Source: a virus. From it: DNA of 64,000 nt. Of the stretch, positions 1-64,000 are shown in pieces. Each line of letters starts with the position of its first letter. Within the stretch, counting starts at the first letter, position 1. A model generated the notes under the pieces. The model saw only the letters and a list, made by a program, of their open reading frames with translations, searched no databases and was not told where the DNA came from. Location of the stretch: IMG/VR virus record IMGVR_UViG_3300028920_000050, positions 1-64,000 of that record. The stretch is one strand, 5' to 3'. A program made the position numbers and the translations under genes.

Positions 1-62
1 TCATCCGCTAAACAGTAACACTAAAATCATATCAATATAATCACGAATAAATAGTCTTAATT

Positions 63-1445
63 CTAATGACATTTCTTCCTCTTTATTTTATACTTTTTAA
101 TAAAATAAACTATAATAACAACCACCATCCCTGTAGCAAGTATAATAATAATACACAGTACAAAAATTAATGATATAAGTGCCGCCTTCTTACGTTTTGT
201 AACCTCTTCATTCCTTAGTTCAGCAGCTATGCCTTTGAATATACTGAAGCCCTCTTTGAAAACAAGCTTCCATAATTTTTCTCCGCTTTTACCAAGACCA
301 ATAAGCTTACGATACTCATCATCAACCATTCTATGTTTTTCTCGTAACAATTTATAGTCAGCTGTCTGTTCTATATAATACTCATTAGTCATAGCAATAT
401 AGGCTGTCTCCCGCTTTTCCATACGGTCAGCTATGAAGATCATTTTCTTTACATACTTATGTGTATAAATAAAGTTCCACTCCATACGGGAACACTCCGC
501 CTCATACCGAACAAGCCAGGACTTGTCTATGTAAACTTTCGTGGTAAACTTCTCAAACTGACTGTTGTATGCGTTCCACACTCCATAATAGTTAAGGGGA
601 TCACGTGCAAACTCTTCCGGTGTACCTTTGTTAAATCTGAACTCTTCTGGCAGAGGAACTCCTGCCAAGTAGTAATCATAGATCCTACCTATACCCCAAT
701 GAATTGCGGGGATATACCATGATGGATCATTATTAAACTTAATACGAGCATCCCATAGAAGGATATACATTACCTTTAGTGCATTTAAGGGATCAAACAT
801 ATCCTCGATACTACTATATTTAAAACCAAATACTTGTGCAAGATGTGGAGGCATGTCTTTAGTAACTACCAACCAAGCATGGTCGATAGCCTCTCTTCTA
901 AACTGAAATACTCCTGCTTCAAGTATCATGTAATACTCATACTTAGTTATGGGTCCAACCTTCACCTTAACAGTCTTTGCAAGATAAGGAGTATCCGCAT
1001 TTTCCAGTTTTTTATAAGTACGAGCATTTGGCGCTCCACCTGTCTCTTTTACAGCAAAAGTTATTGCTTGAAAAGGCGGACATGAAATAAGACGAGAATA
1101 CCTTATGTTTAATCTCCAGAACTCAGTCTGTACAGTATGGTGCATACCCTGCTCGTTATAAAACTTTGGCTTACCTACAAAACTCTTAGTATATTTTTTA
1201 CAATGATCAGCAAAGATCTCACTGCTCATTTTATATACCCTATTATAACGGTCAGCTGAGCTTAGTATCTGTGCCAGTGTTCTTTGGTCATCTACATAGT
1301 GATATTTATCAACTACCATCTTCACTCTATCCCCACCATCCTTATGAAAATATACTGCAAGGAAAGTAGAGAACAAGAACATAAAAAAGAAACATACTGC
1401 ACAAACAAATGTTATTGTCAGTAATCTACGGAAGTTTAACTGCAT
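63..1445 (-). CDS. Membrane-anchored lytic transglycosylase (SLT)-like protein
   Basis: Hydrophobic helices at both termini; central lysozyme-like motifs KETGG..NA, EAGVFQF, DMFDPLNA, AIHWGIG. Confidence 0.55.
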   Translation of the reverse strand: MQLNFRRLLTITFVCAVCFFFMFLFSTFLAVYFHKDGGDRVKMVVDKYHYVDDQRTLAQILSSADRYNRVYKMSSEIFADHCKKYTKSFVGKPKFYNEQGMHHTVQTEFWRLNIRYSRLISCPPFQAITFAVKETGGAPNARTYKKLENADTPYLAKTVKVKVGPITKYEYYMILEAGVFQFRREAIDHAWLVVTKDMPPHLAQVFGFKYSSIEDMFDPLNALKVMYILLWDARIKFNNDPSWYIPAIHWGIGRIYDYYLAGVPLPEEFRFNKGTPEEFARDPLNYYGVWNAYNSQFEKFTTKVYIDKSWLVRYEAECSRMEWNFIYTHKYVKKMIFIADRMEKRETAYIAMTNEYYIEQTADYKLLREKHRMVDDEYRKLIGLGKSGEKLWKLVFKEGFSIFKGIAAELRNEEVTKRKKAALISLIFVLCIIIILATGMVVVIIVYFIKKYKIKRKKCH

Positions 1446-1474
1446 ACCTACTACCTATTATAATGGAAAACTTA

Positions 1475-2830
1475 TCAAAAGTCCACTTCATCATCTGACT
1501 TATTAGCCTGCTCTATGGCCTGAAGTGTTTCTTCACCTTCTATCTCACCAATAGTCTGATCGAAGTTCATCTCATTAAGATGCCAATTAAAGGTAACTGA
1601 AACAATAGGACACTCCCTAGCTACAATACTTATAAGTTGGTTCTGCCCTCCAAGTCTTAGTTCCTCAGACCTATTAAGTGCAAACACTATATCGGGATCT
1701 TGCAGATAGGATACTGTACCGCCTATGTCCTTGTCCTGCGGTTTATATCCCTTCTTCTTTTTACCCATACTGCCCCGGCCCATCTGAACAGTTGCTACTC
1801 CAATCTTATTTGTTTCAAGCATAAAGTTCTTCATGGCTCGTGAGTTCTGTTGCAGATCCCTCCACCCGCCATGATCTATAGGTGTATTGGCTTCCAGTAA
1901 ATAAAGACCATCGATCCATAGCAGATCCGGGTCGTGCTTCTTGACCAGATACTTTATCCAGTTCATATTGTAGCTTCCGGTAAACTCAGAAGAAGCAGCT
2001 GGTGACTCAAACCGAAACCAGTTCTTCTTCTTCTTCAGTTTATTTTCAAGTGCTCTGAAGATGGCTTTCAGCTCTCTCGGTGTATACTCCTTACGGGTCC
2101 ACTTTGTATAATGAGCATCCACCAAGCACGCATAGTGTCTGGTCTGCATTTCATACTCACTCATCTCAAGTGGTACGCATAGTACATTCTGTCCATGAAG
2201 ATCGTATGCCTGTGTGCAGTCCTCCATAGCAGTAAAGGTCTTACCTGCTTTAGATATACCTGTGTACATAATAAAGTTACCAGGATGCTTCCCTCTCGTT
2301 GCCTTTGTAATAGTTGGCCAGGGGTAAGGAACCCCCATAGTAGTATCACGATACTTACTCTCATAGTCAGGCAGACTCTCCGCAGTAGTCTTACCCGTAG
2401 TCGGACTGTATACCGTATTAAACCTGTCTATAAAAGATACAGCCTGCCTTCGTATCTCCACAAAATGATCATTCTGCAAAGACATCTCTGCTTTCTCAAT
2501 AAAAGAAACAGTCTCCCGTTCCTCATACATTCTACGGAAAGCATCATAGTAATACTGTACTGTTTCACCTGACTTTCTTAATTCTATATTCGGGAACTCA
2601 AGTGTAAATGTTTTTATACTTGGCAGCTTATTATACTTAAGTCTGTGATCTATTATAAACTGCATCTCCCTGTGATACTCCCCCAACAACTTCGTGTTGA
2701 AATTTCTCTCAAGCAGGTAGTCTACTGCCTTTTTATCTTTTAAGCATAACGATACAGCTTCTAGTTCTACGTCACCGCCTCTGTGGATCAGTGCTTCTTC
2801 TTCTGGTTTCTTCCTTTTTCGTTTAGCCAT
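1475..2830 (-). CDS. dnaB: DnaB-like replicative helicase
   Basis: GVPYPWPTI..TRG, Walker A GISKAGKT, LEMS, Walker B LWIDGLY, QDPD motif. Confidence 0.9.
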   Translation of the reverse strand: MAKRKRKKPEEEALIHRGGDVELEAVSLCLKDKKAVDYLLERNFNTKLLGEYHREMQFIIDHRLKYNKLPSIKTFTLEFPNIELRKSGETVQYYYDAFRRMYEERETVSFIEKAEMSLQNDHFVEIRRQAVSFIDRFNTVYSPTTGKTTAESLPDYESKYRDTTMGVPYPWPTITKATRGKHPGNFIMYTGISKAGKTFTAMEDCTQAYDLHGQNVLCVPLEMSEYEMQTRHYACLVDAHYTKWTRKEYTPRELKAIFRALENKLKKKKNWFRFESPAASSEFTGSYNMNWIKYLVKKHDPDLLWIDGLYLLEANTPIDHGGWRDLQQNSRAMKNFMLETNKIGVATVQMGRGSMGKKKKGYKPQDKDIGGTVSYLQDPDIVFALNRSEELRLGGQNQLISIVARECPIVSVTFNWHLNEMNFDQTIGEIEGEETLQAIEQANKSDDEVDF

Positions 2831-2838
2831 TATATCTC

Positions 2839-3228
2839 CTAAAATAATTCGTCAAGAAGATTATACCACCCTTTAAACTTAATACCTGTACTTAACTGGA
2901 GATCAGTCTGGTGGACAATATAATCTATATCATACATCTTACTAAAAAAATCAGCACGCATACCTTTCTCATAAGTTAAATAATTAAAGATAGGATAATC
3001 AACTGCTTTAAAAAAATCCTGCTCTCTATCATTCAACTTACGATTAAAAGTTATAACAAAAATAGTATACAAATAGTTCCAAGATATTGTATATAAAACC
3101 TTCCTGGCGCCAAGCACCGGACGGTACTTTGAAAACTTCCATATACCTTTTTTGTCATAAAAGCACTCAGCCTGTATAGCTATAGAGTGCTGCGCTGTAT
3201 TTAAACCTTTTATTTCACCACGTATCAT
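2839..3228 (-). CDS. Hypothetical protein
   Basis: ORF tightly coupled within the replication operon. Confidence 0.6.
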   Translation of the reverse strand: MIRGEIKGLNTAQHSIAIQAECFYDKKGIWKFSKYRPVLGARKVLYTISWNYLYTIFVITFNRKLNDREQDFFKAVDYPIFNYLTYEKGMRADFFSKMYDIDYIVHQTDLQLSTGIKFKGWYNLLDELF

Positions 3229-3773
3229 AGTGGGACTTTAGTAGTTATGTCCAAGCACCCTAATATAAACTTTGCAAAAGGATTATCTTCATCAGCTTCA
3301 AGAGCTTCTGTAAAATCACTACTATGAAACTCTACAAGTGTGATCTTTTTAGAACCTATTCGCTCAAGAAGTATAGAAGCTATAGTTGTTAGAACTTGCT
3401 TAGGTACAAGGTGATTTACAACCAGAAGATCCGCAAACTCCATAATGAGAAAGTCTGCCCCCTGTAATCTTTCCAAACCATCGTTTTCAAACTTAACAAA
3501 CATATTCATATTTGATATTTGAATGGTTTTGTGACCTTCGTACTTCACAAGGAAGTATTTGACTACGTATGCATTTAACATACATATTGATTTGATAATA
3601 TCTTCTGTCTGAGAGGTAGGCTTAAGCACACAAAGGCCCTCCGCAGCCTTAATGCGGTCCAGTGCCCTTGCTATATGTTTTGGAATATCCTTCATGTGCA
3701 CATCAAGGTATTCCTCACGCACCCCCCGATAAAGAAGTGACTCGTGTGATAATATTAAATCAGTACTCGGCAT
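3225..3773 (-). CDS. Possible degenerate DnaC/IstB-like helicase loader
   Basis: ADFLIMEFAD and ILLER..KITL segments resemble DnaC C-terminal motifs, no intact Walker A; near the helicase. Confidence 0.3.
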   Translation of the reverse strand: MPSTDLILSHESLLYRGVREEYLDVHMKDIPKHIARALDRIKAAEGLCVLKPTSQTEDIIKSICMLNAYVVKYFLVKYEGHKTIQISNMNMFVKFENDGLERLQGADFLIMEFADLLVVNHLVPKQVLTTIASILLERIGSKKITLVEFHSSDFTEALEADEDNPFAKFILGCLDITTKVPL

Positions 3774-3808
3774 AATTACTCTCCGTTGCTTGCTTCAAAT
3801 GTAAGATC

Positions 3809-4807
3809 TTACTTTACTACAGAATATTTAATGTTAACATGAAAAAGCCTTTTCTCGTTAATCATGTTCTGTATAATTTTCTTCATATCTGCCTGTTTGT
3901 ACCCTTTTATGGGCAATATGCAGATATTCAACTCCTCGTCCCGCAAAAAAGACTCAATCAGTTTACGGTAAACCACTTCCCGGATCTTATCGTTAAGTGT
4001 TATTTTAAAGAGAGGTTGCTTAACATCAAACTTAATTGTCTTTGTCGGAGTTTTTTCAGTTATTAACTGATAGTCCCCCCACACATTAAGCATATTGAAA
4101 CAAGCAGTACATGCATTACACCACTTGGCCTTACGGTCTGACTTTGAACTGCACACTTTACGTGGTAGGGTCTTGGCACCAAGATGTTTATTAATAATAG
4201 ACATCTTATTAAGAGCATCCTTCTGCATATCAGGATCTGCTTTTATCAACTGTTCCTTCCATGTATTATCATTCTTGTTTTCTTTTATCAGAATGATCTC
4301 CTTTTTACCCTTCATCATCATATACACCTGTGCCTGATAAGCATACTCAGGCCATAGATTAGGATTATCGTAAGACCGCCAGTTCATACTCTTTATTTCA
4401 ATAAGGTAGACCTTCCCGTCATTAAGTGTAATACTGCCGTCAAGTTGTGCTACAATATTCTTGAACTTGTGAAGCCTTTTATCCGCAGCGTCCACCGCCT
4501 TCACCTGTTCCTCAAAAACACAGCTCTTAATCTTACCCTCTTCCTTGGCAAGCTGAATGTAGCCCTGTATCCTGTCATGAGTATCATCCCCGTTATGAAA
4601 TTTGCGGAAGGTGTCAGCAGAAAAAGGATCTAACTCTACATTTAACATCATAAGCACCTGCTTACGCAGACACCCGCCAAGCTGTGACGGATAGATCCCC
4701 ACATGCCTCATACGGTTATGCGTAAAGAAATCTACTATAACCCTGTCAAGTATAGGCAATAACTTCTCATCCGCTTTTGCTTTCTTCATTATTGAATTGA
4801 TACTCAT
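3809..4807 (-). CDS. Cas4-like PD-(D/E)XK exonuclease
   Basis: YPSQLGGC.RK, DG, IEIKS, YQAQVYM and C-terminal C..CxxCxxC Fe-S ligands. Confidence 0.85.
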   Translation of the reverse strand: MSINSIMKKAKADEKLLPILDRVIVDFFTHNRMRHVGIYPSQLGGCLRKQVLMMLNVELDPFSADTFRKFHNGDDTHDRIQGYIQLAKEEGKIKSCVFEEQVKAVDAADKRLHKFKNIVAQLDGSITLNDGKVYLIEIKSMNWRSYDNPNLWPEYAYQAQVYMMMKGKKEIILIKENKNDNTWKEQLIKADPDMQKDALNKMSIINKHLGAKTLPRKVCSSKSDRKAKWCNACTACFNMLNVWGDYQLITEKTPTKTIKFDVKQPLFKITLNDKIREVVYRKLIESFLRDEELNICILPIKGYKQADMKKIIQNMINEKRLFHVNIKYSVVK

Positions 4808-5406
4808 TACTTTCTCCTTATCTCTTTAAATTATTGACACGTTTAATTACATCATCAAGTTCACTGGCAGAAACTACATGACAATCCCACGCCATAGTGG
4901 TTATCTTAAGTCCCTCAATAGGCTTACAGTCTTTAGAGAACATCTGCTGCATAATCCACTCTGCCCCCTTGATATCCATAACCTCAACCGTGAGGATTAA
5001 TCTCTTCTTATCAAGTATGTCCTGTGTTGCTTTCTTGTGCATAGCTTCTATTTTCTTAATAGCATCCTCACCTGGATCTTTAGCCTTTTTTTTCATAGAA
5101 CCTGTCTTTTTACCTATACCTTTATCTTTACCTTTAATTTTTCCCGGCATCTTTTTCCTCCTGTACCTTTTTAATAATTGAAAGTGACCTATTTATCTGT
5201 TCCTGCCACCTTCCACGATCATTTATACCGTGATCCTTATAGAAGTCTGTTATATAAACAATCTTCCCTTTGAGATTAAAAATCAAAACAGACGTATCAT
5301 CATCACTATCCATAAGTAGTTCTTCTTTTGCTTCTTTAAGTGTAGGATACCCCTGCACCTTGGGACACCCGAACCTGTAACATAGTGTAAAAAACTTACG
5401 TTTCAT

Positions 5407-5844
5407 TTATTCCTCCACAAGTGTTACTTTAAGTTTTAAGTTATACTTTTTAAAATCAAGCAACAATACAGGGTTCACCCCTTGTGCGTATGCTTGGCCT
5501 TGGAGCTTGTTCCACATTTCGACAGTAACTGAGATACTTTTTTTATCTGTCGATTTAATGTCATACATATTCTGATCGTCCTTAAGATCACCTTTATCAA
5601 ATGGAGTCGCCCCGCTGTTCTTTGTCTGCTTCAGCCCTAATTTCTTCGACAACTCTTTCTCTCTTCGATTTGCAGTCCGCTTCACTGTATTTCTTTTTCT
5701 TCGTCCAGAAAAGCCCGTACTCTTTGTCATAGAACCACTCCCACCATTTTTTCTTAAGAAACAGGAAGTCACATCCTGCTGCCACATAGCTTCTGAGTTC
5801 CTCTGCCATACTTGGAGTAAGCTTTCCCCAAAAGTAGACATCAA
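5407..5844 (-). CDS. Holliday junction resolvase-like PD-(D/E)XK nuclease (true start probably downstream)
   Basis: RE.ELSK, NSGA, KGD, YDIKST motifs. Confidence 0.6.
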   Translation of the reverse strand: MMSTFGESLLQVWQRNSEAMWQQDVTSCFLRKNGGSGSMTKSTGFSGRRKRNTVKRTANRREKELSKKLGLKQTKNSGATPFDKGDLKDDQNMYDIKSTDKKSISVTVEMWNKLQGQAYAQGVNPVLLLDFKKYNLKLKVTLVEE

Positions 5845-6115
5845 TATAGATCTTTACACGCTGAAGTGCCTTGAACTTATACACCTTTATCTTGGCAGCC
5901 CGAAAATACTTCTTTACTATTTTGCGGAACTCCTTGGTAGTAACAGGTGTTGTGTTAAGACCTATCTCACCCTGATTTATTGATTGCTTCATTCATCCTC
6001 CTCATCCTTCATTGTTTTAACAGTAATAAAAAATAAAATAAGGCCGGAAGCTGACCCAATGCCTAAGCCTATAATTATCCACTTTATTATTCTTATTAAC
6101 TCTTTAGGAACATAG

Positions 6116-6475
6116 TTAATTATGTTGTGTACCATTAATGCCTCCGCAGTCTTTACGAATTATATCACTTGATATTGGCTCAGTGTAATAAATCTCAAGT
6201 GCATAAGTTTCTTCAAGTGCTTCAAACTTATGAAACTGTCCTGGCTTCACACTAGTTTTCTGCCCAGGCAATAGTATAGTAGTATCAGTAAGCTTGTAAT
6301 CTGTTTTCTCTACAGTTACTCTAAGATGACCGCTATCAACATAAAACAGATTGTGCTTATGCTCGTGCTTGTGCATAGAACAGAACCCACCTTTTCCTAT
6401 AAAGATCCTGTGTACCTCACAATTACTATTCTTGAATATCAGTTCTGTGGTTCCCCACACTTTCCCCTCTATCAT
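6116..6475 (-). CDS. Cupin (sugar isomerase-like)
   Basis: KVWG, CSMHKH..KHNLFYV.SG, PGQFHKF cupin motifs. Confidence 0.8.
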   Translation of the reverse strand: MIEGKVWGTTELIFKNSNCEVHRIFIGKGGFCSMHKHEHKHNLFYVDSGHLRVTVEKTDYKLTDTTILLPGQKTSVKPGQFHKFEALEETYALEIYYTEPISSDIIRKDCGGINGTQHN

Positions 6476-6810
6476 GCCTTATCTCCATTTACAGAAAAGA
6501 TCCGCCTTTCTTCTACAGGTAACCCAATACTCTCAGAATACTTTTTGGCAGCAAGCATACCTTCCGAGTACCCATAATCAATATAGAACACATGCTTGGT
6601 AGCTACAAGAAGCCAAGCAAGCCCTGCCCGTATTCCATGCTTTCTCTCTTCTGGTACATTGTCATCAAGTATACCTTCCTGTGTATAAAGAAGATGAGAA
6701 GCAATAGGTGCTTCCCCTCTCATCAGGCTGTTACGCACACACAGTCTTGCGTACTTTACATTTTTCTCCACAGCCCCCGCATAGGGACTCTCAAGAACCA
6801 CTAGTTCCAT
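6472..6810 (-). CDS. Conserved phage protein, nucleoside deoxyribosyltransferase-like fold
   Basis: ESPYAG..N..YAR, PIASHLLY, SEGM motifs. Confidence 0.6.
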   Translation of the reverse strand: MELVVLESPYAGAVEKNVKYARLCVRNSLMRGEAPIASHLLYTQEGILDDNVPEERKHGIRAGLAWLLVATKHVFYIDYGYSEGMLAAKKYSESIGLPVEERRIFSVNGDKA

Positions 6811-7279
6811 TACTACCTCCAGTTTCCTTTAGTGCTTTACCTAAGTCATAAGTAAGACCTTCTATCCTTTGTACATGATCATGGTTGACAGTATCGTGCA
6901 TTATAGTCCTGTATTTACTAAGTGACTTTATTGCCTTCTTAATAATTGACTTTAGTATCTTCTTGTGAAGCCTAAGCTTTTCAATTATACCTCTTGCTTC
7001 ATCCCCGCCAACTGCATCATACTTGATTTGTAAGATCTTACATTTATTCTCAAGCTTTTTAATAAGGCAAGGTGCACAGAGACCTGCTCCATGCACTTCG
7101 CCTTTACAACCCGATGTACCACACTGATATCTAGCTACCACATCTGTACTCCTTTCGATCTATTAAATCAAGTATCCTTTGAAGCCACTCTCGATACATT
7201 ATACCTAATTTAAAAGGTATGGCATACCGCTTGTGAACCTTTTTACATATAGGACACTCCCACCCTGTAAGTAAACTCT

Positions 7280-7810
7280 TCATCTTCCCTTCCTGAACTC
7301 TACTATTAATGATGGAAATGTAGCAGGGTTTTTCTTCTTCGTGCCGTAAAGCTTATTAAACTTACCGTCAAGCTTCTTCTGCTTCCATACCCACCGCCAG
7401 TATTTATCCGTACCGAACACCAGCCGGCCAGGAACAAACTGAATGTACTTGACATGCGGACGGAACTTAAGCTTCTTTGCATCCCACACGTAATTATGAT
7501 ACCACTTGGTATCTGTGCGTGCAGCAATAAGGAGAACGGCCACTTTGCACCCGTTCTTCATCACTTCATCATAGGCTTTCTTAACCCACTTCCCCACATC
7601 TTTAAAAGGCGGGTTAATAAAAACCTTCTTACCTTTCCATGACTGCTTAAGACCGTCCTGTTTCTCATTGAAGTATGTTTTACATACTGCATTGTCTTTC
7701 TCAGCACAGGGATCTAAAGTAAACTTGTACTTCTTATTGAGTTCCCGAAACAGATCTCTTGGTGTAGCCCACGCTTGATTTTTACTACTGAACATTAACT
7801 CTTTATTCAT
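7280..7810 (-). CDS. Phage Dam-family DNA N6-adenine methyltransferase
   Basis: W.TP..LF, LDPCA, DGL...W, NPPF catalytic motif, ARTDT.W. Confidence 0.9.
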   Translation of the reverse strand: MNKELMFSSKNQAWATPRDLFRELNKKYKFTLDPCAEKDNAVCKTYFNEKQDGLKQSWKGKKVFINPPFKDVGKWVKKAYDEVMKNGCKVAVLLIAARTDTKWYHNYVWDAKKLKFRPHVKYIQFVPGRLVFGTDKYWRWVWKQKKLDGKFNKLYGTKKKNPATFPSLIVEFRKGR

Positions 7811-8313
7811 TACTTACTCCTTATCTAAGTCACACTTACAAGTGGGACACTTATGTTTATAAAAATCCGCAGTTGCCTGATCACACTTAAGCTCACAGTT
7901 ACAACATCTGTAAACATCTTCAACCTCAGATACACTTAAAAGAATAATCTTAAGGGCAATAGACTTGTTCGGCCTGTTTGACAGTTTAAAATAATTATCA
8001 ACACATAGCTCATTCTGAACTCTAAGTATTCCTTTCTCAGTTTTATAGTTGAAATCTATATCCTCTATAAAATTGGAACACCCAGCCACCCCGTCCTGAG
8101 CATGAAAATGATATGATATAAATACCTTCATGATTTACTCCTCTTTAAAGTATGTTTTCCCCACACTACAAAACCTTTACCTTTCTTGATAAACGGACCG
8201 TGACATTTACTAAGTGACATTTGATTATCAAACTTGCCGTTCTTTGCACAATTCTTATTGTAATGTCTGCTATAAAAGCACTCTCTACAATGATCATAAA
8301 CTACTGGCATGCT

Positions 8314-9672
8314 TTACTCCTTCTTTAATAGTTGAGATTTAATTTCTTTAAAGTGGCGCTTGTTTTTTAGGAGCCAGGCATATAGCTTTTCTTTGCCTTG
8401 GAACTTATGCCCCTTGTACTTAAACCAGCCACCGCTTTGTCCGAACACGTCACACTGAAGGCCGACATCAAATATTTCAGAGTTCTCATCAATCTGGTAT
8501 TTCTTGATACCCAAGGAGGGTATATCTTGAGTATAGATATTGAAGTTGAACCAGTTGAAAGGGAGTCCCTGCTTGTCTTTATATATCTCAACGTTAGTCG
8601 AAAATCCAACGAACTTTTTGTTGTGCTTGAGTCGCTCAGGATTTTTAAACTTAAGCCTTTCAAGTGCCATATATCCCACCCCAAGCCCTCCAGTAGCTTT
8701 GAGATTATTGTCAGCAAAAACCTTAACCATACGGAGATCAGTACTAAGCTGATTAATAAGCATGAGACAGCACCACGCAATATTATTCTCATCAGTTAAA
8801 CTCCCTTCATTAAATCTTGTTACGATCTTTCGCACAAGTTTATTATTCATTCTGGCCTTTACCGCCATTGAGTGCTCAGTAAACTGCTTGGACATTTCCT
8901 CCCCGGTAAGAGAGGCGGCAATACTGTCGTACACAATAAAGTTGGCTATCTTCTGCGTGATTAGATCATCAAGTATCTGGTAGCCCTCCTCACTGTCGCG
9001 TGGGCGGTGGTATAGTAAACGGGAAATGTCTACACCCATCTCAATGAAGAACTTCATAAGGACAGACTGTTTCTTTTTAGCATCCCCGCCTTTAAATGAG
9101 ATCCACCCTTCCTTTGACAGAGCAGATAGAGCAGAGTTCTCAGCATCAAGAAAAGCACACACACGTTCTTCGTAGTCACCACAGCTAGGGCAGATCCGCT
9201 TATTACCTTCTATCTTAAATGGAGTATTACACCTATTACACAACCTCTGGTTTACAGCTATGTTCTTTATACACCACCAAGTCTTACCGCACTGGTTCGG
9301 TCCGGTGATCTCAATGATACCGCCCATATAGGTTCCCCCGCCCATTACAACGTCATGAGCAAAAGAACAGGTAGGTATCCTACGGATCGTTACCGCACGT
9401 ACATCCTTAGCGAGAGCAATAGTCCCTTCGCCGAACTTATCGTTCAGCTTTTTAAGATGTTTCGCAAGGTTTTTAGTACCGTCAGGATTAACCGGCTTAT
9501 TGGAGATTTTTGTTTCCACAACATCTGTTGATACTTCTCCTTCCTCCGCTGTTCCCTTCGACTTAACCTCTTGGGTCTTAGTTTTCGTTGCCTTTGCTTC
9601 CTTTCCCTTCGACTTTTTCTTCGCTGCACGCTTTTTCTCCTTCTTTTTTGTTACCACGAACTTCCTTGGCAT
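8314..9672 (-). CDS. recA: RecA-like recombinase with Zn-ribbon insertion
   Basis: IIEITGPNQCGKT, AFLDAE, IVYDSIAA, LINQL, TGG motifs. Confidence 0.9.
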   Translation of the reverse strand: MPRKFVVTKKKEKKRAAKKKSKGKEAKATKTKTQEVKSKGTAEEGEVSTDVVETKISNKPVNPDGTKNLAKHLKKLNDKFGEGTIALAKDVRAVTIRRIPTCSFAHDVVMGGGTYMGGIIEITGPNQCGKTWWCIKNIAVNQRLCNRCNTPFKIEGNKRICPSCGDYEERVCAFLDAENSALSALSKEGWISFKGGDAKKKQSVLMKFFIEMGVDISRLLYHRPRDSEEGYQILDDLITQKIANFIVYDSIAASLTGEEMSKQFTEHSMAVKARMNNKLVRKIVTRFNEGSLTDENNIAWCCLMLINQLSTDLRMVKVFADNNLKATGGLGVGYMALERLKFKNPERLKHNKKFVGFSTNVEIYKDKQGLPFNWFNFNIYTQDIPSLGIKKYQIDENSEIFDVGLQCDVFGQSGGWFKYKGHKFQGKEKLYAWLLKNKRHFKEIKSQLLKKE

Positions 9673-9696
9673 AAGGTTCCCTCCAAATGTAAGATC

Positions 9697-9855
9697 TTAC
9701 TTTTCACTTTCTTCTTTGCAGTGGAAAAGATACTGCTTGAACAAACAGAACAGAGAACAGAACTTAAGTCCTGGAAAACTTTTATGTGCGATCCATATTT
9801 TCTTCTTAATGTTTAGATATTCTACGCACTTTTTGTAGCTACATTTAACTTTCAT
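9697..9855 (-). CDS. Small Cys-rich (TRASH/YHS-like) protein, 52 aa, not in the ORF track
   Basis: Translated by hand: MKVKCSYKKC...FCSLFC...ESEK*; its TAA stop lies inside a GTAAGATCTTAC palindrome. Confidence 0.55.
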   Translation of the reverse strand: MKVKCSYKKCVEYLNIKKKIWIAHKSFPGLKFCSLFCLFKQYLFHCKEESEK

Positions 9856-10207
9856 TGTCCCGTTTTCCCTCCATCTTTAATATTATCTTTGACATGACTT
9901 CTTCCATTTTACTGTAAGCCCCGCCATAGATAGCACCTACATAGTAGTCACAGTCCTTATGGATCTGTTTCTGAAATGCAGGCTTGTGATTTGAGAACCG
10001 TACCTTAACAGTCTGGTCCTTGTAAGTAACATAAATGTACTTGCTAACTGTAGTCTTGGCAGGATGTAGCTGTACCTTATATCCACGCTTAAGAAGTTCA
10101 ATACAGAACCTCCCCCACTTGGGCATAGGGTAATTGCCTTTGTACCTTGCATGATAGTTCTTAACAAACCTTTCTGTTACTTCAATCATCCTTTCGCCTC
10201 CCCCCAA
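9845..10207 (-). CDS. Hypothetical protein
   Basis: Coupled ORF; SKYIY...VRFSNH motif. Confidence 0.55.
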   Translation of the reverse strand: MGGGERMIEVTERFVKNYHARYKGNYPMPKWGRFCIELLKRGYKVQLHPAKTTVSKYIYVTYKDQTVKVRFSNHKPAFQKQIHKDCDYYVGAIYGGAYSKMEEVMSKIILKMEGKRDNES

Positions 10208-12030
10208 CTACGGGATACCTTTCCGTCAACACAGAAATCTAAAGGCATTTTAGACTTAATAACCTTGGACATACACTTACGCAATAGTGCCTGAGCTTTC
10301 TTAGCATCTTTTTTCTTCACATCAATAACAATCTCATCATGAACCTGCATGATTAATTTAGCATCAAGCTTGGCTTTATCACGTTCACGCTGAAAATGGA
10401 TCTGTGCGAGCTTGGTCATATCACCACCTGTACCTTGTACTGGAGTGTTATAACTCTTACGTTCATCCCCGCTTCTTAAGAAACCATCTGAACTGAGTAT
10501 GTTATTAAGGGGTCTCCTTCTTTTAAAAAGAGTTTCACAATAACCGTGGGAGCGTGCAAAGGAAACAGACCTCTGCATGAAATTAAATACACCCCTGAAC
10601 CTTGTTTTAAAGTTCTCAATATACTCACTGGCCGTGCTTGGTGTTATCCACTTACCTGTGGCTTGAAAGATCTGCTCCACCAAGCTGTCCCGCCCCATGC
10701 CATAAAGCACACCGAAGGACACTTTCTTCGCTTCATCACGTGAGCAGTTACACATGTCCGCAACCGTCTGATGTATATCTTCATTGTTATTAAAGGCAGA
10801 GAGCATTACAGGGTCTTTTGACAAGACCGCCGCGATCCTTAGTTCCAGCTGAGAATAGTCCTCCACGTCCAAAATCCGACCCTTGGCTGCAACGAATATT
10901 TTCCTGAAGCCGTACTCATCACGTGCAGGAATATTCTGGAGGTTAGGATCAGAACTTGACAGTCTACCTGTTCTGGTTCCCACAGCTTTGTATCCACCAT
11001 ATATTTTTCCATCATTAGTCCGCTCAAGCTGTTCTGCAATTCCATCTACAAAGTCTCCCTTTAGTTTCTGCAAGCTTTTATATTTAATTAACTCCTCAAC
11101 ACCCTTATGCTTTTTACCAAGCTTCTTGAGTGTTTTCATATCCGTTTTCGGTGTGCCCTCATCAGTGTAAGCAGGACACTTAATCTTAAGCACACCATAA
11201 AGATGTTCACCTAACTGCTTAGTACTTTTCAGATTAAACTGACGGCTTACCTTTAGTAACCGTCTGCACTTTCTTTCTATATTAACAAGATCTTCATTAA
11301 CAAGATCCCGCACCTTTTCAAGCCGGTCCTCATCAATACTTACACCCTCACGTTCCATCTCAATGACAACATAGGTGTAAGGCTTATCTATTTTATCATA
11401 TACCTTTTTAAGGACAGGGCTTTTTGCAAGGCGGGGCTTGTACTTGTCATAAAGTCTGAGCGTATACACAGCATCATCAATAGCATAACTGCACACTTCA
11501 GGATAAGGCACGTCCCGTATATCCCGCTTTCCTACAACGTCCTTAAACTTCTCTGCCCTCTCCCCAAGTTCAACCTGAGCGAGTTTCTTAAGAGAGTTCC
11601 CTTCCTCAGAGTCCAAGACATAATGCATAAGCATTGTGTCCTCAAAGTCAATCTTTATAGGAAGCTGATACTTTTCAAGTACGTGAAAGTCATAAGACGC
11701 ATTATGAAAAATAACCTTCTTCCTCTTAATAACAGTCGTCAGCCTTTTATGTACATCAGTCACCCGAAGGAATGGGTGCTCTGATCCTACATTAAACATA
11801 AAGGGAATAGCGGCACCTTCATACCTCTTACCTTCTCTCCATGCAAAAGAGATCACAACAACTTCCAGTAGCTTTCGCTTAAGTGAAGTTGTTTCCGTGT
11901 CAAGCGAAAATTCCTTGACTTTGCTCAGTTTACTCATCAACCAGGTAAACTGTTCTTTTGTCTGTATTATATTTTTATGCTTAGTGTATTCAAAGAAATC
12001 AAAAAGCGATCTTGTTTGTAAAGTTCTCAT
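10186..12030 (-). CDS. polA: Family A DNA polymerase (3'-5' exonuclease plus polymerase)
   Basis: LDTETT, HNASYD, TGRLSSSDPNLQNIP, DYSQLELR, K..SFGVLYG, QVHDE. Confidence 0.97.
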   Translation of the reverse strand: MRTLQTRSLFDFFEYTKHKNIIQTKEQFTWLMSKLSKVKEFSLDTETTSLKRKLLEVVVISFAWREGKRYEGAAIPFMFNVGSEHPFLRVTDVHKRLTTVIKRKKVIFHNASYDFHVLEKYQLPIKIDFEDTMLMHYVLDSEEGNSLKKLAQVELGERAEKFKDVVGKRDIRDVPYPEVCSYAIDDAVYTLRLYDKYKPRLAKSPVLKKVYDKIDKPYTYVVIEMEREGVSIDEDRLEKVRDLVNEDLVNIERKCRRLLKVSRQFNLKSTKQLGEHLYGVLKIKCPAYTDEGTPKTDMKTLKKLGKKHKGVEELIKYKSLQKLKGDFVDGIAEQLERTNDGKIYGGYKAVGTRTGRLSSSDPNLQNIPARDEYGFRKIFVAAKGRILDVEDYSQLELRIAAVLSKDPVMLSAFNNNEDIHQTVADMCNCSRDEAKKVSFGVLYGMGRDSLVEQIFQATGKWITPSTASEYIENFKTRFRGVFNFMQRSVSFARSHGYCETLFKRRRPLNNILSSDGFLRSGDERKSYNTPVQGTGGDMTKLAQIHFQRERDKAKLDAKLIMQVHDEIVIDVKKKDAKKAQALLRKCMSKVIKSKMPLDFCVDGKVSRSWGEAKG

Positions 12031-12048
12031 TAGTTTTCTCCATGTAGT

Positions 12049-12089
12049 AAAAGAGCAGGGATTGCCTTCCCTCTACGCAATCCCCACTC
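12049..12089 (-). terminator. Intrinsic terminator after the SSB gene
   Basis: GAGTGGGGATTGC/GCAATCCCTGCTC stem followed by TTTT on the minus strand. Confidence 0.5.
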
Positions 12090-12123
12090 TCATTTACTGA
12101 TTTTCTACAGTAATTGCAGCTAC

Positions 12124-12876
12124 TTAATCGTAGTCTACGTCCTCACCTTCATCAGAGTCATCTACCTCAGCGCCATCCCCATCACCCGATGCTTCACCAG
12201 CATCAAGTAGTCCGTTGACACGCAGTATAGCCTGTACCTCTGAGGCGGGAGGCAGAGCAAAGAAAGCTTCCCACGTAAAAGCCTTTATGAGTTTAAGGAG
12301 TTCCTTTTCCTCTTTAGACTCACCAAGTTTTTTAATCTTGGGAGCACTGGCCTTTTCAATATGGTAAGCAGTGTCCGTATTGGAACCTGTGCGATAGAAC
12401 TCCCACGTTAATTGCAGGAAATCCTTTTTAAACTTATCATACTTCTTTTCAATCAGAGGTATTGACTTCTGACCTACCATCAGCACGAAAAGCGTTCCTC
12501 CACGTTTAGTCATCGTGATCTTGGTACTCTTATAGTTACCATTACGGTCCTTGATCGTTTCAAACTTACGTCTGTCGATCACCAGATAAGCGTTCTGGTA
12601 AGTGGGCCTGTGACCACGTGAACACATGATGCACGTTGAGTTTGGATCATCCTCATCAATAGTACAGACAATCCAAGCCCAATAAAAGTTTCCTTTCTTG
12701 GACTTTTTACGAACCTTATGGACATAGACACCTGTTGGTTCTTCGTGCGTAAACACGATTTTGGTCTCTTCATCCTCCTTAAGAAGCAACTGCTTTACAC
12801 GAGCTGACTTCTGCCGGTCAAGGTTTTTCTTATGCTCTTTTCTGGCGACTTCTCGCCCTTGTTTAATGAATCCCAT
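12124..12876 (-). CDS. Phage gp32-like single-stranded DNA-binding protein
   Basis: VH, C..CIMC Zn site, RTG...DT.Y, very acidic C-terminal tail; adjacent to the polymerase. Confidence 0.7.
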   Translation of the reverse strand: MGFIKQGREVARKEHKKNLDRQKSARVKQLLLKEDEETKIVFTHEEPTGVYVHKVRKKSKKGNFYWAWIVCTIDEDDPNSTCIMCSRGHRPTYQNAYLVIDRRKFETIKDRNGNYKSTKITMTKRGGTLFVLMVGQKSIPLIEKKYDKFKKDFLQLTWEFYRTGSNTDTAYHIEKASAPKIKKLGESKEEKELLKLIKAFTWEAFFALPPASEVQAILRVNGLLDAGEASGDGDGAEVDDSDEGEDVDYD

Positions 12877-12934
12877 ACGAGATCTCCTTATTAATATTTA
12901 TTTCCCCAACGGGGATGTTTTGATCCTAACGGAT

Positions 12935-13255
12935 CTATCCGTCCAGGACATCCTGGGCATTTGCCCACCTATCTAAATGATCAGTGAGCAACTCATCCAT
13001 AGCATTGAATGTGCTGTCTATCTCCTCTCCTTTCTGAAGGTCACGAGAGATGCCAACATCCATCTTGGCTGAGTTATAGTTACCAAGATTAACAGTTCTT
13101 CCACGATTAATGTGGAGACGAACATCACCCTTCTTGAAATCAATATCAGAGGGTGTCTCAGTCTCGGAACTTTTCTTGGTAACTCGTCTTTTCTTTTCAG
13201 ACGGCTTCTCCGTCTTTTTTGCTTTCGTTGTCTTGCTACGATAATTTTTAGGCAT
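12935..13255 (-). CDS. Conserved phage protein
   Basis: GRTVNLGNYNSAKMDVG motif. Confidence 0.55.
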   Translation of the reverse strand: MPKNYRSKTTKAKKTEKPSEKKRRVTKKSSETETPSDIDFKKGDVRLHINRGRTVNLGNYNSAKMDVGISRDLQKGEEIDSTFNAMDELLTDHLDRWANAQDVLDG

Positions 13256-13581
13256 TACTTACTCCTTGTAATATTTTTTAAGATGCCATTAGGGGGAGAG
13301 GATGTTCATGGCCATGCCACCCTCAACCGATTGCCTTATTCAGTCAGGTCGTCTGTAGTGCCTACAGCTGATAGACCCTCCCCCCTTAATGGCACCTTTA
13401 TAATCCAAAGTAGCTGGCCCCTTGATGTCTCACTGTCGGATTTATATAGTACTACTTTACCGCCCAGATACCATCTATCTTTATTAGTTCCCGTCATACT
13501 TGTCACCGTTATGCGGAGGGACCGCTACTACTCCAACACGAGTCGGAGCTTCTTACCTCCTTAAACTTATATGAGGCTCTA

Positions 13582-13671
13582 TGCGCCAGGCAGGACTTGA
13601 ACCTGCAGATGCCTTCCCATGTTCTTTCCCTCCCGGTACTCCCATGAAACATATCCGTGAATAACTGGCGA
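13582..13671 (-). ncRNA. tRNA-like element with acceptor stem and T-arm, non-canonical D/anticodon region
   Basis: CGCCAG pairs with CTGGCG; perfect T-arm GCAGG-TTCAAGT-CCTGC; no recognisable D stem or anticodon arm. Confidence 0.5.
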
Positions 13672-13721
13672 CCCATCATGCGACCACACGGAGTCTGGTC
13701 TATTTACGGGCTGTGTTTACA

Positions 13722-14474
13722 TCAATTTTCCACCACTGGCGCTAATAACTTATCTGTTACTACACTCACTCCTCTTTTTTGAATTACCTGTGAAGTACAT
13801 TCCTGTGCATATTCAATAGATACCCTTACATCCTTGTACTTCATAAAATGTATAGCAAAAGCTGCCATAAAAGTATCTCCTGCTCCTGCTATATCTATTG
13901 TTTCAAACTTGTGGGGAGCAGGATAGTGGTCACCCAAAAATACACAGCCATCTGGTCCTACGGTAACAATTAATTTATCTATGTAATCCCCTGTTGTACT
14001 TTTAGTTAATTCATACTCAAGTTTATTTATTTTTATAAACCTTACGCTGTCGGCCCACTTCCCAATACGTTTCTTAGTATCAACAAATACATTCGGGTTA
14101 TCGTTTGCAATACGTACTATATCACTCTCTTCTAAAAACCCCTTACAGTAATCCGCTATAAGTATTGCATCATACTTTTTATAACTCTTAAGGTGTTTAA
14201 TTCGTTCACATGCATCATACTCATCCACCCTCAAAAGTAATGTATTACTTCTGCTGTCTATGTACCTTTTTTTAATAATTAACTCTGGATTGGTTTTTAA
14301 TTCACACTTACATCCTAAAGCTATTACATTGGCATGTACATTTCCAGCCATGCCAGGATTATCAATCTCATACTTCGGTTTTAATACAGGAGCAGGACCT
14401 TCTGGACAAAGACGGTCACACGACCCATAAACAAATACATCTTTACAACTATCACCAACAACTAAGATTTTCAT
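13722..14474 (-). CDS. RfaE/HldE-like PfkB sugar-phosphate (heptose) kinase
   Basis: ILVVGD..D..YG...RL.PE.P.PV, GMAGNV, ADYCKG, DIAGAGDTF. Confidence 0.85.
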   Translation of the reverse strand: MKILVVGDSCKDVFVYGSCDRLCPEGPAPVLKPKYEIDNPGMAGNVHANVIALGCKCELKTNPELIIKKRYIDSRSNTLLLRVDEYDACERIKHLKSYKKYDAILIADYCKGFLEESDIVRIANDNPNVFVDTKKRIGKWADSVRFIKINKLEYELTKSTTGDYIDKLIVTVGPDGCVFLGDHYPAPHKFETIDIAGAGDTFMAAFAIHFMKYKDVRVSIEYAQECTSQVIQKRGVSVVTDKLLAPVVEN

Positions 14475-14492
14475 AAATGTAAGATCTTACAA

Positions 14493-14900
14493 TCACCACT
14501 TGGGCTTTGTACCTCCGTCATATTCCTTGGCAAGTCCACTTAACAACATGATCTCCGCCACACTCACTCCGTCAACATATACATCAGCTACTATCCTGAA
14601 ATACTTACCACGAACAGGATTACGTAGTTCAATAACCTTTGCTGACCTAAGATGTGCTTCAAGTATCTCCTTTGCTTTACGTGCAAGCTTCTTGATCCTT
14701 GGTGGTGTTCCTCTCTTCTCAGGAGTATCTATACCGTTTATTCTTATACCAATATTCTCCCCAAGGATCGCGGGGAACCCTTCTATATTTATATAGAAAG
14801 TATCTCCGTCATACACACGAATTATTTCTATCTTATTAGTTATGTCGTCATAAGCTGACAGACCCATAATAAATAAGATCACAAACAGTAACTTTTTCAT
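14493..14900 (-). CDS. Thermonuclease (SNase family) with signal peptide
   Basis: RVYDGDTF, IRINGIDTPE, GKYFR, GLA; hydrophobic N-terminus. Confidence 0.9.
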   Translation of the reverse strand: MKKLLFVILFIMGLSAYDDITNKIEIIRVYDGDTFYINIEGFPAILGENIGIRINGIDTPEKRGTPPRIKKLARKAKEILEAHLRSAKVIELRNPVRGKYFRIVADVYVDGVSVAEIMLLSGLAKEYDGGTKPKW

Positions 14901-14910
14901 GATAACCTCC

Positions 14911-15492
14911 TTATACCCCGAATGGATGTTCTATATCTTCAACATCTATATCGTCAAATGCTCCCCAGGTTCCGTCCTCTTTTCTTCTTTTTTCAAACTC
15001 CTCTTTATTGCGTTCATAACGCTCAACATTATTTTCTTTACGAGAAGTCCACGCAAGATTACTCACCACACAGTTATACCTATCAGGTAGTATGTGCCCG
15101 ACCTCATAAGTTTCATACTGAGGATCTACTGGAAGCCAAGCATGAGCTACTACCTGATGTAAACAAAAATGCTTTTTCTTTGAAGGACTCGACCCTACAA
15201 GTCTAACTCTGAAACTAGGATAATCCTGTCGTGGCTGTTTACCTCTCGGCACTATCTTAACAAGTAAATGAGATTTAATGTGACGTACCTTTGCACTTGC
15301 ACTCACTTCATAATTTGTATCAGGTATTTGTTTCCAACATTCAATTTGCAACATAATTAATCCGAGTATAAAAACGTACTTAGCTACAAGTACTCCTACT
15401 ATAGTAATAACTAATATTAAAAAGAAAAAATCAGTCAATAAAATCTTGACCCATGACCAAATGTAAGATATTACTTTTTTACCAGACACCAT
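14911..15492 (-). CDS. NUMOD4-HNH endonuclease with an N-terminal hydrophobic extension
   Basis: ECWKQIP..YEVS, HQVVAHAW, VGH...N....NLAW.S..EN. Confidence 0.75.
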   Translation of the reverse strand: MVSGKKVISYIWSWVKILLTDFFFLILVITIVGVLVAKYVFILGLIMLQIECWKQIPDTNYEVSASAKVRHIKSHLLVKIVPRGKQPRQDYPSFRVRLVGSSPSKKKHFCLHQVVAHAWLPVDPQYETYEVGHILPDRYNCVVSNLAWTSRKENNVERYERNKEEFEKRRKEDGTWGAFDDIDVEDIEHPFGV

Positions 15493-15943
15493 CTATCTCC
15501 GCTTCGATCCATTTTCGTTTAAGCAATCTACGAAAGGCATCTGTGTATTTTTTCTTGCCACACACAGTACGTGCAGCATCAAAACAGTTTTTGATTAATT
15601 CCCGCATAGGTCGTGGGTAAAGACGGTCATGCCCCTTGCCACGATCCTTACCTTTAAACGGAGTTGGCATAAGTATACCTTTGTTCTCCATAAGGCGGAT
15701 CGTAGCAACAGTCATTCCGAGATCCTGTGCAATATGTTGCACCCTAAAAAACTCAACAAGCTTTCCATTGATAACTTCAAAAATAGGAGGAGGGGTCTTA
15801 CGTCTGCGGATCTTAACTCTCTCTTTGAGAGTAATTGCGTTACGTAGATAATAGTCATGGTTACGCTTCTTCCGCTTCGCCCCGATGTCACCCTTTCGGA
15901 TCTTCTTCTCTATGGCTTTTTCAGTATCAAGATCTCGTATCAT
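15479..15943 (-). CDS. MerR-like HTH DNA-binding protein
   Basis: IAQDLGMTVATIRLMENKGIL...GHDRLY. Confidence 0.65.
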   Translation of the reverse strand: MIRDLDTEKAIEKKIRKGDIGAKRKKRNHDYYLRNAITLKERVKIRRRKTPPPIFEVINGKLVEFFRVQHIAQDLGMTVATIRLMENKGILMPTPFKGKDRGKGHDRLYPRPMRELIKNCFDAARTVCGKKKYTDAFRRLLKRKWIEAEIDGVW

Positions 15944-15959
15944 AGTTTCACGTGAAACT
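15944..15959. promoter_or_regulatory. parS-like centromere site
   Basis: AGTTTCACGTGAAACT, a perfect palindrome matching 14 of 16 positions of bacterial parS TGTTTCACGTGAAACA; fills an intergenic gap. Confidence 0.6.
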
Positions 15960-16348
15960 TATTTTACATATAAAGAAAATACCGGGAACTGCATTTCTGC
16001 AAGTACGTCCTTGGAAACCTCTCCGTTTAAAACGGCTGTCTCAAGGGCTTCTTCGTCAACAACCTCTATCTTCTTGATACACCCCTTTACCTTATGAGCT
16101 TTAAGGACTGCAACCATTTCTGATTGTGACTTATTTTTCATTGACTTACGCAACTCACACTGCGCATCAGGTGTGGCGAGATCAAAAGAACCTTTTTCAT
16201 TCTTCCCGCCCTTGGCTTTTATGAAAGCTTTAATTGAAGGCTTAAGTTTTTCAACTATTTTTTCATATAACTTAACTTGTGTATTGGCTTTTTTGTATTC
16301 TTTTGTTGCTTCTTCAAAACCTTTCTTCGTTAAAAGTTTTTCTGGCAT
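15959..16348 (-). CDS. Gam/gp157-like coiled-coil protein
   Basis: Coiled coil followed by a VVDEEALE..V..GE motif. Confidence 0.4.
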   Translation of the reverse strand: MPEKLLTKKGFEEATKEYKKANTQVKLYEKIVEKLKPSIKAFIKAKGGKNEKGSFDLATPDAQCELRKSMKNKSQSEMVAVLKAHKVKGCIKKIEVVDEEALETAVLNGEVSKDVLAEMQFPVFSLYVK

Positions 16349-16388
16349 TACTTTCTCCTATAAATTAAGATCACTGTGTTGCACATAG

Positions 16389-16417
16389 ATCTTACCATGA
16401 TATAAGGTTATTGTCAA
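16389..16417 (-). promoter_or_regulatory. Sigma70-type promoter
   Basis: TTGACA-17 bp-TAAGAT with TGn extension. Confidence 0.75.
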
Positions 16418-16429
16418 GTATAGATTTTC

Positions 16430-17314
16430 TCACACTTTGAAACAAAGCTTAGGCTTGACAAACCTTTTCCGTATTTCTTCCAACTCCATATCGCCCGGAT
16501 CTCCATACGGTTCAAGATCCACACGATACTTTATACAACCAACAAACGCTTTAAATAAATTAACTGTTGCTTCCATTCCTCCTTTATCGTTATCCATAGC
16601 AAAACAAACTCTGCTTGTAACTGCTTTAATTTTTTTTACCTGCTTCGGACCAAAGTTTGTACCGAAAACTGAAACCACATTAGCAATACCTGCCTGTTTC
16701 ATCCACGCTACATCCTTGGGTGACTCTACTATAATGATTGTCTTTCCTCTTTCCGCATTGTCCAGGTTATACACATACTTCTGCCTGTCGAAGTCATCAT
16801 TGTACCAGTAGTCCCCTTCATCAAAGGGGTTCCGGTACATCATGCCTACAAGCTTGCCACCTTCCCTGACCGGGAAAAGTAAACGCTTATCCTCATCATT
16901 ATAGAAGATCTCGAACTCTTTAAGTATCTCTTTAGTGAAGCCTTTATGCTTCGTCATGTATTTTGCGTACTGTCCCCTGTAGTATTCAAGTTCTTCAGAC
17001 AACTCCCGCACTTTTCGTGATTGAAAGTTCCTTTTGCCAGAACTAACAGATGTTCCTTTGCCTGTGTAATTTCTGTCCAGTTCTTTTCGGATAAGTGTGA
17101 GTGCTTCGACCTTGCTAATGCTTCTAACTTTTTGAATAAGTTTATAAAGGGGCATTTTACCACAGACGTAACACTTGGCAACAAGTGTTCGCCTGTGTAC
17201 ACCAAACGACCTTCTCCTTTCATCATGCGTGGGGCAGTAGCTGTTAACCCACTCTTCTGTCTCAGATATTCCTGATAGTCCAAGATACTTCTCAAGAAAA
17301 TCAGCTAGATCCAT
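16430..17314 (-). CDS. dnaG: DNA primase (CHC2 Zn finger plus TOPRIM)
   Basis: CPTH.E...SF, CYVCG, IIVES.KD, AMDNDKGG, DPGD. Confidence 0.9.
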   Translation of the reverse strand: MDLADFLEKYLGLSGISETEEWVNSYCPTHDERRRSFGVHRRTLVAKCYVCGKMPLYKLIQKVRSISKVEALTLIRKELDRNYTGKGTSVSSGKRNFQSRKVRELSEELEYYRGQYAKYMTKHKGFTKEILKEFEIFYNDEDKRLLFPVREGGKLVGMMYRNPFDEGDYWYNDDFDRQKYVYNLDNAERGKTIIIVESPKDVAWMKQAGIANVVSVFGTNFGPKQVKKIKAVTSRVCFAMDNDKGGMEATVNLFKAFVGCIKYRVDLEPYGDPGDMELEEIRKRFVKPKLCFKV

Positions 17315-19670
17315 TTTCTTCTGGATAACCCTTATCAGCGGTCTTGTCTACATACGCTTTATCTAAAGCCTGTTTATACTTAGACTGAATATCCTCAAGC
17401 TGTTGCTTTACCTTATCAATCAACTCAGCACGCATAGCATAGTTTTTTTCTGTCTCAGCTGCATACATCTTAGCCTTTGCAAAATCCTTCAGAGCACCTG
17501 CCCATAAGCGAACTCCTGTAAGAAATAAAGCAAACGCTAAAATAATGTTAACCCATAATGGTAAATTAAGATCAACCTTCATCTTTTTCCTCCGGTTTAT
17601 TATTATGTTGTAAGTTCGCAAGTTCCTCCTGTCGCTTACGAACCGTTTTAAGTATACTATCAAATACTTCATCAGTATACTTAAGCTTACTAGCCTCTAT
17701 ATCGAAGCCGTCAAAAGACTCAGTTTCCTCCCGCATACCTTCAAGCTGTCTAGTCATAACACCAACAAGGTGCGGGCTGTTAATAAGAACATTATCTATT
17801 ATCTTAAGTATCGGTATAACGACACCCTGTACTACTGTCATAGCCTCATTAACTTCATTATTTTCTGACATCTACTCCCTCCCCCATTTTTTCTTCATCA
17901 GCTGTAGCCTTATAACACTTGCCATCATACACCCGAAGTAACTTATTTAATTTAGGTGAATAACAGTAACCCTGGAACTTCTTGTCCTGCTCATAGTGAT
18001 TAAAAAAGTTAAGTTCATTACGGGCCGATGTTACTGCCAAAGTTACAATAACTGCATCCTTAAAGTACTTCCTCCCCTTAACAGAATGTGCCGGCACTCC
18101 GTCAATAAGATCAATAGGTTTAAGGCGCTTTATCCCGCGGCCTACTCCAATAATCTTCTTCTTTTTGTGAGCCTCTTTAACTCCCTCCACGTAGATCTCT
18201 TTAAGATGCTCCTTGGGGTAAACTACTACAGACTCGTCTGTATCGACCTCCTCCCCAAGATCAGGCTTGTCAGGTGTGTACTTCGGTCTTTCATTCAACT
18301 TCCTATGTAAGATATTACTTTCTGCTTTGCTCTGCATTAGTATTGCTCCTTTTATCTTTTTTAATCCATATCTCAACCGGATGCCCTTTATAGAAAGTGG
18401 CTTCCTGATTAAGTCTTAGAAACTTTGTTTCTTCTACACTTCGCAGATGTTGTATACTCCCCCTCATCACATCAAGCTCCCGCTGTAAACTATCTATCTT
18501 AGCTTGATACCCCTCAATAACTTTATTAAGATTACGGTGGCCTATATGAAGATGTACATAAAACATCACCCACACAGTAAATAGTATGTATATGTAAGCT
18601 TTAAATGTCATGCTGTTTTCCTCTTATCATATAATGCAAGCCTTCTGGAAGCCCCACCATAGGTGTCAAGGTACTCCTCAAGCTGTTCAATAAGAAACTC
18701 ATTAAACTTGATCTGCTTAACTACCTTCCTATACCCGTTATCTGTTGCGAGTATCTTATCAAGATGTTTCTGCCCCTTCTCTTTAAGTATGCGATTTTTA
18801 TTCCTTGTTATATTGGATCGCATCCTTCTATTTTTGTTTTTATAATCCGAAATAAAATGATCAATCCAATACTTAAGGCAACTCGCTTCAGTTTTAAAAA
18901 GCTTGCTAAACTTTGGATCAAACGTAACAGGACAACTACACCCGCTGTATCCAAAACTAAAATTGTAACCTCCCGACCACTTTCCTTCGTGCTCACCAAC
19001 TCGGATAATAAGGTGATCGCACCATCCTTTATCATCCGCTTTGTATATGGTATGAGAAGTTGGTTCAACGCAAACCCCATGGTCGTTCACTTTGAATTTC
19101 TTGTTCTTCATTGATTGCTCCTACTCTCCACTTGGCTGCTTTATGAGTAAATATATCAAACATCTTCTTCGGCATGCAAATGATATCCTTTACTGCCATC
19201 TGCATTATACAAGAAGGATCAGACACCCTTTTAATGTATACAAAATAATCTTTGAACTTGCCCTTCTTAATAATACCTTTTGTAGCTTTAACAAACTCGT
19301 CTAGTCTGTTCATTTAGACTTCCTTGTTATAGTAAACCGCCCCCTAGTCTCCTTTACCTTTATCTTTTTCTTTTCAGACTTTCCTTTAGGGATTATAGGA
19401 GCCGACTCAGTATTACTTGCCCTTCTTCGTTTCTCAGCTTCTTCAAGGATACCACTGAACTCTTCTCGTAATCGTTCCTCTCCTTTGTAGTTAGCAGCAT
19501 GCACACTGTTATCATCAAACAAACACTTGAAGCATAGACCCTTCGGACCTTTTGACGAGAAGCCTACACAATCTGCCTGTCTTGTTTTACAAGAATAACA
19601 CCAGACCTTCTTTCCATTTTTATCAACAAGCTTACCTTTCTCCTCTCTGTATTCAGTATATGGTGCAGGC

Positions 19671-20141
19671 TTATGCTTTTCCTGTTTTACTTTTTTTGCT
19701 ACGTTTTTTTTCTTTGTTACTTGCTTTTTTACTTGCTTCTTTGGCACGACCTTCCTCCTCTGTATATATTTTGTCACAATGTTCACAGTACCAACTATCT
19801 CCCCCACAATAATGTGGAAGCTTATCACCACATACAGGACAAGGTGGATACTTACTTTTCCTCACCCGCCTTCGATCATTTAATAATTCGTGCAAACTAA
19901 TCTTATTATTTATGAAATAAATAAACATAGCAAGACAGGCAATATCAACTTCCTGACCCTTTCGGCTTTCTATCTGCCGTTTTACATGTTCTTGTAACAT
20001 CACGTGGATTACACCCTCAAGTTCAGGCTGATCCCATCCACATGCCCCCTCATCTGCTTTCTTGAAAAGCTTCTCCTTCATTTTCTCGGCAAAGATGTCT
20101 ATAACTCTAGCCAGCTTTTTTTTCTCAGTAACTGCTTCCAT
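19671..20141 (-). CDS. MazG-like nucleotide pyrophosphohydrolase-like protein with Zn ribbon
   Basis: FA..MKEKL..K..G..GW, VDIACLAMF; CPVCG...CEHC. Confidence 0.45.
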   Translation of the reverse strand: MEAVTEKKKLARVIDIFAEKMKEKLFKKADEGACGWDQPELEGVIHVMLQEHVKRQIESRKGQEVDIACLAMFIYFINNKISLHELLNDRRRVRKSKYPPCPVCGDKLPHYCGGDSWYCEHCDKIYTEEEGRAKEASKKASNKEKKRSKKSKTGKA

Positions 20142-21289
20142 TATTTATTTTCCTCCATCTTTTCTGTCCTTCATTAACTGATCTATAAAATTAATTATAT
20201 CCAGCATACACGACTTACTGAACACAAGATCAACAGAACCGGCAGGATAAAAACAGTAGCATCTCCAATGCGAGAACCATTTTATAGTTCCTAAAGGAAA
20301 CCCTCTATTTTTATTCAGCACCTGCCACTTTGTTGTCTTTCCGGTGAAGTCATAACACTCCATCCGTATAAAATCATATTCAGTTTTCAAATTAATACCC
20401 GTAAAGTTTAAATGCCTCATCATCACATGGAACAAGTTTCTTAATATTCTGCTCACTTGTAACCTTGTCACCATGTCTTTTTATATAGTAGTCACTGTGC
20501 TCTTCCCAATGTATGTAGATACACCAATCAAAAGGACCGCTCCTCCTTTTAGCGATCCACCTTAACTTCCGCCCTGAACCTACCATGTTAATTCCGTCCG
20601 GAGAGTCCACACAAGTACCTCTGGCAAAGATACTGTCTGGTTCCATATCTATAAGTTTCTTTTTTGTTAACATTACTTGCTCCTTAAACCCCAACAACCA
20701 GTTGCCTCTTCTTAATTGCTTCTACATCAGTATCAGGATCTATAGTAAACACATACTGACGCGCGTAGTGAAGCTTAACAATAACACTGTACTCCACAGA
20801 AAACCTCTTCGCTTCATCAACTGCTGCCCGCCAATTACCACGATAACCATCAGTAAGCTTTACATCCATACGTAATGTGATATATTCATACTTCAGTTTA
20901 CTCATTTAAAAATCCTCTAAACTTACTCCGTAAAGAGCCTTCGTGCTTGGACGAGCAATAATCTGTCGGCACTGGTTCTTCATTTTAAGATCTTCATACC
21001 AGATCTGGTTTATGCACATTACCACTCCCCTTGGAGAGATGATCATGTTCTCAAACCCTGCCCCGCACTTAGGGCATTTAATTTTCTTTGGATTTATTTT
21101 AAGAAGCTCAAGGTATTCTTTCCTGTCATACTTACCAAGGATCTTCTGCATAGAGCCTGACATTACTTCTTCCTTACTTCAAGGTAAATAAGCATTACCC
21201 AAAATAATATAGGTAAACTAAAATCACTGCCTGGTCTTAACAACCCTACAATAAAGAATGACATAGTTGCTATAAAAGCTTTTGCTGTA

Positions 21290-22507
21290 TTAGACATAAT
21301 CAAACACCTTTTCATTACCCTTGAGATATTTATCAGGAAGTGATTTAAGTGTTAATCTAGGTTTAGCAATCAACTCAGGAAGTACCTTATCAAGAACACC
21401 ATCACGGATCAACTCTCCCACAATTACTTCAAGATAGAAAGCAATCGCATGCCGGTACTTCTTGTCCGCCATCTTTTCAGGATCAAACTTGCCATTTTCA
21501 ATAATGTAAGATATTACATTTCCATCGTTAATCCTGGCTTTACCGTTTCCACCAGATTTTTTTCTGGCCCTCTCTTCCATCCTGTTTATCACCTTGACAA
21601 TATTGGATGGATGCAAAACAGAAAACGGATTATATTTATAATCCAAATCACGATTAAATAAATAACCGATACAGCTGTCAGTATTGTACTTCTTCGGGTT
21701 CTCATACACATCAATAAGGGCGGGGATTATCTGAGCACAATTCCCTACTATATACTTCTTAAGCTGAACAGATAGTACCTTGTATGTATAGGAGTGCTTG
21801 TACTTCTTCTGGTGGAACATGCCTATAAGTAACCGTGCAACATCTCCCGCCTTCATGTTGTCCCACTCGTTGAAGCTATCCTCAGTAACATACCCGTAGA
21901 ACAATACACAGTCTGTTCCCCCGCCTATCTTGGGTGGCTTGCCGCTTTTGAGGTATCCCTCCGGATAAGCAATACCACACAACTCCGACCTGCGAAGTTT
22001 CTTAGTCTCAGTAGTAAGACCAGGATGTTTCATAGATCCTCCTTTAGAAGAAGAAACATGCTCCGAAGGAGCCATATTGTTTTCTTTCTTTTGTTTTCTT
22101 TTATTGTTTTCTTTTAATGGGTCCAATTTTTGAACCGGATCTGGTCCAATTTTTGAACCGGATCTGGTCCAATTTTTGGACCGGTTCAATTTTTGAACCA
22201 GTGGTTTTTTCCAGTTAATATCGAAGTGCCGTATCCCTCTCGGCCCTGTCTTAACTACTTTTATAGACTTCTTATTAAGAAGTCCGTTTACTGCAGTAAT
22301 AACTGTTCCCTTGGCCATCCCCAATTTCTGCATGAAGTATACAACTGCAAATTGTTTGTTGGGTTGAGTGTAACCAATGTTCTTTCTTACCATCAAGTTT
22401 AATATCTTGCACTCGGCAGCAGTAAAGTGTATTAAGTTATCCAGTATGCAGTTTGGGAAGCGTGTCCAGTTTTCCGTTGGTCTATCTATAGGTATTCTTT
22501 TCGTCAT
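21290..22507 (-). CDS. Replication initiator (lambda O/replisome-organiser-like)
   Basis: N-terminal WTRFPN.ILD plus winged HTH; internal iteron array. Confidence 0.75.
   Translation of the reverse strand: MTKRIPIDRPTENWTRFPNCILDNLIHFTAAECKILNLMVRKNIGYTQPNKQFAVVYFMQKLGMAKGTVITAVNGLLNKKSIKVVKTGPRGIRHFDINWKKPLVQKLNRSKNWTRSGSKIGPDPVQKLDPLKENNKRKQKKENNMAPSEHVSSSKGGSMKHPGLTTETKKLRRSELCGIAYPEGYLKSGKPPKIGGGTDCVLFYGYVTEDSFNEWDNMKAGDVARLLIGMFHQKKYKHSYTYKVLSVQLKKYIVGNCAQIIPALIDVYENPKKYNTDSCIGYLFNRDLDYKYNPFSVLHPSNIVKVINRMEERARKKSGGNGKARINDGNVISYIIENGKFDPEKMADKKYRHAIAFYLEVIVGELIRDGVLDKVLPELIAKPRLTLKSLPDKYLKGNEKVFDYV
22120..22199. repeat. Iteron array (putative origin): four 17-bp GGT(C/T)CAATTTTTG(A/G)ACC units
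   Basis: Units at 22120, 22143, 22166 and 22183, next to an AT-rich tract at 22079-22117. Confidence 0.8.
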
Positions 22508-22533
22508 TTACATTCCCCCATGATTGTAAGATC

Positions 22534-22716
22534 TTACTTTTTCTTTTTAAGATCAGCCAGGGTAATGTTACGTAGATGATCCTGTGAAGTTTTACCTATA
22601 CACTTACACTTATAGTTTAGTTCAAGTGCTTCGTCAATGGTCAGATAAAATGTTATTATCTTCTTTTCGCCTTTAGGCAGCTTCCGCAGTTCTTTTCCTG
22701 TTAAGGGCTTTGACAT
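22534..22716 (-). CDS. Small ribbon-helix-helix-like protein
   Basis: IITFYLT.DE strand-helix-helix pattern, 60 aa. Confidence 0.45.
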   Translation of the reverse strand: MSKPLTGKELRKLPKGEKKIITFYLTIDEALELNYKCKCIGKTSQDHLRNITLADLKKKK

Positions 22717-22870
22717 TTTTAACCTCCTTCAGTTCCTTGAGTCCAAGAGATATAGCTATCTCGTACAGTTCTACCTTTGATACACCAAGCTTGTTACTTA
22801 ACTTGGAAAACTCCAGGTTCTCTTTGGGAGTTATTTTGGGATGTATGTTTACGGTCCTGTCGTTACCCAT
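22673..22870 (-). CDS. Small ribbon-helix-helix-like protein
   Basis: VNIHPKIT....LS.KLGVSK.EL. Confidence 0.5.
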   Translation of the reverse strand: MGNDRTVNIHPKITPKENLEFSKLSNKLGVSKVELYEIAISLGLKELKEVKNVKALNRKRTAEAA

Positions 22871-24380
22871 CGGTTCCTCCTTTTATGGAAATAACTTTCT
22901 TTTCCACGTGGTATCTAAGTTCCTTTATCATTACGATCTTAGCTTTTCGCTTAAGACCTTGTGACAGTCCAATGAACTTATCAAACACGTAGTAAACTTC
23001 CGGTTGGGGTTTATTCTTCATTACACGTTCTATGCGGCCAACCGCCTGTTCTACATCTGTTTTCTTCGCAATAGGTGTGGCTATAAAAAGAGTATCTAGC
23101 CTGTCAAAATCCCACCCAAGCTTAAGCTTCTGGTAGGTGGCTATGATTAAATTACCACGCTCCTGTGCGAGTGATTTGCCATGAAATATAAGTGGCTTAT
23201 GTTTTTTTAATAATTCACCTAAATGCTCAGCATGTGCTACTCTGTGTGTTAGAATGGCTACATACCTTCCTGCCTTTAATCTTCTGTCAGCTACAACTTT
23301 TATAGCATGGTTTCTTCTCTTATCATTTGTAATCCAGTGACAGAAATCATTAAAGGAGTTCATTTTGTAGTTCTTTACATTAACTACCTCTCCCTGTTTG
23401 TTATACACAGGCATAAGATCTACACCACGCACAGGGTTACGTGTTAAACACTCAATAAGTATCATTGTAGGTTTATACCGCCCAGGTTGCTTCATAACAA
23501 CTTCACGTTTGCCTACATGAAATTTTTGTATATTTATATTATCAAGCCTGTCTGATGATGCAGTGATCCCGAGCCGGCGGAGAGCAGGGAACATAGCACC
23601 TGCTTTTTGGAACTCAAGTGCACCATGTATATGTACCTCATCCAGTATAACCAGACCAAAAGCCTTTGCCCATCTAGGGTAATCACATGAGTCTCTACTA
23701 AGTGAAAGTATAGACTGAACAGTTCCGATAACTACCTTGCCTACAATTCTCTGACCAGCAGATATAATACCTATGTCACTTGCCCTGAGATCTGTAAACT
23801 TAAGCAAAGCTTCTTTCCATTGTTTTGCAAGTACAAGTGTATTTACAAGAACAATAGTCATTCGTTTAAGTTTACATATTATTTTTATGCCTACTACTGT
23901 CTTTCCTGATCCGGGTTCTGCTAGGATCATATCAACTTTGTTCTTAGCAAACAATTCAACTGGTTCTTTTTGATAGTCACGCAGTTTGATACTGTCTGTT
24001 ATAGCGATCTTTCTACCAGTTGTTCGCTGGTCAATAAACCCGCCACGTTTTTCAAGTTCTTCTATTGAATAGTAACCACGGGGAAGTAATATACGGTTAT
24101 TATCTTCCCTGTACAGTTTGATTTTCGGTGGGATAGGTACTATAGTAGTACGACCATTAACTTTACGTTTAACTATAGGGCGATACCCCAAGCGTACACA
24201 TTCTGCATGCTTGGGGTTCGCTACTGTTAGCTTTTTGAAAAGAGATCGTGCTACTCTGCTTTTGTCTACACTTAAGTAGTTTGATAAGATGGCTTTGTCA
24301 GCCTTTTCCTTTACCGCCTTTGCCATTTTCTGATCCTTCATCTTCATCAAGTTCTTCAGCCGGTGGTGGTTTATTGTCAC
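22863..24380 (-). CDS. SF2 DExH helicase (UvsW-like)
   Basis: LRDYQ, PGSGKT, LDEVH, GITAS, QAVGRIER. Confidence 0.9.
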   Translation of the reverse strand: MTINHHRLKNLMKMKDQKMAKAVKEKADKAILSNYLSVDKSRVARSLFKKLTVANPKHAECVRLGYRPIVKRKVNGRTTIVPIPPKIKLYREDNNRILLPRGYYSIEELEKRGGFIDQRTTGRKIAITDSIKLRDYQKEPVELFAKNKVDMILAEPGSGKTVVGIKIICKLKRMTIVLVNTLVLAKQWKEALLKFTDLRASDIGIISAGQRIVGKVVIGTVQSILSLSRDSCDYPRWAKAFGLVILDEVHIHGALEFQKAGAMFPALRRLGITASSDRLDNINIQKFHVGKREVVMKQPGRYKPTMILIECLTRNPVRGVDLMPVYNKQGEVVNVKNYKMNSFNDFCHWITNDKRRNHAIKVVADRRLKAGRYVAILTHRVAHAEHLGELLKKHKPLIFHGKSLAQERGNLIIATYQKLKLGWDFDRLDTLFIATPIAKKTDVEQAVGRIERVMKNKPQPEVYYVFDKFIGLSQGLKRKAKIVMIKELRYHVEKKVISIKGGTDG

Positions 24381-24751
24381 CGTGCGGAGGTACTAGCTTC
24401 TGACCGTGAGCCGTTGTAGCAGCCCTTGGGTCTGGTATTAATTGTTCTTCTGGACCACCGAACATAAGTTCGTTAAGTATATTCAACAGTTTTGAGAAAG
24501 AGTCAATGTACTCAGAATTGACATTAACGACTTGAAACTCTTTTTTTGTTTCAATACTTATAGTGAAAAGTGACTCATCAACCAACTGGTGCTGGAGTAC
24601 AGCACTGCCGTCAGGCATAAGGGTTTCGGATAATCTTACCACTGCGTTTTCTGCAACGTCTTTACTTTCAGCTTCCCAAGCTTTGATCTTGAGTTCATAC
24701 TTTTCAAAAGGTTTATCTTTGGACATAATTTCCTCCAATGTAAGATATTAC

Positions 24752-24780
24752 ATCCTACCATGAGGGAAAGATTTTGTCAA
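24752..24780 (-). promoter_or_regulatory. Sigma70-type promoter with palindrome directly downstream
   Basis: TTGACA-17 bp-TAGGAT, TGn extension; GTAATATCTTAC follows the -10 box immediately. Confidence 0.75.
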
Positions 24781-24781
24781 A

Positions 24782-25681
24782 CTATGTTTTTATTAGATTA
24801 ATATGGTTAATCATGTAGTACTTATCCAAGAAGTAGATATAAGCATCTTCACCATATTTGATTTCAATTTTCTGTTTCTCTTTCAGATCTTCATCGTACT
24901 TTATGATGTTCATAAGATCTGCTACAGGTATGACAATATCAAACATATCCATAGGTGTAGAGAGAAGTTTGTGCTTTAGTTTCTGTTTTTCAATAAGTCT
25001 ACCGTCCTCTTCAATGTACCATGTTATATTTTTAAGGTCGAGCCTTACATAAGAGTATTTTTCTTTCTTGTAGAACCTAGTTATTTCTGATACAAACTTA
25101 TCAAATGTAAGAAAGTTTTCTACCTTGTACTTACGAGAACAGTTAACACCGAATGATGTTCTGTACTTAGAGGGTACAGCCAGATCCTCCCCGCCCGTTT
25201 CATAAAAGAGAGTGACACCAGGACGGAAGGTAATCTTAGTACAACTCATTCCTACTTCAACTTTAAATGTGGCGGGCATACGGCCAATAGTATCCATGAT
25301 CTTATACAGGAACTCAGCACAGTGAGCAGGCATAACAAAGTCTTTATCTATTTTAGTAGGAAGAAAGAAACCCATTATATCTGTAGCATAGTAGATACCT
25401 TTCTTTGCTTTGAAATAGATCCATTCAGTAGCGTAGTGTATTGATGTCTTTCCCTGGCGGGGCAGTACTTTATTAATATATAGAAGAGCAGACGTAAATG
25501 CATTAGCATTTATTTTTACTGTTTTTGGTTTTATACAACGGGGAAGCTTAAACATATCTTCCTTTACAACGGTCCCGCCTTCAAGTTTGATCTTTTTATC
25601 AAAGATTACAACACTATTCTCCAGTACAACCATTGTCTCTTTTTTTTGTTTATAGATTTTATATTTCTTTCCTATTTTCAT
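24782..25681 (-). CDS. Possible DnaN-like sliding clamp
   Basis: About 300 aa; INA..F..AL....V.P, IYF, YATD, FVMP pattern reminiscent of beta clamp. Confidence 0.35.
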   Translation of the reverse strand: MKIGKKYKIYKQKKETMVVLENSVVIFDKKIKLEGGTVVKEDMFKLPRCIKPKTVKINANAFTSALLYINKVLPRQGKTSIHYATEWIYFKAKKGIYYATDIMGFFLPTKIDKDFVMPAHCAEFLYKIMDTIGRMPATFKVEVGMSCTKITFRPGVTLFYETGGEDLAVPSKYRTSFGVNCSRKYKVENFLTFDKFVSEITRFYKKEKYSYVRLDLKNITWYIEEDGRLIEKQKLKHKLLSTPMDMFDIVIPVADLMNIIKYDEDLKEKQKIEIKYGEDAYIYFLDKYYMINHINLIKT

Positions 25682-25692
25682 TTGCTTCTCCT

Positions 25693-26085
25693 TTAAAATT
25701 CTGAAGGTGGTTCTTCTAATGGCTTCCAGGCAAGAACCATATCTTGTTGATCTAAAATATTGTTACCCTGCATCCACAACCCACGTTTCGACCAATTAAG
25801 TATGATCCACTTATGCACTGGTGTTGTACATAGATAACATCCTGCATATAATCCCTCAGGTATTGGTGGTAATTTATCTTTTGTTTTTGTCCAACTTATA
25901 CCATTAATTATAGAAACTGCATGATAAGTACACGGAGGTACTATGTTAGCTACTGCATTACCTGTTTTTTTATCAATTTTTACAGTTAAAGCTATTTTTT
26001 TGTTTGTTTCAATATCTTCAAAGGTTAAGTCTAGCTCATCTGTTCCAGGAAAATATCCTGCTGATATTTTATGTGTCGCTTCCAT
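25693..26085 (-). CDS. DUF551-like protein
   Basis: W.KTKDKLP ... VLAWKPLEEPP. Confidence 0.5.
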   Translation of the reverse strand: MEATHKISAGYFPGTDELDLTFEDIETNKKIALTVKIDKKTGNAVANIVPPCTYHAVSIINGISWTKTKDKLPPIPEGLYAGCYLCTTPVHKWIILNWSKRGLWMQGNNILDQQDMVLAWKPLEEPPSEF

Positions 26086-26476
26086 TCATTACTCCTTTTA
26101 CTTTTTTAATGGCCTCGTCAATAATCAATAAGTTCATCATCTTCCTCTCTTACAACCAGCCCTATAGAATACTTATAATCCCAGTCTTTTTGTTCGATAC
26201 TTTTCTTTGTTTGAATACACTCTAACAAAGGACAATCTGCACCCTCAATTCCCCACGATGTATAAATATATGGATTCGGTTTCCCTAATTTAATGTCACC
26301 ATCAGGACAGGTACAACTAGAAAATGGTTTTAACCTGTGTTCCCTGTATATTGTCCCAAAGACATGCTTATCGGTTGGTACCCATTTTACTTTCATAACT
26401 CCCCCTTTACTTTTTTAATATATCATTTATCCAAGCCCCCGACCGGATTGTCGGGGGCATTATGTAAGATCTTACT

Positions 26477-26989
26477 TTACGCAGCGAACTCTTTTTCGTC
26501 AAGGTTGCTGGCAAAGAACTTTGCCTTGGCAAAGCACTCTTTAATTGTCCAGAAGAAAGGAAATTCTTCAGCTTTCCCTGGCTTATCTGAAAGTGCGAGA
26601 CCTTTTGATGACATATCAAAGTACAGGTTCTTACCGGCATGCCCGCTTACCTCACCATGAAGCTTAGTGAACTTGGCTATGCTGTCTTTCCTGCAAGCTT
26701 CGTGTACTTTTTTCATCATACCCTTGTCACCCTCAAAGGTAACGAACTCAATGGCAGCTTCCCTCAGCCGTTCCATTGTTTTTTCGTCAACCGTCCTGCG
26801 TACAATAACCTTTTTGGGTTCAGGTTTCTTGTACGGAGCCTGTTTCTTTTCTTCAGGCTGTTTAGCTACAGCTTTACTGTCATCTTTTTTTACTTCCGGT
26901 TTCTTGGCTGCCGGCTTTTTTGCTGAAGCTTTTGCTTTGCCCTTTTTCTGAGCCTTGGGCTTGGCTTTTGTTTTTGTTTTTGGCATCAC
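26477..26989 (-). CDS. Protein with Lys/Ala-rich histone-like N-terminus
   Basis: AKPKAQKK..AKKPAAKK low-complexity region. Confidence 0.55.
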   Translation of the reverse strand: MMPKTKTKAKPKAQKKGKAKASAKKPAAKKPEVKKDDSKAVAKQPEEKKQAPYKKPEPKKVIVRRTVDEKTMERLREAAIEFVTFEGDKGMMKKVHEACRKDSIAKFTKLHGEVSGHAGKNLYFDMSSKGLALSDKPGKAEEFPFFWTIKECFAKAKFFASNLDEKEFAA

Positions 26990-28129
26990 GTGCTCCTTCG
27001 TATTTACTATATTTGTTGCAACTTTTTATGATCATGCTGATGTCAAACTTAATGTCAGACACCTGAGCGAAGTCCTTTATTTCTGCAATAATGCCTTCCT
27101 TCTTCATGGACCTGAAGGAAGAAAAAATACTGCAACTTTCATTATGTATGCAGACTTCACATAATCCTACTTGTTCTTTGTAATATTTATCTTCGAGTTT
27201 CCGCCACGCATCATTTCTTATTATGTTTTCTTGATCCACACCTGTTATAGCTTCATATAGTTCTTCTATGAGCATGTCATTAACCTCCCGCCTATTTTAC
27301 GTGTGCCTACCTTCTCTTCTTGAAGAAGGCGGGCAACATAGTGGTGAAAAAGATGATTGTGTGTAAGAGAAGCACCTGTACACCACTCAATAGTATCATC
27401 AAAAGCTTGTTCGTGTAGTTCATCTTTAAGATGATTTTTGTACTTGAACTCCGCACCTTTTTTGATCCATTTCTTTTTTGTTTTGTCTACATTTTTAAGG
27501 GTATCCAGATAGGCTTTTTCTTCCCTAGTTATGAGATCAGTGAGATTAGGAGTCAGACTACCTGCTTTCTTTTTGAAATAACAACTGTCGTAGAACTCCA
27601 TCCACTGTTTGTCTTTTTTTATTCTAGGGAGAGACTGTTTGGCCTCCTTCTTTATATCCTCCAGTGTAGGATACTCTTTAGACAACAGATAAAACCAACA
27701 GTGGCCGGTATCATATTCTGTATTGTTTTTCATTTGAATAAACTCCTTAATCTCCCTACTACCCCCTGTCTTTTTTTGTCAGCTTTTTTAAATGGAACTG
27801 CTCTGCTTTTATCAGGATAGTATAATTTCCGATCATCTGCTTCCTCTTTCATTTTTTCAAGAAACAAACGATTAGTTTCAGTATCTAATTTAGAAAATCG
27901 TTTCATTCGTCTATCTAAAAATGCAATAGTATTAAGTAAATGATTGTTTGTCATGTTCTTTAATGAGACTACCTTTCCATCTTCGGTCTGCCAATAAAGA
28001 TTACTACTGTCCGCCTTCCTTATGTCCGATGGAGTGGTTTTATGACGAAAAAGTTCAGGACAAAATTCCTTTATGAACTCTTCGTCTGTCACATCATCTA
28101 ACCAGTGATCAAACATCATGTCTGCTATG

Positions 28130-28831
28130 TCACCCATTGATTAACTCCAGCATTTTTTTCTTGTACATCTCTCCGAAAAGAGACTGTTGACCTGTCGCCA
28201 ACGTCTTTTTAAAAAGAGTTTTAAGACAAGCCATCCGTGCAGCCATATTGTTATAAAAAACAATGTTATGTTTTGTTTTCCAACAATGACTGCACGAATG
28301 GCAGTGTGAATTACACACGAAACCATTTTTATGTGGTGCCATGTGCTTCACAATACCTGTAGAATGAGTGTCGAGTGTTGAAGTCAACTTACAGGATTTG
28401 TTGATCTTCTGAGTACTCTCGTCTACAGAGAAGAAAATATTGAAATTCGCGGGGGCTTTGGAGAAATCAATATCTGTATTCCTTGTATAAGCCAGGAATA
28501 GGATCTTCGGGAACTCCTTGGCCGCTTTTACCCACGCATTGTAATATCTTACATTATAAAACTCACCAGAACTGTGCAGACGTATCCTTTTAACTCCAGT
28601 CTCAAGGATCGCTTCTTCGATCTGAGAACATAGATTTTGTGCAAAGTTACTACTCTGGCTCCACTCCATATTTCTCTGGAGAGCATCCTTGGTTGTCTTA
28701 TAGCAAAACCGCCCACGTTTCGCATAGCAGTTTTTGTTGCATATTGGGGTCCGGTATTTCTCACATGTACTTCTCGGTAAATTGAAACACCAAACATATT
28801 TACCTAGTTTACTTACATAGTTGGTCAGCAT
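28130..28831 (-). CDS. Gp88-like (radical-SAM-related) protein
   Basis: FNLP..TC...C...CYA, IRLHSSGEFY, AYTR, C-terminal CxxCxxC. Confidence 0.75.
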   Translation of the reverse strand: MLTNYVSKLGKYVWCFNLPRSTCEKYRTPICNKNCYAKRGRFCYKTTKDALQRNMEWSQSSNFAQNLCSQIEEAILETGVKRIRLHSSGEFYNVRYYNAWVKAAKEFPKILFLAYTRNTDIDFSKAPANFNIFFSVDESTQKINKSCKLTSTLDTHSTGIVKHMAPHKNGFVCNSHCHSCSHCWKTKHNIVFYNNMAARMACLKTLFKKTLATGQQSLFGEMYKKKMLELING

Positions 28832-29342
28832 GATCTGTATCCCTCCACCAGTTTGAAAAGTTATCTACTTCTATTATAACACCGTGCCTATTCATAAGAT
28901 CATATCTTATGAAGTACCTGTCAAGCGTGTTACGTCTTGCCTTACGTACTATAAAAGGATGTTTCTTTTTTCCTTTTATAATGACTGTGTTCCTCTGAAG
29001 AGGCACGGTTTTTCTACTCACTTCCTGTTGCAATATATTATGCAGTGCGTTCTTGTACTCATAGAACTCGTGTATGTCCCTGTAAGTAAAATGTTTATCG
29101 AGATAAAAAGTATCAAATGCTATGTTCTTTGTCCCTTTCTCCTGATGTTTGATCAGATGAAGGGCGGAACTTAGGCATTGATAAAACCTTTTATGTACAG
29201 GAGTCCACTGAAGTTCATTCATACTAAAGAGCGCATCGATCTTATTGCACAGGTTGATAACTTCCGCTGCATTTTCGGGTTTCAGTTCTGACACATCAAT
29301 TTCAAAACCTTCCCTTGTTCGCATTATCCCTCCGTTACATAT

Positions 29343-30548
29343 TCAGAAGTCAATTATTATACGGCTTACCCGCCCGTCTTTTATTTCTGCGGTCACAGGA
29401 TATACACCATCACCATAACCTGATGAGAAGGCAACACCTGCTCCTGCATGCCCTTTTTTGTAATTAAGCTGACCACCTGGACCTCTTAAAGTCTGGCTAC
29501 AGCAACCGGCATAACTGAACTCTTTTAGATCAGGCATTTCTTCTTCCTTAAGTATACCCTTTTCAATCGCATCACTGTAGGTCATGCCGTCACGGTACTT
29601 ACTTCCGAAGTTTATATCTTCGTGTGCTCGTTTTCGTGGACTTATTACTTTCTTGTTTTTTTCTGTATCAAAATAGTCAGGACTAGGTACTTTCTGATTA
29701 TCCCTCCATTCACTTGCAATATAGCATGGGTCACAGATCATTAACTGCCCACTATCCACCCCGACTTCTCCTAATCGTACAGTTTCTACAGGTTTATCTT
29801 CTTCACTTTCATCATCATCTGGAAATGGATCGTGATCTTCATCCTCTTCTTCTGGCTCAGGTTCGGGGGAGAAGTGAATAAGCTCGTCCATCATTTCCCA
29901 TACAGTAGAATGGTATACGTTTAGAAGTTGAGATATAGTTCCTGTATTGCCTGATGGGAAAGTGAACTCTTTATCGAAAACCTTGTCAGGGTCCATCCAC
30001 CCACTGTCAGGGCTGAAGTCGAGTGCACCTTCTTTTATATTTACATCAATAAGCATGGCAGCGTAGGCAAGGTCGTCCGCCCGCCCTCGATCATAGCACT
30101 CGAAGTGTGTCATTTGTAAATAAGAAAGAAACTTGTCAGAATAGTCCTTCCTTGTTTTATCTGCTTCCTTATCGTCTTTAAAACAATCTGTGATCTTAGG
30201 AGGAACAAAAACAGACTTTTCATCTGGTATTTTCTTTTTATCTTCAATCATTTTAAGTAGATCACTGTACATATCAGCTGACTGTTTATAGTACTCATAG
30301 TCCTTTTCACCTTTCCTGTAGTTACAGCGAGTATTGTCGCTGGCATTATTAACCACAGCACTTGCAAGTATAGTGTGTGAAGCATAATTGCCTATGAACC
30401 CATGAATATTTGTGTGAGCAATAAACCCTGACTTAATGTGTATCCACCTGTAGGCATACTTGTTAAGCTTATGTATGTTCTCTGTACAGGCAAGAGCCAA
30501 GCTCCTTAATATTCTGTTTTTGTGTCCTTTACTCATTGGTTGTAACAT
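29343..30548 (-). CDS. Protein with C-terminal DUF4241-like domain (start reassigned to the ATG after the AAGGAG RBS)
   Basis: VGVDSGQLMICDPCY and SGYGDGVYPV motifs. Confidence 0.6.
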   Translation of the reverse strand: MLQPMSKGHKNRILRSLALACTENIHKLNKYAYRWIHIKSGFIAHTNIHGFIGNYASHTILASAVVNNASDNTRCNYRKGEKDYEYYKQSADMYSDLLKMIEDKKKIPDEKSVFVPPKITDCFKDDKEADKTRKDYSDKFLSYLQMTHFECYDRGRADDLAYAAMLIDVNIKEGALDFSPDSGWMDPDKVFDKEFTFPSGNTGTISQLLNVYHSTVWEMMDELIHFSPEPEPEEEDEDHDPFPDDDESEEDKPVETVRLGEVGVDSGQLMICDPCYIASEWRDNQKVPSPDYFDTEKNKKVISPRKRAHEDINFGSKYRDGMTYSDAIEKGILKEEEMPDLKEFSYAGCCSQTLRGPGGQLNYKKGHAGAGVAFSSGYGDGVYPVTAEIKDGRVSRIIIDF

Positions 30549-30588
30549 TTTAATTCTCCTTTTTATTTTAATTTGTAAGATCTTACTT

Positions 30589-31473
30589 TCAGAATGAGAA
30601 AGTAAGTTCCTTTCCACACCGCCGGCAATATACCTTCGATTTGCTTGTATCGACTTTGCCGTCAGTCATACCGACTACAACTTTAAACCTTTCATACGGA
30701 AAGCTTGTAAAGTCATTAAGCATTTCCAGAGAGGGAAGAGGTACACCTTCCATTCGCATCTGATCCGGGTGTAGCATACCTTCGGGGTCTGTACCCTGGC
30801 TTTCCCACCTGTACCCTGCACTCCATGATGTCCAGTTCTCACAGCCACAGGCCATGTTAACTATATTATTATCATGTAGACGTTCATCTGCACTGACTTC
30901 AAAGAGTTGAGGCCATGTGTACCCACCACGTACATCACATCCTTGGTGGATCATAATAAATACGTACTGAGTCAAGCCTATATCTATTCTTCTATACCAT
31001 AGAGTTTGTGATAAGGCATCTTCTCCGTTGTAGGTATTAACAGCTTCTTTGCTCAGGTCAAAATCCTCTGTATCAAAGATTTCCTTAAGTTTTTTCTTAA
31101 GTATATCAATGTCCTTTTTGAATAGATCATCAAGGTCACCTTCATACTCATGTAAAAACTTATTGAATTGAGCACAGTCGTCATTATACAGAAGAGACTC
31201 ATAAAGAAAATGATATATGTTTATAGATACCTCTACCTCAAACGTTTTGTTTGACATATCATTTTCTTCTTTAAGATCTTCATCATCACTGCCATTTATG
31301 TGTACAGATACTCTTGGGAGATCTTCAAAGTTACCCCCCGCCTCAAGGAACTTTTTGTTACGTTCCCAATGCCGACCATAAGCACCACCACTGTCACATA
31401 AGGCAGCACCTGTACTTGTACCTAAAAGCTCCACAAGTTTTTTATGGAGCGGATCTATTACTTTAGTTTCCAT
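30589..31473 (-). CDS. Conserved phage early protein
   Basis: STG..LCDSGGAYGRHWERN, NTYNGE..LSQ, HQGCDVRGGYT. Confidence 0.6.
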   Translation of the reverse strand: METKVIDPLHKKLVELLGTSTGAALCDSGGAYGRHWERNKKFLEAGGNFEDLPRVSVHINGSDDEDLKEENDMSNKTFEVEVSINIYHFLYESLLYNDDCAQFNKFLHEYEGDLDDLFKKDIDILKKKLKEIFDTEDFDLSKEAVNTYNGEDALSQTLWYRRIDIGLTQYVFIMIHQGCDVRGGYTWPQLFEVSADERLHDNNIVNMACGCENWTSWSAGYRWESQGTDPEGMLHPDQMRMEGVPLPSLEMLNDFTSFPYERFKVVVGMTDGKVDTSKSKVYCRRCGKELTFSF

Positions 31474-32811
31474 GATTATACCTCTACAAACTCAAGGTAT
31501 CTGAAATGACGTTTAATCAACTCGATGTTAAAATGTTTGCATGCAGTGGGTATGTCGGTAGCCACATGTACCCACCCTTCTCTGAACTTCTCTGTTAGAC
31601 TACCAATATTGTAATTTGGAAACTCACCATCTTCTGTCATAAAAGTTACACCGTTAGGTGTTACGTGGGTCACTACCATAAGCTTTCCGCCACGGTGAGG
31701 TGGTTTATAATAAAGCATGAGACCCGCATTAACTCCTTTACGCAGTATACTATTTCCGTTCAGTTTGTCACTAAGATTACAGTCAGTAACCTCTTCAATA
31801 AGCGATATTACACTTCTCTCATAACAACCGAACTTTCCTCTTATTTTTTGAAGAAGGCGGGATGCTTTATCAGTAATGGGTTCTTTCTTGACCCAATGAT
31901 TGATCTCCAGAAAGTATCCTGATGATCGGTCTACAAACATTATAAACTTTGCAAAAAATATGTCCATTTTGTTTCTCCTTTTTTATTTTAGTTTAATGTA
32001 AGATCTTACTTGAGGAGGGCCAGCCGCCCCATCCGCCCCAAGAACCAATCTCGTTTTTATATTGGATATTGTTGTTTTTCATGACAATATCAACCACGAA
32101 ACTAACGGGCTTGTTGTGTAGCGTAAGTAATAAGTTTATACAATACACAACATGCCCGCAGTTTTTAGTGACCCCTTTTGCATAAGGGCCTTTCATTTTT
32201 ATTTTAGTTACCCAGGCAACTGCCTGGACCCTGCTCTTTGGTTTTTTCCAACAGCGCATGTCCCAAAGATACAGATCATTTATTATCCTGTCCTTAAGCT
32301 TTGCTACAGGGAAAGATTTACGCTCATCTTCCTGCCGGCTTTTTTTAATCTCATTCCAGATAGCCATGCCTAATCCTTGCGAACAGGCGGGAGTAGTCCG
32401 AGCTTAGCCTGCCTTGTATACTCGGTATAATCAAAACAAAACATTTTATCGTGACTATTACATCCTATATCAAACCCCCACACTCTACAGCGTAGTTTAA
32501 ACTCGTCCTTTTCAAGACGAGTGAAAGCCTTGCTTCCTTCTGAACCGTAAGTGTACACCAGAACTGGTGACCCATTCTTTGTAAATATTGATATTGGCTT
32601 TGCCATAAGTTACTCCTCTGTTATAAGAAATTCTTCTTCGTCAATATATTCTGACAGTTGTTCTACTGTGCCCCTGTGCTGCTCACAGGTATCGAGTTGT
32701 TCAATAGTATAGATCCTTCCATCAGGCTCCCACACTATTGCAGAAGATCCATTTTTAAGTTTTAAAATCTGACCTTCATGAAACTTGACATCTTCGTACC
32801 TTTTGTACCTT

Positions 32812-33576
32812 TTAACGTGTTGCGACATCAGGTAGTAATTTATTTCTAAGGTAAGATCTTACACAATCTACAACTCGGTCCCGAAACATATGAAAAATCA
32901 CACCAATCTGTCTATTCTGGTAACCCTTGTACCTCATAGCGTTTACAAAAAGTGAACCATGATAGTAATGATCCTTTACGTGCTGGTATAGATGGTCATT
33001 ATTTTTGAGGGCTTCGCCAAGAGTATTGCCTTCCTTCGTGTTCATACAACAATACCAGCAATCACCTGATGATGGTTCGGGAAGTTTTTCCAGTTTCTTC
33101 ATTCCATCACAGTAGGACTTGATCATTTTATTGATCTTTTTAATTTTAGCCCAATCAGGATCCCGCTTTTCTGTGAGGAGTTTTCCTTCGTATGAGAACT
33201 TAATACCATCATAGAACATGAAGTGCTCTTCCTCTCCGTCTATACACACATACCATTGTCCTTTTTCCTGATAAATACCGAAGTTAGAGGGTAGATAATC
33301 ATTAAGTCTTTTCTTTGTTGTAATAGATCTCCACCCACCTGAATTAAGTACTATGTGGTCTTTGTGCCTTTCCAGAATTATTGTCTGGTGGTGTTTAAGG
33401 TAGTGTACTATTTCACCGTTTACACCTTCATCCCACGATACTGTAGAGTGGGCTTCTTTTTTTATATTGGTCTTACCTGTTTTGTCAGGCAGTAATTCTT
33501 TAATAGGTATATCTCTTCCCATCATTTTTTTCCTCCATTTTTTCTTTCTCAAAACATTCTTTGCAGATATCATCAT
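32812..33576 (-). CDS. Conserved phage early protein
   Basis: HQTII, LNSGGWRSITTKKRLN, IYQ..GQWYV. Confidence 0.6.
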   Translation of the reverse strand: MMISAKNVLRKKKWRKKMMGRDIPIKELLPDKTGKTNIKKEAHSTVSWDEGVNGEIVHYLKHHQTIILERHKDHIVLNSGGWRSITTKKRLNDYLPSNFGIYQEKGQWYVCIDGEEEHFMFYDGIKFSYEGKLLTEKRDPDWAKIKKINKMIKSYCDGMKKLEKLPEPSSGDCWYCCMNTKEGNTLGEALKNNDHLYQHVKDHYYHGSLFVNAMRYKGYQNRQIGVIFHMFRDRVVDCVRSYLRNKLLPDVATR

Positions 33577-33978
33577 TATTAATATCTACATTTGTTTTTC
33601 CGCACTCCCTGCAAAACTCTCCGTCTCTACCATAAGCAGCTACAATAAAAGTTTCAGTATTATCTGACATGCTAAACCTCCGTATATTCAAGTATTTTTT
33701 TAATAAGATCTTTTTTAGTTGAAAAAGTACAAACTACTGATGGTTCTATGTAGTCAGCACCTTCACCGTAAGCTTCGTTTTTCATTTTATAAATAACTTC
33801 ATCTATACCTTCTTTATCAAGAACATCACGAGCAGACACTTTTCTCCAATGTATAGATCCATGTTCCTGATCGGGCATTTTTAATGTATACATTACAAAT
33901 AAATATAAATACATAGCTTACTCCTTTACGTCCGCCCCCAAAAAAAAGAGGGGACGGACAGAATTGTAAGATCTTACT

Positions 33979-34782
33979 CTACACTCCGAGAAAGACCTTG
34001 TTAAACAGAGAAGTAATAAGCATATCCTTCTTCTGCTTTGTGCCTACCTGGATCTTCTTATTGGTGTTCAGGTACGTGAACTCGTTATAGAGTTCCCAAG
34101 CATTTTCGCCCTTGTGCATTTTGAAGTTATCAAATGCTTTACTCACCATGATGTTCTCACCTTTTTTATCAATAGTGATGATATGCTCTTTGTGCTCTTT
34201 CTTTACCTTGAGATTTACAAGCTTATTGTAATACTCAACGTAGGTTTCCCTGTAACGCTCTATTTCCCCGCCGAGCTTATGAAGATCTTCCATATTGAGC
34301 GTTCCTTTCATGTGTATCCCGCCAAGCTGTATTGCCGGCTGCATGGCATACATCAGGTTGGTGCAGATCAACCGGAGTACATTAAGCATACCTGAGAACC
34401 TGCGCGATCCATCAAAAGAATTGATACTGTCAAATGCAATCTTGGCAGTTTCATTCTTTTTGTTGTAAGGAACAATGGCATTTGTATTTAAAAGAAAGCG
34501 GGTATAGAATTTTCCACCGGCAAACTGTGTGCTGATAGAAAACTCCCCTGCAACTTCTTCAAGTTGGCGGTAGACGGGAATGATACTGTCTTTGAACTGT
34601 ACAATCTCGTACTGGTCTGAGACAATACCTAACCGCTGTCCTGTGTCGGACCTGTAGTTTACAAACCGCTGAGGGTCTGTAGTAAGTATTCCCTTTTGTG
34701 TTTTGAACTGTACTGGTGCTTGCAGTACATCAAACTTTAACCCCGCCCTTTCAAGCACCTGGGTGTCTGTTAACTTTTGCAT
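33979..34782 (-). CDS. DUF932/DUF945 family protein
   Basis: R.DT...LGIVS..Y.IVQ, NSFDGS, RLICTNLM. Confidence 0.85.
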   Translation of the reverse strand: MQKLTDTQVLERAGLKFDVLQAPVQFKTQKGILTTDPQRFVNYRSDTGQRLGIVSDQYEIVQFKDSIIPVYRQLEEVAGEFSISTQFAGGKFYTRFLLNTNAIVPYNKKNETAKIAFDSINSFDGSRRFSGMLNVLRLICTNLMYAMQPAIQLGGIHMKGTLNMEDLHKLGGEIERYRETYVEYYNKLVNLKVKKEHKEHIITIDKKGENIMVSKAFDNFKMHKGENAWELYNEFTYLNTNKKIQVGTKQKKDMLITSLFNKVFLGV

Positions 34783-34818
34783 AGATTTACTCCTTTTTAT
34801 TTTAATTTATGTAAGATA

Positions 34819-35445
34819 TTACATTTCAATATATTTTACTGCTTTGATCGGTTTGTGATTATTAGGACAACCAGTTGTATATACAAGTCTTGCTATCACG
34901 TGTTCCTGTGACAGATCATTAAAGGCTAGGTAGGCACATGTAATTGCTCCGCTAAGATACCATTCTCCCTTTTTTGGACACCGTTTTTCTCCTGCCTTTA
35001 CTGCACCTAATCCATACTTATGACCATCTTTACATTTTATAATTATGTGATGAGCATCACTATGATTAACAGGGTACACTACTTTGTCTGCAAGATTTTC
35101 CTGTGGCTTTTCATTCTCCTTGTTATACCAGTTAATAAACTGGACAACTTTTTTATACACAGCTTCAATCTTTGACTCTCCGTGTACTGATGGTGGGCTA
35201 CCATTAATATAGCAGGATGTTCCTACGATATAAAAAGTATATCCACCAAGCTGTTCAATGTATTCTACAACTGGCATTAACCAATCCCAAGAAGAGTGGT
35301 ATTTAAGTTCATCATGTAAACAACCGTTTTCATCTTCCCAAGGTTGTTCCCAATCCTCATTATAAGTACAGCCCATAAACTCAGCTATTAGTTTATTGGT
35401 TTCCATTGTCTTTCTCCATTTCATCCCGCTTTTTTTCGAGTTCAC
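34819..35445 (-). CDS. Conserved phage protein
   Basis: NKLIAEFMG, YHSSWDWLMPVVE. Confidence 0.55.
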   Translation of the reverse strand: MNSKKSGMKWRKTMETNKLIAEFMGCTYNEDWEQPWEDENGCLHDELKYHSSWDWLMPVVEYIEQLGGYTFYIVGTSCYINGSPPSVHGESKIEAVYKKVVQFINWYNKENEKPQENLADKVVYPVNHSDAHHIIIKCKDGHKYGLGAVKAGEKRCPKKGEWYLSGAITCAYLAFNDLSQEHVIARLVYTTGCPNNHKPIKAVKYIEM

Positions 35446-36312
35446 ATACGTTCACACAGGGGCCGGGGCAAATAGAACAGGGGAGTATCCGTTTGCCACA
35501 GGAAGGACACTTCTGTACTTCCATTACGGCCTTTAGTTCAACCTCAGTGTCACATTCAGCACACCACTCAACTGTTTTTTCTTCTGTAGTCATTGATATC
35601 CACCATAAGGTTATCAAGTTCGATAATGGTCTGCTCAAAAGCGTCTCTCAGATCATCTTCTTCAGCAGTATCCTCAACAGGAACCTCTGTATGAGCTTCA
35701 TATATTGTTTTTAGACTATTCCTCACCCTCTCCACGCTTGAGTACAGATCTTCCTGCAAAGGAACATTCACAGGCTTTTCCGGAAGAAAATACTGGACAT
35801 CCTCTTCCTTTACTCCGAGACCTACCTGATAGTCGTGTACTATCAGCCTGTACAGATCCCGGTTACTGTCCCTGGCACTCCGCAGTTCATTCTGTGTGAG
35901 GTATCCCCACGAACGGGGATAGAAATGACAAAGGCGGGCAGCACCATAGATATGTCCTATAAAAAGAGCAAGCATACCCATCTCATTAATAGCAAAGAGA
36001 CCAAGCCTTGCTTTATTATTGTCTTTAACTTTTGCCATTGTTTTCATTTTGTTCTCTTTTTTTACAAGTTTATTTAGTTTATTCTCTGCATACTCACTTA
36101 CTCTATACTTGTGATGCTTACTGAGAACCATCTCAGCCCTGACAAGTTCAGCTTCTTCTTTACTGTGATAGTGTGTGGGTATACCATTAGTATATGAAGA
36201 TGGTTTCCACTCATCATTATCTTTATTATATACTTCGATAACAAATGATCTTTCTTTTGTTTTTGTTGTCATTTTTTACTCCTTTTTTATTTTAGGTTGT
36301 AAGATCTTACAC

Positions 36313-36612
36313 TTAGCTTTTTTTATCAGGGGACAGAAAATTAACTTCCTTGCCTACAATATACACGTAATTATCTGCCTTACTAAGTCTCCCCGACACA
36401 AGTACCCTTGAGTTTTTCTTGAGGTACTTATTACAGGTTTCAGCCAGCCTTCCAGTAGTTATAATATCAAAGGTAGTTACCTCTGTTATCTTATTGCCAG
36501 CTTTATTAGTATAGGCTCTGTTACTTAAGACTAACATCCTGCACTTTCCGTCTTTAAAAGCGGGGTCTGCCTTAAGATGACCTTCTATCACAGAGAAATT
36601 AAAGTCACTCAT
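36313..36612 (-). CDS. ssb: Bacterial-type SSB lacking the acidic tail
   Basis: N...IEGHL.ADP, LAE.C.KYLKK.SRVLVSGRL. Confidence 0.85.
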   Translation of the reverse strand: MSDFNFSVIEGHLKADPAFKDGKCRMLVLSNRAYTNKAGNKITEVTTFDIITTGRLAETCNKYLKKNSRVLVSGRLSKADNYVYIVGKEVNFLSPDKKS

Positions 36613-37107
36613 GATTTAACCTCCACTATACGATAATCCTCTCTAGGGTGCTTCATGATGTCACACACTTCATCAATTTCCTTTTGGGCTTCCGCTTTAC
36701 TTCGGAAAACCATAGGTTCACCTTCTTCTGTCCAAGGTGCATTATCCCATCCGTAAATGAAATGAAGCTGAACTTTATAGTAAGAAACCGGTGGTGTGTA
36801 ATGTACTTGAGGACACTTTAGCAGATCATCACTGTCTGTTATTTTCTTACCGTCTGCATCAGTCAGTACATATCCGCAGTGGTGACACTGGAACCGATCA
36901 ACCAGACCACCTGTTACCTGTTCCTCTGTAGGACTGTATTCAACAGATGCGTACCTTCCGTTATTGTTTTCATTATTTTCAACATGAATGATATCTATAA
37001 CGGTAGAGTGTGTGGCATCTACAACAACCTCTTCAACCCGCCTTTGCTTGTTACAGTTAGGACAATTAAATACTGCTTCTTCCATGTCATTACTCCTTTG
37101 TAAGATC

Positions 37108-37644
37108 TTACAATAAGCTATTCTTTTTAAAAGAATAGTAGTCGTTCCCAGGACCCCCTACAATGATATGGTCAAGTATAGTGAGTCCAAGGAGTTCCGC
37201 TGCTTTTTTAACCCTCTTGGTAAATAGTATATCCTCTTCTGATGGGGACGCATTTCCCGAAGGATGATTATGTATCATAATGAAGCTCCTGCAATTTGTC
37301 TTGAGCAAAAGTATAAATAAATCAGCAGGAGGAACTTCAATAGTCCTGTGACCACCTGTAGCTACTTTCTTTTTTATAAGTAATTTGTTTTTATTGTCAA
37401 CTCCAATTATAATGATACTCTCATTGTGCTCGAAATCGTTTTTTACTAAATCAAACACATTATCTGGAGATGTTATATAAGGAGCGTTTAGCTCAGCAAG
37501 CTTTAGGTAGAAATACTTTACTTTAAACTTATCCTTGTACTTCATTTTCCACCTCTTCTTCATCTTCTTCGTACTCCCAAAAGCCAAAGTCAGATCCGTC
37601 ACCTTCATGCGCTCCGAAGGTTGTACCATAAGGAGCAATTTCAT
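37108..37644 (-). CDS. radC: RadC/JAB domain protein
   Basis: HNHPSG...PS.ED...T, LDHIIVG. Confidence 0.9.
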   Translation of the reverse strand: MKLLLMVQPSERMKVTDLTLAFGSTKKMKKRWKMKYKDKFKVKYFYLKLAELNAPYITSPDNVFDLVKNDFEHNESIIIIGVDNKNKLLIKKKVATGGHRTIEVPPADLFILLLKTNCRSFIMIHNHPSGNASPSEEDILFTKRVKKAAELLGLTILDHIIVGGPGNDYYSFKKNSLL

Positions 37645-38325
37645 TCATCTTATCCCAAATGACTTCATTTAACATTTCAGACGCTTCACTTTCCTTGCCT
37701 ATCTTTACAAGGTGTATAACATCCTTGCAATACCTTAGCAGGTTAGTGAGCCGGTGAGGTTCTACAGAATGTGGCGGAGTAATACTTATAAAAGAACCTA
37801 TAGCTTCCGCAATATCTTCTGGTTTATGTGTTGCACGAGAAACAGAATAATTAACGAAGCAGTTAGGGAGGCACTCCATATGCATATCGTTGTCTATCAT
37901 GGCCAGTTGACGAGAATTAATTGTGCACCAAACACCATTTATTTCCATAACCTTTTCTATGGTCTGCGGGGCCATTGGAATGATAAGGTAATTGTGCAGA
38001 TCCATGAACTCGGAAAAAACAATGTACGTGTCATATACGGCGGAACATACAATGTACCATACACATGTGCCTACTCCTTCACCAGACATGTAGATATACA
38101 TAGGCATACTGTCTGTGCCAACCATTACATCAGCACTATCTACTAATCTATGTTTGCAGGACATTATTGTCCCAAGATTTTTTGTATACTTGTTCATAAA
38201 TGAACTCCTTTTTTATTTTAGGTTAAAGGCAAGTCTGCAACTCCTGGGAGGACACCCGCCATCAACAAGGGTGTACCAGAATGGAGCTGCAGACTTACCT
38301 GCTTAACTAACAGATTGGTTATGAA

Positions 38326-38721
38326 TTAGCAAGCCTTTTTGTAAGATCTTACTTTTCTACTTTTTTCGTAGCGGTAAGTATCTTTATCTTTATGAGTGGA
38401 AGAGGACTCAACAATAATACTATCCCTGAACCATGTAACACCTGTAAACCTGTGTACATCTCCGGGCTTTACTCTCATGTAGTCTCCCTTGCGGAGAACA
38501 TATATTTTATTATTGAGTTCCATGCGGACCTTGCCGCAAAGAATGATGAATACTTCATCTTTTAATTTATGATAGTGCAGACTGCACTGAAAACCTGATT
38601 TTAATACAAGTACTTTCGTACAATAGTCACTATTAACTATAAATCCTTCGAGACCCCACACTTTACGTGCGATCTCTATAAAGAAGTTTTCTTTAAATTG
38701 ACGTTTAAGATTTTTCCACAT
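38326..38721 (-). CDS. Cupin (sugar isomerase-like)
   Basis: KVWG.E, CSLHYHKLKDE.F, PGDVHRF. Confidence 0.8.
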   Translation of the reverse strand: MWKNLKRQFKENFFIEIARKVWGLEGFIVNSDYCTKVLVLKSGFQCSLHYHKLKDEVFIILCGKVRMELNNKIYVLRKGDYMRVKPGDVHRFTGVTWFRDSIIVESSSTHKDKDTYRYEKSRKVRSYKKAC

Positions 38722-40969
38722 AATAATTTCCTCTAAAAAGGGGTTTCCGTACCAAACGGTATCTGCTGGTCGGATGCGTGCAAGGCACGGAAACCCGTTT
38801 ACCTAAAATGTTTTGGAGTTGAATTAGCTTACCGTAACAGTATTCATGTTCCGGTAAATCCGTGTACGCTGTTTGTATTGTTTGTTTCTCTCGTTGATAA
38901 ATGCACCAAGCAGTTTGCCAAGTGATTTACGGAGAGCTGTCCACCCTTCTTTTGGCTTAGGGTGGTTAGCAAGATAAAGAAGATCATTCTTTGCGGCAAT
39001 AGGCAGTGTGGAGATAGAATAGACAACGGCAGCAAGCTTCTTTGCATGAGCGTCCTTTGCTTCTCCCATATCTTTTCTGGCCTTGGTTATTTCCTTCACA
39101 AGGTTATCCTTCCGTGTTTTAATTATTGACTGGACTTCCTTTTCCGGCTTTTCACCTTCAACTGAAGCAAGCTCCAGTTTAATTAATCTTATCGCTTCAT
39201 CACGCATGATGTACTCCTTAAAGTAAAATAAAGGCAGCCTAGCTACTCAACTGCCGGGGTAGTTTTCAATATAGTGGAGCGGGGGGCCGTGCCAGTATTC
39301 CTGACACTGCAGCCTTTGGTGACCGCTTCCCAGGGGGCATTATTTTCGCAACTTAAGAGGACTCACTGGCATAACGTTCCGTCTTAAGACTACCTTTCCT
39401 CTCCCTGCCCTACCAGAGGGCGGGGTTTGCAGGAGGCTCCGCAACTTGCAAGTCTGTATAAAAAAGAGTGTAAGTATAAAGTCATTGGTCAAAAAATAAA
39501 TGATGTAAGATCTTACATCAGGCGACTGAACCGTTACAGGCCCCAACGTAAGATCTTACATCTGCGCGGCTAATTATACCCTGTAAAGTCCGCTATCGGA
39601 ACAGGGTGACGGAATTTCAGGATCAAAAGCATCCCGGAGTATCCGTAGATGTTTTCTCCCTAGCCGTGTCCGCTTGCGGAGAGTATTAAGCTGATCTTGC
39701 TTCTTCTTTTTCTTTGGTTTCTTCTGCTTTTTCATTGGAAGCCCCCTCAGCTTTTTTAGCTTTATCCTCAAGGCGCTTCTTTTTAGCGGCCTCAAGCTCA
39801 ACCTTTTTAGCTTCTTTCCGTTTGATAAGCTCGTCCTCTATGCGCTGAACAGTATCAACACTGTGATACTCTCCCGGTTTCCATAAAGGGTGCTCAACAT
39901 TACCGGTAATTCGGAGGTCCGTGGTGAGTTTACCGGCTGTATGGAACTCCTCAGTAAGAACTTTCTCAATGAGATCGAGCTTACCGACATAGATACGCTT
40001 GCGGATACCTGTAGTACCGCTGCCCTTGGTAAAGGCAATACGGACGGCAGGTTTACCGTAGTGGCTGACGTTTTGGATGTTGACATGAACACACTTGATG
40101 TTCATTTCTTCGATAATTTTATCTTTCATCTTTTTTGTCTCCTTGTTTATTATTATAGTAACACTGTTGGTGGTGGACTATTAATTTGTCTACCTCATGT
40201 TCAGGTAACTTCCGTAGGGTAGTACCTGTATTGGAGTTCTTGTATTTCTTGCACCGTTTTAATGGACAATCTTTTTTAGGGGTGGGGCACTCTGTAAGGT
40301 AGGTCTTTATCATGTGCATAGATACAAGCATATCTATCATCCCCTAACTCCCGCAAAGAAGGAATACACTTTAAACTTAAACTTCCGCCAAGTCATTTTC
40401 TTTTTCCAGTATGCGATCCTGTCAAGCACCTTTTTTTCAAGATCTTTATAATAGTCGATCTGCTCACAGCTGTCCGGACATGTCTTGCGGTCGGCGGACC
40501 GAAGGCGGAAGCCCTGGCAATTATTGCATATCGTATCACACGCTTCATTAAGAGCGTTGGACATCTTGACATGCAGGTCGTCATACTTTTTAGGTTTCAT
40601 AATTACTCCAAAACAAATGTGAGGAGACCTACAATACCTCAGCGTTACAGATCTCCTCACAATAATTAGCTAGATTATTTGCTTGTATAATAATTTGTTT
40701 TTATATTAGGTATTTTGTGTAGCTACCGCATAACACCCCCTTGCCTACTCTCAGGCGGTCCGGTTGTTTTTTGGTTGGCATACTTGCCGCTAAAGGTTTA
40801 AATATAAGGTTTGTGTTTCCACATGAAATACTATTATACAATAAATGTAACATCTTACAAGTCCCCTCTATGTAACAGAGAAAAAAGAGCAGTTGTAATT
40901 AAGCAAAAATAAAAGTAAGACCCTACACCCTGAACTGCAGCTGGGAGGCCCCGCGATCCAGAATGTAAG

Positions 40970-40997
40970 ATCTTACAATTTATAATATTTGTGGCAA
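40970..40997 (-). promoter_or_regulatory. Putative promoter whose -10 box lies inside the palindrome
   Basis: TTGCCA-16 bp-TAAGAT. Confidence 0.45.
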
Positions 40998-41279
40998 GGC
41001 GCCACCACCCTTCCCTACTCTTTCTCCAAAATTTTATTTTAATACTTGCAGTAAAAATCTGCGGGGACCGCCAACCTTGTCCAGGCGATCCCCACAGATG
41101 TTATTTACGTATACCGGATATAAAGGAAATTAAGACCGGACACACATAAACCAGTAAACAGTTATTTGCTAAAGCATAAGAGCTTTAAGCCGTAAATAAA
41201 AAACATAAATGTAAGTTCCCCCATAACAGAAATAAAAGAGATATTAAAACAAATAGTACAGGCCCATATTGATTAGGCC

Positions 41280-41327
41280 AAAAAAATACCCGGAAAGGAT
41301 TATTATTTTTAATCCCTTCCGGGTATT
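41280..41327 (-). terminator. Intrinsic terminator after 41388..42284
   Basis: AATACCCGGAA/TTCCGGGTATT stem plus a T7 tract on the minus strand. Confidence 0.75.
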
Positions 41328-41387
41328 GTAATGTAAGATCTTACAATCGAAATTGTAAGATCTTACATTTAGCAGGAAATGAAATGA

Positions 41388-42284
41388 TTATTTTTTTAAC
41401 TTGCGGGTAATGGTGCGCTCATAATTTTCGGTAACCTTTTTGATATAATCAGTACAGGATTTTTCAACCTGTTTCAATTTATCTTTACCGATTTTGATCT
41501 TTAAAATGTCAGATACAATGTCAACAGCATTTTCAGCCAATAACATTTTACAGATCATTTCTTTTTGATCATTAGATTTTTTGTTTTCCTTTTTGATACT
41601 GTCTCGGTCAATTTGTTTTGACATTTCACTGATCATTTTTTCACGTTCTAAAATTGCATTGTGCTGTTTATCAATTTTTTCACGTTCTTTATTATCGGTG
41701 ATTTTTGCCGTATTTGGTAATAGATTTACTTCTTTTTTTGCCTGATCTATTCCGAGCTTGCAAATATACTTTTTATATTTGCTATCATCTTTTAAATTGC
41801 CGTTACCACTTGCAATATAGGTGATCAGCTTTTTGATGCTATCATCATTTAACTGATTTTTCTTGACCGTCTTTGCTAAGTTCATTAGAACCGAGTACGG
41901 TACATTTGTACCAAGTTCAATCTGAAAATTAGCAAAATACCCGGCTGAAATTAATTTCATTACTGCATTTTGTTTGACATGTAAACGGCTGAAATATTCT
42001 TTCCAGTATTCATCCACGACCGAAGATATTGACGGTTTTTTGGAATAATTGTCAGGATTTTTTTTATAATCTGTTAACTTTTCTGTCAACAGATCAGCAG
42101 TAAAATTATGTAACATGGCATGGTACACGATTTTACTTGCATTTTCATATTTTGACATGGTAATGATCTTTTTGAATTGATCATTACGATTGTTAACTAC
42201 CGTTAACATATTGCCCATGTCAATAGATGATTTAAAGATTTTGTCCGTGTCGGATTTTGATACGATTGTTTGATTTTTATTCAT
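41388..42284 (-). CDS. Stand-alone first early gene, putative helical DNA-binding protein
   Basis: Own promoter and terminator; W.EYF....A.MKLI and VPYSVL..LA are weakly reminiscent of ParB/DUF3102-type HTH regions. Confidence 0.55.
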   Translation of the reverse strand: MNKNQTIVSKSDTDKIFKSSIDMGNMLTVVNNRNDQFKKIITMSKYENASKIVYHAMLHNFTADLLTEKLTDYKKNPDNYSKKPSISSVVDEYWKEYFSRLHVKQNAVMKLISAGYFANFQIELGTNVPYSVLMNLAKTVKKNQLNDDSIKKLITYIASGNGNLKDDSKYKKYICKLGIDQAKKEVNLLPNTAKITDNKEREKIDKQHNAILEREKMISEMSKQIDRDSIKKENKKSNDQKEMICKMLLAENAVDIVSDILKIKIGKDKLKQVEKSCTDYIKKVTENYERTITRKLKK

Positions 42285-42398
42285 AATATTTTTCCTTTTA
42301 TTTTAATTTAGTTAAAATGTAATATCTTACATTCTATATAAAAAATAAAATGTAATATTACATTTTTACAGGATCACAACATGCTGATCCTATTCTTA

Positions 42399-42426
42399 AT
42401 TGTATCATGATTATAGTTTTTGTCAA
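42399..42426 (-). promoter_or_regulatory. Sigma70-type early promoter
   Basis: TTGACA-16 bp-TACAAT with TGn extension, flanked by GTAATATTAC palindromes. Confidence 0.7.
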
Positions 42427-42644
42427 GTTTAATTTTTATCAATTTTGTAATATTACAAAAATCCGATACAGTAACCCGGAACCGTGATCCCGGTACTGGA
42501 GATTGAAGGACACCCCCGACGCCGTCAGAGGGTCCGGGTCCCTATGTACTTGAAGCTGAGAACTTTAAAGGATTTAGATTTTAAGTTAGCAATACATAAA
42601 CATATCCAACACACTTTAAAACACACTTTGCAGCACACTCTTAC

Positions 42645-42873
42645 TACTACTCTTATATAGGGTAATGTTAGAGGGCTTTCGGGCCTGGCTCCCGCCGGTT
42701 TTTAAAGCTGTATTATAGGAGCAAAAAATAATTCGGATCTTTGGAAATACAATATATAGCGTGCTTTGAACAATACCTGCTGCATAGAACGCACGTAATA
42801 CAGGATCTTTGTACTACTCTTACTATGTGTACTGTTAGTGTACTTGTTGGGCCGTTCTCCCGCCCGTTTTTAG
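42645..42873. repeat. Imperfect ~60-bp direct repeat pair
   Basis: TACTACTCTTA..TGTTAG..GGGCC...CTCCCGCC.GTTTTTA at about 42645 and 42812. Confidence 0.65.
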
Positions 42874-43186
42874 ATCTTGACACTTAAACAATAATACAAT
42901 GTAAGACCTTACATAATAGGTATGTATACCTATAAAGTATGTCTAAGTGTCAAGTGTTGATCGCTGTCATGATGTGCTTAGAGATCCCGATTATATGCGT
43001 AATACCACTGTGATCATGTTAAATAATAGGGTAGATCTGCTGTGGATCTGAGGGCAATACACTACTACATAGGTCTCTATATAGGGGGCATGTAGAGGGG
43101 TTTACCCGTATTCCCCCGCCCTGGCTACACAGAGGCTTTCTATGGGACGTTCTCAGGGAGGGTCTGCATATTGGGCCTACATACAG

Positions 43187-43230
43187 AAAAACCCTCTGTG
43201 CTGAAGCCGTATAAACAGCACAGAGGGTTT
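43187..43230 (-). terminator. Intrinsic terminator ending the late transcript
   Basis: 15-bp stem AAACCCTCTGTGCTG/CAGCACAGAGGGTTT plus T tract. Confidence 0.75.
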
Positions 43231-43267
43231 CATGAGTGTACCCATAATTAGGAGGAACTTAAATAGC

Positions 43268-43669
43268 CTATCTGCCACGCACCTGTCTTAGAAATATCTG
43301 GTTTCCCTGTGGATTACGTTTACCTATCCTTGGCTTACGCTTACCTGTAGATAAGAAGCTTTCACCAAACCACCCCTCCATTTTTTTGATATAGGCAGTT
43401 CGGCTTTTTATATGAAGCTTCTTTTTATACATGCTTATAGCAAGGTTGGCTTTCTGAGGATCTGTTAAATGCGGATTATAGTAGTACTCGTGTATTCCCT
43501 TGGTGTGTATACCAATATCCTTTCTCAGAGCTTTTACTTTTCCAAGTAACTTTGCTCTTTGATCCCCGCTTAATTTTGCACGTGCCCATCTGTGGGCTTT
43601 ATTTAGAACGTACTTTCTGCCCCGTATAAGCTTAGTCATTCCTACACGGAGCAACTGTTTTTTAGGCAT
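43268..43669 (-). CDS. Basic RWER-motif family protein
   Basis: GMTKLIRGRKYVLNKAHRWAR. Confidence 0.75.
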   Translation of the reverse strand: MPKKQLLRVGMTKLIRGRKYVLNKAHRWARAKLSGDQRAKLLGKVKALRKDIGIHTKGIHEYYYNPHLTDPQKANLAISMYKKKLHIKSRTAYIKKMEGWFGESFLSTGKRKPRIGKRNPQGNQIFLRQVRGR

Positions 43670-43674
43670 TAATA

Positions 43675-44127
43675 TTATGCTTTTCTTTTACGGACAGCTA
43701 TTCTGTGACCAAGACGATTAATTGCTATAGATCCCACAGTGAGAGTAGCCAATGCTGCAATTCCTTTTCCTGATGTCATCAAACCGGCAGATCTTCCTGC
43801 TATCCTCATACTTCTCTGTGCTTTCCTGTACATGGAAGCGCCTTTTATTAAACTGCCTCTTTTAAGCATCCGTTTGGCTTCACCACTCATACGTACTGCA
43901 CGTTTTAACTCAACATGGTGCATAATACGTGCTCCGCTTTCCACTGCCAAATGTGCTCCGCCAGTAATAGCACCAATAGCTCCAACACCTGCAGTTATCC
44001 CACCTGCAAGCTGTCGGCCCACACCAGCACGTTCCCATCTGGATGTTTTACCTAATTTATAGGTTCTTCCTTTTACTGTTTTGGTCATTCCATGTTGAAG
44101 CTTTCGTCTTTGTTTCATACGAGCCAT
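43675..44127 (-). CDS. Basic RWER-motif family protein with hydrophobic helices
   Basis: GMTKTVKGRTYKLGKTSRWER. Confidence 0.75.
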   Translation of the reverse strand: MARMKQRRKLQHGMTKTVKGRTYKLGKTSRWERAGVGRQLAGGITAGVGAIGAITGGAHLAVESGARIMHHVELKRAVRMSGEAKRMLKRGSLIKGASMYRKAQRSMRIAGRSAGLMTSGKGIAALATLTVGSIAINRLGHRIAVRKRKA

Positions 44128-44129
44128 AG

Positions 44130-44477
44130 TTAAGCCCTCCTTCTCTTTATTTTCTTTTTTTCTTTGATAACCATTATAAAACTGGCAATAGCACCAAGGC
44201 TTGTGGCTATCTGCTGTATATAATCAAATATCATTGATACTATTGACTTCTTCTCAGCTGTTGTATTGGTAACACGTGAGTCCCTTCTTGGGCGCCGAGT
44301 TGTCCGATCTGCGGTTGCAGGAGCAGATCTCCTGTATACAAATGTGGAGTTATCAGTTTTAGCTTGTATGGAGAAATTAACAAGTTTCCTTCTTATAAAT
44401 GAAAGTGCAGCAAGAACAATAAATACAATACAGACTGTTGTTAATACTTTTAATTTAATATCTTTTATTTTACGCAC
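44130..44477 (-). CDS. Small membrane protein with two hydrophobic segments
   Basis: VLTTVCIVFIVLAALSFI; IATSLGAIASFIMVI. Confidence 0.6.
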   Translation of the reverse strand: MRKIKDIKLKVLTTVCIVFIVLAALSFIRRKLVNFSIQAKTDNSTFVYRRSAPATADRTTRRPRRDSRVTNTTAEKKSIVSMIFDYIQQIATSLGAIASFIMVIKEKKKIKRRRA

Positions 44478-45012
44478 GTATCCTCCTTCTCCTCGGCCTT
44501 CTGTAATTGGAAGCAGTAAGGTGAGTAGCTATTCCACGTTTCCGCAGATTTTCCATTGTACTTGGTTTCGTATCAAAAGATATACGAGATCCAGGCTTTA
44601 AGTCTCTATTCATCTGTGCAGTAATTAGAGTATTTACTACACCGAGCCTTCTTTCAGAAGCAGCTCTCTCCCGCTTTCTTGCTGACATCTTAACCAAGAG
44701 TCCACTTACAAAAGCACCTGCACTTGTAGCAACTAAAGCCTTGTGTACTTTATAAGGTGCTTTCTTAAGTAACTTTGTTTTCTTACTGAGTGCTAAATAG
44801 CTGGCAGCTAGACCCAAACCAACCATACTCATGCGTTTTCCTAGACGGCCACGACTACTATAATCAAAACCTTCTATGTTCCTCTTACCTGTACGTTCCC
44901 ACCTATAGTTTTTATTCAGTTCATAGGTTATTCCGCTTACTGTTTTCTGTTGACCTATTTTAGCCTTTGCTTCTTTGGCATTTTTTCTGGCTCGTCTCTT
45001 GGTTGTTGGCAT
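44470..45012 (-). CDS. Basic RWER-motif family protein with hydrophobic helices
   Basis: GQQKTVSGITYELNKNYRWER. Confidence 0.75.
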   Translation of the reverse strand: MPTTKRRARKNAKEAKAKIGQQKTVSGITYELNKNYRWERTGKRNIEGFDYSSRGRLGKRMSMVGLGLAASYLALSKKTKLLKKAPYKVHKALVATSAGAFVSGLLVKMSARKRERAASERRLGVVNTLITAQMNRDLKPGSRISFDTKPSTMENLRKRGIATHLTASNYRRPRRRRIRA

Positions 45013-45030
45013 GCACTCCTCCTTAAATTA

Positions 45031-45074
45031 AATGAAAGAGATAAATGTAAGAACTTACATTTATCTCTTTCATT
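45031..45074. repeat. Perfect 21-bp inverted repeat centred on a palindrome variant (GTAAGAACTTAC)
   Basis: AATGAAAGAGATAAATGTAAG-AA-CTTACATTTATCTCTTTCATT. Confidence 0.9.
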
Positions 45075-45314
45075 GTTCTGTCATTGTCGCAGTGACGTTA
45101 TGACATCTTGACAGGGCCGATACCGTTGTGTGCCTTCGGTGCAGGATACTTTCCTTTGTATTTGTCAATCTTATCTTTTGCACCGGGAGCCTTAGACGGA
45201 CCAATCCCATTACGGGCAAGCCCTGGCCGGCCAACCTGGTGTTTCGCACCTTTGTTCTTCGTGTTTTTTGGAAATGTTGCTGCCATAGTTTTCCTCCTGT
45301 TTAATATATTAAAC

Positions 45315-45773
45315 CTATAGTAGTCCGAGTTCTTTTTGAACTCGTTTACGTACACGACCTAGAGCTTCCCTTGTACGTTTAGCCTCAGGTGTATTGACTG
45401 TACCATGTCGTTTGTGTGCCTCGTACACACTACTTAATTTCATATATCTTTTTCTTACTCCCGGATTTACTCGTCTAATCCCCTGCCTGAAAGATGACTT
45501 GGCCCTTACAGTAACTTTACGAGTAGACAATATAGCAAGTGTAATAAAACCAGCAGTAATAGCTGCACCCTTGGCATACGCTTTAAGCCTCATTCTTCTT
45601 CTGTATTTTTCATAACTTATGGTTGGACCGGAAAAATATGCAGACTCTTTTAGCGGAACCTTTATATAATCTCTTTCCCATCTTGAAGTACGACCAAGTT
45701 TATACCTCTTTCCTCTAACTGTTTTTGTAGCCCCTGGTCTTATACGTTTTTGATCATACTTCTTTCTTGCCAT
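45315..45773 (-). CDS. Basic RWER-motif family protein
   Basis: GATKTVRGKRYKLGRTSRWER; hydrophobic GAAITAGFITLAIL. Confidence 0.75.
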   Translation of the reverse strand: MARKKYDQKRIRPGATKTVRGKRYKLGRTSRWERDYIKVPLKESAYFSGPTISYEKYRRRMRLKAYAKGAAITAGFITLAILSTRKVTVRAKSSFRQGIRRVNPGVRKRYMKLSSVYEAHKRHGTVNTPEAKRTREALGRVRKRVQKELGLL

Positions 45774-45792
45774 AATGAAATCCAGATATTAA

Positions 45793-46227
45793 TTATTTAT
45801 TTCTTTTTCTTCGTTTATATGTAGAGTGTGCGATCTTTGTAGTAACAGCTGTACCTAATGCTACAGCCACACCTTTCTTACCGTGTTTAGCAATAGCTTT
45901 GCTTAGGGGCTTACTGGCTTTTCGTATAGCTGCTCCTGCTCTGCTTATTGTTTTACTTGCTTTACCTGCCTTATGAGAACTACTCTCTACTCTTTTACCG
46001 AAGCGTTTAACCTCTTCGCCAGCTTTCTTCCCCGCAGTTTTAAAACCGCGGTCTACTGCTTTGTTTAGACCTTTAGCCTTACCGACTGCTCCTGTCTTTT
46101 GTACCTTGACCCACCGCACAACTCCTTTGCGGATCTCTGTCAAACGGAGCATAGCACCAGCTGCTCCTTTCTTCATAGCACCGATTTTCTGGCCGGCAGC
46201 TTTCTTTATTCTTTTCATTCTTGCCAT
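45793..46227 (-). CDS. Lys/Ala-rich basic protein, divergent family member
   Basis: GAMKK...LRL...RWVK; shares the MARMK start with 43675..44127. Confidence 0.6.
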   Translation of the reverse strand: MARMKRIKKAAGQKIGAMKKGAAGAMLRLTEIRKGVVRWVKVQKTGAVGKAKGLNKAVDRGFKTAGKKAGEEVKRFGKRVESSSHKAGKASKTISRAGAAIRKASKPLSKAIAKHGKKGVAVALGTAVTTKIAHSTYKRRKRNK

Positions 46228-46249
46228 TTGTTATCTCCTGTTTTTTATA

Positions 46250-47158
46250 TTAACGCTCTCTTCGCTGATACTCATAATCACGAAGAGCACGTTCAGTGTA
46301 ATACCGTCTTTCCATAAGTGTTTTACGTATCCTATAGTATGTAATGCCAGATAGAATACCTAAAGCAACTCCGTAAGTAGGTCTCTTTTGTATAAACTTA
46401 AGACCAGATAAAGCAGAGTTATTAAAATGATATGTAAATCGTTTTGCTCCCCGGAACTGAAATCCCATCTTATTACCTATGGGAACCTTCTTCGCCAAAG
46501 CCTGAGCCATAGTTTTAGTTCTGGTTATTTTCTGTGCTCTTTTTATCTGATTTAGATGTAATGACTGCAGTGGCTTGGCTACCCTGGCTGTCATGTTAGA
46601 TATTCCCTGATGAACTGTTTTCCAAGGTTTAGACTTACGTATTCTATCAAGCTCAAGAACTTTAACAAGATTATTACGGAAGCCACCAAATCCTGTACCT
46701 CTCCTTCCCTTCCGTCCAATACTTACAGCTGCACCATAGATACTACCAACTACCCACAGACTCCTCTCCCTCCTGGTTAAAGCCGCACGCTTGAACATAT
46801 AATCTTCACGTAATTCTGATTTTGTTTTTCCGTGGTATGTCTTTACAGCAGATACTCTCTTTAGTCCCTTAACTGCTTCTGGATTACCTGGAGTTTCTTT
46901 GAAGAAATCTGATTTTGGATTTTTATGAATAAAACCTGACCTGTCCTCTGCTACACTTACAAGATCCTGCTGTTCTTTTGGACGGACAATAGGAGGTGCA
47001 TGATCCTCCATTACTGGAGGTTTATTATTTGGAAGCCTGTAGTCACGTTCCCACCTGTGGGATCTCCGCCTGAGTTTGTACCTTAGACCTTTTATAAATC
47101 TTATTGTTCCCAGCCTGGGTTCTTCTTTCTTTTTTGTTCGCTTCCTACCATTTGACAT
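46250..47158 (-). CDS. Basic RWER-motif family protein (long)
   Basis: GTIRFIKGLRYKLRRRSHRWERDY. Confidence 0.75.
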   Translation of the reverse strand: MSNGRKRTKKKEEPRLGTIRFIKGLRYKLRRRSHRWERDYRLPNNKPPVMEDHAPPIVRPKEQQDLVSVAEDRSGFIHKNPKSDFFKETPGNPEAVKGLKRVSAVKTYHGKTKSELREDYMFKRAALTRRERSLWVVGSIYGAAVSIGRKGRRGTGFGGFRNNLVKVLELDRIRKSKPWKTVHQGISNMTARVAKPLQSLHLNQIKRAQKITRTKTMAQALAKKVPIGNKMGFQFRGAKRFTYHFNNSALSGLKFIQKRPTYGVALGILSGITYYRIRKTLMERRYYTERALRDYEYQRRER

Positions 47159-47273
47159 ACAGACTCCTTGCTAATGTAAGATCTTACATTCAGTTAATAA
47201 AATGGGGTTCTTCGTGCAGGACAGCGTTATATAATACGGATCGTCTTACTATTATTATAATGTAAAATCTCAA

Positions 47274-48308
47274 TTATTTCAAATTAAATCTCCTCTTTAT
47301 AATCGAAGATCCCTCTTTTAGCGTATGAAATCCACCATATACGCTCTGGTAATTTACAATAAAATCAATATACCTGTGCCTAAGCTTCTCATCTATGGGC
47401 CTGTTCAAGTAGTCATTTATGATAAATGATATATCATCTATGTACCCCACCTCTTTATAGTTAACAGACGGTATCCGATAACCAAGCCCAAGCGGAGTAA
47501 CTACCGGCAAATTACTGAAGTACAGTACTTTCTTATTACTGAGTATGGCTTCAGCCAGGGAGGATGAATTGAAAGACACAACTATCTGTGCTTCTCGTAT
47601 GTGTGTAAAATGATTTGCATTTTTATTAAACACAACTCGCTTGTCTTTAATAGGCACATAGTCATAAGTGAATCCACGCTTTTTATTATAGGCACTTGGA
47701 TGTGGTTTCACCACCAGAATAAAATCAGTATAAATATTTTTTATTATATTAAATACTGTGCGAACCATATCATTTGCTCTGTAAGGGTGTCCACCAACAG
47801 ATGTAATTGATTTATCTGTTGATTTCTGTAGTGGAAAATAAATAAGGGGTACTTTGTAGTTAGCCAAGGTCCCGTTCTTGTCATTATTATGTGCTACCCA
47901 ATGCAGTTCAAACAAACTCACAAGCTTGTTTACTTTATACGGATAATTATTGAATGTCATATCCGTAGTATGACTGTTGAACATAGACATAGGAGCAAGC
48001 AGAGATCCACAATACTTATTATGATCCTGCCTGTCAATAAACTGATTGAACCTGAATGGTGACCTTTCAACAAATAGCATATTTCTGTAAGTACTCTTTT
48101 TCATCAAGTCTACAAAAGATGATGGTATATTTCCTTTCTGATTGAAGAACTTTTTATAACACAAGTATCTATTCTTCTTCCCCTTATCCTTTAAATAAAT
48201 AGAATAGAAGTCATCAGTTGATACGTGTTCTATTTTTAAACCGAGTGGTTTAAGGTACGTATCAATTATATTGAACTCACAATTATAGATATTAGAATAT
48301 ACTTTCAT
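47274..48308 (-). CDS. KpsS/KpsC-like (Capsule_synth) glycosyltransferase
   Basis: YFPLQ...D, VVKPHP, VVSFNSS...EA. Confidence 0.7.
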   Translation of the reverse strand: MKVYSNIYNCEFNIIDTYLKPLGLKIEHVSTDDFYSIYLKDKGKKNRYLCYKKFFNQKGNIPSSFVDLMKKSTYRNMLFVERSPFRFNQFIDRQDHNKYCGSLLAPMSMFNSHTTDMTFNNYPYKVNKLVSLFELHWVAHNNDKNGTLANYKVPLIYFPLQKSTDKSITSVGGHPYRANDMVRTVFNIIKNIYTDFILVVKPHPSAYNKKRGFTYDYVPIKDKRVVFNKNANHFTHIREAQIVVSFNSSSLAEAILSNKKVLYFSNLPVVTPLGLGYRIPSVNYKEVGYIDDISFIINDYLNRPIDEKLRHRYIDFIVNYQSVYGGFHTLKEGSSIIKRRFNLK

Positions 48309-49339
48309 AAGCCTAACTTCTTAACAAGAAAAATCTTAAGATCTTTTCTTGCTGTAAAATTGTTAAAGAAAGACATCTCATTGATTATAAAATAAACATA
48401 CTTGTTGTACGCTTCAGTATCTATATCTGTCATAAGATAGTCTCTTATAACCATAGCATTTTCATTTAGAAACCTCCCACCCGCATAATTCCATGACGGT
48501 ACTCGGTATCCTATATCATTACAGTCCACTACAGGCATGTTTGAGAAATATAATATCTTTTTATGAAGAAGTGCTGCTTCTGCTAAAGCAGATGAATTAA
48601 AACTCACAACTACTTTGGCTGCAGTGAGCAGTGCATAGTGTGATATGGAACTTGTAGTTATAACACGATTATCATCAAAATCAAATATATATTTATAGTT
48701 TCCTCTATGGTACGGATGCTCACGCACTACAATAACAAAATCATTGTACATACGTGCAAACAATTTATAGATGACATTTATCATCTCATTAACAGGATAG
48801 GTCTCTGCTCCTCTGGATCTGAGTGATATATCCTGTGGTAATTGTAGCGGAAGGTAAACAAGGTTTCTTGTTTTTGGTATGTCTCCTGTGTCTTTATTTA
48901 AACCTAACCAGTGCTTCCTGAACCTTGACACAGTAGCATTCATGTCAGCTTTATATGTGAACTTATTGAACTTATGTAAATTACTATAATTCACAAAAGA
49001 ACTTATGTTGGCAAGCATTACTCCGCAGTTCCTGGAATTAATATTATCATCAGTTCCCTGTTTAAAACGAAATGGTGGTTTCTCAATAAAAAGTAAATGT
49101 CTAAAATCATCGAGCCTGAAAATCTCCCTGAAGTGATCGTAGGTCTTTACTTTAGTTCCATGCAGGAAGGTCTTACCCATTACATACATGTTTTCTTTGT
49201 CCTTGGCAGCTCTCCTATACAAATCCTCCCCCGCCGGCGGACGTTCAATGTCAACAGGCAACTTCAGTCTCTTAACATTACGTTCTAAGAGAGTGGCCTC
49301 CTCACTCTCTGAGTATATCATTATAAGCTTTTTCTTCAT
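48305..49339 (-). CDS. KpsS/KpsC-like glycosyltransferase, paralog
   Basis: YLPLQ..QD, VVREHP, VVSFNSS...EA. Confidence 0.7.
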   Translation of the reverse strand: MKKKLIMIYSESEEATLLERNVKRLKLPVDIERPPAGEDLYRRAAKDKENMYVMGKTFLHGTKVKTYDHFREIFRLDDFRHLLFIEKPPFRFKQGTDDNINSRNCGVMLANISSFVNYSNLHKFNKFTYKADMNATVSRFRKHWLGLNKDTGDIPKTRNLVYLPLQLPQDISLRSRGAETYPVNEMINVIYKLFARMYNDFVIVVREHPYHRGNYKYIFDFDDNRVITTSSISHYALLTAAKVVVSFNSSALAEAALLHKKILYFSNMPVVDCNDIGYRVPSWNYAGGRFLNENAMVIRDYLMTDIDTEAYNKYVYFIINEMSFFNNFTARKDLKIFLVKKLGL

Positions 49340-49914
49340 TCAGCCACCTGACACACATACAACCTGTACGAATAATGTCTAGGATTAGGATGTCTCTGAT
49401 TTATTTCGTATCTCTTTATGAGACCAATCCTGTTAACAAGCTCAAGCATGCTGTCAACAGTTATATTAAAATGTTTATGATAATGATTTCTCATCTTAGT
49501 TTCATTGTCAGGATGTGAGAATATAACAAGACCACCTGGTTTAACACTGTTCTTAAATAAGAATAAAGTGCTCTCAAGTGATCTATCAAGATGTTCAATA
49601 GTTTCGAGAGAAACAACAGCATCGAAACCACCATTACCTATCCTTCCCTTTACCTTATTTAGATCTACAACATCATAAGCTATGGCTTTACTATGATTGA
49701 AATGCTTAATAGCGTGACTTATTGCTTCCTTGGAGTTATCAATACCAACAACACTTCTGGCTGTCTCAGCAAGTATTGTGCTTCCGTATCCTACTCCACA
49801 TGCAGCATCAAGTACGTGCATGCCTCTACAAAATGAGCTGGCAATATAATACCTCTCCTTGTGTAGCTTCTCTATTTTTTCAAGTGCTGTTGCATCCTGT
49901 CTTTCTCTGGCCAT
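49336..49914 (-). CDS. Class I SAM-dependent methyltransferase
   Basis: H..RY, VLDAACGVGYG, FDAVVSLETIEHL. Confidence 0.9.
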   Translation of the reverse strand: MARERQDATALEKIEKLHKERYYIASSFCRGMHVLDAACGVGYGSTILAETARSVVGIDNSKEAISHAIKHFNHSKAIAYDVVDLNKVKGRIGNGGFDAVVSLETIEHLDRSLESTLFLFKNSVKPGGLVIFSHPDNETKMRNHYHKHFNITVDSMLELVNRIGLIKRYEINQRHPNPRHYSYRLYVCQVAE

Positions 49915-49915
49915 G

Positions 49916-50929
49916 TTACCTCACTCTCATATCTGCCTTGATCAGATCTCGACCATCATAAAACTTTGTACCAGTAAACGGCTTAAAAGTATAGTGACCC
50001 ATGATCTTCATCTTTCCTTTATTCCTGTGTATAAAAGCACGTGTAAGTTTCCTGTCCTCTTCTGTCTCCCCCGGAAGTTTAAACATAAAAGAAGCGCCTA
50101 CAGTTAGATTTATACTGTTACAAATATCGACTACTCTCTGATGATTTGCTACTGTAGTTCGTTTATTGAGAAGTTTAAGCATACGGTCACTACCACTCTC
50201 CGCCCCGAACCTGACACTGCTAAACCCCATTTCCTTCATCATAATAGCAATTTCCTTATCGAAATTACTAGACCGAATAAATCCTCTGAGTGAAAAGCGT
50301 CTATTATAATCACGGAACATCCACATCTCGTGGATTTCCCGCAACCTCTTCTTATTAAATACGAATAAATCATCAAGTATGTATATTTCTTTTGCTTGAG
50401 GTTCTGTTCTTCTTATGAACTCTACCTCATCAATAAAGTAATCGGAGCTGTGAAACCTGACCTTTTTCCAAAAAACAGAACTGCTACAAAAATGACAGTC
50501 ATAGGGACACCCTCTCGCACTGATAATAGGAATAGACTTACCACACTTTCCTCTTATTGGGTATGGTAAATCATCTATGTTATCAATCTGTCCCGCCAAG
50601 GGATTAAATCTGCCATCAATTAAAGATTGAAACGGAAGTTCACCTTCTCCCTTTACAACATAATCAAAGCCTATATTATCGATCTTGGGCCACTGAGTTC
50701 CTTGACCACCTACACACACAGGTATATCTGTACTATTTAATATTTCATAAGCCTCCTTCATTCCGTGGTCATTGGTATACAGTCCTATCAAATCACAGTT
50801 ATTAAGTTTATTCCTATCCTGTACAATGGTTATCTTTGCTCCCTTACTGTAAGCAGCAAGGTAGCCTAAACCTAGAGGGTATTGAGATACTGGTCTCTCT
50901 CCCCCACACATGTACAGTTTTATTTTCAT
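49916..50929 (-). CDS. B12-binding radical SAM enzyme
   Basis: PLGLGYLAA, VGG, GEGE, RGCPYDCHFC, GAESGS. Confidence 0.9.
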   Translation of the reverse strand: MKIKLYMCGGERPVSQYPLGLGYLAAYSKGAKITIVQDRNKLNNCDLIGLYTNDHGMKEAYEILNSTDIPVCVGGQGTQWPKIDNIGFDYVVKGEGELPFQSLIDGRFNPLAGQIDNIDDLPYPIRGKCGKSIPIISARGCPYDCHFCSSSVFWKKVRFHSSDYFIDEVEFIRRTEPQAKEIYILDDLFVFNKKRLREIHEMWMFRDYNRRFSLRGFIRSSNFDKEIAIMMKEMGFSSVRFGAESGSDRMLKLLNKRTTVANHQRVVDICNSINLTVGASFMFKLPGETEEDRKLTRAFIHRNKGKMKIMGHYTFKPFTGTKFYDGRDLIKADMRVR

Positions 50930-51411
50930 TTTGTTGCTTTTAGTTCAATGTCACACTCACGGCAATTAATAAGTTCAGTTACCTTAAAACCATTCACATT
51001 AAAAAACTCAACTAAAGATTTAGATGTATAGCCCCAATAATGATAGTAGTTCTCTCCCTTTCTCTGCCACCCAAAAAAAGCAGCCATAGCATGTTCAAAG
51101 TTACTGGCCTTTACAAATGGAGACTTCCCTGGCATGAGTAACTGCTTGGCATGGAACTCAAGATTAGGAACAATAACGTGTATAATACCCTTGGGCATGA
51201 GTACACGTCTCCATTCTTTTAGCGTGATGATAGCTAAGTCAGGAGTTAAATGCTCCAGAAAATGACGAGCATATATCTCCTCAAATGTGTCTGCTTCTTC
51301 AGGAATCTTCCACGCAGGATAGGGATACTCAACGTGTAGTGCTTTAGGATCTATATCAAGGTGCTGGTATCCCTCTCTCGGTTTCTTCCCTGAACCTATT
51401 TCAAGTTTCAT
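50926..51411 (-). CDS. SAM-dependent methyltransferase (type 11-like)
   Basis: KLEIGSG, IYARHFLEHL, EWRRVL.P.G....VP. Confidence 0.85.
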   Translation of the reverse strand: MKLEIGSGKKPREGYQHLDIDPKALHVEYPYPAWKIPEEADTFEEIYARHFLEHLTPDLAIITLKEWRRVLMPKGIIHVIVPNLEFHAKQLLMPGKSPFVKASNFEHAMAAFFGWQRKGENYYHYWGYTSKSLVEFFNVNGFKVTELINCRECDIELKATK

Positions 51412-51704
51412 CCTATTGCTCGTTTAAGTATTTCCTTAGCTTGAGATTTGTTTGCGCAGATGTATTTATCGTTATAACTTTTTCCGTCCCCGACCTGCAG
51501 ACCTTTCTTGTTCATCTTGGGCGGAATGTAACCAGAGACTGTAGCTATAACTCCGTTCTTCGCCTTATCAATGCTGAAGTTACTGTGCTCCATAGGTCGC
51601 TTTGTAACTCTCGGTATCTTTATACTTGGAGAGATTTTACTGATACCTGCCGAAACTCCTCTGCTCATTTTTCTTTTAGCCATTTTGTTTTCCTCCTATT
51701 AAAT

Positions 51705-51734
51705 AAGGAGAGCCAAGTTTCCCTGGCTCTCCTT
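51705..51734 (-). terminator. Intrinsic terminator-like hairpin
   Basis: AAGGAGAGCCA/TGGCTCTCCTT stem. Confidence 0.55.
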
Positions 51735-51772
51735 TGTGATTAGTACCTTATTATATTTTTATTATTGTAAAA

Positions 51773-52234
51773 TCACTCCAACTGAACATACCCAGGCACG
51801 CAGGTAATCCATCCGGTTGATCCATTTTGGAGTTTAACTTCATACTTTTCTACGGTGTACTCAAGTATTTTAAGTACAGCCCCAGGTAGCATAAAGCCTA
51901 TTTTGTTTTTATCATTTTTAGCAGGGGAGCCTCTTATAACACAACCTTCACCATTTATAGTACCGGTCTCACCGGTCTTATCAACGTCAAGGTATGTACT
52001 ATAAACCCACCCCGTCTTACCTATCCACTTACTTCCTTTTTCAACGGTCCCCTTATAATAACCGATCTTCTCACCGACAACTTCAAACTCCTCACCGGGA
52101 GCGGCGGTCCTGATTAACTCAGCACCATTGTCGGGAGCGTTACGGATATTAATATGCTTCACGATCCGCAGGTTCTCCGTATAAAGGAAGCTTGTGAATA
52201 AAATAAGCACAATGAATGTAGTTATTTTTTTCAT
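51773..52234 (-). CDS. Secreted SH3b-domain protein
   Basis: Signal peptide; NIR..P, GWVYS.YL, TGWI. Confidence 0.75.
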   Translation of the reverse strand: MKKITTFIVLILFTSFLYTENLRIVKHINIRNAPDNGAELIRTAAPGEEFEVVGEKIGYYKGTVEKGSKWIGKTGWVYSTYLDVDKTGETGTINGEGCVIRGSPAKNDKNKIGFMLPGAVLKILEYTVEKYEVKLQNGSTGWITCVPGYVQLE

Positions 52235-52379
52235 CTTTTTTTCCTCTTGTTGGATTTTTTATGAGGACTTTTGTATCCACTCGCATGAGCTGCCCTCTGG
52301 ATTTGAAGTGCTTTTGCTTTTGTTTTGAAAGGGCCACGTGACCCCCAATACCATCCGTTTGCTTTTTTAACTACCGGCA

Positions 52380-52568
52380 TTATTTCATTCTCCCTATGGG
52401 TCCTCTCCCTTTTCCCACACCAAGTCCCATTCCTCTCCCCCTACTCCTTATTTTACCTCCGGGGCAACACTCCCATCTGTGATTTTTATTTAAACGATAT
52501 AACTTATTATTAATCCTTTTAGTAGTTCCTACTTTAAGTCTAATATCTTTGTGTTTATTTCTAAGCAT
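52380..52568 (-). CDS. Minimal RWER-motif family protein
   Basis: GTTKRINNKLYRLNKNHRWE plus a Gly/Arg-rich tail. Confidence 0.65.
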   Translation of the reverse strand: MLRNKHKDIRLKVGTTKRINNKLYRLNKNHRWECCPGGKIRSRGRGMGLGVGKGRGPIGRMK

Positions 52569-52580
52569 AACTTCTCCTTA

Positions 52581-54308
52581 CTATTTTACTCTCTCATATA
52601 CTGATGTCGGAGCACGAGAAAGCTTTCTACCAAAAGCATCCCTCTCATCTCTCACGACTGTTTGAACTGGACCTCTACGTCTGAAATCATTAACTACCAG
52701 TTCTTCATTCTTGATCTCTTCTACCTCTCCCATTTCTGGAATATAGGCTGCCCAGGTCATAAGGCTGAGACCATCAAAATAGTCATCGTGTGCACCCTTG
52801 CGCTCCGGGTGGGCGCAGACAATATATTGATTTTTAGTTTTCTTCTCGATAGTTACTACTTCCTTGGCAAGTTCCTTTACCTCTTTATCTACTCGTGCTG
52901 TTCTACTCCACGGTATCCATACACGTCCGCCCTTCATTTCAACAATAAGGTTCTTGGCAAGTTTACTCTTCATGGGTATGCTGTATACAATGGGTTCCAT
53001 CTCCATTTCGTATTCATACTTATTTACAAACCTGTCACCTATGGCATCCCCTACACCAGTACTATCGTATGCCATCTTTATAGGTATTCCACGTGACTCT
53101 CTTATAAAGTCATCAATGACATCACAGATTTCATAAAACTGAGTATCATAGTCTGTTCCTCGCCAAGAATAAATACCTAACACCTGCTTAGGTGGGGCAA
53201 TAGTAAGATCTACTCTCAAGTTCCAGTGCTTAGTTCCTATAACAAGTACTGTCTTGTCGTCCTTCTTGGCAAAGTCCAAGCCGAAGTACAGTTCTGCTCC
53301 ACGCTTAACTACATGCCACCCAAGTTCAAGCTCTGTTTTCTTGTTCTTGTTAAGCATCTTGTCATCAATAGCCATCCCGCCTTCAAACAGCCATTTAAGA
53401 CAGTAAGACTTCTGGAACTCGTCACTGTCCTCACCAAGTTCTTTCTTCTTTTTATCTATGTACGCTTTATAGTATGGGTTCTCGCGGATACCATCTTTGT
53501 AGTCAGACACAAAGGTACATCTTTTATATCCCCTCACTTTCTTTCTTCGGGCCTCTCCATTGGTAATAAGCTTCCAGAACTTGTTCTTTGTTTCTCCCGC
53601 CACACCAAAAAAGAACTCAGAAGCGTTCCACGCAGCACCCATAGGTGAAGCATCAGCATCATAACGAGCAGTGTCTATGTCTTGCGCTTCATCATATTGA
53701 AGTACTTTAAACGTACCAGACTCTACTTTTGCCTGTGGGTGCAGTGAGTACCACTGCATAATAGATCCGTTTGTAAGTTTTATCTTGTCATTTATTTTAC
53801 GCTTGCCTACGTTGATAGCTTTATCAGCCATTATCATCTCAGCATATTCAGTCTCAAGGATCTTATACGTACCTTCCCACACTGCAAGTGCTTGGTACTC
53901 GATGTTAGACATGTGACCTATCCACACACCGTTATTTTTTGGAAAATCAGGATTATAAAACTTAAGAAGTGGTTTGTGTACTGTATGAAAAAGCTTTGCT
54001 ATGATTGGAATGAACAGCATAGCTGCGGCATCAAGGGACCTGAACAGCTCAGTCTTACCTCTCTGCCTTGAGAAAGAAATACCAACAGATGCCGGCTCAT
54101 CGTTAAGCAGGATCTCAAAGAACCTGTAAGCTATCTTTTTTTGGAGGGGGTAAAGATAAGGAAGTCCACTGAACTGCTCTGTTACCGTGACAAGTCTGTC
54201 ACATATCTCTCCAAGATTGAACTTCGTTATTTTAATTCGATCTTTTAAGACATATTGTTCATCATCAGTCAGTGCTTCTTTCATGTCAGCTACATCAGAT
54301 TGCTTCAT
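52581..54308 (-). CDS. terL: Terminase large subunit
   Basis: SRQRGKT Walker A, YDEAQ Walker B, GLDFAK, DSTGVG, HDD nuclease motifs. Confidence 0.9.
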   Translation of the reverse strand: MKQSDVADMKEALTDDEQYVLKDRIKITKFNLGEICDRLVTVTEQFSGLPYLYPLQKKIAYRFFEILLNDEPASVGISFSRQRGKTELFRSLDAAAMLFIPIIAKLFHTVHKPLLKFYNPDFPKNNGVWIGHMSNIEYQALAVWEGTYKILETEYAEMIMADKAINVGKRKINDKIKLTNGSIMQWYSLHPQAKVESGTFKVLQYDEAQDIDTARYDADASPMGAAWNASEFFFGVAGETKNKFWKLITNGEARRKKVRGYKRCTFVSDYKDGIRENPYYKAYIDKKKKELGEDSDEFQKSYCLKWLFEGGMAIDDKMLNKNKKTELELGWHVVKRGAELYFGLDFAKKDDKTVLVIGTKHWNLRVDLTIAPPKQVLGIYSWRGTDYDTQFYEICDVIDDFIRESRGIPIKMAYDSTGVGDAIGDRFVNKYEYEMEMEPIVYSIPMKSKLAKNLIVEMKGGRVWIPWSRTARVDKEVKELAKEVVTIEKKTKNQYIVCAHPERKGAHDDYFDGLSLMTWAAYIPEMGEVEEIKNEELVVNDFRRRGPVQTVVRDERDAFGRKLSRAPTSVYERVK

Positions 54309-54904
54309 TGAACTTCCTTATCTAAAATGTAATATCTTACATTTATGCCTGGGAGTAGAACTCCATAACGGCAGATGTTACATCAACATGCTCATCAACA
54401 GGTTTACCTGTATTAAGCTTTTTGTTGACGAAGGCTATTAACCTCATTGTCCCTTTCGGGGGGCCTTTTTTAGCAGGCGCTTTTTTAGTAGCCGATTTCT
54501 TCTTTACTTTAGCTTTAGGTTTAGCTTTTCCTTTCAGCTTATCCTTAACCTTGGCTACTACACTTTTCTTTTTTTTTGGTTTTGCTTTCGCCATAGCTTT
54601 CCTCCTTATAGTCTTTTAGTAAGTTCATCAATGCCTTCACTCATACCCACATCAATAAGCTTATCAACAGCAGGGTCAATAGCTCCGGCATTAATCCTCT
54701 TCTTCAGTCTGTCTGCAAGACGGGGTGCAAGCTCATTTTTGATCTTGCTTTTAATCATGGGCTTACCCCACGTAAGCAGAGCGTAGCCAACACGTTTAAA
54801 AAACCCTTTAAACTTGGCTCTCCATCCAGTTGACCACCGCTCCTTACGAGCGGCTCTGCGTGCTGCACGTGCGGCACGTCTTTCTTCTCTTGATCTTCCC
54901 ATAT

Positions 54905-55072
54905 TTATTTCCTCCTAATGGTTAGTCCAGTACTTTCATCTTGTTTATTACCGATAGGTGCAATATGTATACTCCCACATCTAGGACAGCAGGCTTCACT
55001 CATTTTCCTGTCCCACTCGTACCTGCATGATGTACATTTGTATCTTCGTGTTTTCGGATTATATATCGGCAT
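54905..55072 (-). CDS. Small Zn-ribbon protein, 55 aa, not in the ORF track
   Basis: Translated by hand: MPIY..YKCTSC...CPRCGS. Confidence 0.55.
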   Translation of the reverse strand: MPIYNPKTRRYKCTSCRYEWDRKMSEACCPRCGSIHIAPIGNKQDESTGLTIRRK

Positions 55073-56103
55073 TATGACGTGTATTCTGGAAGATCAATAA
55101 ACTCGGCTTCAAGCGTTCCTTTCGGTATCTTAAACTTCTTTTCATACCGACCGATCTTCAATATATAATACACATCTTCTCCGGTGTCTGCTGTCATGGT
55201 ATCTGTTTCAATAAGATCCACTTCAGCTACTCCATCCCCGTCAAGATCAAGAACAAAGTCCTTGTCCCTTCTGACCTGGGCATTTCCATACCATGCCCAC
55301 TCACGATTAATGTAAACCAGTGACTCTTTTTCTGCGTAGTTCTCACCAAGCATGTTTACAATATCAAAGCGCACCTTACAGGTTTCCTTTTCCTTGGGAG
55401 TAATACCTACACTTACCTTCCTTACGTAGAATGGAAGAATAAAAGCAGTTTCGTCACCACCCGCCTCTGGTATTAAATATACTTTGTCGTAATAAAGCTT
55501 GGCGAGAGTAATAGCATTTGCAAGCTGATACCCGAACCTCCCTGTTATAGATCCATGAGGAGTTATTGATGTTATTGTTTCAAGGGGAACACCGACACCA
55601 TAGTCCTTTTTAGCTTCATCAATGTCATCATATATTTCAACTCTGACAACACTATCAGGATTTAAGGCTATTTTATTTTTAAAGAACTGGGCAGAAAGTA
55701 CAAGCGGAGTATCCTGTACAGTAAGATCAAAACGATCTACACCAGTACCAAGTAACTCATATATAGTATCGAGTTCTTCATTTATATCAATCTCATCATA
55801 TCCAAAGTAATCCTCCCCGTCTTTTTGGGAAGTATACTTAACTTTGTACTGTGCTGCACCTAAAGGCGGAGTCCAGTTATAAAAATACTCTCCGTCAACA
55901 TCTTCATTCATACCGTCAACAGAAAGTATTAACTCTACAGTATCATCCCCATTCATACGATAGAGATCCAATTTCGGATAATTTGCCGGCTGATCTACAA
56001 TTTTACTATCGTGCCCTATAGTGAAAGCATGAAGCGTAATACGTTTTCCTGCTGTAGCTCTTATCCTTGCCATTAAGCTGCCCTCCTCCTGTATCCTAAA
56101 CAC
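55072..56103 (-). CDS. Putative virion structural protein
   Basis: Acidic, beta-rich, located in the tail gene block. Confidence 0.45.
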   Translation of the reverse strand: MFRIQEEGSLMARIRATAGKRITLHAFTIGHDSKIVDQPANYPKLDLYRMNGDDTVELILSVDGMNEDVDGEYFYNWTPPLGAAQYKVKYTSQKDGEDYFGYDEIDINEELDTIYELLGTGVDRFDLTVQDTPLVLSAQFFKNKIALNPDSVVRVEIYDDIDEAKKDYGVGVPLETITSITPHGSITGRFGYQLANAITLAKLYYDKVYLIPEAGGDETAFILPFYVRKVSVGITPKEKETCKVRFDIVNMLGENYAEKESLVYINREWAWYGNAQVRRDKDFVLDLDGDGVAEVDLIETDTMTADTGEDVYYILKIGRYEKKFKIPKGTLEAEFIDLPEYTS

Positions 56104-56759
56104 AAATCTCCCGAATCATCAAACTCAGGAGTACCCGATATAAAATCAGCATCATTATCAGCGTCAGTTATATCAGTTACCAAATTACTTGTTATTACAG
56201 TCCCCGGTTCTCTTTCAAAAAAAGTCCACCGTAAAATATTACTTAAAACATTTCCGTCTCGTCCCCTAGCGGTATACATTAATTCAATTTCCTCTACAGG
56301 TAAAACACGGGAATAACAACGAGGATCACCATATACACCTGTAAATGTATTTCCTGTTTCTCCTAAATGAAAACCATCATCCGTACTAAACGTAATACTT
56401 GTACTGTTAGTAGCTACCTCAACAGCATTTACATACATACGCACAGTACTTCCATCCCAAGTAAGAGTAATAAAAATTGGATCAAGTGCTGACGTTAAAA
56501 CATCTACTTCCCGACAATGATGTGTACTACCTGTACTATCCTGAAAAAAACCGTCAAGCCTATCACTACTACCTGCTTCCTCTCGTATCTGTGCTATAGG
56601 ATAAGGTGATCCTGTCCACAAACACATACGAAGATTTCCAGTAGTAAAATCCTGATCGGGTATAAGCCAAAAAGAAATAGAGCAAGTATTACTTCCGCTT
56701 ATACCTAAAGCAGAAGAAGTACGGATACGATCTCCCGTTGAAATAATACAGGCTGACAT
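56073..56759 (-). CDS. LamG/concanavalin A-like domain virion protein
   Basis: SISFW, ITLTWDG..VRMYVN, R.Y.RVL...EI. Confidence 0.8.
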   Translation of the reverse strand: MSACIISTGDRIRTSSALGISGSNTCSISFWLIPDQDFTTGNLRMCLWTGSPYPIAQIREEAGSSDRLDGFFQDSTGSTHHCREVDVLTSALDPIFITLTWDGSTVRMYVNAVEVATNSTSITFSTDDGFHLGETGNTFTGVYGDPRCYSRVLPVEEIELMYTARGRDGNVLSNILRWTFFEREPGTVITSNLVTDITDADNDADFISGTPEFDDSGDLCLGYRRRAA

Positions 56760-59413
56760 TATAAGTCCCCCGTATTTGTAAAGAATACTTCGACCCCGGC
56801 AAACTTTACATTATAAGAAAAAGTATTACTGCCATTATCATGATCCCGTACCAAACAAAACTGAGCCTTATTTCCTGCTACCAACGTAGAAGAAAAATCA
56901 TCAAAATTAATCTTACCAAAAGTATCACTTTCAAGATTTACAACCTGCCAAGCAAGACTTGAAGGAAGTGTTATTACACCTACAGTTAAAGCACTCGTCC
57001 ATGCCGACCATGTTCCATTATGAGCCTTTTGTCTCATATATAATTGAAATACAAAGTTTCCACCTGTTCCACCCCCGCCATTGGCATTTTTAACTTCAAC
57101 CCGCATTACCATAGCATTTGAGTTTTCATGTACCGGGACAGTAAAACCTATCGCTTCACTTTCAGTATTCCTAAATCGTGCAACTTTTACTGCAAAGTCA
57201 TCACCGTCCGCAATAACACCTACGGGATTATTTACCGCCCAATCATTTACATTACACGGCTCCATTTGATCCGGCTGAAAATAATATCGCCTTGCACTTG
57301 CCCCCGCACCTATAGGAGTTAAAGAAATATCATCCCACCACATTTCATGGCTTGTAGTCATATTTGTCAAAATACGAAGCGTAAGTGAAGTATGCTCTCG
57401 ACTATCATAATAAGTTTCTGCTGTCTGCCATTGATCAAGAACTGAATTAGAGGTATTTATTGTAAACTCACCATCACTATCGTTAAGATCAAGGGCTGAA
57501 GTTGCAGGTACTTCCCCTGTTTTTTTATAAAACCAAATCTTAATTCTGTACCTAGTATATGGCTGTACTGAAATTGTACAGTTCAAAGTCTGTACTGAAC
57601 CATTCCCCGTATGCTTCATAGACCATGTACCTATATTAGACCTGTCATTCACCCGTGTATATGAACTATGCTGTGTCCATCCGTCAGCAGATATACCTGT
57701 GCCTGCTTCAAAAGATGGATTGCCTATTATATTCTCAGGACTATAAGCAGGATCATGATAATGATAAGGGTCGGCAGATACTCCATTGAGTATTGACAAT
57801 GGAACCCATGCTCCGCCATAATAAATAACCGGATAACCTAGTGTAGTATCATTTACTATAAACCCTGCTTTAGGAGCATTTATCTGACCTCTTTGTGTAG
57901 TTGTAAGCTGTGGAGGTTGATCCATAACGGTATTTGTACCGTTGTCTACTATATCATCTGCAAAATTACCGTAAAGTACATTACCTGTTGATCCAGATGC
58001 TATATTAATCTCATCAACAAGATGTCCCTGTATATAGTTGCCAGCAATAACGCAGTTATCAGCACCATCAATTTCTATACCATAGTCACTCGTACCTGTT
58101 ATGTGATTATTACATATAACTGAATTATTGCAGGCAGCAGAAAGTGTTATACCGTTAGTTTCGTTCGTTCCTATAGTATTATTTACTATTTCAAGATTGG
58201 CCCCCGTTCCATCTATCCCTTGTGAGGCATTATTAGTTATAGTACACCCACGTATCTTTACCCCTGCCCCTACATCACATCCTTTGTTATCATTACTGTT
58301 TATTGTGCATCCTATTAAAGATATACGTACAGCACCATCAACTACTTCAACACCATCCCCGTCATTAAAAAGAGAATGACACATATTAAGTGTAAGGTCA
58401 GCACATGTTGCTCTTATGTTGTAACCACTTGTTCCATTACTATGGCTTATAGCAGACACAACCCGTATAGCACTTGATTCTGCAAAACGAAAACCACCTG
58501 TTGTGCAGTTTTCTGCATAACAATTATCATCAATAGATCCGCTATGACTATCTACAATATTGAAACCGTTGGCTCCTGTGTTTCTCATAGCACAATGACT
58601 TAAACTAAAATTACAGCAGTCCCGGATCTCAATCCCGTTATCCGAACTATTACTGACATCTACATTCTCAAGCTTAAGACCAACTACTCCACGAATAAGC
58701 ACAGCTTCAAGGACAGAGTTTATAACTGTTACATTTTCTATCTTAACTCCAGTGTACATAGGACGACTGTACATACTCTGTCCAGAAATATTATCTCCTT
58801 TCCAGTTATATTTAATGTTAAGAAGTAGGTCAGTTGGTATAGTGTCAATCTCAACGTATGCTGACCCAAGTAGAATGTAGTCACCAGGACTTAGGTTTGT
58901 AAAAGAAGTACCAACTCCATTTACAATAGTAGATCCGCTGTTTACAGAAACTGTACCTGCGGTTTCAGGAGATATACCTGAAGAACATAGTATGTGATAA
59001 GATGCATTATTAAAATCAATAATGGTTCCTTTCTCACATATAAGCTGTCCTCCATCGGGTATTACTACATCAGCTGTTTCTGTGTAAGTTGATTTGCGTA
59101 CAAATACAGTTTTATGTCCTGCGGTATATGCAGCAGCTACTGAGGTGTAATGCCCTGCCTGTCCAGCAGGTGCTACAATAGCATCATAGCCTATACGAAG
59201 AGATCTCTCTGTAACGAACTTTGTCCAATCGTTGTCTCCATTTCCGTATTTAAGCCATGCTAATGCTTCTGCTTCAGAGGTATCAAGTACAACAACACCT
59301 TTTACAGCTGATTGCCCCATAGGGGTAGAGGTATCCTCGTTAAAGACACCCGCTTTATCATTGAAAGATATGCCCCTCTTAAAATGAGAAGCTCGTCCTA
59401 CATTAAAAGACAC
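56759..59413 (-). CDS. Tailspike: right-handed beta-helix plus CBM4/9-like domain
   Basis: Repeated NGI.I/NC.I..N.I parallel beta-helix units; NIIGNPSFE..GW carbohydrate-binding module. Confidence 0.8.
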   Translation of the reverse strand: MSFNVGRASHFKRGISFNDKAGVFNEDTSTPMGQSAVKGVVVLDTSEAEALAWLKYGNGDNDWTKFVTERSLRIGYDAIVAPAGQAGHYTSVAAAYTAGHKTVFVRKSTYTETADVVIPDGGQLICEKGTIIDFNNASYHILCSSGISPETAGTVSVNSGSTIVNGVGTSFTNLSPGDYILLGSAYVEIDTIPTDLLLNIKYNWKGDNISGQSMYSRPMYTGVKIENVTVINSVLEAVLIRGVVGLKLENVDVSNSSDNGIEIRDCCNFSLSHCAMRNTGANGFNIVDSHSGSIDDNCYAENCTTGGFRFAESSAIRVVSAISHSNGTSGYNIRATCADLTLNMCHSLFNDGDGVEVVDGAVRISLIGCTINSNDNKGCDVGAGVKIRGCTITNNASQGIDGTGANLEIVNNTIGTNETNGITLSAACNNSVICNNHITGTSDYGIEIDGADNCVIAGNYIQGHLVDEINIASGSTGNVLYGNFADDIVDNGTNTVMDQPPQLTTTQRGQINAPKAGFIVNDTTLGYPVIYYGGAWVPLSILNGVSADPYHYHDPAYSPENIIGNPSFEAGTGISADGWTQHSSYTRVNDRSNIGTWSMKHTGNGSVQTLNCTISVQPYTRYRIKIWFYKKTGEVPATSALDLNDSDGEFTINTSNSVLDQWQTAETYYDSREHTSLTLRILTNMTTSHEMWWDDISLTPIGAGASARRYYFQPDQMEPCNVNDWAVNNPVGVIADGDDFAVKVARFRNTESEAIGFTVPVHENSNAMVMRVEVKNANGGGGTGGNFVFQLYMRQKAHNGTWSAWTSALTVGVITLPSSLAWQVVNLESDTFGKINFDDFSSTLVAGNKAQFCLVRDHDNGSNTFSYNVKFAGVEVFFTNTGDL

Positions 59414-59424
59414 TTGCTAACTCC

Positions 59425-61224
59425 TTACAGTACTTTCCTCCGCACAATACGCACCCCGGCATTTACGTCAGACGTAAGCTTAAGCCGTAAGTCATTACCA
59501 TTCTTGTCTGCATCAATAACTACATTTGGAGGAGTTCCGATATCTTCCCAGTTATCATCAGAAAGATCCACTGTAACAGAATCTTTATGTGCAAGACAAG
59601 TTATCTCAGCAGCAGTCGCATCTGTGTCATCAGCAGTAGACCATACTGTTATATCCCACTTGTAACGATGAATGGCACTAAGAGTAATAGTATCAACAAC
59701 CTTCTCTACAGTAGCAGCCAGGGTATCATTAATCTCAATACCAAGTCTATCAACTACATTAAGAAGATCCTGAATGTTCTGTTTAATATCTTCGTTGTCC
59801 GTAATACGTTTAGGGATCTCAGTACTGTTCTCTTGAGTATAAGTACCCATATGAATATTACTCTGAGCATAATTGGCAGTTCCTGTAAGAATAGATCCTA
59901 TGTTATCTATATTGCCGTCAAGTTTAGCAATACAGGTCTCAAGATCATCACTTGCCAGTATGTTCCCCGCACTTGCTGCATACCCGACAGATAGTCGCAC
60001 AGCCTGGGCAGCCGCAATAAGTATGCGAATAAGAAATACAAGGTCAGACCCATTGTGCCTTATAACAGTAACTGTCTCTGATGTATCTGGATCAGAAGTG
60101 AGATCGAACTGTACAAAGAATACATCATTCTCTACAAGCTGATCTACTCCTGCGGTAGTTACTTTTAAAGTACCAGCGTCATCATATACCCTGAATACTT
60201 TATGAGTGTCAGTACCATTATCACGTGATACCAGAAGGTCTCCATCTGAAAAGAAACCAATAGGTAATTGTGTAGGTGCGGCATCATCATCAAAATAACC
60301 AACCTGAGATCCTGCATCAAGAATACTTGCAAGGGTAGTACCATTACTTGCTGCTCTTAGTGAAGCGTCATCTGTCATGACTACAGGTGTTTCTTTATAC
60401 CAATTCATACCTGTAGTGAGTGCCGCAATATTATCAACATTGGTTTTCATCTGACCATCAAGGTCACTCAGATTTTTAAGCAGTTGCTCCGCTTTACTCC
60501 AATAGTTCTCATTCGTAACTACACTATCGGGTCCGATTGCACTATCAAGATCATCAATGTGTTTACGTATCGCTTCGGTATTTACAAGTTGATTATTAGA
60601 TCTTACCTGCGGTGTTACAACGGCTCCTACTTTTGTATCAAGCTTTCCAATGGCAGCTTCAAGATCATCACTGTTTGCCACTACAAATGTAGATGAGTAA
60701 GACGGCAATTCATTTCCAACCGCCCCCTTCCCGATAAAAGCGTTAACGTAAGGAACATCTGCATCCAGTTTTCCGATTGCAGTTACAAGACTATCGTTGT
60801 CTGCTACTACATTAGTGTTATCATAGTCGGGCATACTATTGCCGGCAGACTTGCCCATGAAAGAAAGAGAATACCCTGCTTCAGCATCAAGCTTACCACA
60901 AGCCTCTTCAAGGCTATCTCCGTCAGTAATTATATTCTCTGATGTATAATCAGGAATATCACTTCCAGCTGATTTACCCATAAAAGTGTTCTGGTAACCA
61001 TCCTCAAGTGATCCGCTACCAGAAGATACCTTTACCCAATCAGTATTTCCTGCTCCTGTCTTTCTCCACTTCTCAGCAGTGCCTCCGTTGTTTCTCCATA
61101 ACTCAGATCCTATGTTGGCGGCATACCCACCGCCTGCACTCGGATCAATATCGTCTGGAATTAATGACGGACCGTTTCTAATCTCAAGACCAGCTGCACC
61201 TATTTTTGATTTTGTTGAAGGCAT
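59425..61224 (-). CDS. Tail fibre-like protein with internal repeats
   Basis: Three or more ~43-aa repeats FMGKSAG..PDY..N...D.DSL..A.GKLD. Confidence 0.65.
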   Translation of the reverse strand: MPSTKSKIGAAGLEIRNGPSLIPDDIDPSAGGGYAANIGSELWRNNGGTAEKWRKTGAGNTDWVKVSSGSGSLEDGYQNTFMGKSAGSDIPDYTSENIITDGDSLEEACGKLDAEAGYSLSFMGKSAGNSMPDYDNTNVVADNDSLVTAIGKLDADVPYVNAFIGKGAVGNELPSYSSTFVVANSDDLEAAIGKLDTKVGAVVTPQVRSNNQLVNTEAIRKHIDDLDSAIGPDSVVTNENYWSKAEQLLKNLSDLDGQMKTNVDNIAALTTGMNWYKETPVVMTDDASLRAASNGTTLASILDAGSQVGYFDDDAAPTQLPIGFFSDGDLLVSRDNGTDTHKVFRVYDDAGTLKVTTAGVDQLVENDVFFVQFDLTSDPDTSETVTVIRHNGSDLVFLIRILIAAAQAVRLSVGYAASAGNILASDDLETCIAKLDGNIDNIGSILTGTANYAQSNIHMGTYTQENSTEIPKRITDNEDIKQNIQDLLNVVDRLGIEINDTLAATVEKVVDTITLSAIHRYKWDITVWSTADDTDATAAEITCLAHKDSVTVDLSDDNWEDIGTPPNVVIDADKNGNDLRLKLTSDVNAGVRIVRRKVL

Positions 61225-61235
61225 ATTAAATCTCC

Positions 61236-61631
61236 TTAAATAAAGTTACGCACCACCTTACAGGTGATCGTATGTATTTCATTATTCTGTACATACAAGT
61301 TTATGTATGTGCCATCAAATGTTATATTTATAACGTGCGGAATCTCTGGTCCTACAATATCCCAAGTTTGATAATCGGGATTGGTTGCATCTACATGTGC
61401 TACTACTAATTTGTATTGCAGATATTTTTTAAGTGTTGGATCTTCAATATAGACCCACCACTCTACTGACTTATTGAGAGCGACTTCAAACTTATCGACA
61501 AGAGAGTTTACAGAAGCATTTATATTTACTTCAGACTTCTGACTTACCTCCTCCTCGATCTGTTCTTCAATATATTCCTCAAGTCCGTCAATATGTTCGG
61601 GAGGTATTTTACCAGTTAGTATAATAGCCAT
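61236..61631 (-). CDS. Putative structural protein
   Basis: Beta-rich; resembles the C-terminus of the adjacent fibre protein. Confidence 0.45.
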   Translation of the reverse strand: MAIILTGKIPPEHIDGLEEYIEEQIEEEVSQKSEVNINASVNSLVDKFEVALNKSVEWWVYIEDPTLKKYLQYKLVVAHVDATNPDYQTWDIVGPEIPHVINITFDGTYINLYVQNNEIHTITCKVVRNFI

Positions 61632-62233
61632 TAAAAACTAACCCTCCGCATCCAGCTTCTCCAGAAGATCTCCTGACTAGGATCTTTCTTTATGATCTTC
61701 TTATATCGTATATATTGTTCCCCGTTTAGAGCCTTCATAAGTGGCCCCTCGTCCCTTGGAAGAAGCATATTGGCTGCATTTAGTGTTTTCATCCCTATTT
61801 TACCATCTACAACCAAATCTGCGTAGAGTCTGCTGTCATTGTTCCTATTAAGTGTATTTAGGGCCTCCTGAAGCACTCTGACGGCCCCTGAGATCCCGCA
61901 ATTCACTCCTGTATCAAATAACTCGTGCTGGACCTTCTCAGAGGCAACAGAGCTTAATCTGAGGGCTTCCCAATATTCCTTGTCATAAAAGGCTTCTATC
62001 TTCTTTCTAAGGAACTGGTGCTTATCGAGAACTTTACTGAACTCTTTCCATTCAGCTTTTGTCGTAAGCTTCCGCCCGTCCTTGAGCATATCAATAGTTT
62101 TCCACCCTTCCCAGGATGGGTGCTTCTTCCGGGCAATCCCGCAGTATGTTTCGCCCCCACGATCTTTCTTGTGGTTACAGTAGCCACCTTCAAACTTCTC
62201 GACTACTTCACCAATAATATCCTGTTTAGTCAT
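61631..62233 (-). CDS. Endolysin, glycoside hydrolase family 108 with PG-binding domain (start reassigned after AGGAG RBS)
   Basis: FEGGY.NH..DRGGETY.GI, FD.GVN.G, LQ.ALN, VDG.IG..T, W..R. Confidence 0.9.
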   Translation of the reverse strand: MTKQDIIGEVVEKFEGGYCNHKKDRGGETYCGIARKKHPSWEGWKTIDMLKDGRKLTTKAEWKEFSKVLDKHQFLRKKIEAFYDKEYWEALRLSSVASEKVQHELFDTGVNCGISGAVRVLQEALNTLNRNNDSRLYADLVVDGKIGMKTLNAANMLLPRDEGPLMKALNGEQYIRYKKIIKKDPSQEIFWRSWMRRVSF

Positions 62234-62280
62234 CTTCTTTCTCCTATTGAATAGTTTTGAAAGAAACATAACGTACACCT

Positions 62281-62724
62281 TTATTTTGAAAATAGTTTCA
62301 ACAGTAATGTAAAAAATAAACCTACGGTAGCTCCTGAACCTATAGCAAGTCCAACGAGTTTCCATATTGATAAAGATACTTTCTCAAGTTTTCCTTCTGC
62401 GATAGAAACACGTTTGTCAATCTCTTTTCCGTATTTCTTCTCAGACTCCTTGAAGTCGATTAACTCTTTAGCTTGATTTGCAATCTCCTGTTCTATCTTT
62501 ATAATTTTATCGTGATCCTTCTGCCAGTTATCCTTAAGTTCTGTCATTGTATTCTCAAGACGACTTATATCATTTTTAATATTTGTATAATTATGTTTTA
62601 CTAAAGTAGCTACAGATCCTATATCCTTGCTCAGCGACCCTGTGACAGATTTTATATTTTCTCTGATGCCCTCAAACGCTGATTTGAGCATCTCATCCAT
62701 GACAACTTTAACTTCATCAGGCAA
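62281..62724 (-). CDS. Coiled-coil protein with C-terminal TM (holin/hemolysin-like)
   Basis: Heptad repeats, then WKLVGLAIGSGATVGLFFTLLL; adjacent to the endolysin. Confidence 0.5.
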   Translation of the reverse strand: MPDEVKVVMDEMLKSAFEGIRENIKSVTGSLSKDIGSVATLVKHNYTNIKNDISRLENTMTELKDNWQKDHDKIIKIEQEIANQAKELIDFKESEKKYGKEIDKRVSIAEGKLEKVSLSIWKLVGLAIGSGATVGLFFTLLLKLFSK

Positions 62725-62736
62725 TTTAATTCCCTC

Positions 62737-63660
62737 CTAAATAAGTAGCTCCGGTAAAAAGCTATTCGCCCACTGCTCTCCTATTATCTTGTAGGTTTGA
62801 AGATATTTGTTTTTAACTTTATCGAGATCCATCAGTTTATTCGGTATTCTCCCGTCTACCCTGAAAACATTAAGACCAAGTTCCTCTGCATCATTAACCT
62901 GTTCCCATATAGCCTGCTCACGTGCTATCGGTAAGAAGTTTTTTATCTGACGTATAAACCCTTGTCTCTCTTCTGTTCCAAGATTAGTATAGCCACACCC
63001 ACAGGAGAGTATAAAATAATTAGATCCTGCTTTAAGCCTTCTGGTTTCTATGTAAGCTTGCATAAGTGTACAACTTTGTGTACCACATCCGCCATCTGTC
63101 CATATACCACCCTCTTTATCTCCGGACTTAAGAACATCTTTTTTGTCCTCAAAGTACCCAAAATAAGTCGGCGCTGAATATGTTGCCATAACAGGAAAGG
63201 CAGTAATAATATCTTTATACTTTTTCTTATAAGATTTAAAAAAATGAGTAAGCTTAGAGTCCTTCATATTAATTCCAGTAACAACAAGCTTTATCTTTGC
63301 TTTATTCATAGGAAAATGAAGATACTTTAACATAAGAGCATCAGCGTACCCACGCTTGTACCTAGATCCTGTAAACCATGTTGCAGGATTAAAAAGCCCA
63401 AGAAATCTCTTCTTAAATATCTTTTTAAGTTCCTTAAGATACATATCTAAGATCTTTGATGCAGGCATACCCGAAGCAATAAGAGCAGCGGTTATTCCTC
63501 CGGTAGATGTGCCTATAACCAGATCAAATATCTTGTGACATGGTTTACCCAGTGCTTTTTCAAGTCTTGAAAGAAAAGCAAGAAACATTACACCCTTCGC
63601 CCCGCCACCGTCAAGCTGAAGTACTTTTAACTTTTTATTATATTTAGATTTTAATTTCAT
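62737..63660 (-). CDS. Patatin-like phospholipase
   Basis: LDGGGAKG, GTSTGG (GxSxG), SAPTYF, DGG. Confidence 0.92.
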   Translation of the reverse strand: MKLKSKYNKKLKVLQLDGGGAKGVMFLAFLSRLEKALGKPCHKIFDLVIGTSTGGITAALIASGMPASKILDMYLKELKKIFKKRFLGLFNPATWFTGSRYKRGYADALMLKYLHFPMNKAKIKLVVTGINMKDSKLTHFFKSYKKKYKDIITAFPVMATYSAPTYFGYFEDKKDVLKSGDKEGGIWTDGGCGTQSCTLMQAYIETRRLKAGSNYFILSCGCGYTNLGTEERQGFIRQIKNFLPIAREQAIWEQVNDAEELGLNVFRVDGRIPNKLMDLDKVKNKYLQTYKIIGEQWANSFLPELLI

Positions 63661-64000
63661 TCTTTACTCCTTAAATGTAAGATCTTACATTTTAATAATA
63701 TATTGTATTAAGATCATGAATACTACTGCCACCCCCTGCCTGTCCTATTGCCATGTCTGCTGCACGCACAACAAGATCAGCTTGCGTATAAGAAGAGCCT
63801 TTGTACACACTTCCATTTCTTGCTATATGTATGTACGAATTATTTCCATTGAAAGCAGTTATAAATGCAGAACGGATATAAGCAAGTGGAAGCTTTCCTT
63901 GTGATCCATAAAAAGTTATCCACTGTATACCATCAAACTCTGCTCCCGCAAAAGTATCCCAATTACGGGGAGAAGGATGTGTCATACTAGGTCCAGGACT

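Follow-up and report, generated by a model that had tools for sequence, protein, structure and literature searches.

Many near-identical dyads spread over a whole genome form a kind of array that is already known from other phages. Among published cases, the nearest is a 17-bp palindrome, TGTTCGGNNNCCGAACA, of the Cluster O mycobacteriophages, which has 34 copies in Corndog and is absent from other genomes searched (PMC4351075). Its authors infer a dimeric binder and doubt a transcriptional role, as most copies lack a nearby promoter (PMC4351075). The uncultured phage contig analysed here (101,394 bp; positions 1 to 64,000 are referred to as the window) shares with Cluster O a short dyad that occurs more than 30 times per phage genome and has invariant arms and a variable centre. 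In both, short intergenic gaps or gene 5´ ends hold many of the copies, and a few copies are found close to SigA-like promoters. However, the sequence and the host group differ, and the arms are arranged 7-3-7 in Cluster O and 7-4-7 here. About one third of the Corndog copies lie in genes, in contrast to 3–4 of 37 here, where most copies adjoin a stop codon.

The stoperators of Cluster A phages, bound by L5 gp71 and its relatives, are 13-bp asymmetric, monomer-bound and transcription-oriented sites that silence the prophage in temperate phages, and the bound repressor blocks both initiation and elongation (PMC5559632, PMC9283540). These arrays comprise 20 to 35 intergenic sites genome-wide plus an operator at the early promoter, and their genome-wide intergenic spread resembles that of the present motif. 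In contrast, the site here is a perfect dyad, and a search of 82% of the genome revealed no integrase, resolvase, ParB or lysogeny genes. The strict L5-type analogy of the preliminary description, with its prophage-silencing "stoperator", is therefore not supported. T1-like lytic phages carry a 22-bp intergenic repeat, with 20 copies in T1 and 16 copies in Stevie (PMC4319613). This repeat is also mostly intergenic, and a T1-like phage encodes a Dam-family methylase that shares its Pfam family with the one encoded here, but the repeat is asymmetric and oriented with transcription.

The IncP-1 plasmid RK2 contains dispersed short palindromic operators, some at promoters and some distant, to which the global repressors KorA and KorB bind (12 KorB and 7 KorA sites); KorB is a ParB-family protein. 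Unlike RK2, the present system belongs to a phage, in which no ParB_N domain was found. The mer operator is arranged 7-4-7, and MerR operators occupy a 19-bp spacer that separates the -35 from the -10. The phage motif is likewise an 18-bp 7-4-7 dyad, and the phage encodes a MerR-family protein, but no flanking hexamers are conserved around the motif. The GlnR/TnrA site, TGTNA-N7-TNACA, has TGTAA/TTACA-like half-sites as seen here, although its spacing is 3 bp longer.

Sequence and symmetry of the repeated dyad

The window contains 20 exact copies of GTAAGATCTTAC, compared with a shuffle mean of 0.01, and 11 copies with one central change, which gives a family of 31. This total agrees with the preliminary description, which had divided it into 21 exact and 10 variant copies. 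The pattern GTAA-N4-TTAC has 34 matches in the window against 1.57 expected; 31 are the family members and the other three are chance-like. On the + strand, the variant centres read GATA (five copies), TATC (three copies), CATC, GACC and GAAC. The whole contig holds 22 exact copies and 37 family members, against about 0.01 expected, which bears out the genome-wide enrichment over a shuffled background.

The full unit is the 18-bp dyad AATGTAAGATCTTACATT rather than the 12-mer alone, laid out 7-4-7 with TGTAA/TTACA half-sites. Allowing up to two mismatches to the 18-mer, 28 sites were observed and none in triplet-preserving shuffles. The information content is symmetric over all 18 positions, and the sole asymmetry is an A for T at position -1, where coding sequence enters the site. 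As noted earlier, variation is confined to the central 4 nt: the arms are invariant across the family, with no compensatory changes, and a search for degenerate copies across the contig found none. Only the 4-bp arm spacing is enriched (40 versus 2.8). A central GATC is present in 22 copies and absent from twelve.

Placement of the copies at gene junctions

All genes lie on one strand, so that nearly every copy is transcribed. Thirty of the 37 copies are located in gaps, in the non-coding DNA of the hub (39.5–43 kb) or across a stop codon; of the other seven, three occupy the last codons of a gene, three are deep in genes, and one is ambiguous. At most four of 37 copies are deep in coding sequence in a genome that is 91% coding (P about 1e-30), which confirms the proposed junction bias. 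The typical site is found between the stop codon of one gene and the ribosome site of the next. The distance to the start codon varies from 3 to 51 nt, and the gene blocks between motifs are translationally coupled.

The motif was said to provide the TAA stop of six genes, and all six were verified. These are the genes ending at 3809 (gene 3809-4807; exact copy 3801..3812), 9697 (exact, 9689..9700, with a start codon 16 nt downstream), 18315 (variant, 18307..18318), 22534 (exact, 22526..22537, 18 nt upstream of the start of the O-like initiator gene), 34819 (variant, 34811..34822) and 37108 (exact, 37100..37111, with an SD beginning 2 nt downstream). Copies close to the stops of further genes had also been reported; a stop codon lies 1–4 nt upstream of thirteen more copies in the contig. 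Among them, the stop is 1 nt upstream of the exact copies 26464..26475, which a GC-rich hairpin follows, and 33966..33977, also followed by a hairpin. It is 2 nt upstream of the exact copies 14479..14490, 30575..30586 (then an A-rich leader and SD) and 36299..36310, of the variant 54329..54340 and of the exact 18-mer 47176..47187, which has a start 17 nt downstream. The exact 18-mer 63677..63688 lies 3 nt past a stop and 16 nt before a start, and 15463..15474, a one half-site variant, lies 4 nt past the stop of the MerR-like gene. Three genes without an SD start 3–4 nt after the 12-mer (14479, where the ATG is 4 nt downstream, 98589 and 100602).

The four copies described earlier as embedded in coding sequence fared differently. 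Two variants are internal, 21506..21517 deep within the O-like replication initiator gene and 28541..28552 deep within gene 28130-28831. The exact copy 32851..32862 instead occupies the last 13 codons of gene 32812-33576, with the next start 22 nt on, and the exact copy 7030..7041 is ambiguous between coding and intergenic. The exact copies 31998..32009 (gene 31993-32367, then an A-rich leader and SD) and 38341..38352 (a cupin gene) also lie in last codons. Copy density per 10 kb is 10.4 in the early region, 3.5 in the replication region and 1.5 in the late genes, and the maximum at 30–43 kb was found again.

Promoter overlap, helical phasing and hairpin potential

Promoter-like sites are overlapped by 8 of the 37 copies, compared with 3.8 at random positions (p about 0.03), and copies overlap the best sigma70-like early promoters. 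Just downstream of a strong terminator, the exact copy 40965..40976 gives the -10 (TAAGAT) of the promoter-like site 40997-40970, and an arm of the variant 40847..40858 forms the -35 (TTGTAA) of the site 40860-40833. TAAGAT is also the -10 of a second canonical-looking promoter, at 16417-16389 (with TGn), and the variant 24740..24751 adjoins the -10 of TTGACA-17-TAGGAT (24780-24752). The consensus matches behind the promoter contacts reported at 24740, 40847 and 40965 are thus verified. Most copies do not lie near a recognisable promoter, an observation that speaks against an operator.

The first early gene of the hub encodes a 298-aa orphan (41388..42284, - strand) and has motif copies on both sides, as does its promoter, the best sigma70-like one (42399..42426, - strand; TTGACA-16-TACAAT, TG). 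A variant lies in the 5´ leader of the gene (42319..42330), and the short variant TGTAATATTACA, with a 2-bp centre, occurs downstream of the promoter (42351..42362) and upstream of its -35 (42446..42457). A tandem pair of exact copies, 41333..41344 and 41355..41366, is placed between the stop of the gene and a strong intrinsic terminator (41285..41327, - strand). Two further exact copies, 39505..39516, which precedes a T-run, and 39548..39559, form a pair in GC-rich non-coding DNA, and the variant 42901..42912 is located in a 0.9-kb non-coding stretch past the late-operon terminator. Based on five close pairs only, four are separated by 22 (41333 and 41355), 32 (42319 and 42351), 43 (39505 and 39548) and 95 bp (42351 and 42446), which correspond to 2.1, 3.05, 4.1 and 9.05 helical turns.

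The hairpin that the motif can form is weak. Its median energy is -2.0 kcal/mol, with 11 copies at -0.8 or weaker, and it pairs in context in only 14 of 37 copies. Long perfect hairpins are tipped by the motif at two copies, 91740 and the variant 45047-45058, which is the centre of a 38-bp perfect palindrome (45034..45071). An operator on dsDNA would not need these long hairpins, a point that likewise counts against it.

The putative operator array and its alternatives

The weak hairpin, the whole-turn spacing and the overlap with early promoters lead us to interpret the motif as an array of operators for a dimeric DNA-binding protein. Together with the symmetry, the invariant arms and the 4-bp spacing, they make a dimeric protein on dsDNA the best reading, as the preliminary description had proposed. 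We judge it somewhat likely that the dyads are genome-wide operators for one two-fold symmetric protein and that their net effect is a graded shut-off of early and middle transcription in the lytic cycle, as suggested by the fall in site density from early to replication to late genes. Such an array is probably repressive. In the early hub, host-type early promoters would be covered by the bound protein at their -35, their -10 or their start region, and looping between phased sites may occur. At about 25 gene junctions, a dimer bound between the stop and the ribosome site would impede RNA polymerase during elongation or interfere with weak internal promoters.

Dimer-bound sites could also serve outside transcription, to organise, replicate, segregate or package the genome in the manner of matS, SlmA, Noc or KorB, by initiator titration, or by Dam/SeqA-type control via the central GATC. 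Dispersal along the whole contig, the 22 GATC-bearing copies together with a phage-encoded Dam-family methyltransferase, one copy upstream of and one inside the O-like initiator gene, and a true parS core in the genome are consistent with this role. Nevertheless, we find it doubtful, since the junction bias and the early-to-late gradient fit a transcription-linked role rather than even coverage, twelve copies lack GATC, the ParB_N domain was not found, and copies coincide with promoter hexamers. It is unlikely that the motif instead acts in the polycistronic transcript, where its sequence or a short hairpin would be recognised by a phage RNA-binding protein or endoribonuclease that processes, stabilises or translationally controls cistrons. 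The one-strand gene layout, the position right after stops and just upstream of ribosome sites, the long hairpins capped by 45047 and 91740, and variation at the first and fourth nucleotides of the putative loop would suit an RNA element. However, the hairpin is marginal, its stem is invariant without co-variation, and helical phasing of neighbours is meaningless in RNA. Moreover, several hub copies lie in promoter hexamers or upstream of a -35 past a strong terminator, and would not be transcribed as hairpins there.

Apart from the SD and the A-rich leader, the search for repeated intergenic motifs revealed nothing further that could act as a middle or late promoter, which leaves the palindrome as the only candidate promoter-associated element. 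TAAGAT could accordingly be the -10-like hexamer of a phage-specific promoter core, recognised either by the host polymerase assisted by a phage factor or by a polymerase whose gene lies in the remaining 18% of the genome, with a start at the conserved A after the 12-mer. The two sites with TAAGAT as -10, the coupled gene blocks between motifs and the three SD-less starts, which resemble those of leaderless mRNAs, agree with such a core. We still hold it to be distinctly unlikely: it leaves the perfect dyad symmetry unexplained, there is no -35 or other upstream signal, the start-codon distance varies, and a six-frame search revealed no sigma factor and no T7-type or other polymerase. The tandem pair, which has a stop codon on one side and a canonical terminator on the other, also counts against a promoter role, as it would fire straight into that terminator, and re-initiation from an upstream stop 17–18 nt away explains all three SD-less starts.

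Recruitment or titration of a host regulator, such as a LuxR-type quorum-sensing receptor, appears very improbable, even though the 14-bp core, TGTAAGATCTTACA, is the same as that of the lux box ACCTGTAAGATCTTACAGGT employed with A. logei LuxR2 (PMC13398223) and amounts to a palindromised A. logei box. The half-site register is that of the V. fischeri lux box, and LuxR represses when the box lies inside a promoter (PMC4444344). The motif shares half-site spacing and the central GATC with the lux box of Aliivibrio/Vibrio LuxR, and the lysis and glycan genes point to a Gram-negative host. Because neither a GerE or autoinducer-binding domain nor a LuxR-type gene was found in the phage contig, any LuxR-type binder would come from the host. 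However, lux positions 3 and 18 carry a C/G that is critical for LuxR binding but is absent in 37 of 37 copies (no C at -2 and no G at +13), and the outer CTG/CAG is ATG/CAT in every copy here. The motif lies too near start codons to activate in the usual -42.5 geometry, its position relative to genes misfits activation, and unrelated operator families (cre, GlnR/TnrA) have similar half-sites.

Several proteins were considered as the binder of the putative operators. The winged-HTH product of 15479..15943 (P0129, - strand), previously described as MerR-like, is a true member of the MerR family, whose members are dimers that bind dyads, and is the only recognisable sequence-specific DNA binder. 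It may bind the motif, although nothing ties the two together. By analogy only, the O-like replication initiator (21290..22507, - strand) may be a second candidate. The binder may also be some other phage protein that was not recognised, or a factor of the host. For the 298-aa product, neither homologues nor a family hit nor a usable fold was obtained, and the "RHH pair" at 22534/22673 is without a family hit. Dimeric binding to dsDNA is thus retained from the preliminary interpretation, and these two proposed binders, like the strict stoperator analogy, are not supported. The central GATC of 22 copies could be a substrate of the phage's Dam-family adenine methyltransferase (7280..7810, - strand).

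Sequence and distribution of the palindrome

The 12-mer GTAAGATCTTAC has 20 exact copies in the window, as against a mean of 0.01 in shuffled sequence, and 22 exact copies in the whole contig. The arms with any four-base centre (GTAA-N4-TTAC) occur 34 times in the window, where 1.6 are expected, and 31 of these belong to one family. The preliminary description had counted 21 exact copies and 10 variants there; its total stands, but the split is 20 and 11, and its remaining descriptive statements all hold. Across the contig the family has 37 members against about 0.01 expected, which bears out the proposed enrichment over a shuffled background. A logo of the 37 copies revealed that the true unit is an 18-bp dyad, AATGTAAGATCTTACATT. 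The GTAA and TTAC arms are present in all 37 copies and the central AT is essentially invariant; changes are almost confined to positions 5 and 8 of the 12-mer, symmetric about this AT (G to T in eight copies, C to A in four, and three singletons). Thirty-six copies carry at most three mismatches to the 18-mer and the 37th carries four, with intact arms in every case, and a mismatched arm appears only among matches with four mismatches, a level that triplet shuffles reach as well. There is no degenerate tail of copies. When arm spacings of 0–8 bp were compared, a spacing of 4 alone was enriched (40 versus 2.8). Scans of IMG/VR and 185,579 species genomes with the 16-mer returned single chance-level matches only, the three contigs with matches that were checked contained chance singletons, and no analogous palindrome was found in about 100 loci of distant relatives recognized by their DNA polymerase. 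By these scans the motif is specific to the phage lineage.

The record is a linear IMG/VR virus of 101,394 bp, estimated to be 82% complete, and the window is its first 64 kb. The minus strand carries every plausible gene. Read as it is transcribed, the record opens with head, tail and glycan genes (101 kb to 43.3 kb; portal, tape measure, baseplate J-like protein, GT9 glycosyltransferase, two Capsule_synth proteins, GH108 endolysin and patatin-like protein). Next come a mostly non-coding control hub (43.3–39.2 kb), small early genes that include RadC, SSB and DUF932 proteins (39 kb to 26 kb), and a replication block (26 kb to 1; helicases, O-like initiator, primase, PolA, UvsX-like recombinase and Dam-family methylase). 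Per 10 kb, the motif has 10.4 copies in the hub and early genes, 3.5 among the replication genes and 1.5 among the late genes.

All 37 copies were classed by the surrounding reading frames. Eight lie in the non-coding DNA of the hub, six provide the TAA stop of the upstream gene, and 13 begin 1–4 nt past a stop codon. Two (45047 and 91740) centre longer perfect palindromes that start right after a stop codon, one (24740) comes after a promoter-like site, and three fall within the last 5–17 codons of a gene, yet directly before the next start. Three copies are deep in genes (21506, 28541 and 66529), and copy 7030 is ambiguous between gene and gap. Four or fewer internal copies among 37 have a probability of about 1e-30 in a genome that is 91% coding, which confirms the junction bias. 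The upstream stop is almost always adjacent to the motif, with the downstream start codon 3–51 nt away. An apparent 500-nt gap before 98589 encodes a SpoVS-family protein (102 aa, Alba-like fold, just over the Pfam threshold) at 98603–98911 on the minus strand (L104:14603-14911 in the second coordinate set of the contig), which ends 2 nt before the motif. The neighbours of this gene are one for a RuvC-like protein and, upstream of the portal, one for a Lys-rich protein of 153 aa. The SpoVS-family product may bind nucleic acid.

Apart from the motif, two intergenic words are enriched, namely the Shine-Dalgarno (SD) sequence and the A-rich leader TAAAATAAAAAAGGAG. Five early junctions (30550–30590, 31970–32010, 34780–34825, 36270–36312 and 42285–42330) have in common a composite of the motif and, after it, this leader. 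The composite resembles a regulatory cassette that has been duplicated, and is comparable to the PeSL cassettes found in T4-like phages.

Several copies contact promoter-like sites. In the hub, past a strong minus-strand terminator (41327–41285), a motif copy forms the -10 (TAAGAT) of TTGCCA-16-TAAGAT, and a motif copy forms the -35 (TTGTAA) of TTGTAA-16-TATAAT. On the minus strand at 42426–42399 lies the region's best promoter, TTGACA-16-TACAAT with TG; it is flanked by a full copy and by two copies of a shortened variant, TGTAATATTACA, that occurs nowhere else. Outside the hub, copy 24740 abuts the -10 of TTGACA-17-TAGGAT. Overall, 8 of the 37 copies overlap promoter-like sites, compared with 3.8 at random positions (p ~0.03).

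Recognition and proposed role

On balance, and with moderate confidence, we read the motif from its sequence and setting as a putative operator array for a dimeric DNA-binding regulator. The preliminary interpretation is retained as far as a dimeric binder of double-stranded DNA is concerned, on the basis of the symmetry, the weak hairpin, the phasing and the promoter overlaps, whereas the strict analogy with stoperators is not. Recognition of double-stranded DNA by a symmetric dimer is favoured over a structure-based RNA or cruciform element. The information content is symmetric across both halves and flanks, and the sole asymmetry, 10 copies with A in place of T at position -1, coincides with coding sequence that enters the site. 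The would-be stem is without co-variation and the would-be loop varies; an invariant stem with a variable loop is the reverse of typical hairpin-protein recognition, which argues for double-stranded DNA. The hairpin is weak (median -2.0 kcal/mol in isolation, with eleven copies no stronger than -0.8), and only 14 of the 37 contexts have the arms paired in the local ensemble. Four close pairs have centre-to-centre spacings of 22, 32, 43 and 95 bp, within 0.1 of 2, 3, 4 and 9 helical turns, and a fifth, at 118 bp, is unphased; the probability that at least four of five random pairs come this close to whole turns is about 0.7%. Several hub copies are placed where transcription of the motif as a unit would not occur.

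The possibility that the motif is itself a promoter, with TAAGAT as the -10, deserves weight. TAAGAT is a credible -10, and the middle and late genes have no other repeated motif able to serve them. Nevertheless, a promoter gives no reason for a perfect dyad, the logo displays no conservation at -35, and a tandem pair of motifs sits between a stop codon and a canonical terminator. A six-frame search of the contig (estimated 82% complete) gave no sigma factor and no T7-type polymerase, and the large proteins scanned gave no polymerase-family match. Three genes without an SD sequence begin 3–4 nt past the 12-mer, as expected of such a promoter, but all three starts have a stop codon 17–18 nt upstream, so termination and re-initiation explains them. 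Other readings were dropped: an N4-type hairpin promoter, since the giant polymerase is absent and the hairpins are weak; a class II activator site, since the motif is too near the start codons; integron-like attC boundaries, since no recombinase was found; and GATC or restriction avoidance as the cause of the motif, since GATC is 1.4-fold enriched in the whole contig, not avoided.

If the motif is an operator array, the bound sites would shut off the early and middle units in time during the lytic cycle. We favour this temporal shut-off, which the fall in density from early to late genes fits. Six-frame searches of the contig, estimated to be 82% complete, returned no Phage_integrase, Resolvase, ParB_N (PF02195) or HTH_3 domain; with no tyrosine integrase, serine recombinase or ParB_N found, silencing of a prophage by an immunity repressor is not supported, and the phage is apparently lytic. 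The pattern itself will not surprise a phage specialist, and its interest lies in the mechanism. The array is an unusually clean example, with 37 copies, invariant arms, near-exclusive placement between stop codon and ribosome site, an early-to-late fall in density and direct overlaps with early promoters in an apparently lytic phage, which makes it a good model for asking whether such arrays time the ordered silencing of transcription units.

Related systems and candidate binders

In the published literature the nearest counterpart is a 17-bp palindrome carried by Cluster O mycobacteriophages. It has 34 copies in Corndog, with invariant arms and a variable centre, and other genomes lack it; the authors who described it proposed that a dimer binds it and did not assign a function (PMC4351075). 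Our phage likewise carries one short dyad at least 30 times, far above chance, with invariant arms, a variable centre and lineage specificity. T1-like lytic phages carry 16–20 copies of an asymmetric intergenic repeat whose role is unknown (PMC4319613). Cluster A stoperators are asymmetric 13–14-bp sites oriented with transcription (PMC5559632, PMC9283540), in contrast to the perfect 18-bp dyad of the motif. As in stoperator systems, the motif occupies many short intergenic regions and has an operator-like copy at an early promoter; stoperator phages are temperate, with an immunity repressor and an integrase or parABS, and unlike them this phage has none of the integrase, Resolvase, ParB_N or HTH_3 domains in the 82% of the genome covered. 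Dispersed operators of the KorB/ParB type have a ParB-family binder, and here the array differs, since PF02195 is unmatched in the contig. Among the palindromic phage arrays found in the literature, none has a binder or a purpose shown by experiment.

Two bacterial operator types resemble the motif in part. The CcpA cre consensus is the dyad TGNAANCGNTNNCA with a central CG; the motif centre is AT in 35 of the 37 copies and CG in none, which is the sole difference from that consensus. The lux box is a 20-bp dyad, CTG-N10-CAG, in which positions 3–5 and 16–18 are critical. A literature search with the 12-mer returned one paper, on the Aliivibrio logei LuxR2 lux box, where the fully palindromic box is ACCTGTAAGATCTTACAGGT; the phage motif is identical to it over a 14-bp core (PMC13398223) and has the same register as the V. 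fischeri lux box (PMC4444344). In contrast to a lux box, the motif keeps TG/CA, but every one of its 37 copies lacks the C and G that a lux box has at positions 3 and 18, and its geometry is unsuited to activation. Unlike LuxR systems, the contig contains neither GerE (PF00196) nor autoinducer-binding (PF03472) domains. It is very improbable that a LuxR-type quorum-sensing receptor of the host, or a protein much like it, gates the whole transcription programme of the phage through the 37 lux-box cores or is titrated by it; if so, expression of a lytic phage would be coupled to host cell density without a phage-encoded receptor. The likeness is kept as a low-probability lead.

The contig has one recognizable regulator, a 154-aa protein (P0129; 15479–15943, minus strand). 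The preliminary description had called it MerR-like, and homologues, a PDB profile search and a model all identify a true MerR-family protein: MerR_1 is matched by 42 of 45 homologues, the family profile finds MerR, BrlR, CadR, CueR and GlnR in the PDB with E values down to 8.5e-8, and a structure search with the confident model (pLDDT 87) returns MerR-family regulators only. MerR proteins bind dyads as dimers, and the 7-4-7 arrangement of the motif is also that of the mer operator, so P0129 is a reasonable candidate to bind the motif. A MerR-type operator is a dyad in an overlong (19–20 bp) spacer between -35 and -10; by contrast, no conserved hexamers flank the phage dyad, and inspection by eye gives a fit to TTGAAA-N19-TAAAAT at one junction, 34811. 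The whole gap from the stop codon to the P0129 ATG (15944–15957) is taken up by a different palindrome, a perfect 14-bp parS core, GTTTCACGTGAAAC; it may be the true target and autoregulatory operator of P0129, or a host ParB site. Most of the distant homologues of P0129 have 250–310 aa and match it twice. These are tandem double MerR-HTH proteins, of which one chain could suffice to read a dyad. A strong sigma70-like promoter, TTGACA-17-TAAGAT with TGn (16389–16417), lies upstream of the operon with the P0129 gene and has a half motif, GTAAGATCTA, as its -10 region.

The O-like initiator (21290–22507, minus strand) has one motif copy 18 nt upstream and one within its gene. Lambda O dimers bind dyad iterons, and by this analogy the initiator is a second candidate binder; a host factor could also be the binder. 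The other earlier suggestions fared less well. The 298-aa gene at 41388–42284 (minus strand) is bracketed by five motif sites, but it has no homologue among 5.8 billion proteins, no family match and no usable single-sequence fold (pLDDT 38), with uninformative atlas leads, and the supposed RHH pair at 22534/22673 has no family match.

Relatives, host and other features of the phage

By sequence comparison the phage is an orphan. The identity of its PolA to relatives is at most 35% for the best in IMG/VR and, among the matches listed, in the metagenome collection. Closer relatives were seen as proteins, namely those of P0002 (66%, on a 21-kb contig), P0124 (50%, on a 34.5-kb contig), P0130 and P0131, and the contigs encoding them are absent from IMG/VR. 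A Logan/ENA assembly has a near-identical contig of 101,383 bp, which indicates that the phage was sampled at least twice at about one length; given this agreement, the contig ends may be real. The portal matches are to Streptomyces and Bacillus phages (27%), and the endolysin matches fall in Gammaproteobacteria. At 61631–63660, an endolysin with GH108 and PG_binding_3 domains adjoins a patatin-like phospholipase, a pair that points to a Gram-negative host.

The sugar-chemistry repertoire is large (47274–51411, 13722–14474, 6116–6475 and 38326–38721 in the window, and L104:5915-7264), with two tandem Capsule_synth (KpsS/KpsC-like) paralogues, two methyltransferases, a B12 radical SAM enzyme, a GT9 heptosyltransferase-like protein, a PfkB-like kinase and two cupins.

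No tRNA or Rfam match was found in the window, and no RNA holder is listed for the early region. Between early genes, a non-coding stretch of about 480 bp (39210–39690) is GC-rich and apparently structured; it contains two motif copies 43 bp apart with a T-run after the second, and may be a small RNA. Past the strong late-operon terminator (about 43185–43230), 0.9 kb of non-coding DNA (42285–43185) has repeated AAAACGGGCGGGAG...GGCCC hairpins and may be an origin or a genome end.

The DUF932, SSB and RadC-like JAB proteins of the early block (33979–37644) form a set characteristic of the anti-restriction or leading regions that conjugative elements carry. Several 4-bp palindromes are strongly depleted in the whole contig (observed/expected: CGCG 0.14, CTAG 0.20, GCGC 0.29, TCGA 0.30 and AATT 0.43), which suggests restriction avoidance alongside the Dam-family methylase of the phage (7280–7810).

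Follow-up and report, generated by a model that had tools for sequence, protein, structure and literature searches.

To our knowledge, the choice of capsid-borne proteins is understood in only a few model phages, each of which uses a private signal, and the capsid-targeting signals known to us are lineage-specific. The signal of T4 is about 10 residues long, is confined to its lineage and is cut off by the prohead protease. The internal proteins of the myovirus T4, as described by Mullaney and Black, are unrelated small basic proteins that share a short N-terminal capsid-targeting sequence and are injected with the DNA (PMC9024508). In phage P1 a stretch of 30 residues at DarB's N-terminus is a mapped capsid-targeting signal, and the Dar system includes Ulx, DarA, Hdf and DdrB (PMC9024508). 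The N-terminal regions of the phiKZ paralogues gp93 and gp162 bind the inner capsid and are cleaved off, the remainder being internal or ejected material (PMC11297242). Several domain types found in polyvalent proteins (ART-PolyVal, Ntox46, Zeta toxin, HipA-like kinase and DarB-like types) are thought to be phage-injected, and Iyer et al. found RadC to be confined to polyvalent proteins of conjugative elements (PMC5512222).

The window analysed here, 64,000 nucleotides of a virus record of 101,394 bp, contains six minus-strand ORFs that open with a K/R-rich leader followed by the motif G-x-x-[KR]-x-[VIL]-x-[GN]-x-x-Y-x-L-x(4-5)-[RH]-W-x-[RC] (Table 1). A six-frame scan of the whole record matched the tag pattern in these six ORFs only, with 0.0 matches expected by chance from residue shuffles, which bears out the sequence-only reading by which the family was first noticed. 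That reading had also counted p144 as a divergent seventh member; the protein scores -1.4 bits against a profile built without it, like unrelated neighbours, and this part of the claim finds no support. Its description of the bodies holds. The six proteins (62-302 aa) have no detectable similarity to one another and no recognisable domain past the tag, they are highly basic, with pI values of 11.2-12.0 and net charges from +17 to +49, and p150, p152 and p180 carry Gly/Ala-rich hydrophobic segments, described earlier as helices. Neither the tag nor the bodies belong to a family in Pfam, PHROGs or NCBIfam. The tag copies within this phage are old, as their cores share 44-68% nucleotide identity and many identical residues use different codons.

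The cluster at 47158-43268 has its own sigma70-like promoter and its own terminator hairpin, the latter read by eye since the automatic scan skipped it owing to its loop length. The p62 gene sits apart, 12 nt downstream of terL, and no close relatives of this terL were found in IMG/VR. The family had been assigned to a late region downstream of terL: the position stands, on the same strand as terL, but late expression of the operon is not established, because its promoter is sigma70-like. Some 45 kb separate the operon from the genes for the portal and the major head protein. The palindrome TGTAAGATCTTACA is one copy of an intergenic element spread over the whole genome, with a variant at 45046 upstream of p180; it was considered as a marker of early genes and rejected, as it also stands upstream of terL and of the major head protein gene. 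Rfam gave no match within 41-55 kb.

Table 1. Features of the tagged-protein operon and its surroundings (positions within the window).
Feature	Position	Strand	Remarks
Intrinsic-terminator-like hairpin closing the operon	43185..43232	-	15-bp stem, 13-nt loop, T-rich tail
p133, tagged basic protein, last operon gene	43268..43669	-	tag core residues 10-30, nt 43580-43642
p150, tagged basic protein	43675..44127	-	tag core residues 13-33, nt 44029-44091; two glycine-zipper-like hydrophobic segments, residues 40-62 and 116-140
p115, untagged, basic, membrane-type, conserved in operon	44130..44477	-	strong N-terminal hydrophobic helix
p180, tagged basic protein	44470..45012	-	tag core residues 20-40, nt 44893-44955; hydrophobic segment ~89-111
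Small conserved ORF, untagged, ~63 aa, within operon	45098..45289	-	counterpart in contig L119
p152, tagged basic protein	45315..45773	-	tag core residues 14-34, nt 45672-45734; hydrophobic segment ~63-89
p144, basic Gly/Ala/Lys-rich protein, operon member	45793..46227	-	module not demonstrable
p302, tagged basic protein, first operon gene	46250..47158	-	tag core residues 17-38, nt 47045-47110
Palindrome TGTAAGATCTTACA, between operon promoter and p302 ribosome-binding site	47175..47188		
Putative sigma70-like promoter preceding the operon, TTGAAA-17-TATAAT	47254..47282	-	consensus match alone, 11/12 positions
p62, tagged Gly/Arg-rich mini-protein	52380..52568	-	tag core residues 14-34, nt 52467-52529
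terL, large terminase gene, just upstream of p62	52581..54308	-	tblastn to annotated terminases

Genomic context for the small basic carriers P0029-P0051 comes from a single metagenome contig, L119, of a related phage that keeps a syntenic operon. Tags are 65-79% identical between the two phages and bodies 8-31% (73/31, 79/23 and 65/8% in the three protein pairs compared, the first being p133 and its 132-aa orthologue). Selection thus bears on the tag while the bodies drift. The untagged genes are conserved as well: p115 has an orthologue in L119 that is 43% identical, and the small ORF is 51% identical to a 67-aa ORF in the matching position. Among the remaining tagged proteins, p150 has orthologues in P0007 and a 161-aa protein of L119, p180 has an N-terminal orthologue in L119, the body of p302 has an orthologue in P0039 (E 2e-18), and P0051 is the likely orthologue of p62, judged by eye from the residues that follow the tag.

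A word-based homologue search returned one outside protein only, and an exhaustive HMMER profile search was required; this screened 1.84 billion representative proteins and recovered 92 carriers at significant scores. The element also occurs at 51 IMG/VR loci and in MAGs of many phyla, and the hosts of its carriers are as diverse as Planctomycetota, Bacillota and Cyanobacteria. Its consensus spans ~25 residues, [LM]x[PV]GxTKxxNGxxYxLNxNHRWE[RL], and the comparison indicates a widespread module and not a leader private to one family. It begins at or before residue 36 in 32 of the 37 carriers of up to 400 aa, and giant phage polyvalent proteins hold one to four copies, each preceding a distinct segment or cargo unit. 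The cargo behind the module comprises ART-PolyVal, Ntox46, Zeta toxin, HipA-like kinase and an InPase + DarB-like N6-methylase-SNF2 pair. A profile search for the domains fused to the motif had been suggested from the start, and its outcome strongly supports the claim of a modular N-terminal tag on unrelated cargo, far beyond this phage. These data establish the module as an autonomous, ancient and portable unit of ~25 residues that heads otherwise unrelated cargo in tailed-phage proteins.

The closest described systems each share part of this picture. As in T4, a short N-terminal element is placed on otherwise unrelated small basic proteins; the module differs from the T4 signal in being a predicted folded β unit of ~25 residues that crosses phyla and is also found internally and in multiple copies. 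No PHROG or Pfam family of internal head proteins matches the tagged proteins, and the T4 signal is too short for a profile. The likeness to the P1 Dar system lies in the genes, as major module carriers are DarB relatives, polyvalent methylase-SNF2 proteins with a Ulx-like gene after them and the portal gene adjoining. In these DarB-like carriers, however, the module is internal, between methylase and helicase and ~100-250 residues past the matched methylase region, whereas the P1 signal is N-terminal. The module HMM gives no match in P1 darB, the N-terminal 30 residues included, and homology to the DarB signal was rejected on this ground. The phiKZ proteins gp93 and gp162 likewise form a paralogue family with a functionally distinct N-terminal region but have no sequence similarity to the module proteins.

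With polyvalent proteins and MuF polymorphic toxins the module shares an identical cargo repertoire and a head-module context (PMC5512222, PMC5576092). It is moreover a physical part of such proteins, and single polypeptides with the architecture [module]-[ART]-[MuF] exist; it is missing from the domains in the main text of PMC5512222 and PMC5576092. At least two disparate effector domains per polypeptide, the mark of a polyvalent protein, are present in many module-bearing relatives and absent from the six proteins of this phage, which are small and single-cargo, with non-enzymatic basic or hydrophobic bodies. One carrier, P0010, also contains RadC. Recurrent neighbours of module genes are MuF-like minor head proteins (13 loci), Ulx-like proteins (8) and portals (6), and the portal/MuF/Ulx arrangement surrounds module genes in four of the five bacterial genomes examined. 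No MuF-like, Ulx-like or portal-type partner shared by this phage and other carriers was detected by BLAST or HMM.

Pfam, PHROGs, NCBIfam and the papers searched gave no description of the module, which is apparently undescribed so far. Cultured phages are almost devoid of it; the sole isolate with a variant is Bordetella phage PHB04, which has it at residues 646-675 of a 2,097-aa protein and for which no virion proteome paper was found in the literature. A short-query tblastn of cultured phages and plasmids returned no genuine copy, a search so insensitive that it misses even the PHB04 variant, and the tag pattern of this phage had no match in viral_contigs. DNA-pattern matches in Pasteurellaceae and Photobacterium were rejected as homologues, being FadL-like outer-membrane barrels with the hairpin alone in common, as were phosphoglycerate mutase matches, which are chance hairpins.

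AlphaFold predicts strands at residues 16-19, 22-26 and 32-34 of the p152 N-terminus (core pLDDT 82-84), and the module is thus predicted to be a three-stranded antiparallel β-meander whose strand 2 bears an invariant Tyr and whose strand 3 bears an invariant Arg-Trp. In this model it resembles WW domains, which are three-stranded antiparallel β-meanders of ~30-40 residues, and the likeness extends to LxPG ahead of strand 1, G-[KR]-x-Y in strand 2 and W-E-R in strand 3. WW domains, however, carry two signature Trp residues at a spacing of ~20-22 residues and close with a Pro. The module has T or D in place of the first Trp, so that only the second is conserved, as well as no conserved Pro after the Trp, shorter loops and no Pfam WW match. 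The tandem WW domains of PRPF40A were among the best matches in a profile search of the PDB, at a non-significant E of 0.14. A fold search with the module model gave Z scores of 2.3 or less, with WW entries absent from the listing and a phiKZ capsid fragment (Z 2.3) at noise level; the ESM Atlas gave no match at or above 0.9 and no structural match at TM of 0.5 or more. Cell-wall and choline-binding repeats gave no Pfam match to the module and PDB profile E values of 0.7-4.4; CW_binding_1 repeats and clostridial CROPs are tandem GW...YY hairpins of ~20 residues, whereas module copies are single and isolated.

We propose, tentatively and at somewhat less than an even chance, that the module is a docking handle for head passengers and that the six polycationic proteins of this phage are internal or ejection proteins. 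During prohead assembly the handle would bind some feature of conserved structure in the head interior or the portal region, and this binding would load or retain the cargo there up to its exit with the DNA. The cargo of this phage would be the six small polycationic proteins, several of them with glycine-zipper hydrophobic helices, and the two untagged operon proteins, one membrane-type and one small, would join them as internal or ejection proteins. Such proteins would neutralise DNA charge, enter the host envelope during infection, or both. Other phages would use the handle for enzymes and toxins, with a handle to each cargo unit. The capsid-targeting role that the sequence-only reading suggested for the tag is a plausible candidate and now rests on firmer ground. 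N-terminal pieces that target diverse cargo to the head have precedents in the T4 internal proteins, P1 DarB and phiKZ gp93 and gp162. A wider claim, that a WW-like β-meander of ~25 residues is a near-universal address label for encapsidated, injected cargo across phage lineages, so that any protein fused to it may be encapsidated and delivered via a conserved head or portal feature, we regard as doubtful.

Several observations count against a head-passenger role: (i) the module is ~50-60% identical between phages with sequence-unrelated head proteins and no common receptor gene was found; (ii) MuF in the same polypeptide should by itself suffice for head incorporation; (iii) DarB-like proteins hold the module internally, P0010 contains RadC and P1 DarB, the sole relative whose signal has been mapped, has no module; (iv) cultured phages nearly lack the module and the operon promoter is sigma70-like. 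The co-occurrence with MuF and the internal copies leave room for other roles.

The module might instead act after injection, docking the delivered proteins on a universal target in the recipient, such as the inner-membrane surface at the site of entry or some conserved machinery of the host, so that the effectors would act at the point of DNA entry. Cross-phylum conservation with no conserved phage partner would suit a target of this kind, Arg-Trp and Tyr, both invariant, are of a kind typical of interfaces or ligand-binding sites, and in this phage's family and in relatives the tag is followed after a few residues by a hydrophobic helix; where MuF coexists with the module, head entry is perhaps already supplied. 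We nevertheless think post-injection docking rather unlikely, since the hosts, from Planctomycetota to Bacillota and Cyanobacteria, have very different envelopes and it is hard to name one target that DNA methylase-helicases, kinases, ARTs and small basic proteins would have in common. Three-stranded β-sheet domains that bind DNA exist, and the module could be a small nucleic-acid-binding sheet that tethers proteins to phage DNA, possibly to a DNA end. The tag cores of this phage are strongly cationic (+2 to +8), and in DarB-like proteins the module is flanked by a DNA methylase and a DNA translocase. In 65 instances from other elements, however, the mean charge is no more than +1.5 for the core and -2.1 for the 15 residues behind it, which also weakens the generic nucleic-acid-binding hairpin that the sequence-only reading had set against its own proposal. 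Proteins bound to DNA cannot pass the portal during packaging, an established mechanism that would bar their entry, and many cargos (ART, Zeta, HipA-like) act on proteins and not on DNA, all of which makes a DNA tether distinctly unlikely.

It is improbable that the module is a structural unit without any addressing role, serving in oligomerisation or marking a domain boundary or processing site of polyproteins, its N-terminal position being a relic of gene fission or fusion. Copies do mark the boundaries of cargo units within giant proteins and, in the model, the exposed hydrophobic face of a lone three-stranded sheet could pair with a second copy. Yet a scan of 31 large or clustered carriers showed no peptidase domain, folded β units make poor protease sites, and the strongly conserved polar residues T, K, N, N, H, R and E suggest ligand recognition beyond self-packing. 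The operon also adjoins a modification cassette (47274-51411) that encodes a B12-radical SAM protein, two methyltransferases and two KpsS/KpsC-like transferases, and a conserved leader with hypervariable bodies beside radical SAM and methyltransferase genes recalls a RiPP-type leader read by these enzymes. We give this hardly any credence. At more than 50 phage loci the recurrent neighbours of the module are head genes, with radical SAM and methyltransferase genes absent among them; the bodies, at 30-270 aa, are not short cores; and cassette and operon form separate transcription units.

If the docking-handle proposal is correct, this short folded handle, shared across phyla by toxins, ADP-ribosyltransferases, anti-restriction enzymes and small polycationic proteins, would rank as the first candidate label for passengers in general. 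It would then aid the prediction of injected effectors from sequence alone, polyvalent proteins would be explained as built from [handle + cargo] units, and a portable tag would be at hand to load foreign proteins into phage particles. Whatever its role, the module is an unannotated domain, simple to recognise, and a marker for a large class of conflict proteins in phages.

Six minus-strand ORFs begin with the same element of about 25 residues (the tag, or module), as found by an ORF listing over 42-54 kb and a six-frame regular-expression scan. After a leader rich in K and R they all show G-x-x-[KR]-x-[VIL]-x-[GN]-x-x-Y-x-L-x(4-5)-[RH]-W-x-[RC], a pattern with no further match in the whole 101,394-bp IMG/VR record, of which the window is bases 1-64,000, and an expectation of 0.0 in 200 residue shuffles. 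The sequence-only reading had added a divergent seventh member, p144 (45793-46227), but this scores -1.4 bits against a profile built without it, a score that does not exceed those of unrelated ORFs nearby; the pattern is upheld for six of the seven. Its description of the bodies as otherwise unrelated and very basic, several with Gly/Ala-rich hydrophobic stretches, was borne out: no similarity among the six is detectable past the tag, every one is highly basic, with a pI of 11.2-12.0 and a net charge of +17 to +49, and p150, p152 and p180 carry such segments. The 21-residue core is 43-76% identical in amino acids and 44-68% in nucleotides among the six copies, with different codons for many identical residues, which indicates that the copies are old. 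Residues 56-73 of a 91-aa basic protein, with L-Q-V-G-D-G-K-S-Y, resemble the early part of the module in a weak half-match (7.7 bits), perhaps a degenerate copy and perhaps a coincidence.

A 2,969-bp metagenome contig of a related phage (L119) has an operon with the same gene order: a tagged 295-aa protein, a small untagged ORF, a tagged orthologue of the p180 N-terminus, an untagged p115 orthologue, and orthologues of p150 and p133. Tag and body identities between the two phages are 73 and 31%, 79 and 23%, and 65 and 8%, a gap which argues that selection preserves the tag, whereas the bodies diverge and retain only their composition. Elsewhere, the p302 body has an orthologue in carrier P0039 (E 2e-18), and similar residues just past the tag, compared by eye, make P0051 and P0048 likely orthologues of p62 and p133, respectively.

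The record is that of a myovirus, with portal, major head protein, sheath and tape measure genes at about 80-98 kb of the genome and a beta-helix fibre gene within 56-64 kb, where the sequence-only reading also placed a lysis cassette. The tagged operon and its setting lie entirely on the minus strand. p62 starts 12 nt past terL and is followed by an SH3 protein, a modification cassette (two methyltransferases, a B12-radical SAM enzyme and two KpsS/KpsC-like transferases) and then the operon, which, judged from its promoter-like and terminator-like elements, is a self-contained unit. Two conserved genes within it are untagged: p115, a membrane-type protein, and a previously unannotated ORF of about 63 aa that fills a 300-nt 'gap'. 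The latter is Gly/Pro/Lys-rich with repeated NGIGP-like motifs, and its 51% identity to a 67-aa ORF at the equivalent L119 position argues that it is a real gene.

Coordinates of the tagged genes and associated features (window numbering unless a locus is named)
Feature	Location	Strand	Remark
p133	43268-43669	-	tagged
p150	43675-44127	-	tagged
p180	44470-45012	-	tagged
63-aa ORF	45098-45289	-	untagged
p152	45315-45773	-	tagged
p302	46250-47158	-	tagged
Tagged operon	47158-43268	-	
p62	52380-52568	-	tagged
terL	52581-54308	-	
Sigma70-like promoter	47282-47254	-	near consensus; ahead of operon
Palindrome TGTAAGATCTTACA			ahead of operon's first ribosome-binding site
Terminator-like hairpin			15-bp stem; directly past p133
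Region with no convincing ORF	42430-43185		about 750 bp
Strong promoter	42426-42399		
Modification cassette	47274-51411		
91-aa basic protein	51408-51683	-	half-match to module
GT9-like gene	L008:5915-7291		genome about 89915-91291
846-aa ORF	L008:9719-12259		genome about 93719-96259
Module+MuF polypeptide	L024:2098-3759		uncultured phage
Module+MuF polypeptide	L072:1952-3718		uncultured phage
Module+MuF polypeptide	L042:535-2844		uncultured phage

The palindrome, (T)GTAA[GT]AT[CA]TTAC(A) of 12-14 bp, recurs in about 40 mostly intergenic copies over the whole record, densest in 1-42 kb and present also upstream of terL, the major head protein gene and the tagged operon (for example window 47175, 54328 and 63676; genome 91739 and 98588). 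Since it is a genome-wide intergenic element, it is uninformative on operon timing. Between the operon terminator and the strong promoter, the region with no convincing ORF holds G+C-rich hairpins and a palindrome variant at 42900 and has no Rfam match; it could be the site of an origin, a packaging site or an RNA gene. Besides the modification cassette, the genome has a GT9 heptosyltransferase-like gene (in L008, a later stretch) among its head and tail genes, and the phage may glycosylate its own virion or modify host glycans.

The module belongs to no recognised family in Pfam, PHROGs or NCBIfam. An exhaustive search of 1.84 billion representative proteins with a profile made from the tags returned 92 significant carriers (22 at E <= 1e-10), whose consensus is [LM]-x-[PV]-G-x-T-K-x-x-N-G-x-x-Y-x-L-N-x-N-H-R-W-E-[RL]. 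From an alignment of 73 sequences, AlphaFold predicts an antiparallel meander of three strands (core pLDDT 82-84). Consensus and predicted fold recall the WW domain. In the PDB profile search the tandem WW pair of PRPF40A ranks near the top, though only at E 0.14, and the first signature Trp and closing Pro of WW domains are absent. A fold search with the model gave Z <= 2.3; cell-wall-binding repeats, phosphoglycerate mutase and FadL-type barrels have only a hairpin in common with the module. The FadL/OmpP1-like outer-membrane proteins of Pasteurellaceae and Photobacterium (L064, L068 and about 20 other loci), which match the DNA pattern through T-Y-x-L-N-E-N-H-R-W-G-L-A-Y, represent a convergent beta-hairpin and not homology. 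All these likenesses are analogies rather than memberships.

In carriers of up to 400 aa the module lies within the first 36 residues in 32 of 37, ahead of bodies of several kinds: polycationic with hydrophobic helices, as in the window, acidic, or identifiable as effectors (Zeta toxin, HipA-like kinase, Ntox46). The remaining carriers, of 600 to about 3,600 aa, have one to four copies each and contain ART-PolyVal, Ntox46 or the arrangement InPase-DUF6908-N6-methylase-[module]-SNF2 helicase; this is the class that Iyer et al. (PMC5512222) call polyvalent proteins. In multi-copy proteins every module stands ahead of a segment of its own, or module and cargo are duplicated as a unit, which identifies [module + cargo] as the building block. 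Three proteins join the module to a Phage_Mu_F (SPP1 gp7 family) head domain, two as [module]-[ART-PolyVal]-[MuF]; with MuF C-terminal, the order is the reverse of that in classic MuF-toxin proteins.

With a degenerate DNA pattern, 51 loci were recovered from IMG/VR. Genes that recur near the carriers there encode MuF-like minor head proteins (13 loci), Ulx-like anti-restriction proteins (8), portals (6), a family whose sole PHROG match is weak and to head maturation protease (5) and major head proteins (3). The same pattern found carriers in MAGs or genomes of Ignavibacteriota, Planctomycetota, Bacteroidota, Cyanobacteria, Deinococcota, Bacillota and others. In four of five genomes examined the carrier lies within a portal - MuF-like - giant protein - Ulx-like head module, and type IV coupling-protein genes are on other contigs. 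These neighbours and the MuF fusions tie carriers firmly to phage heads. In the present genome the place just behind the portal gene, the usual one for MuF or polyvalent proteins, is taken by an 846-aa ORF with no Pfam or PHROG match and no module.

Support for capsid targeting, as proposed from sequence alone, is good but indirect: it comes from the N-terminal, portable position, the injected-type cargo, the head context and the MuF fusions. The proposal is thus borne out in part: a modular tag on diverse cargo of injected type is upheld, and that the tag itself directs encapsidation we infer. A handle for head loading or retention is our leading, if tentative, reading. Precedents are the T4 CTS, the first 30 residues of P1 DarB, sufficient to load a reporter protein (PMC9024508), and the N-terminal regions of phiKZ gp93 and gp162, which bind the inner capsid and are cleaved off the inner-body domains (PMC11297242). 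Against head loading, P1 DarB lacks the module, which is internal in DarB-like carriers; a second incorporation device should be superfluous where MuF is present; the module is conserved over phages with unrelated head proteins, and no partner gene common to module-bearing phages was found. Also against it, one carrier bears RadC, associated with conjugative elements by Iyer et al. (PMC5512222).

Docking of the proteins after injection ranks second and is doubtful. A DNA tether, third, is unlikely: outside the window's family the mean charge is just +1.5 for the core and -2.1 for the next 15 residues, which also weakens the generic nucleic-acid-binding hairpin named in advance as the refuting alternative. 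A structural or processing unit, fourth, seems improbable, and a RiPP-type modification leader for the adjoining radical SAM cassette highly so, since module loci elsewhere lack such enzyme neighbours.

Cultured phages almost wholly lack the module. The sole variant found, in Bordetella phage PHB04 (L062, MF663786.1 26262-32555), has a longer second loop (V-G-D-T-K-V-V-D-G-V-T-Y-I-L-Q-G-R-P-P-R-W-H-R-V) and is part of a protein of 2,097 aa with the annotation 'N-6 DNA methylase', encoded a few genes past the portal gene. This near-absence probably explains why the module is unmentioned in the polyvalent-protein paper (PMC5512222), the MuF-toxin paper (PMC5576092) and the literature reached by text searches. 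PHB04 offers a practical experimental entry point. As a system, the tagged proteins are a variation on known capsid-targeting and polyvalent-protein logic; the module itself is a mini-domain, apparently undescribed and of wide distribution, that belongs to head-associated conflict proteins of phages.
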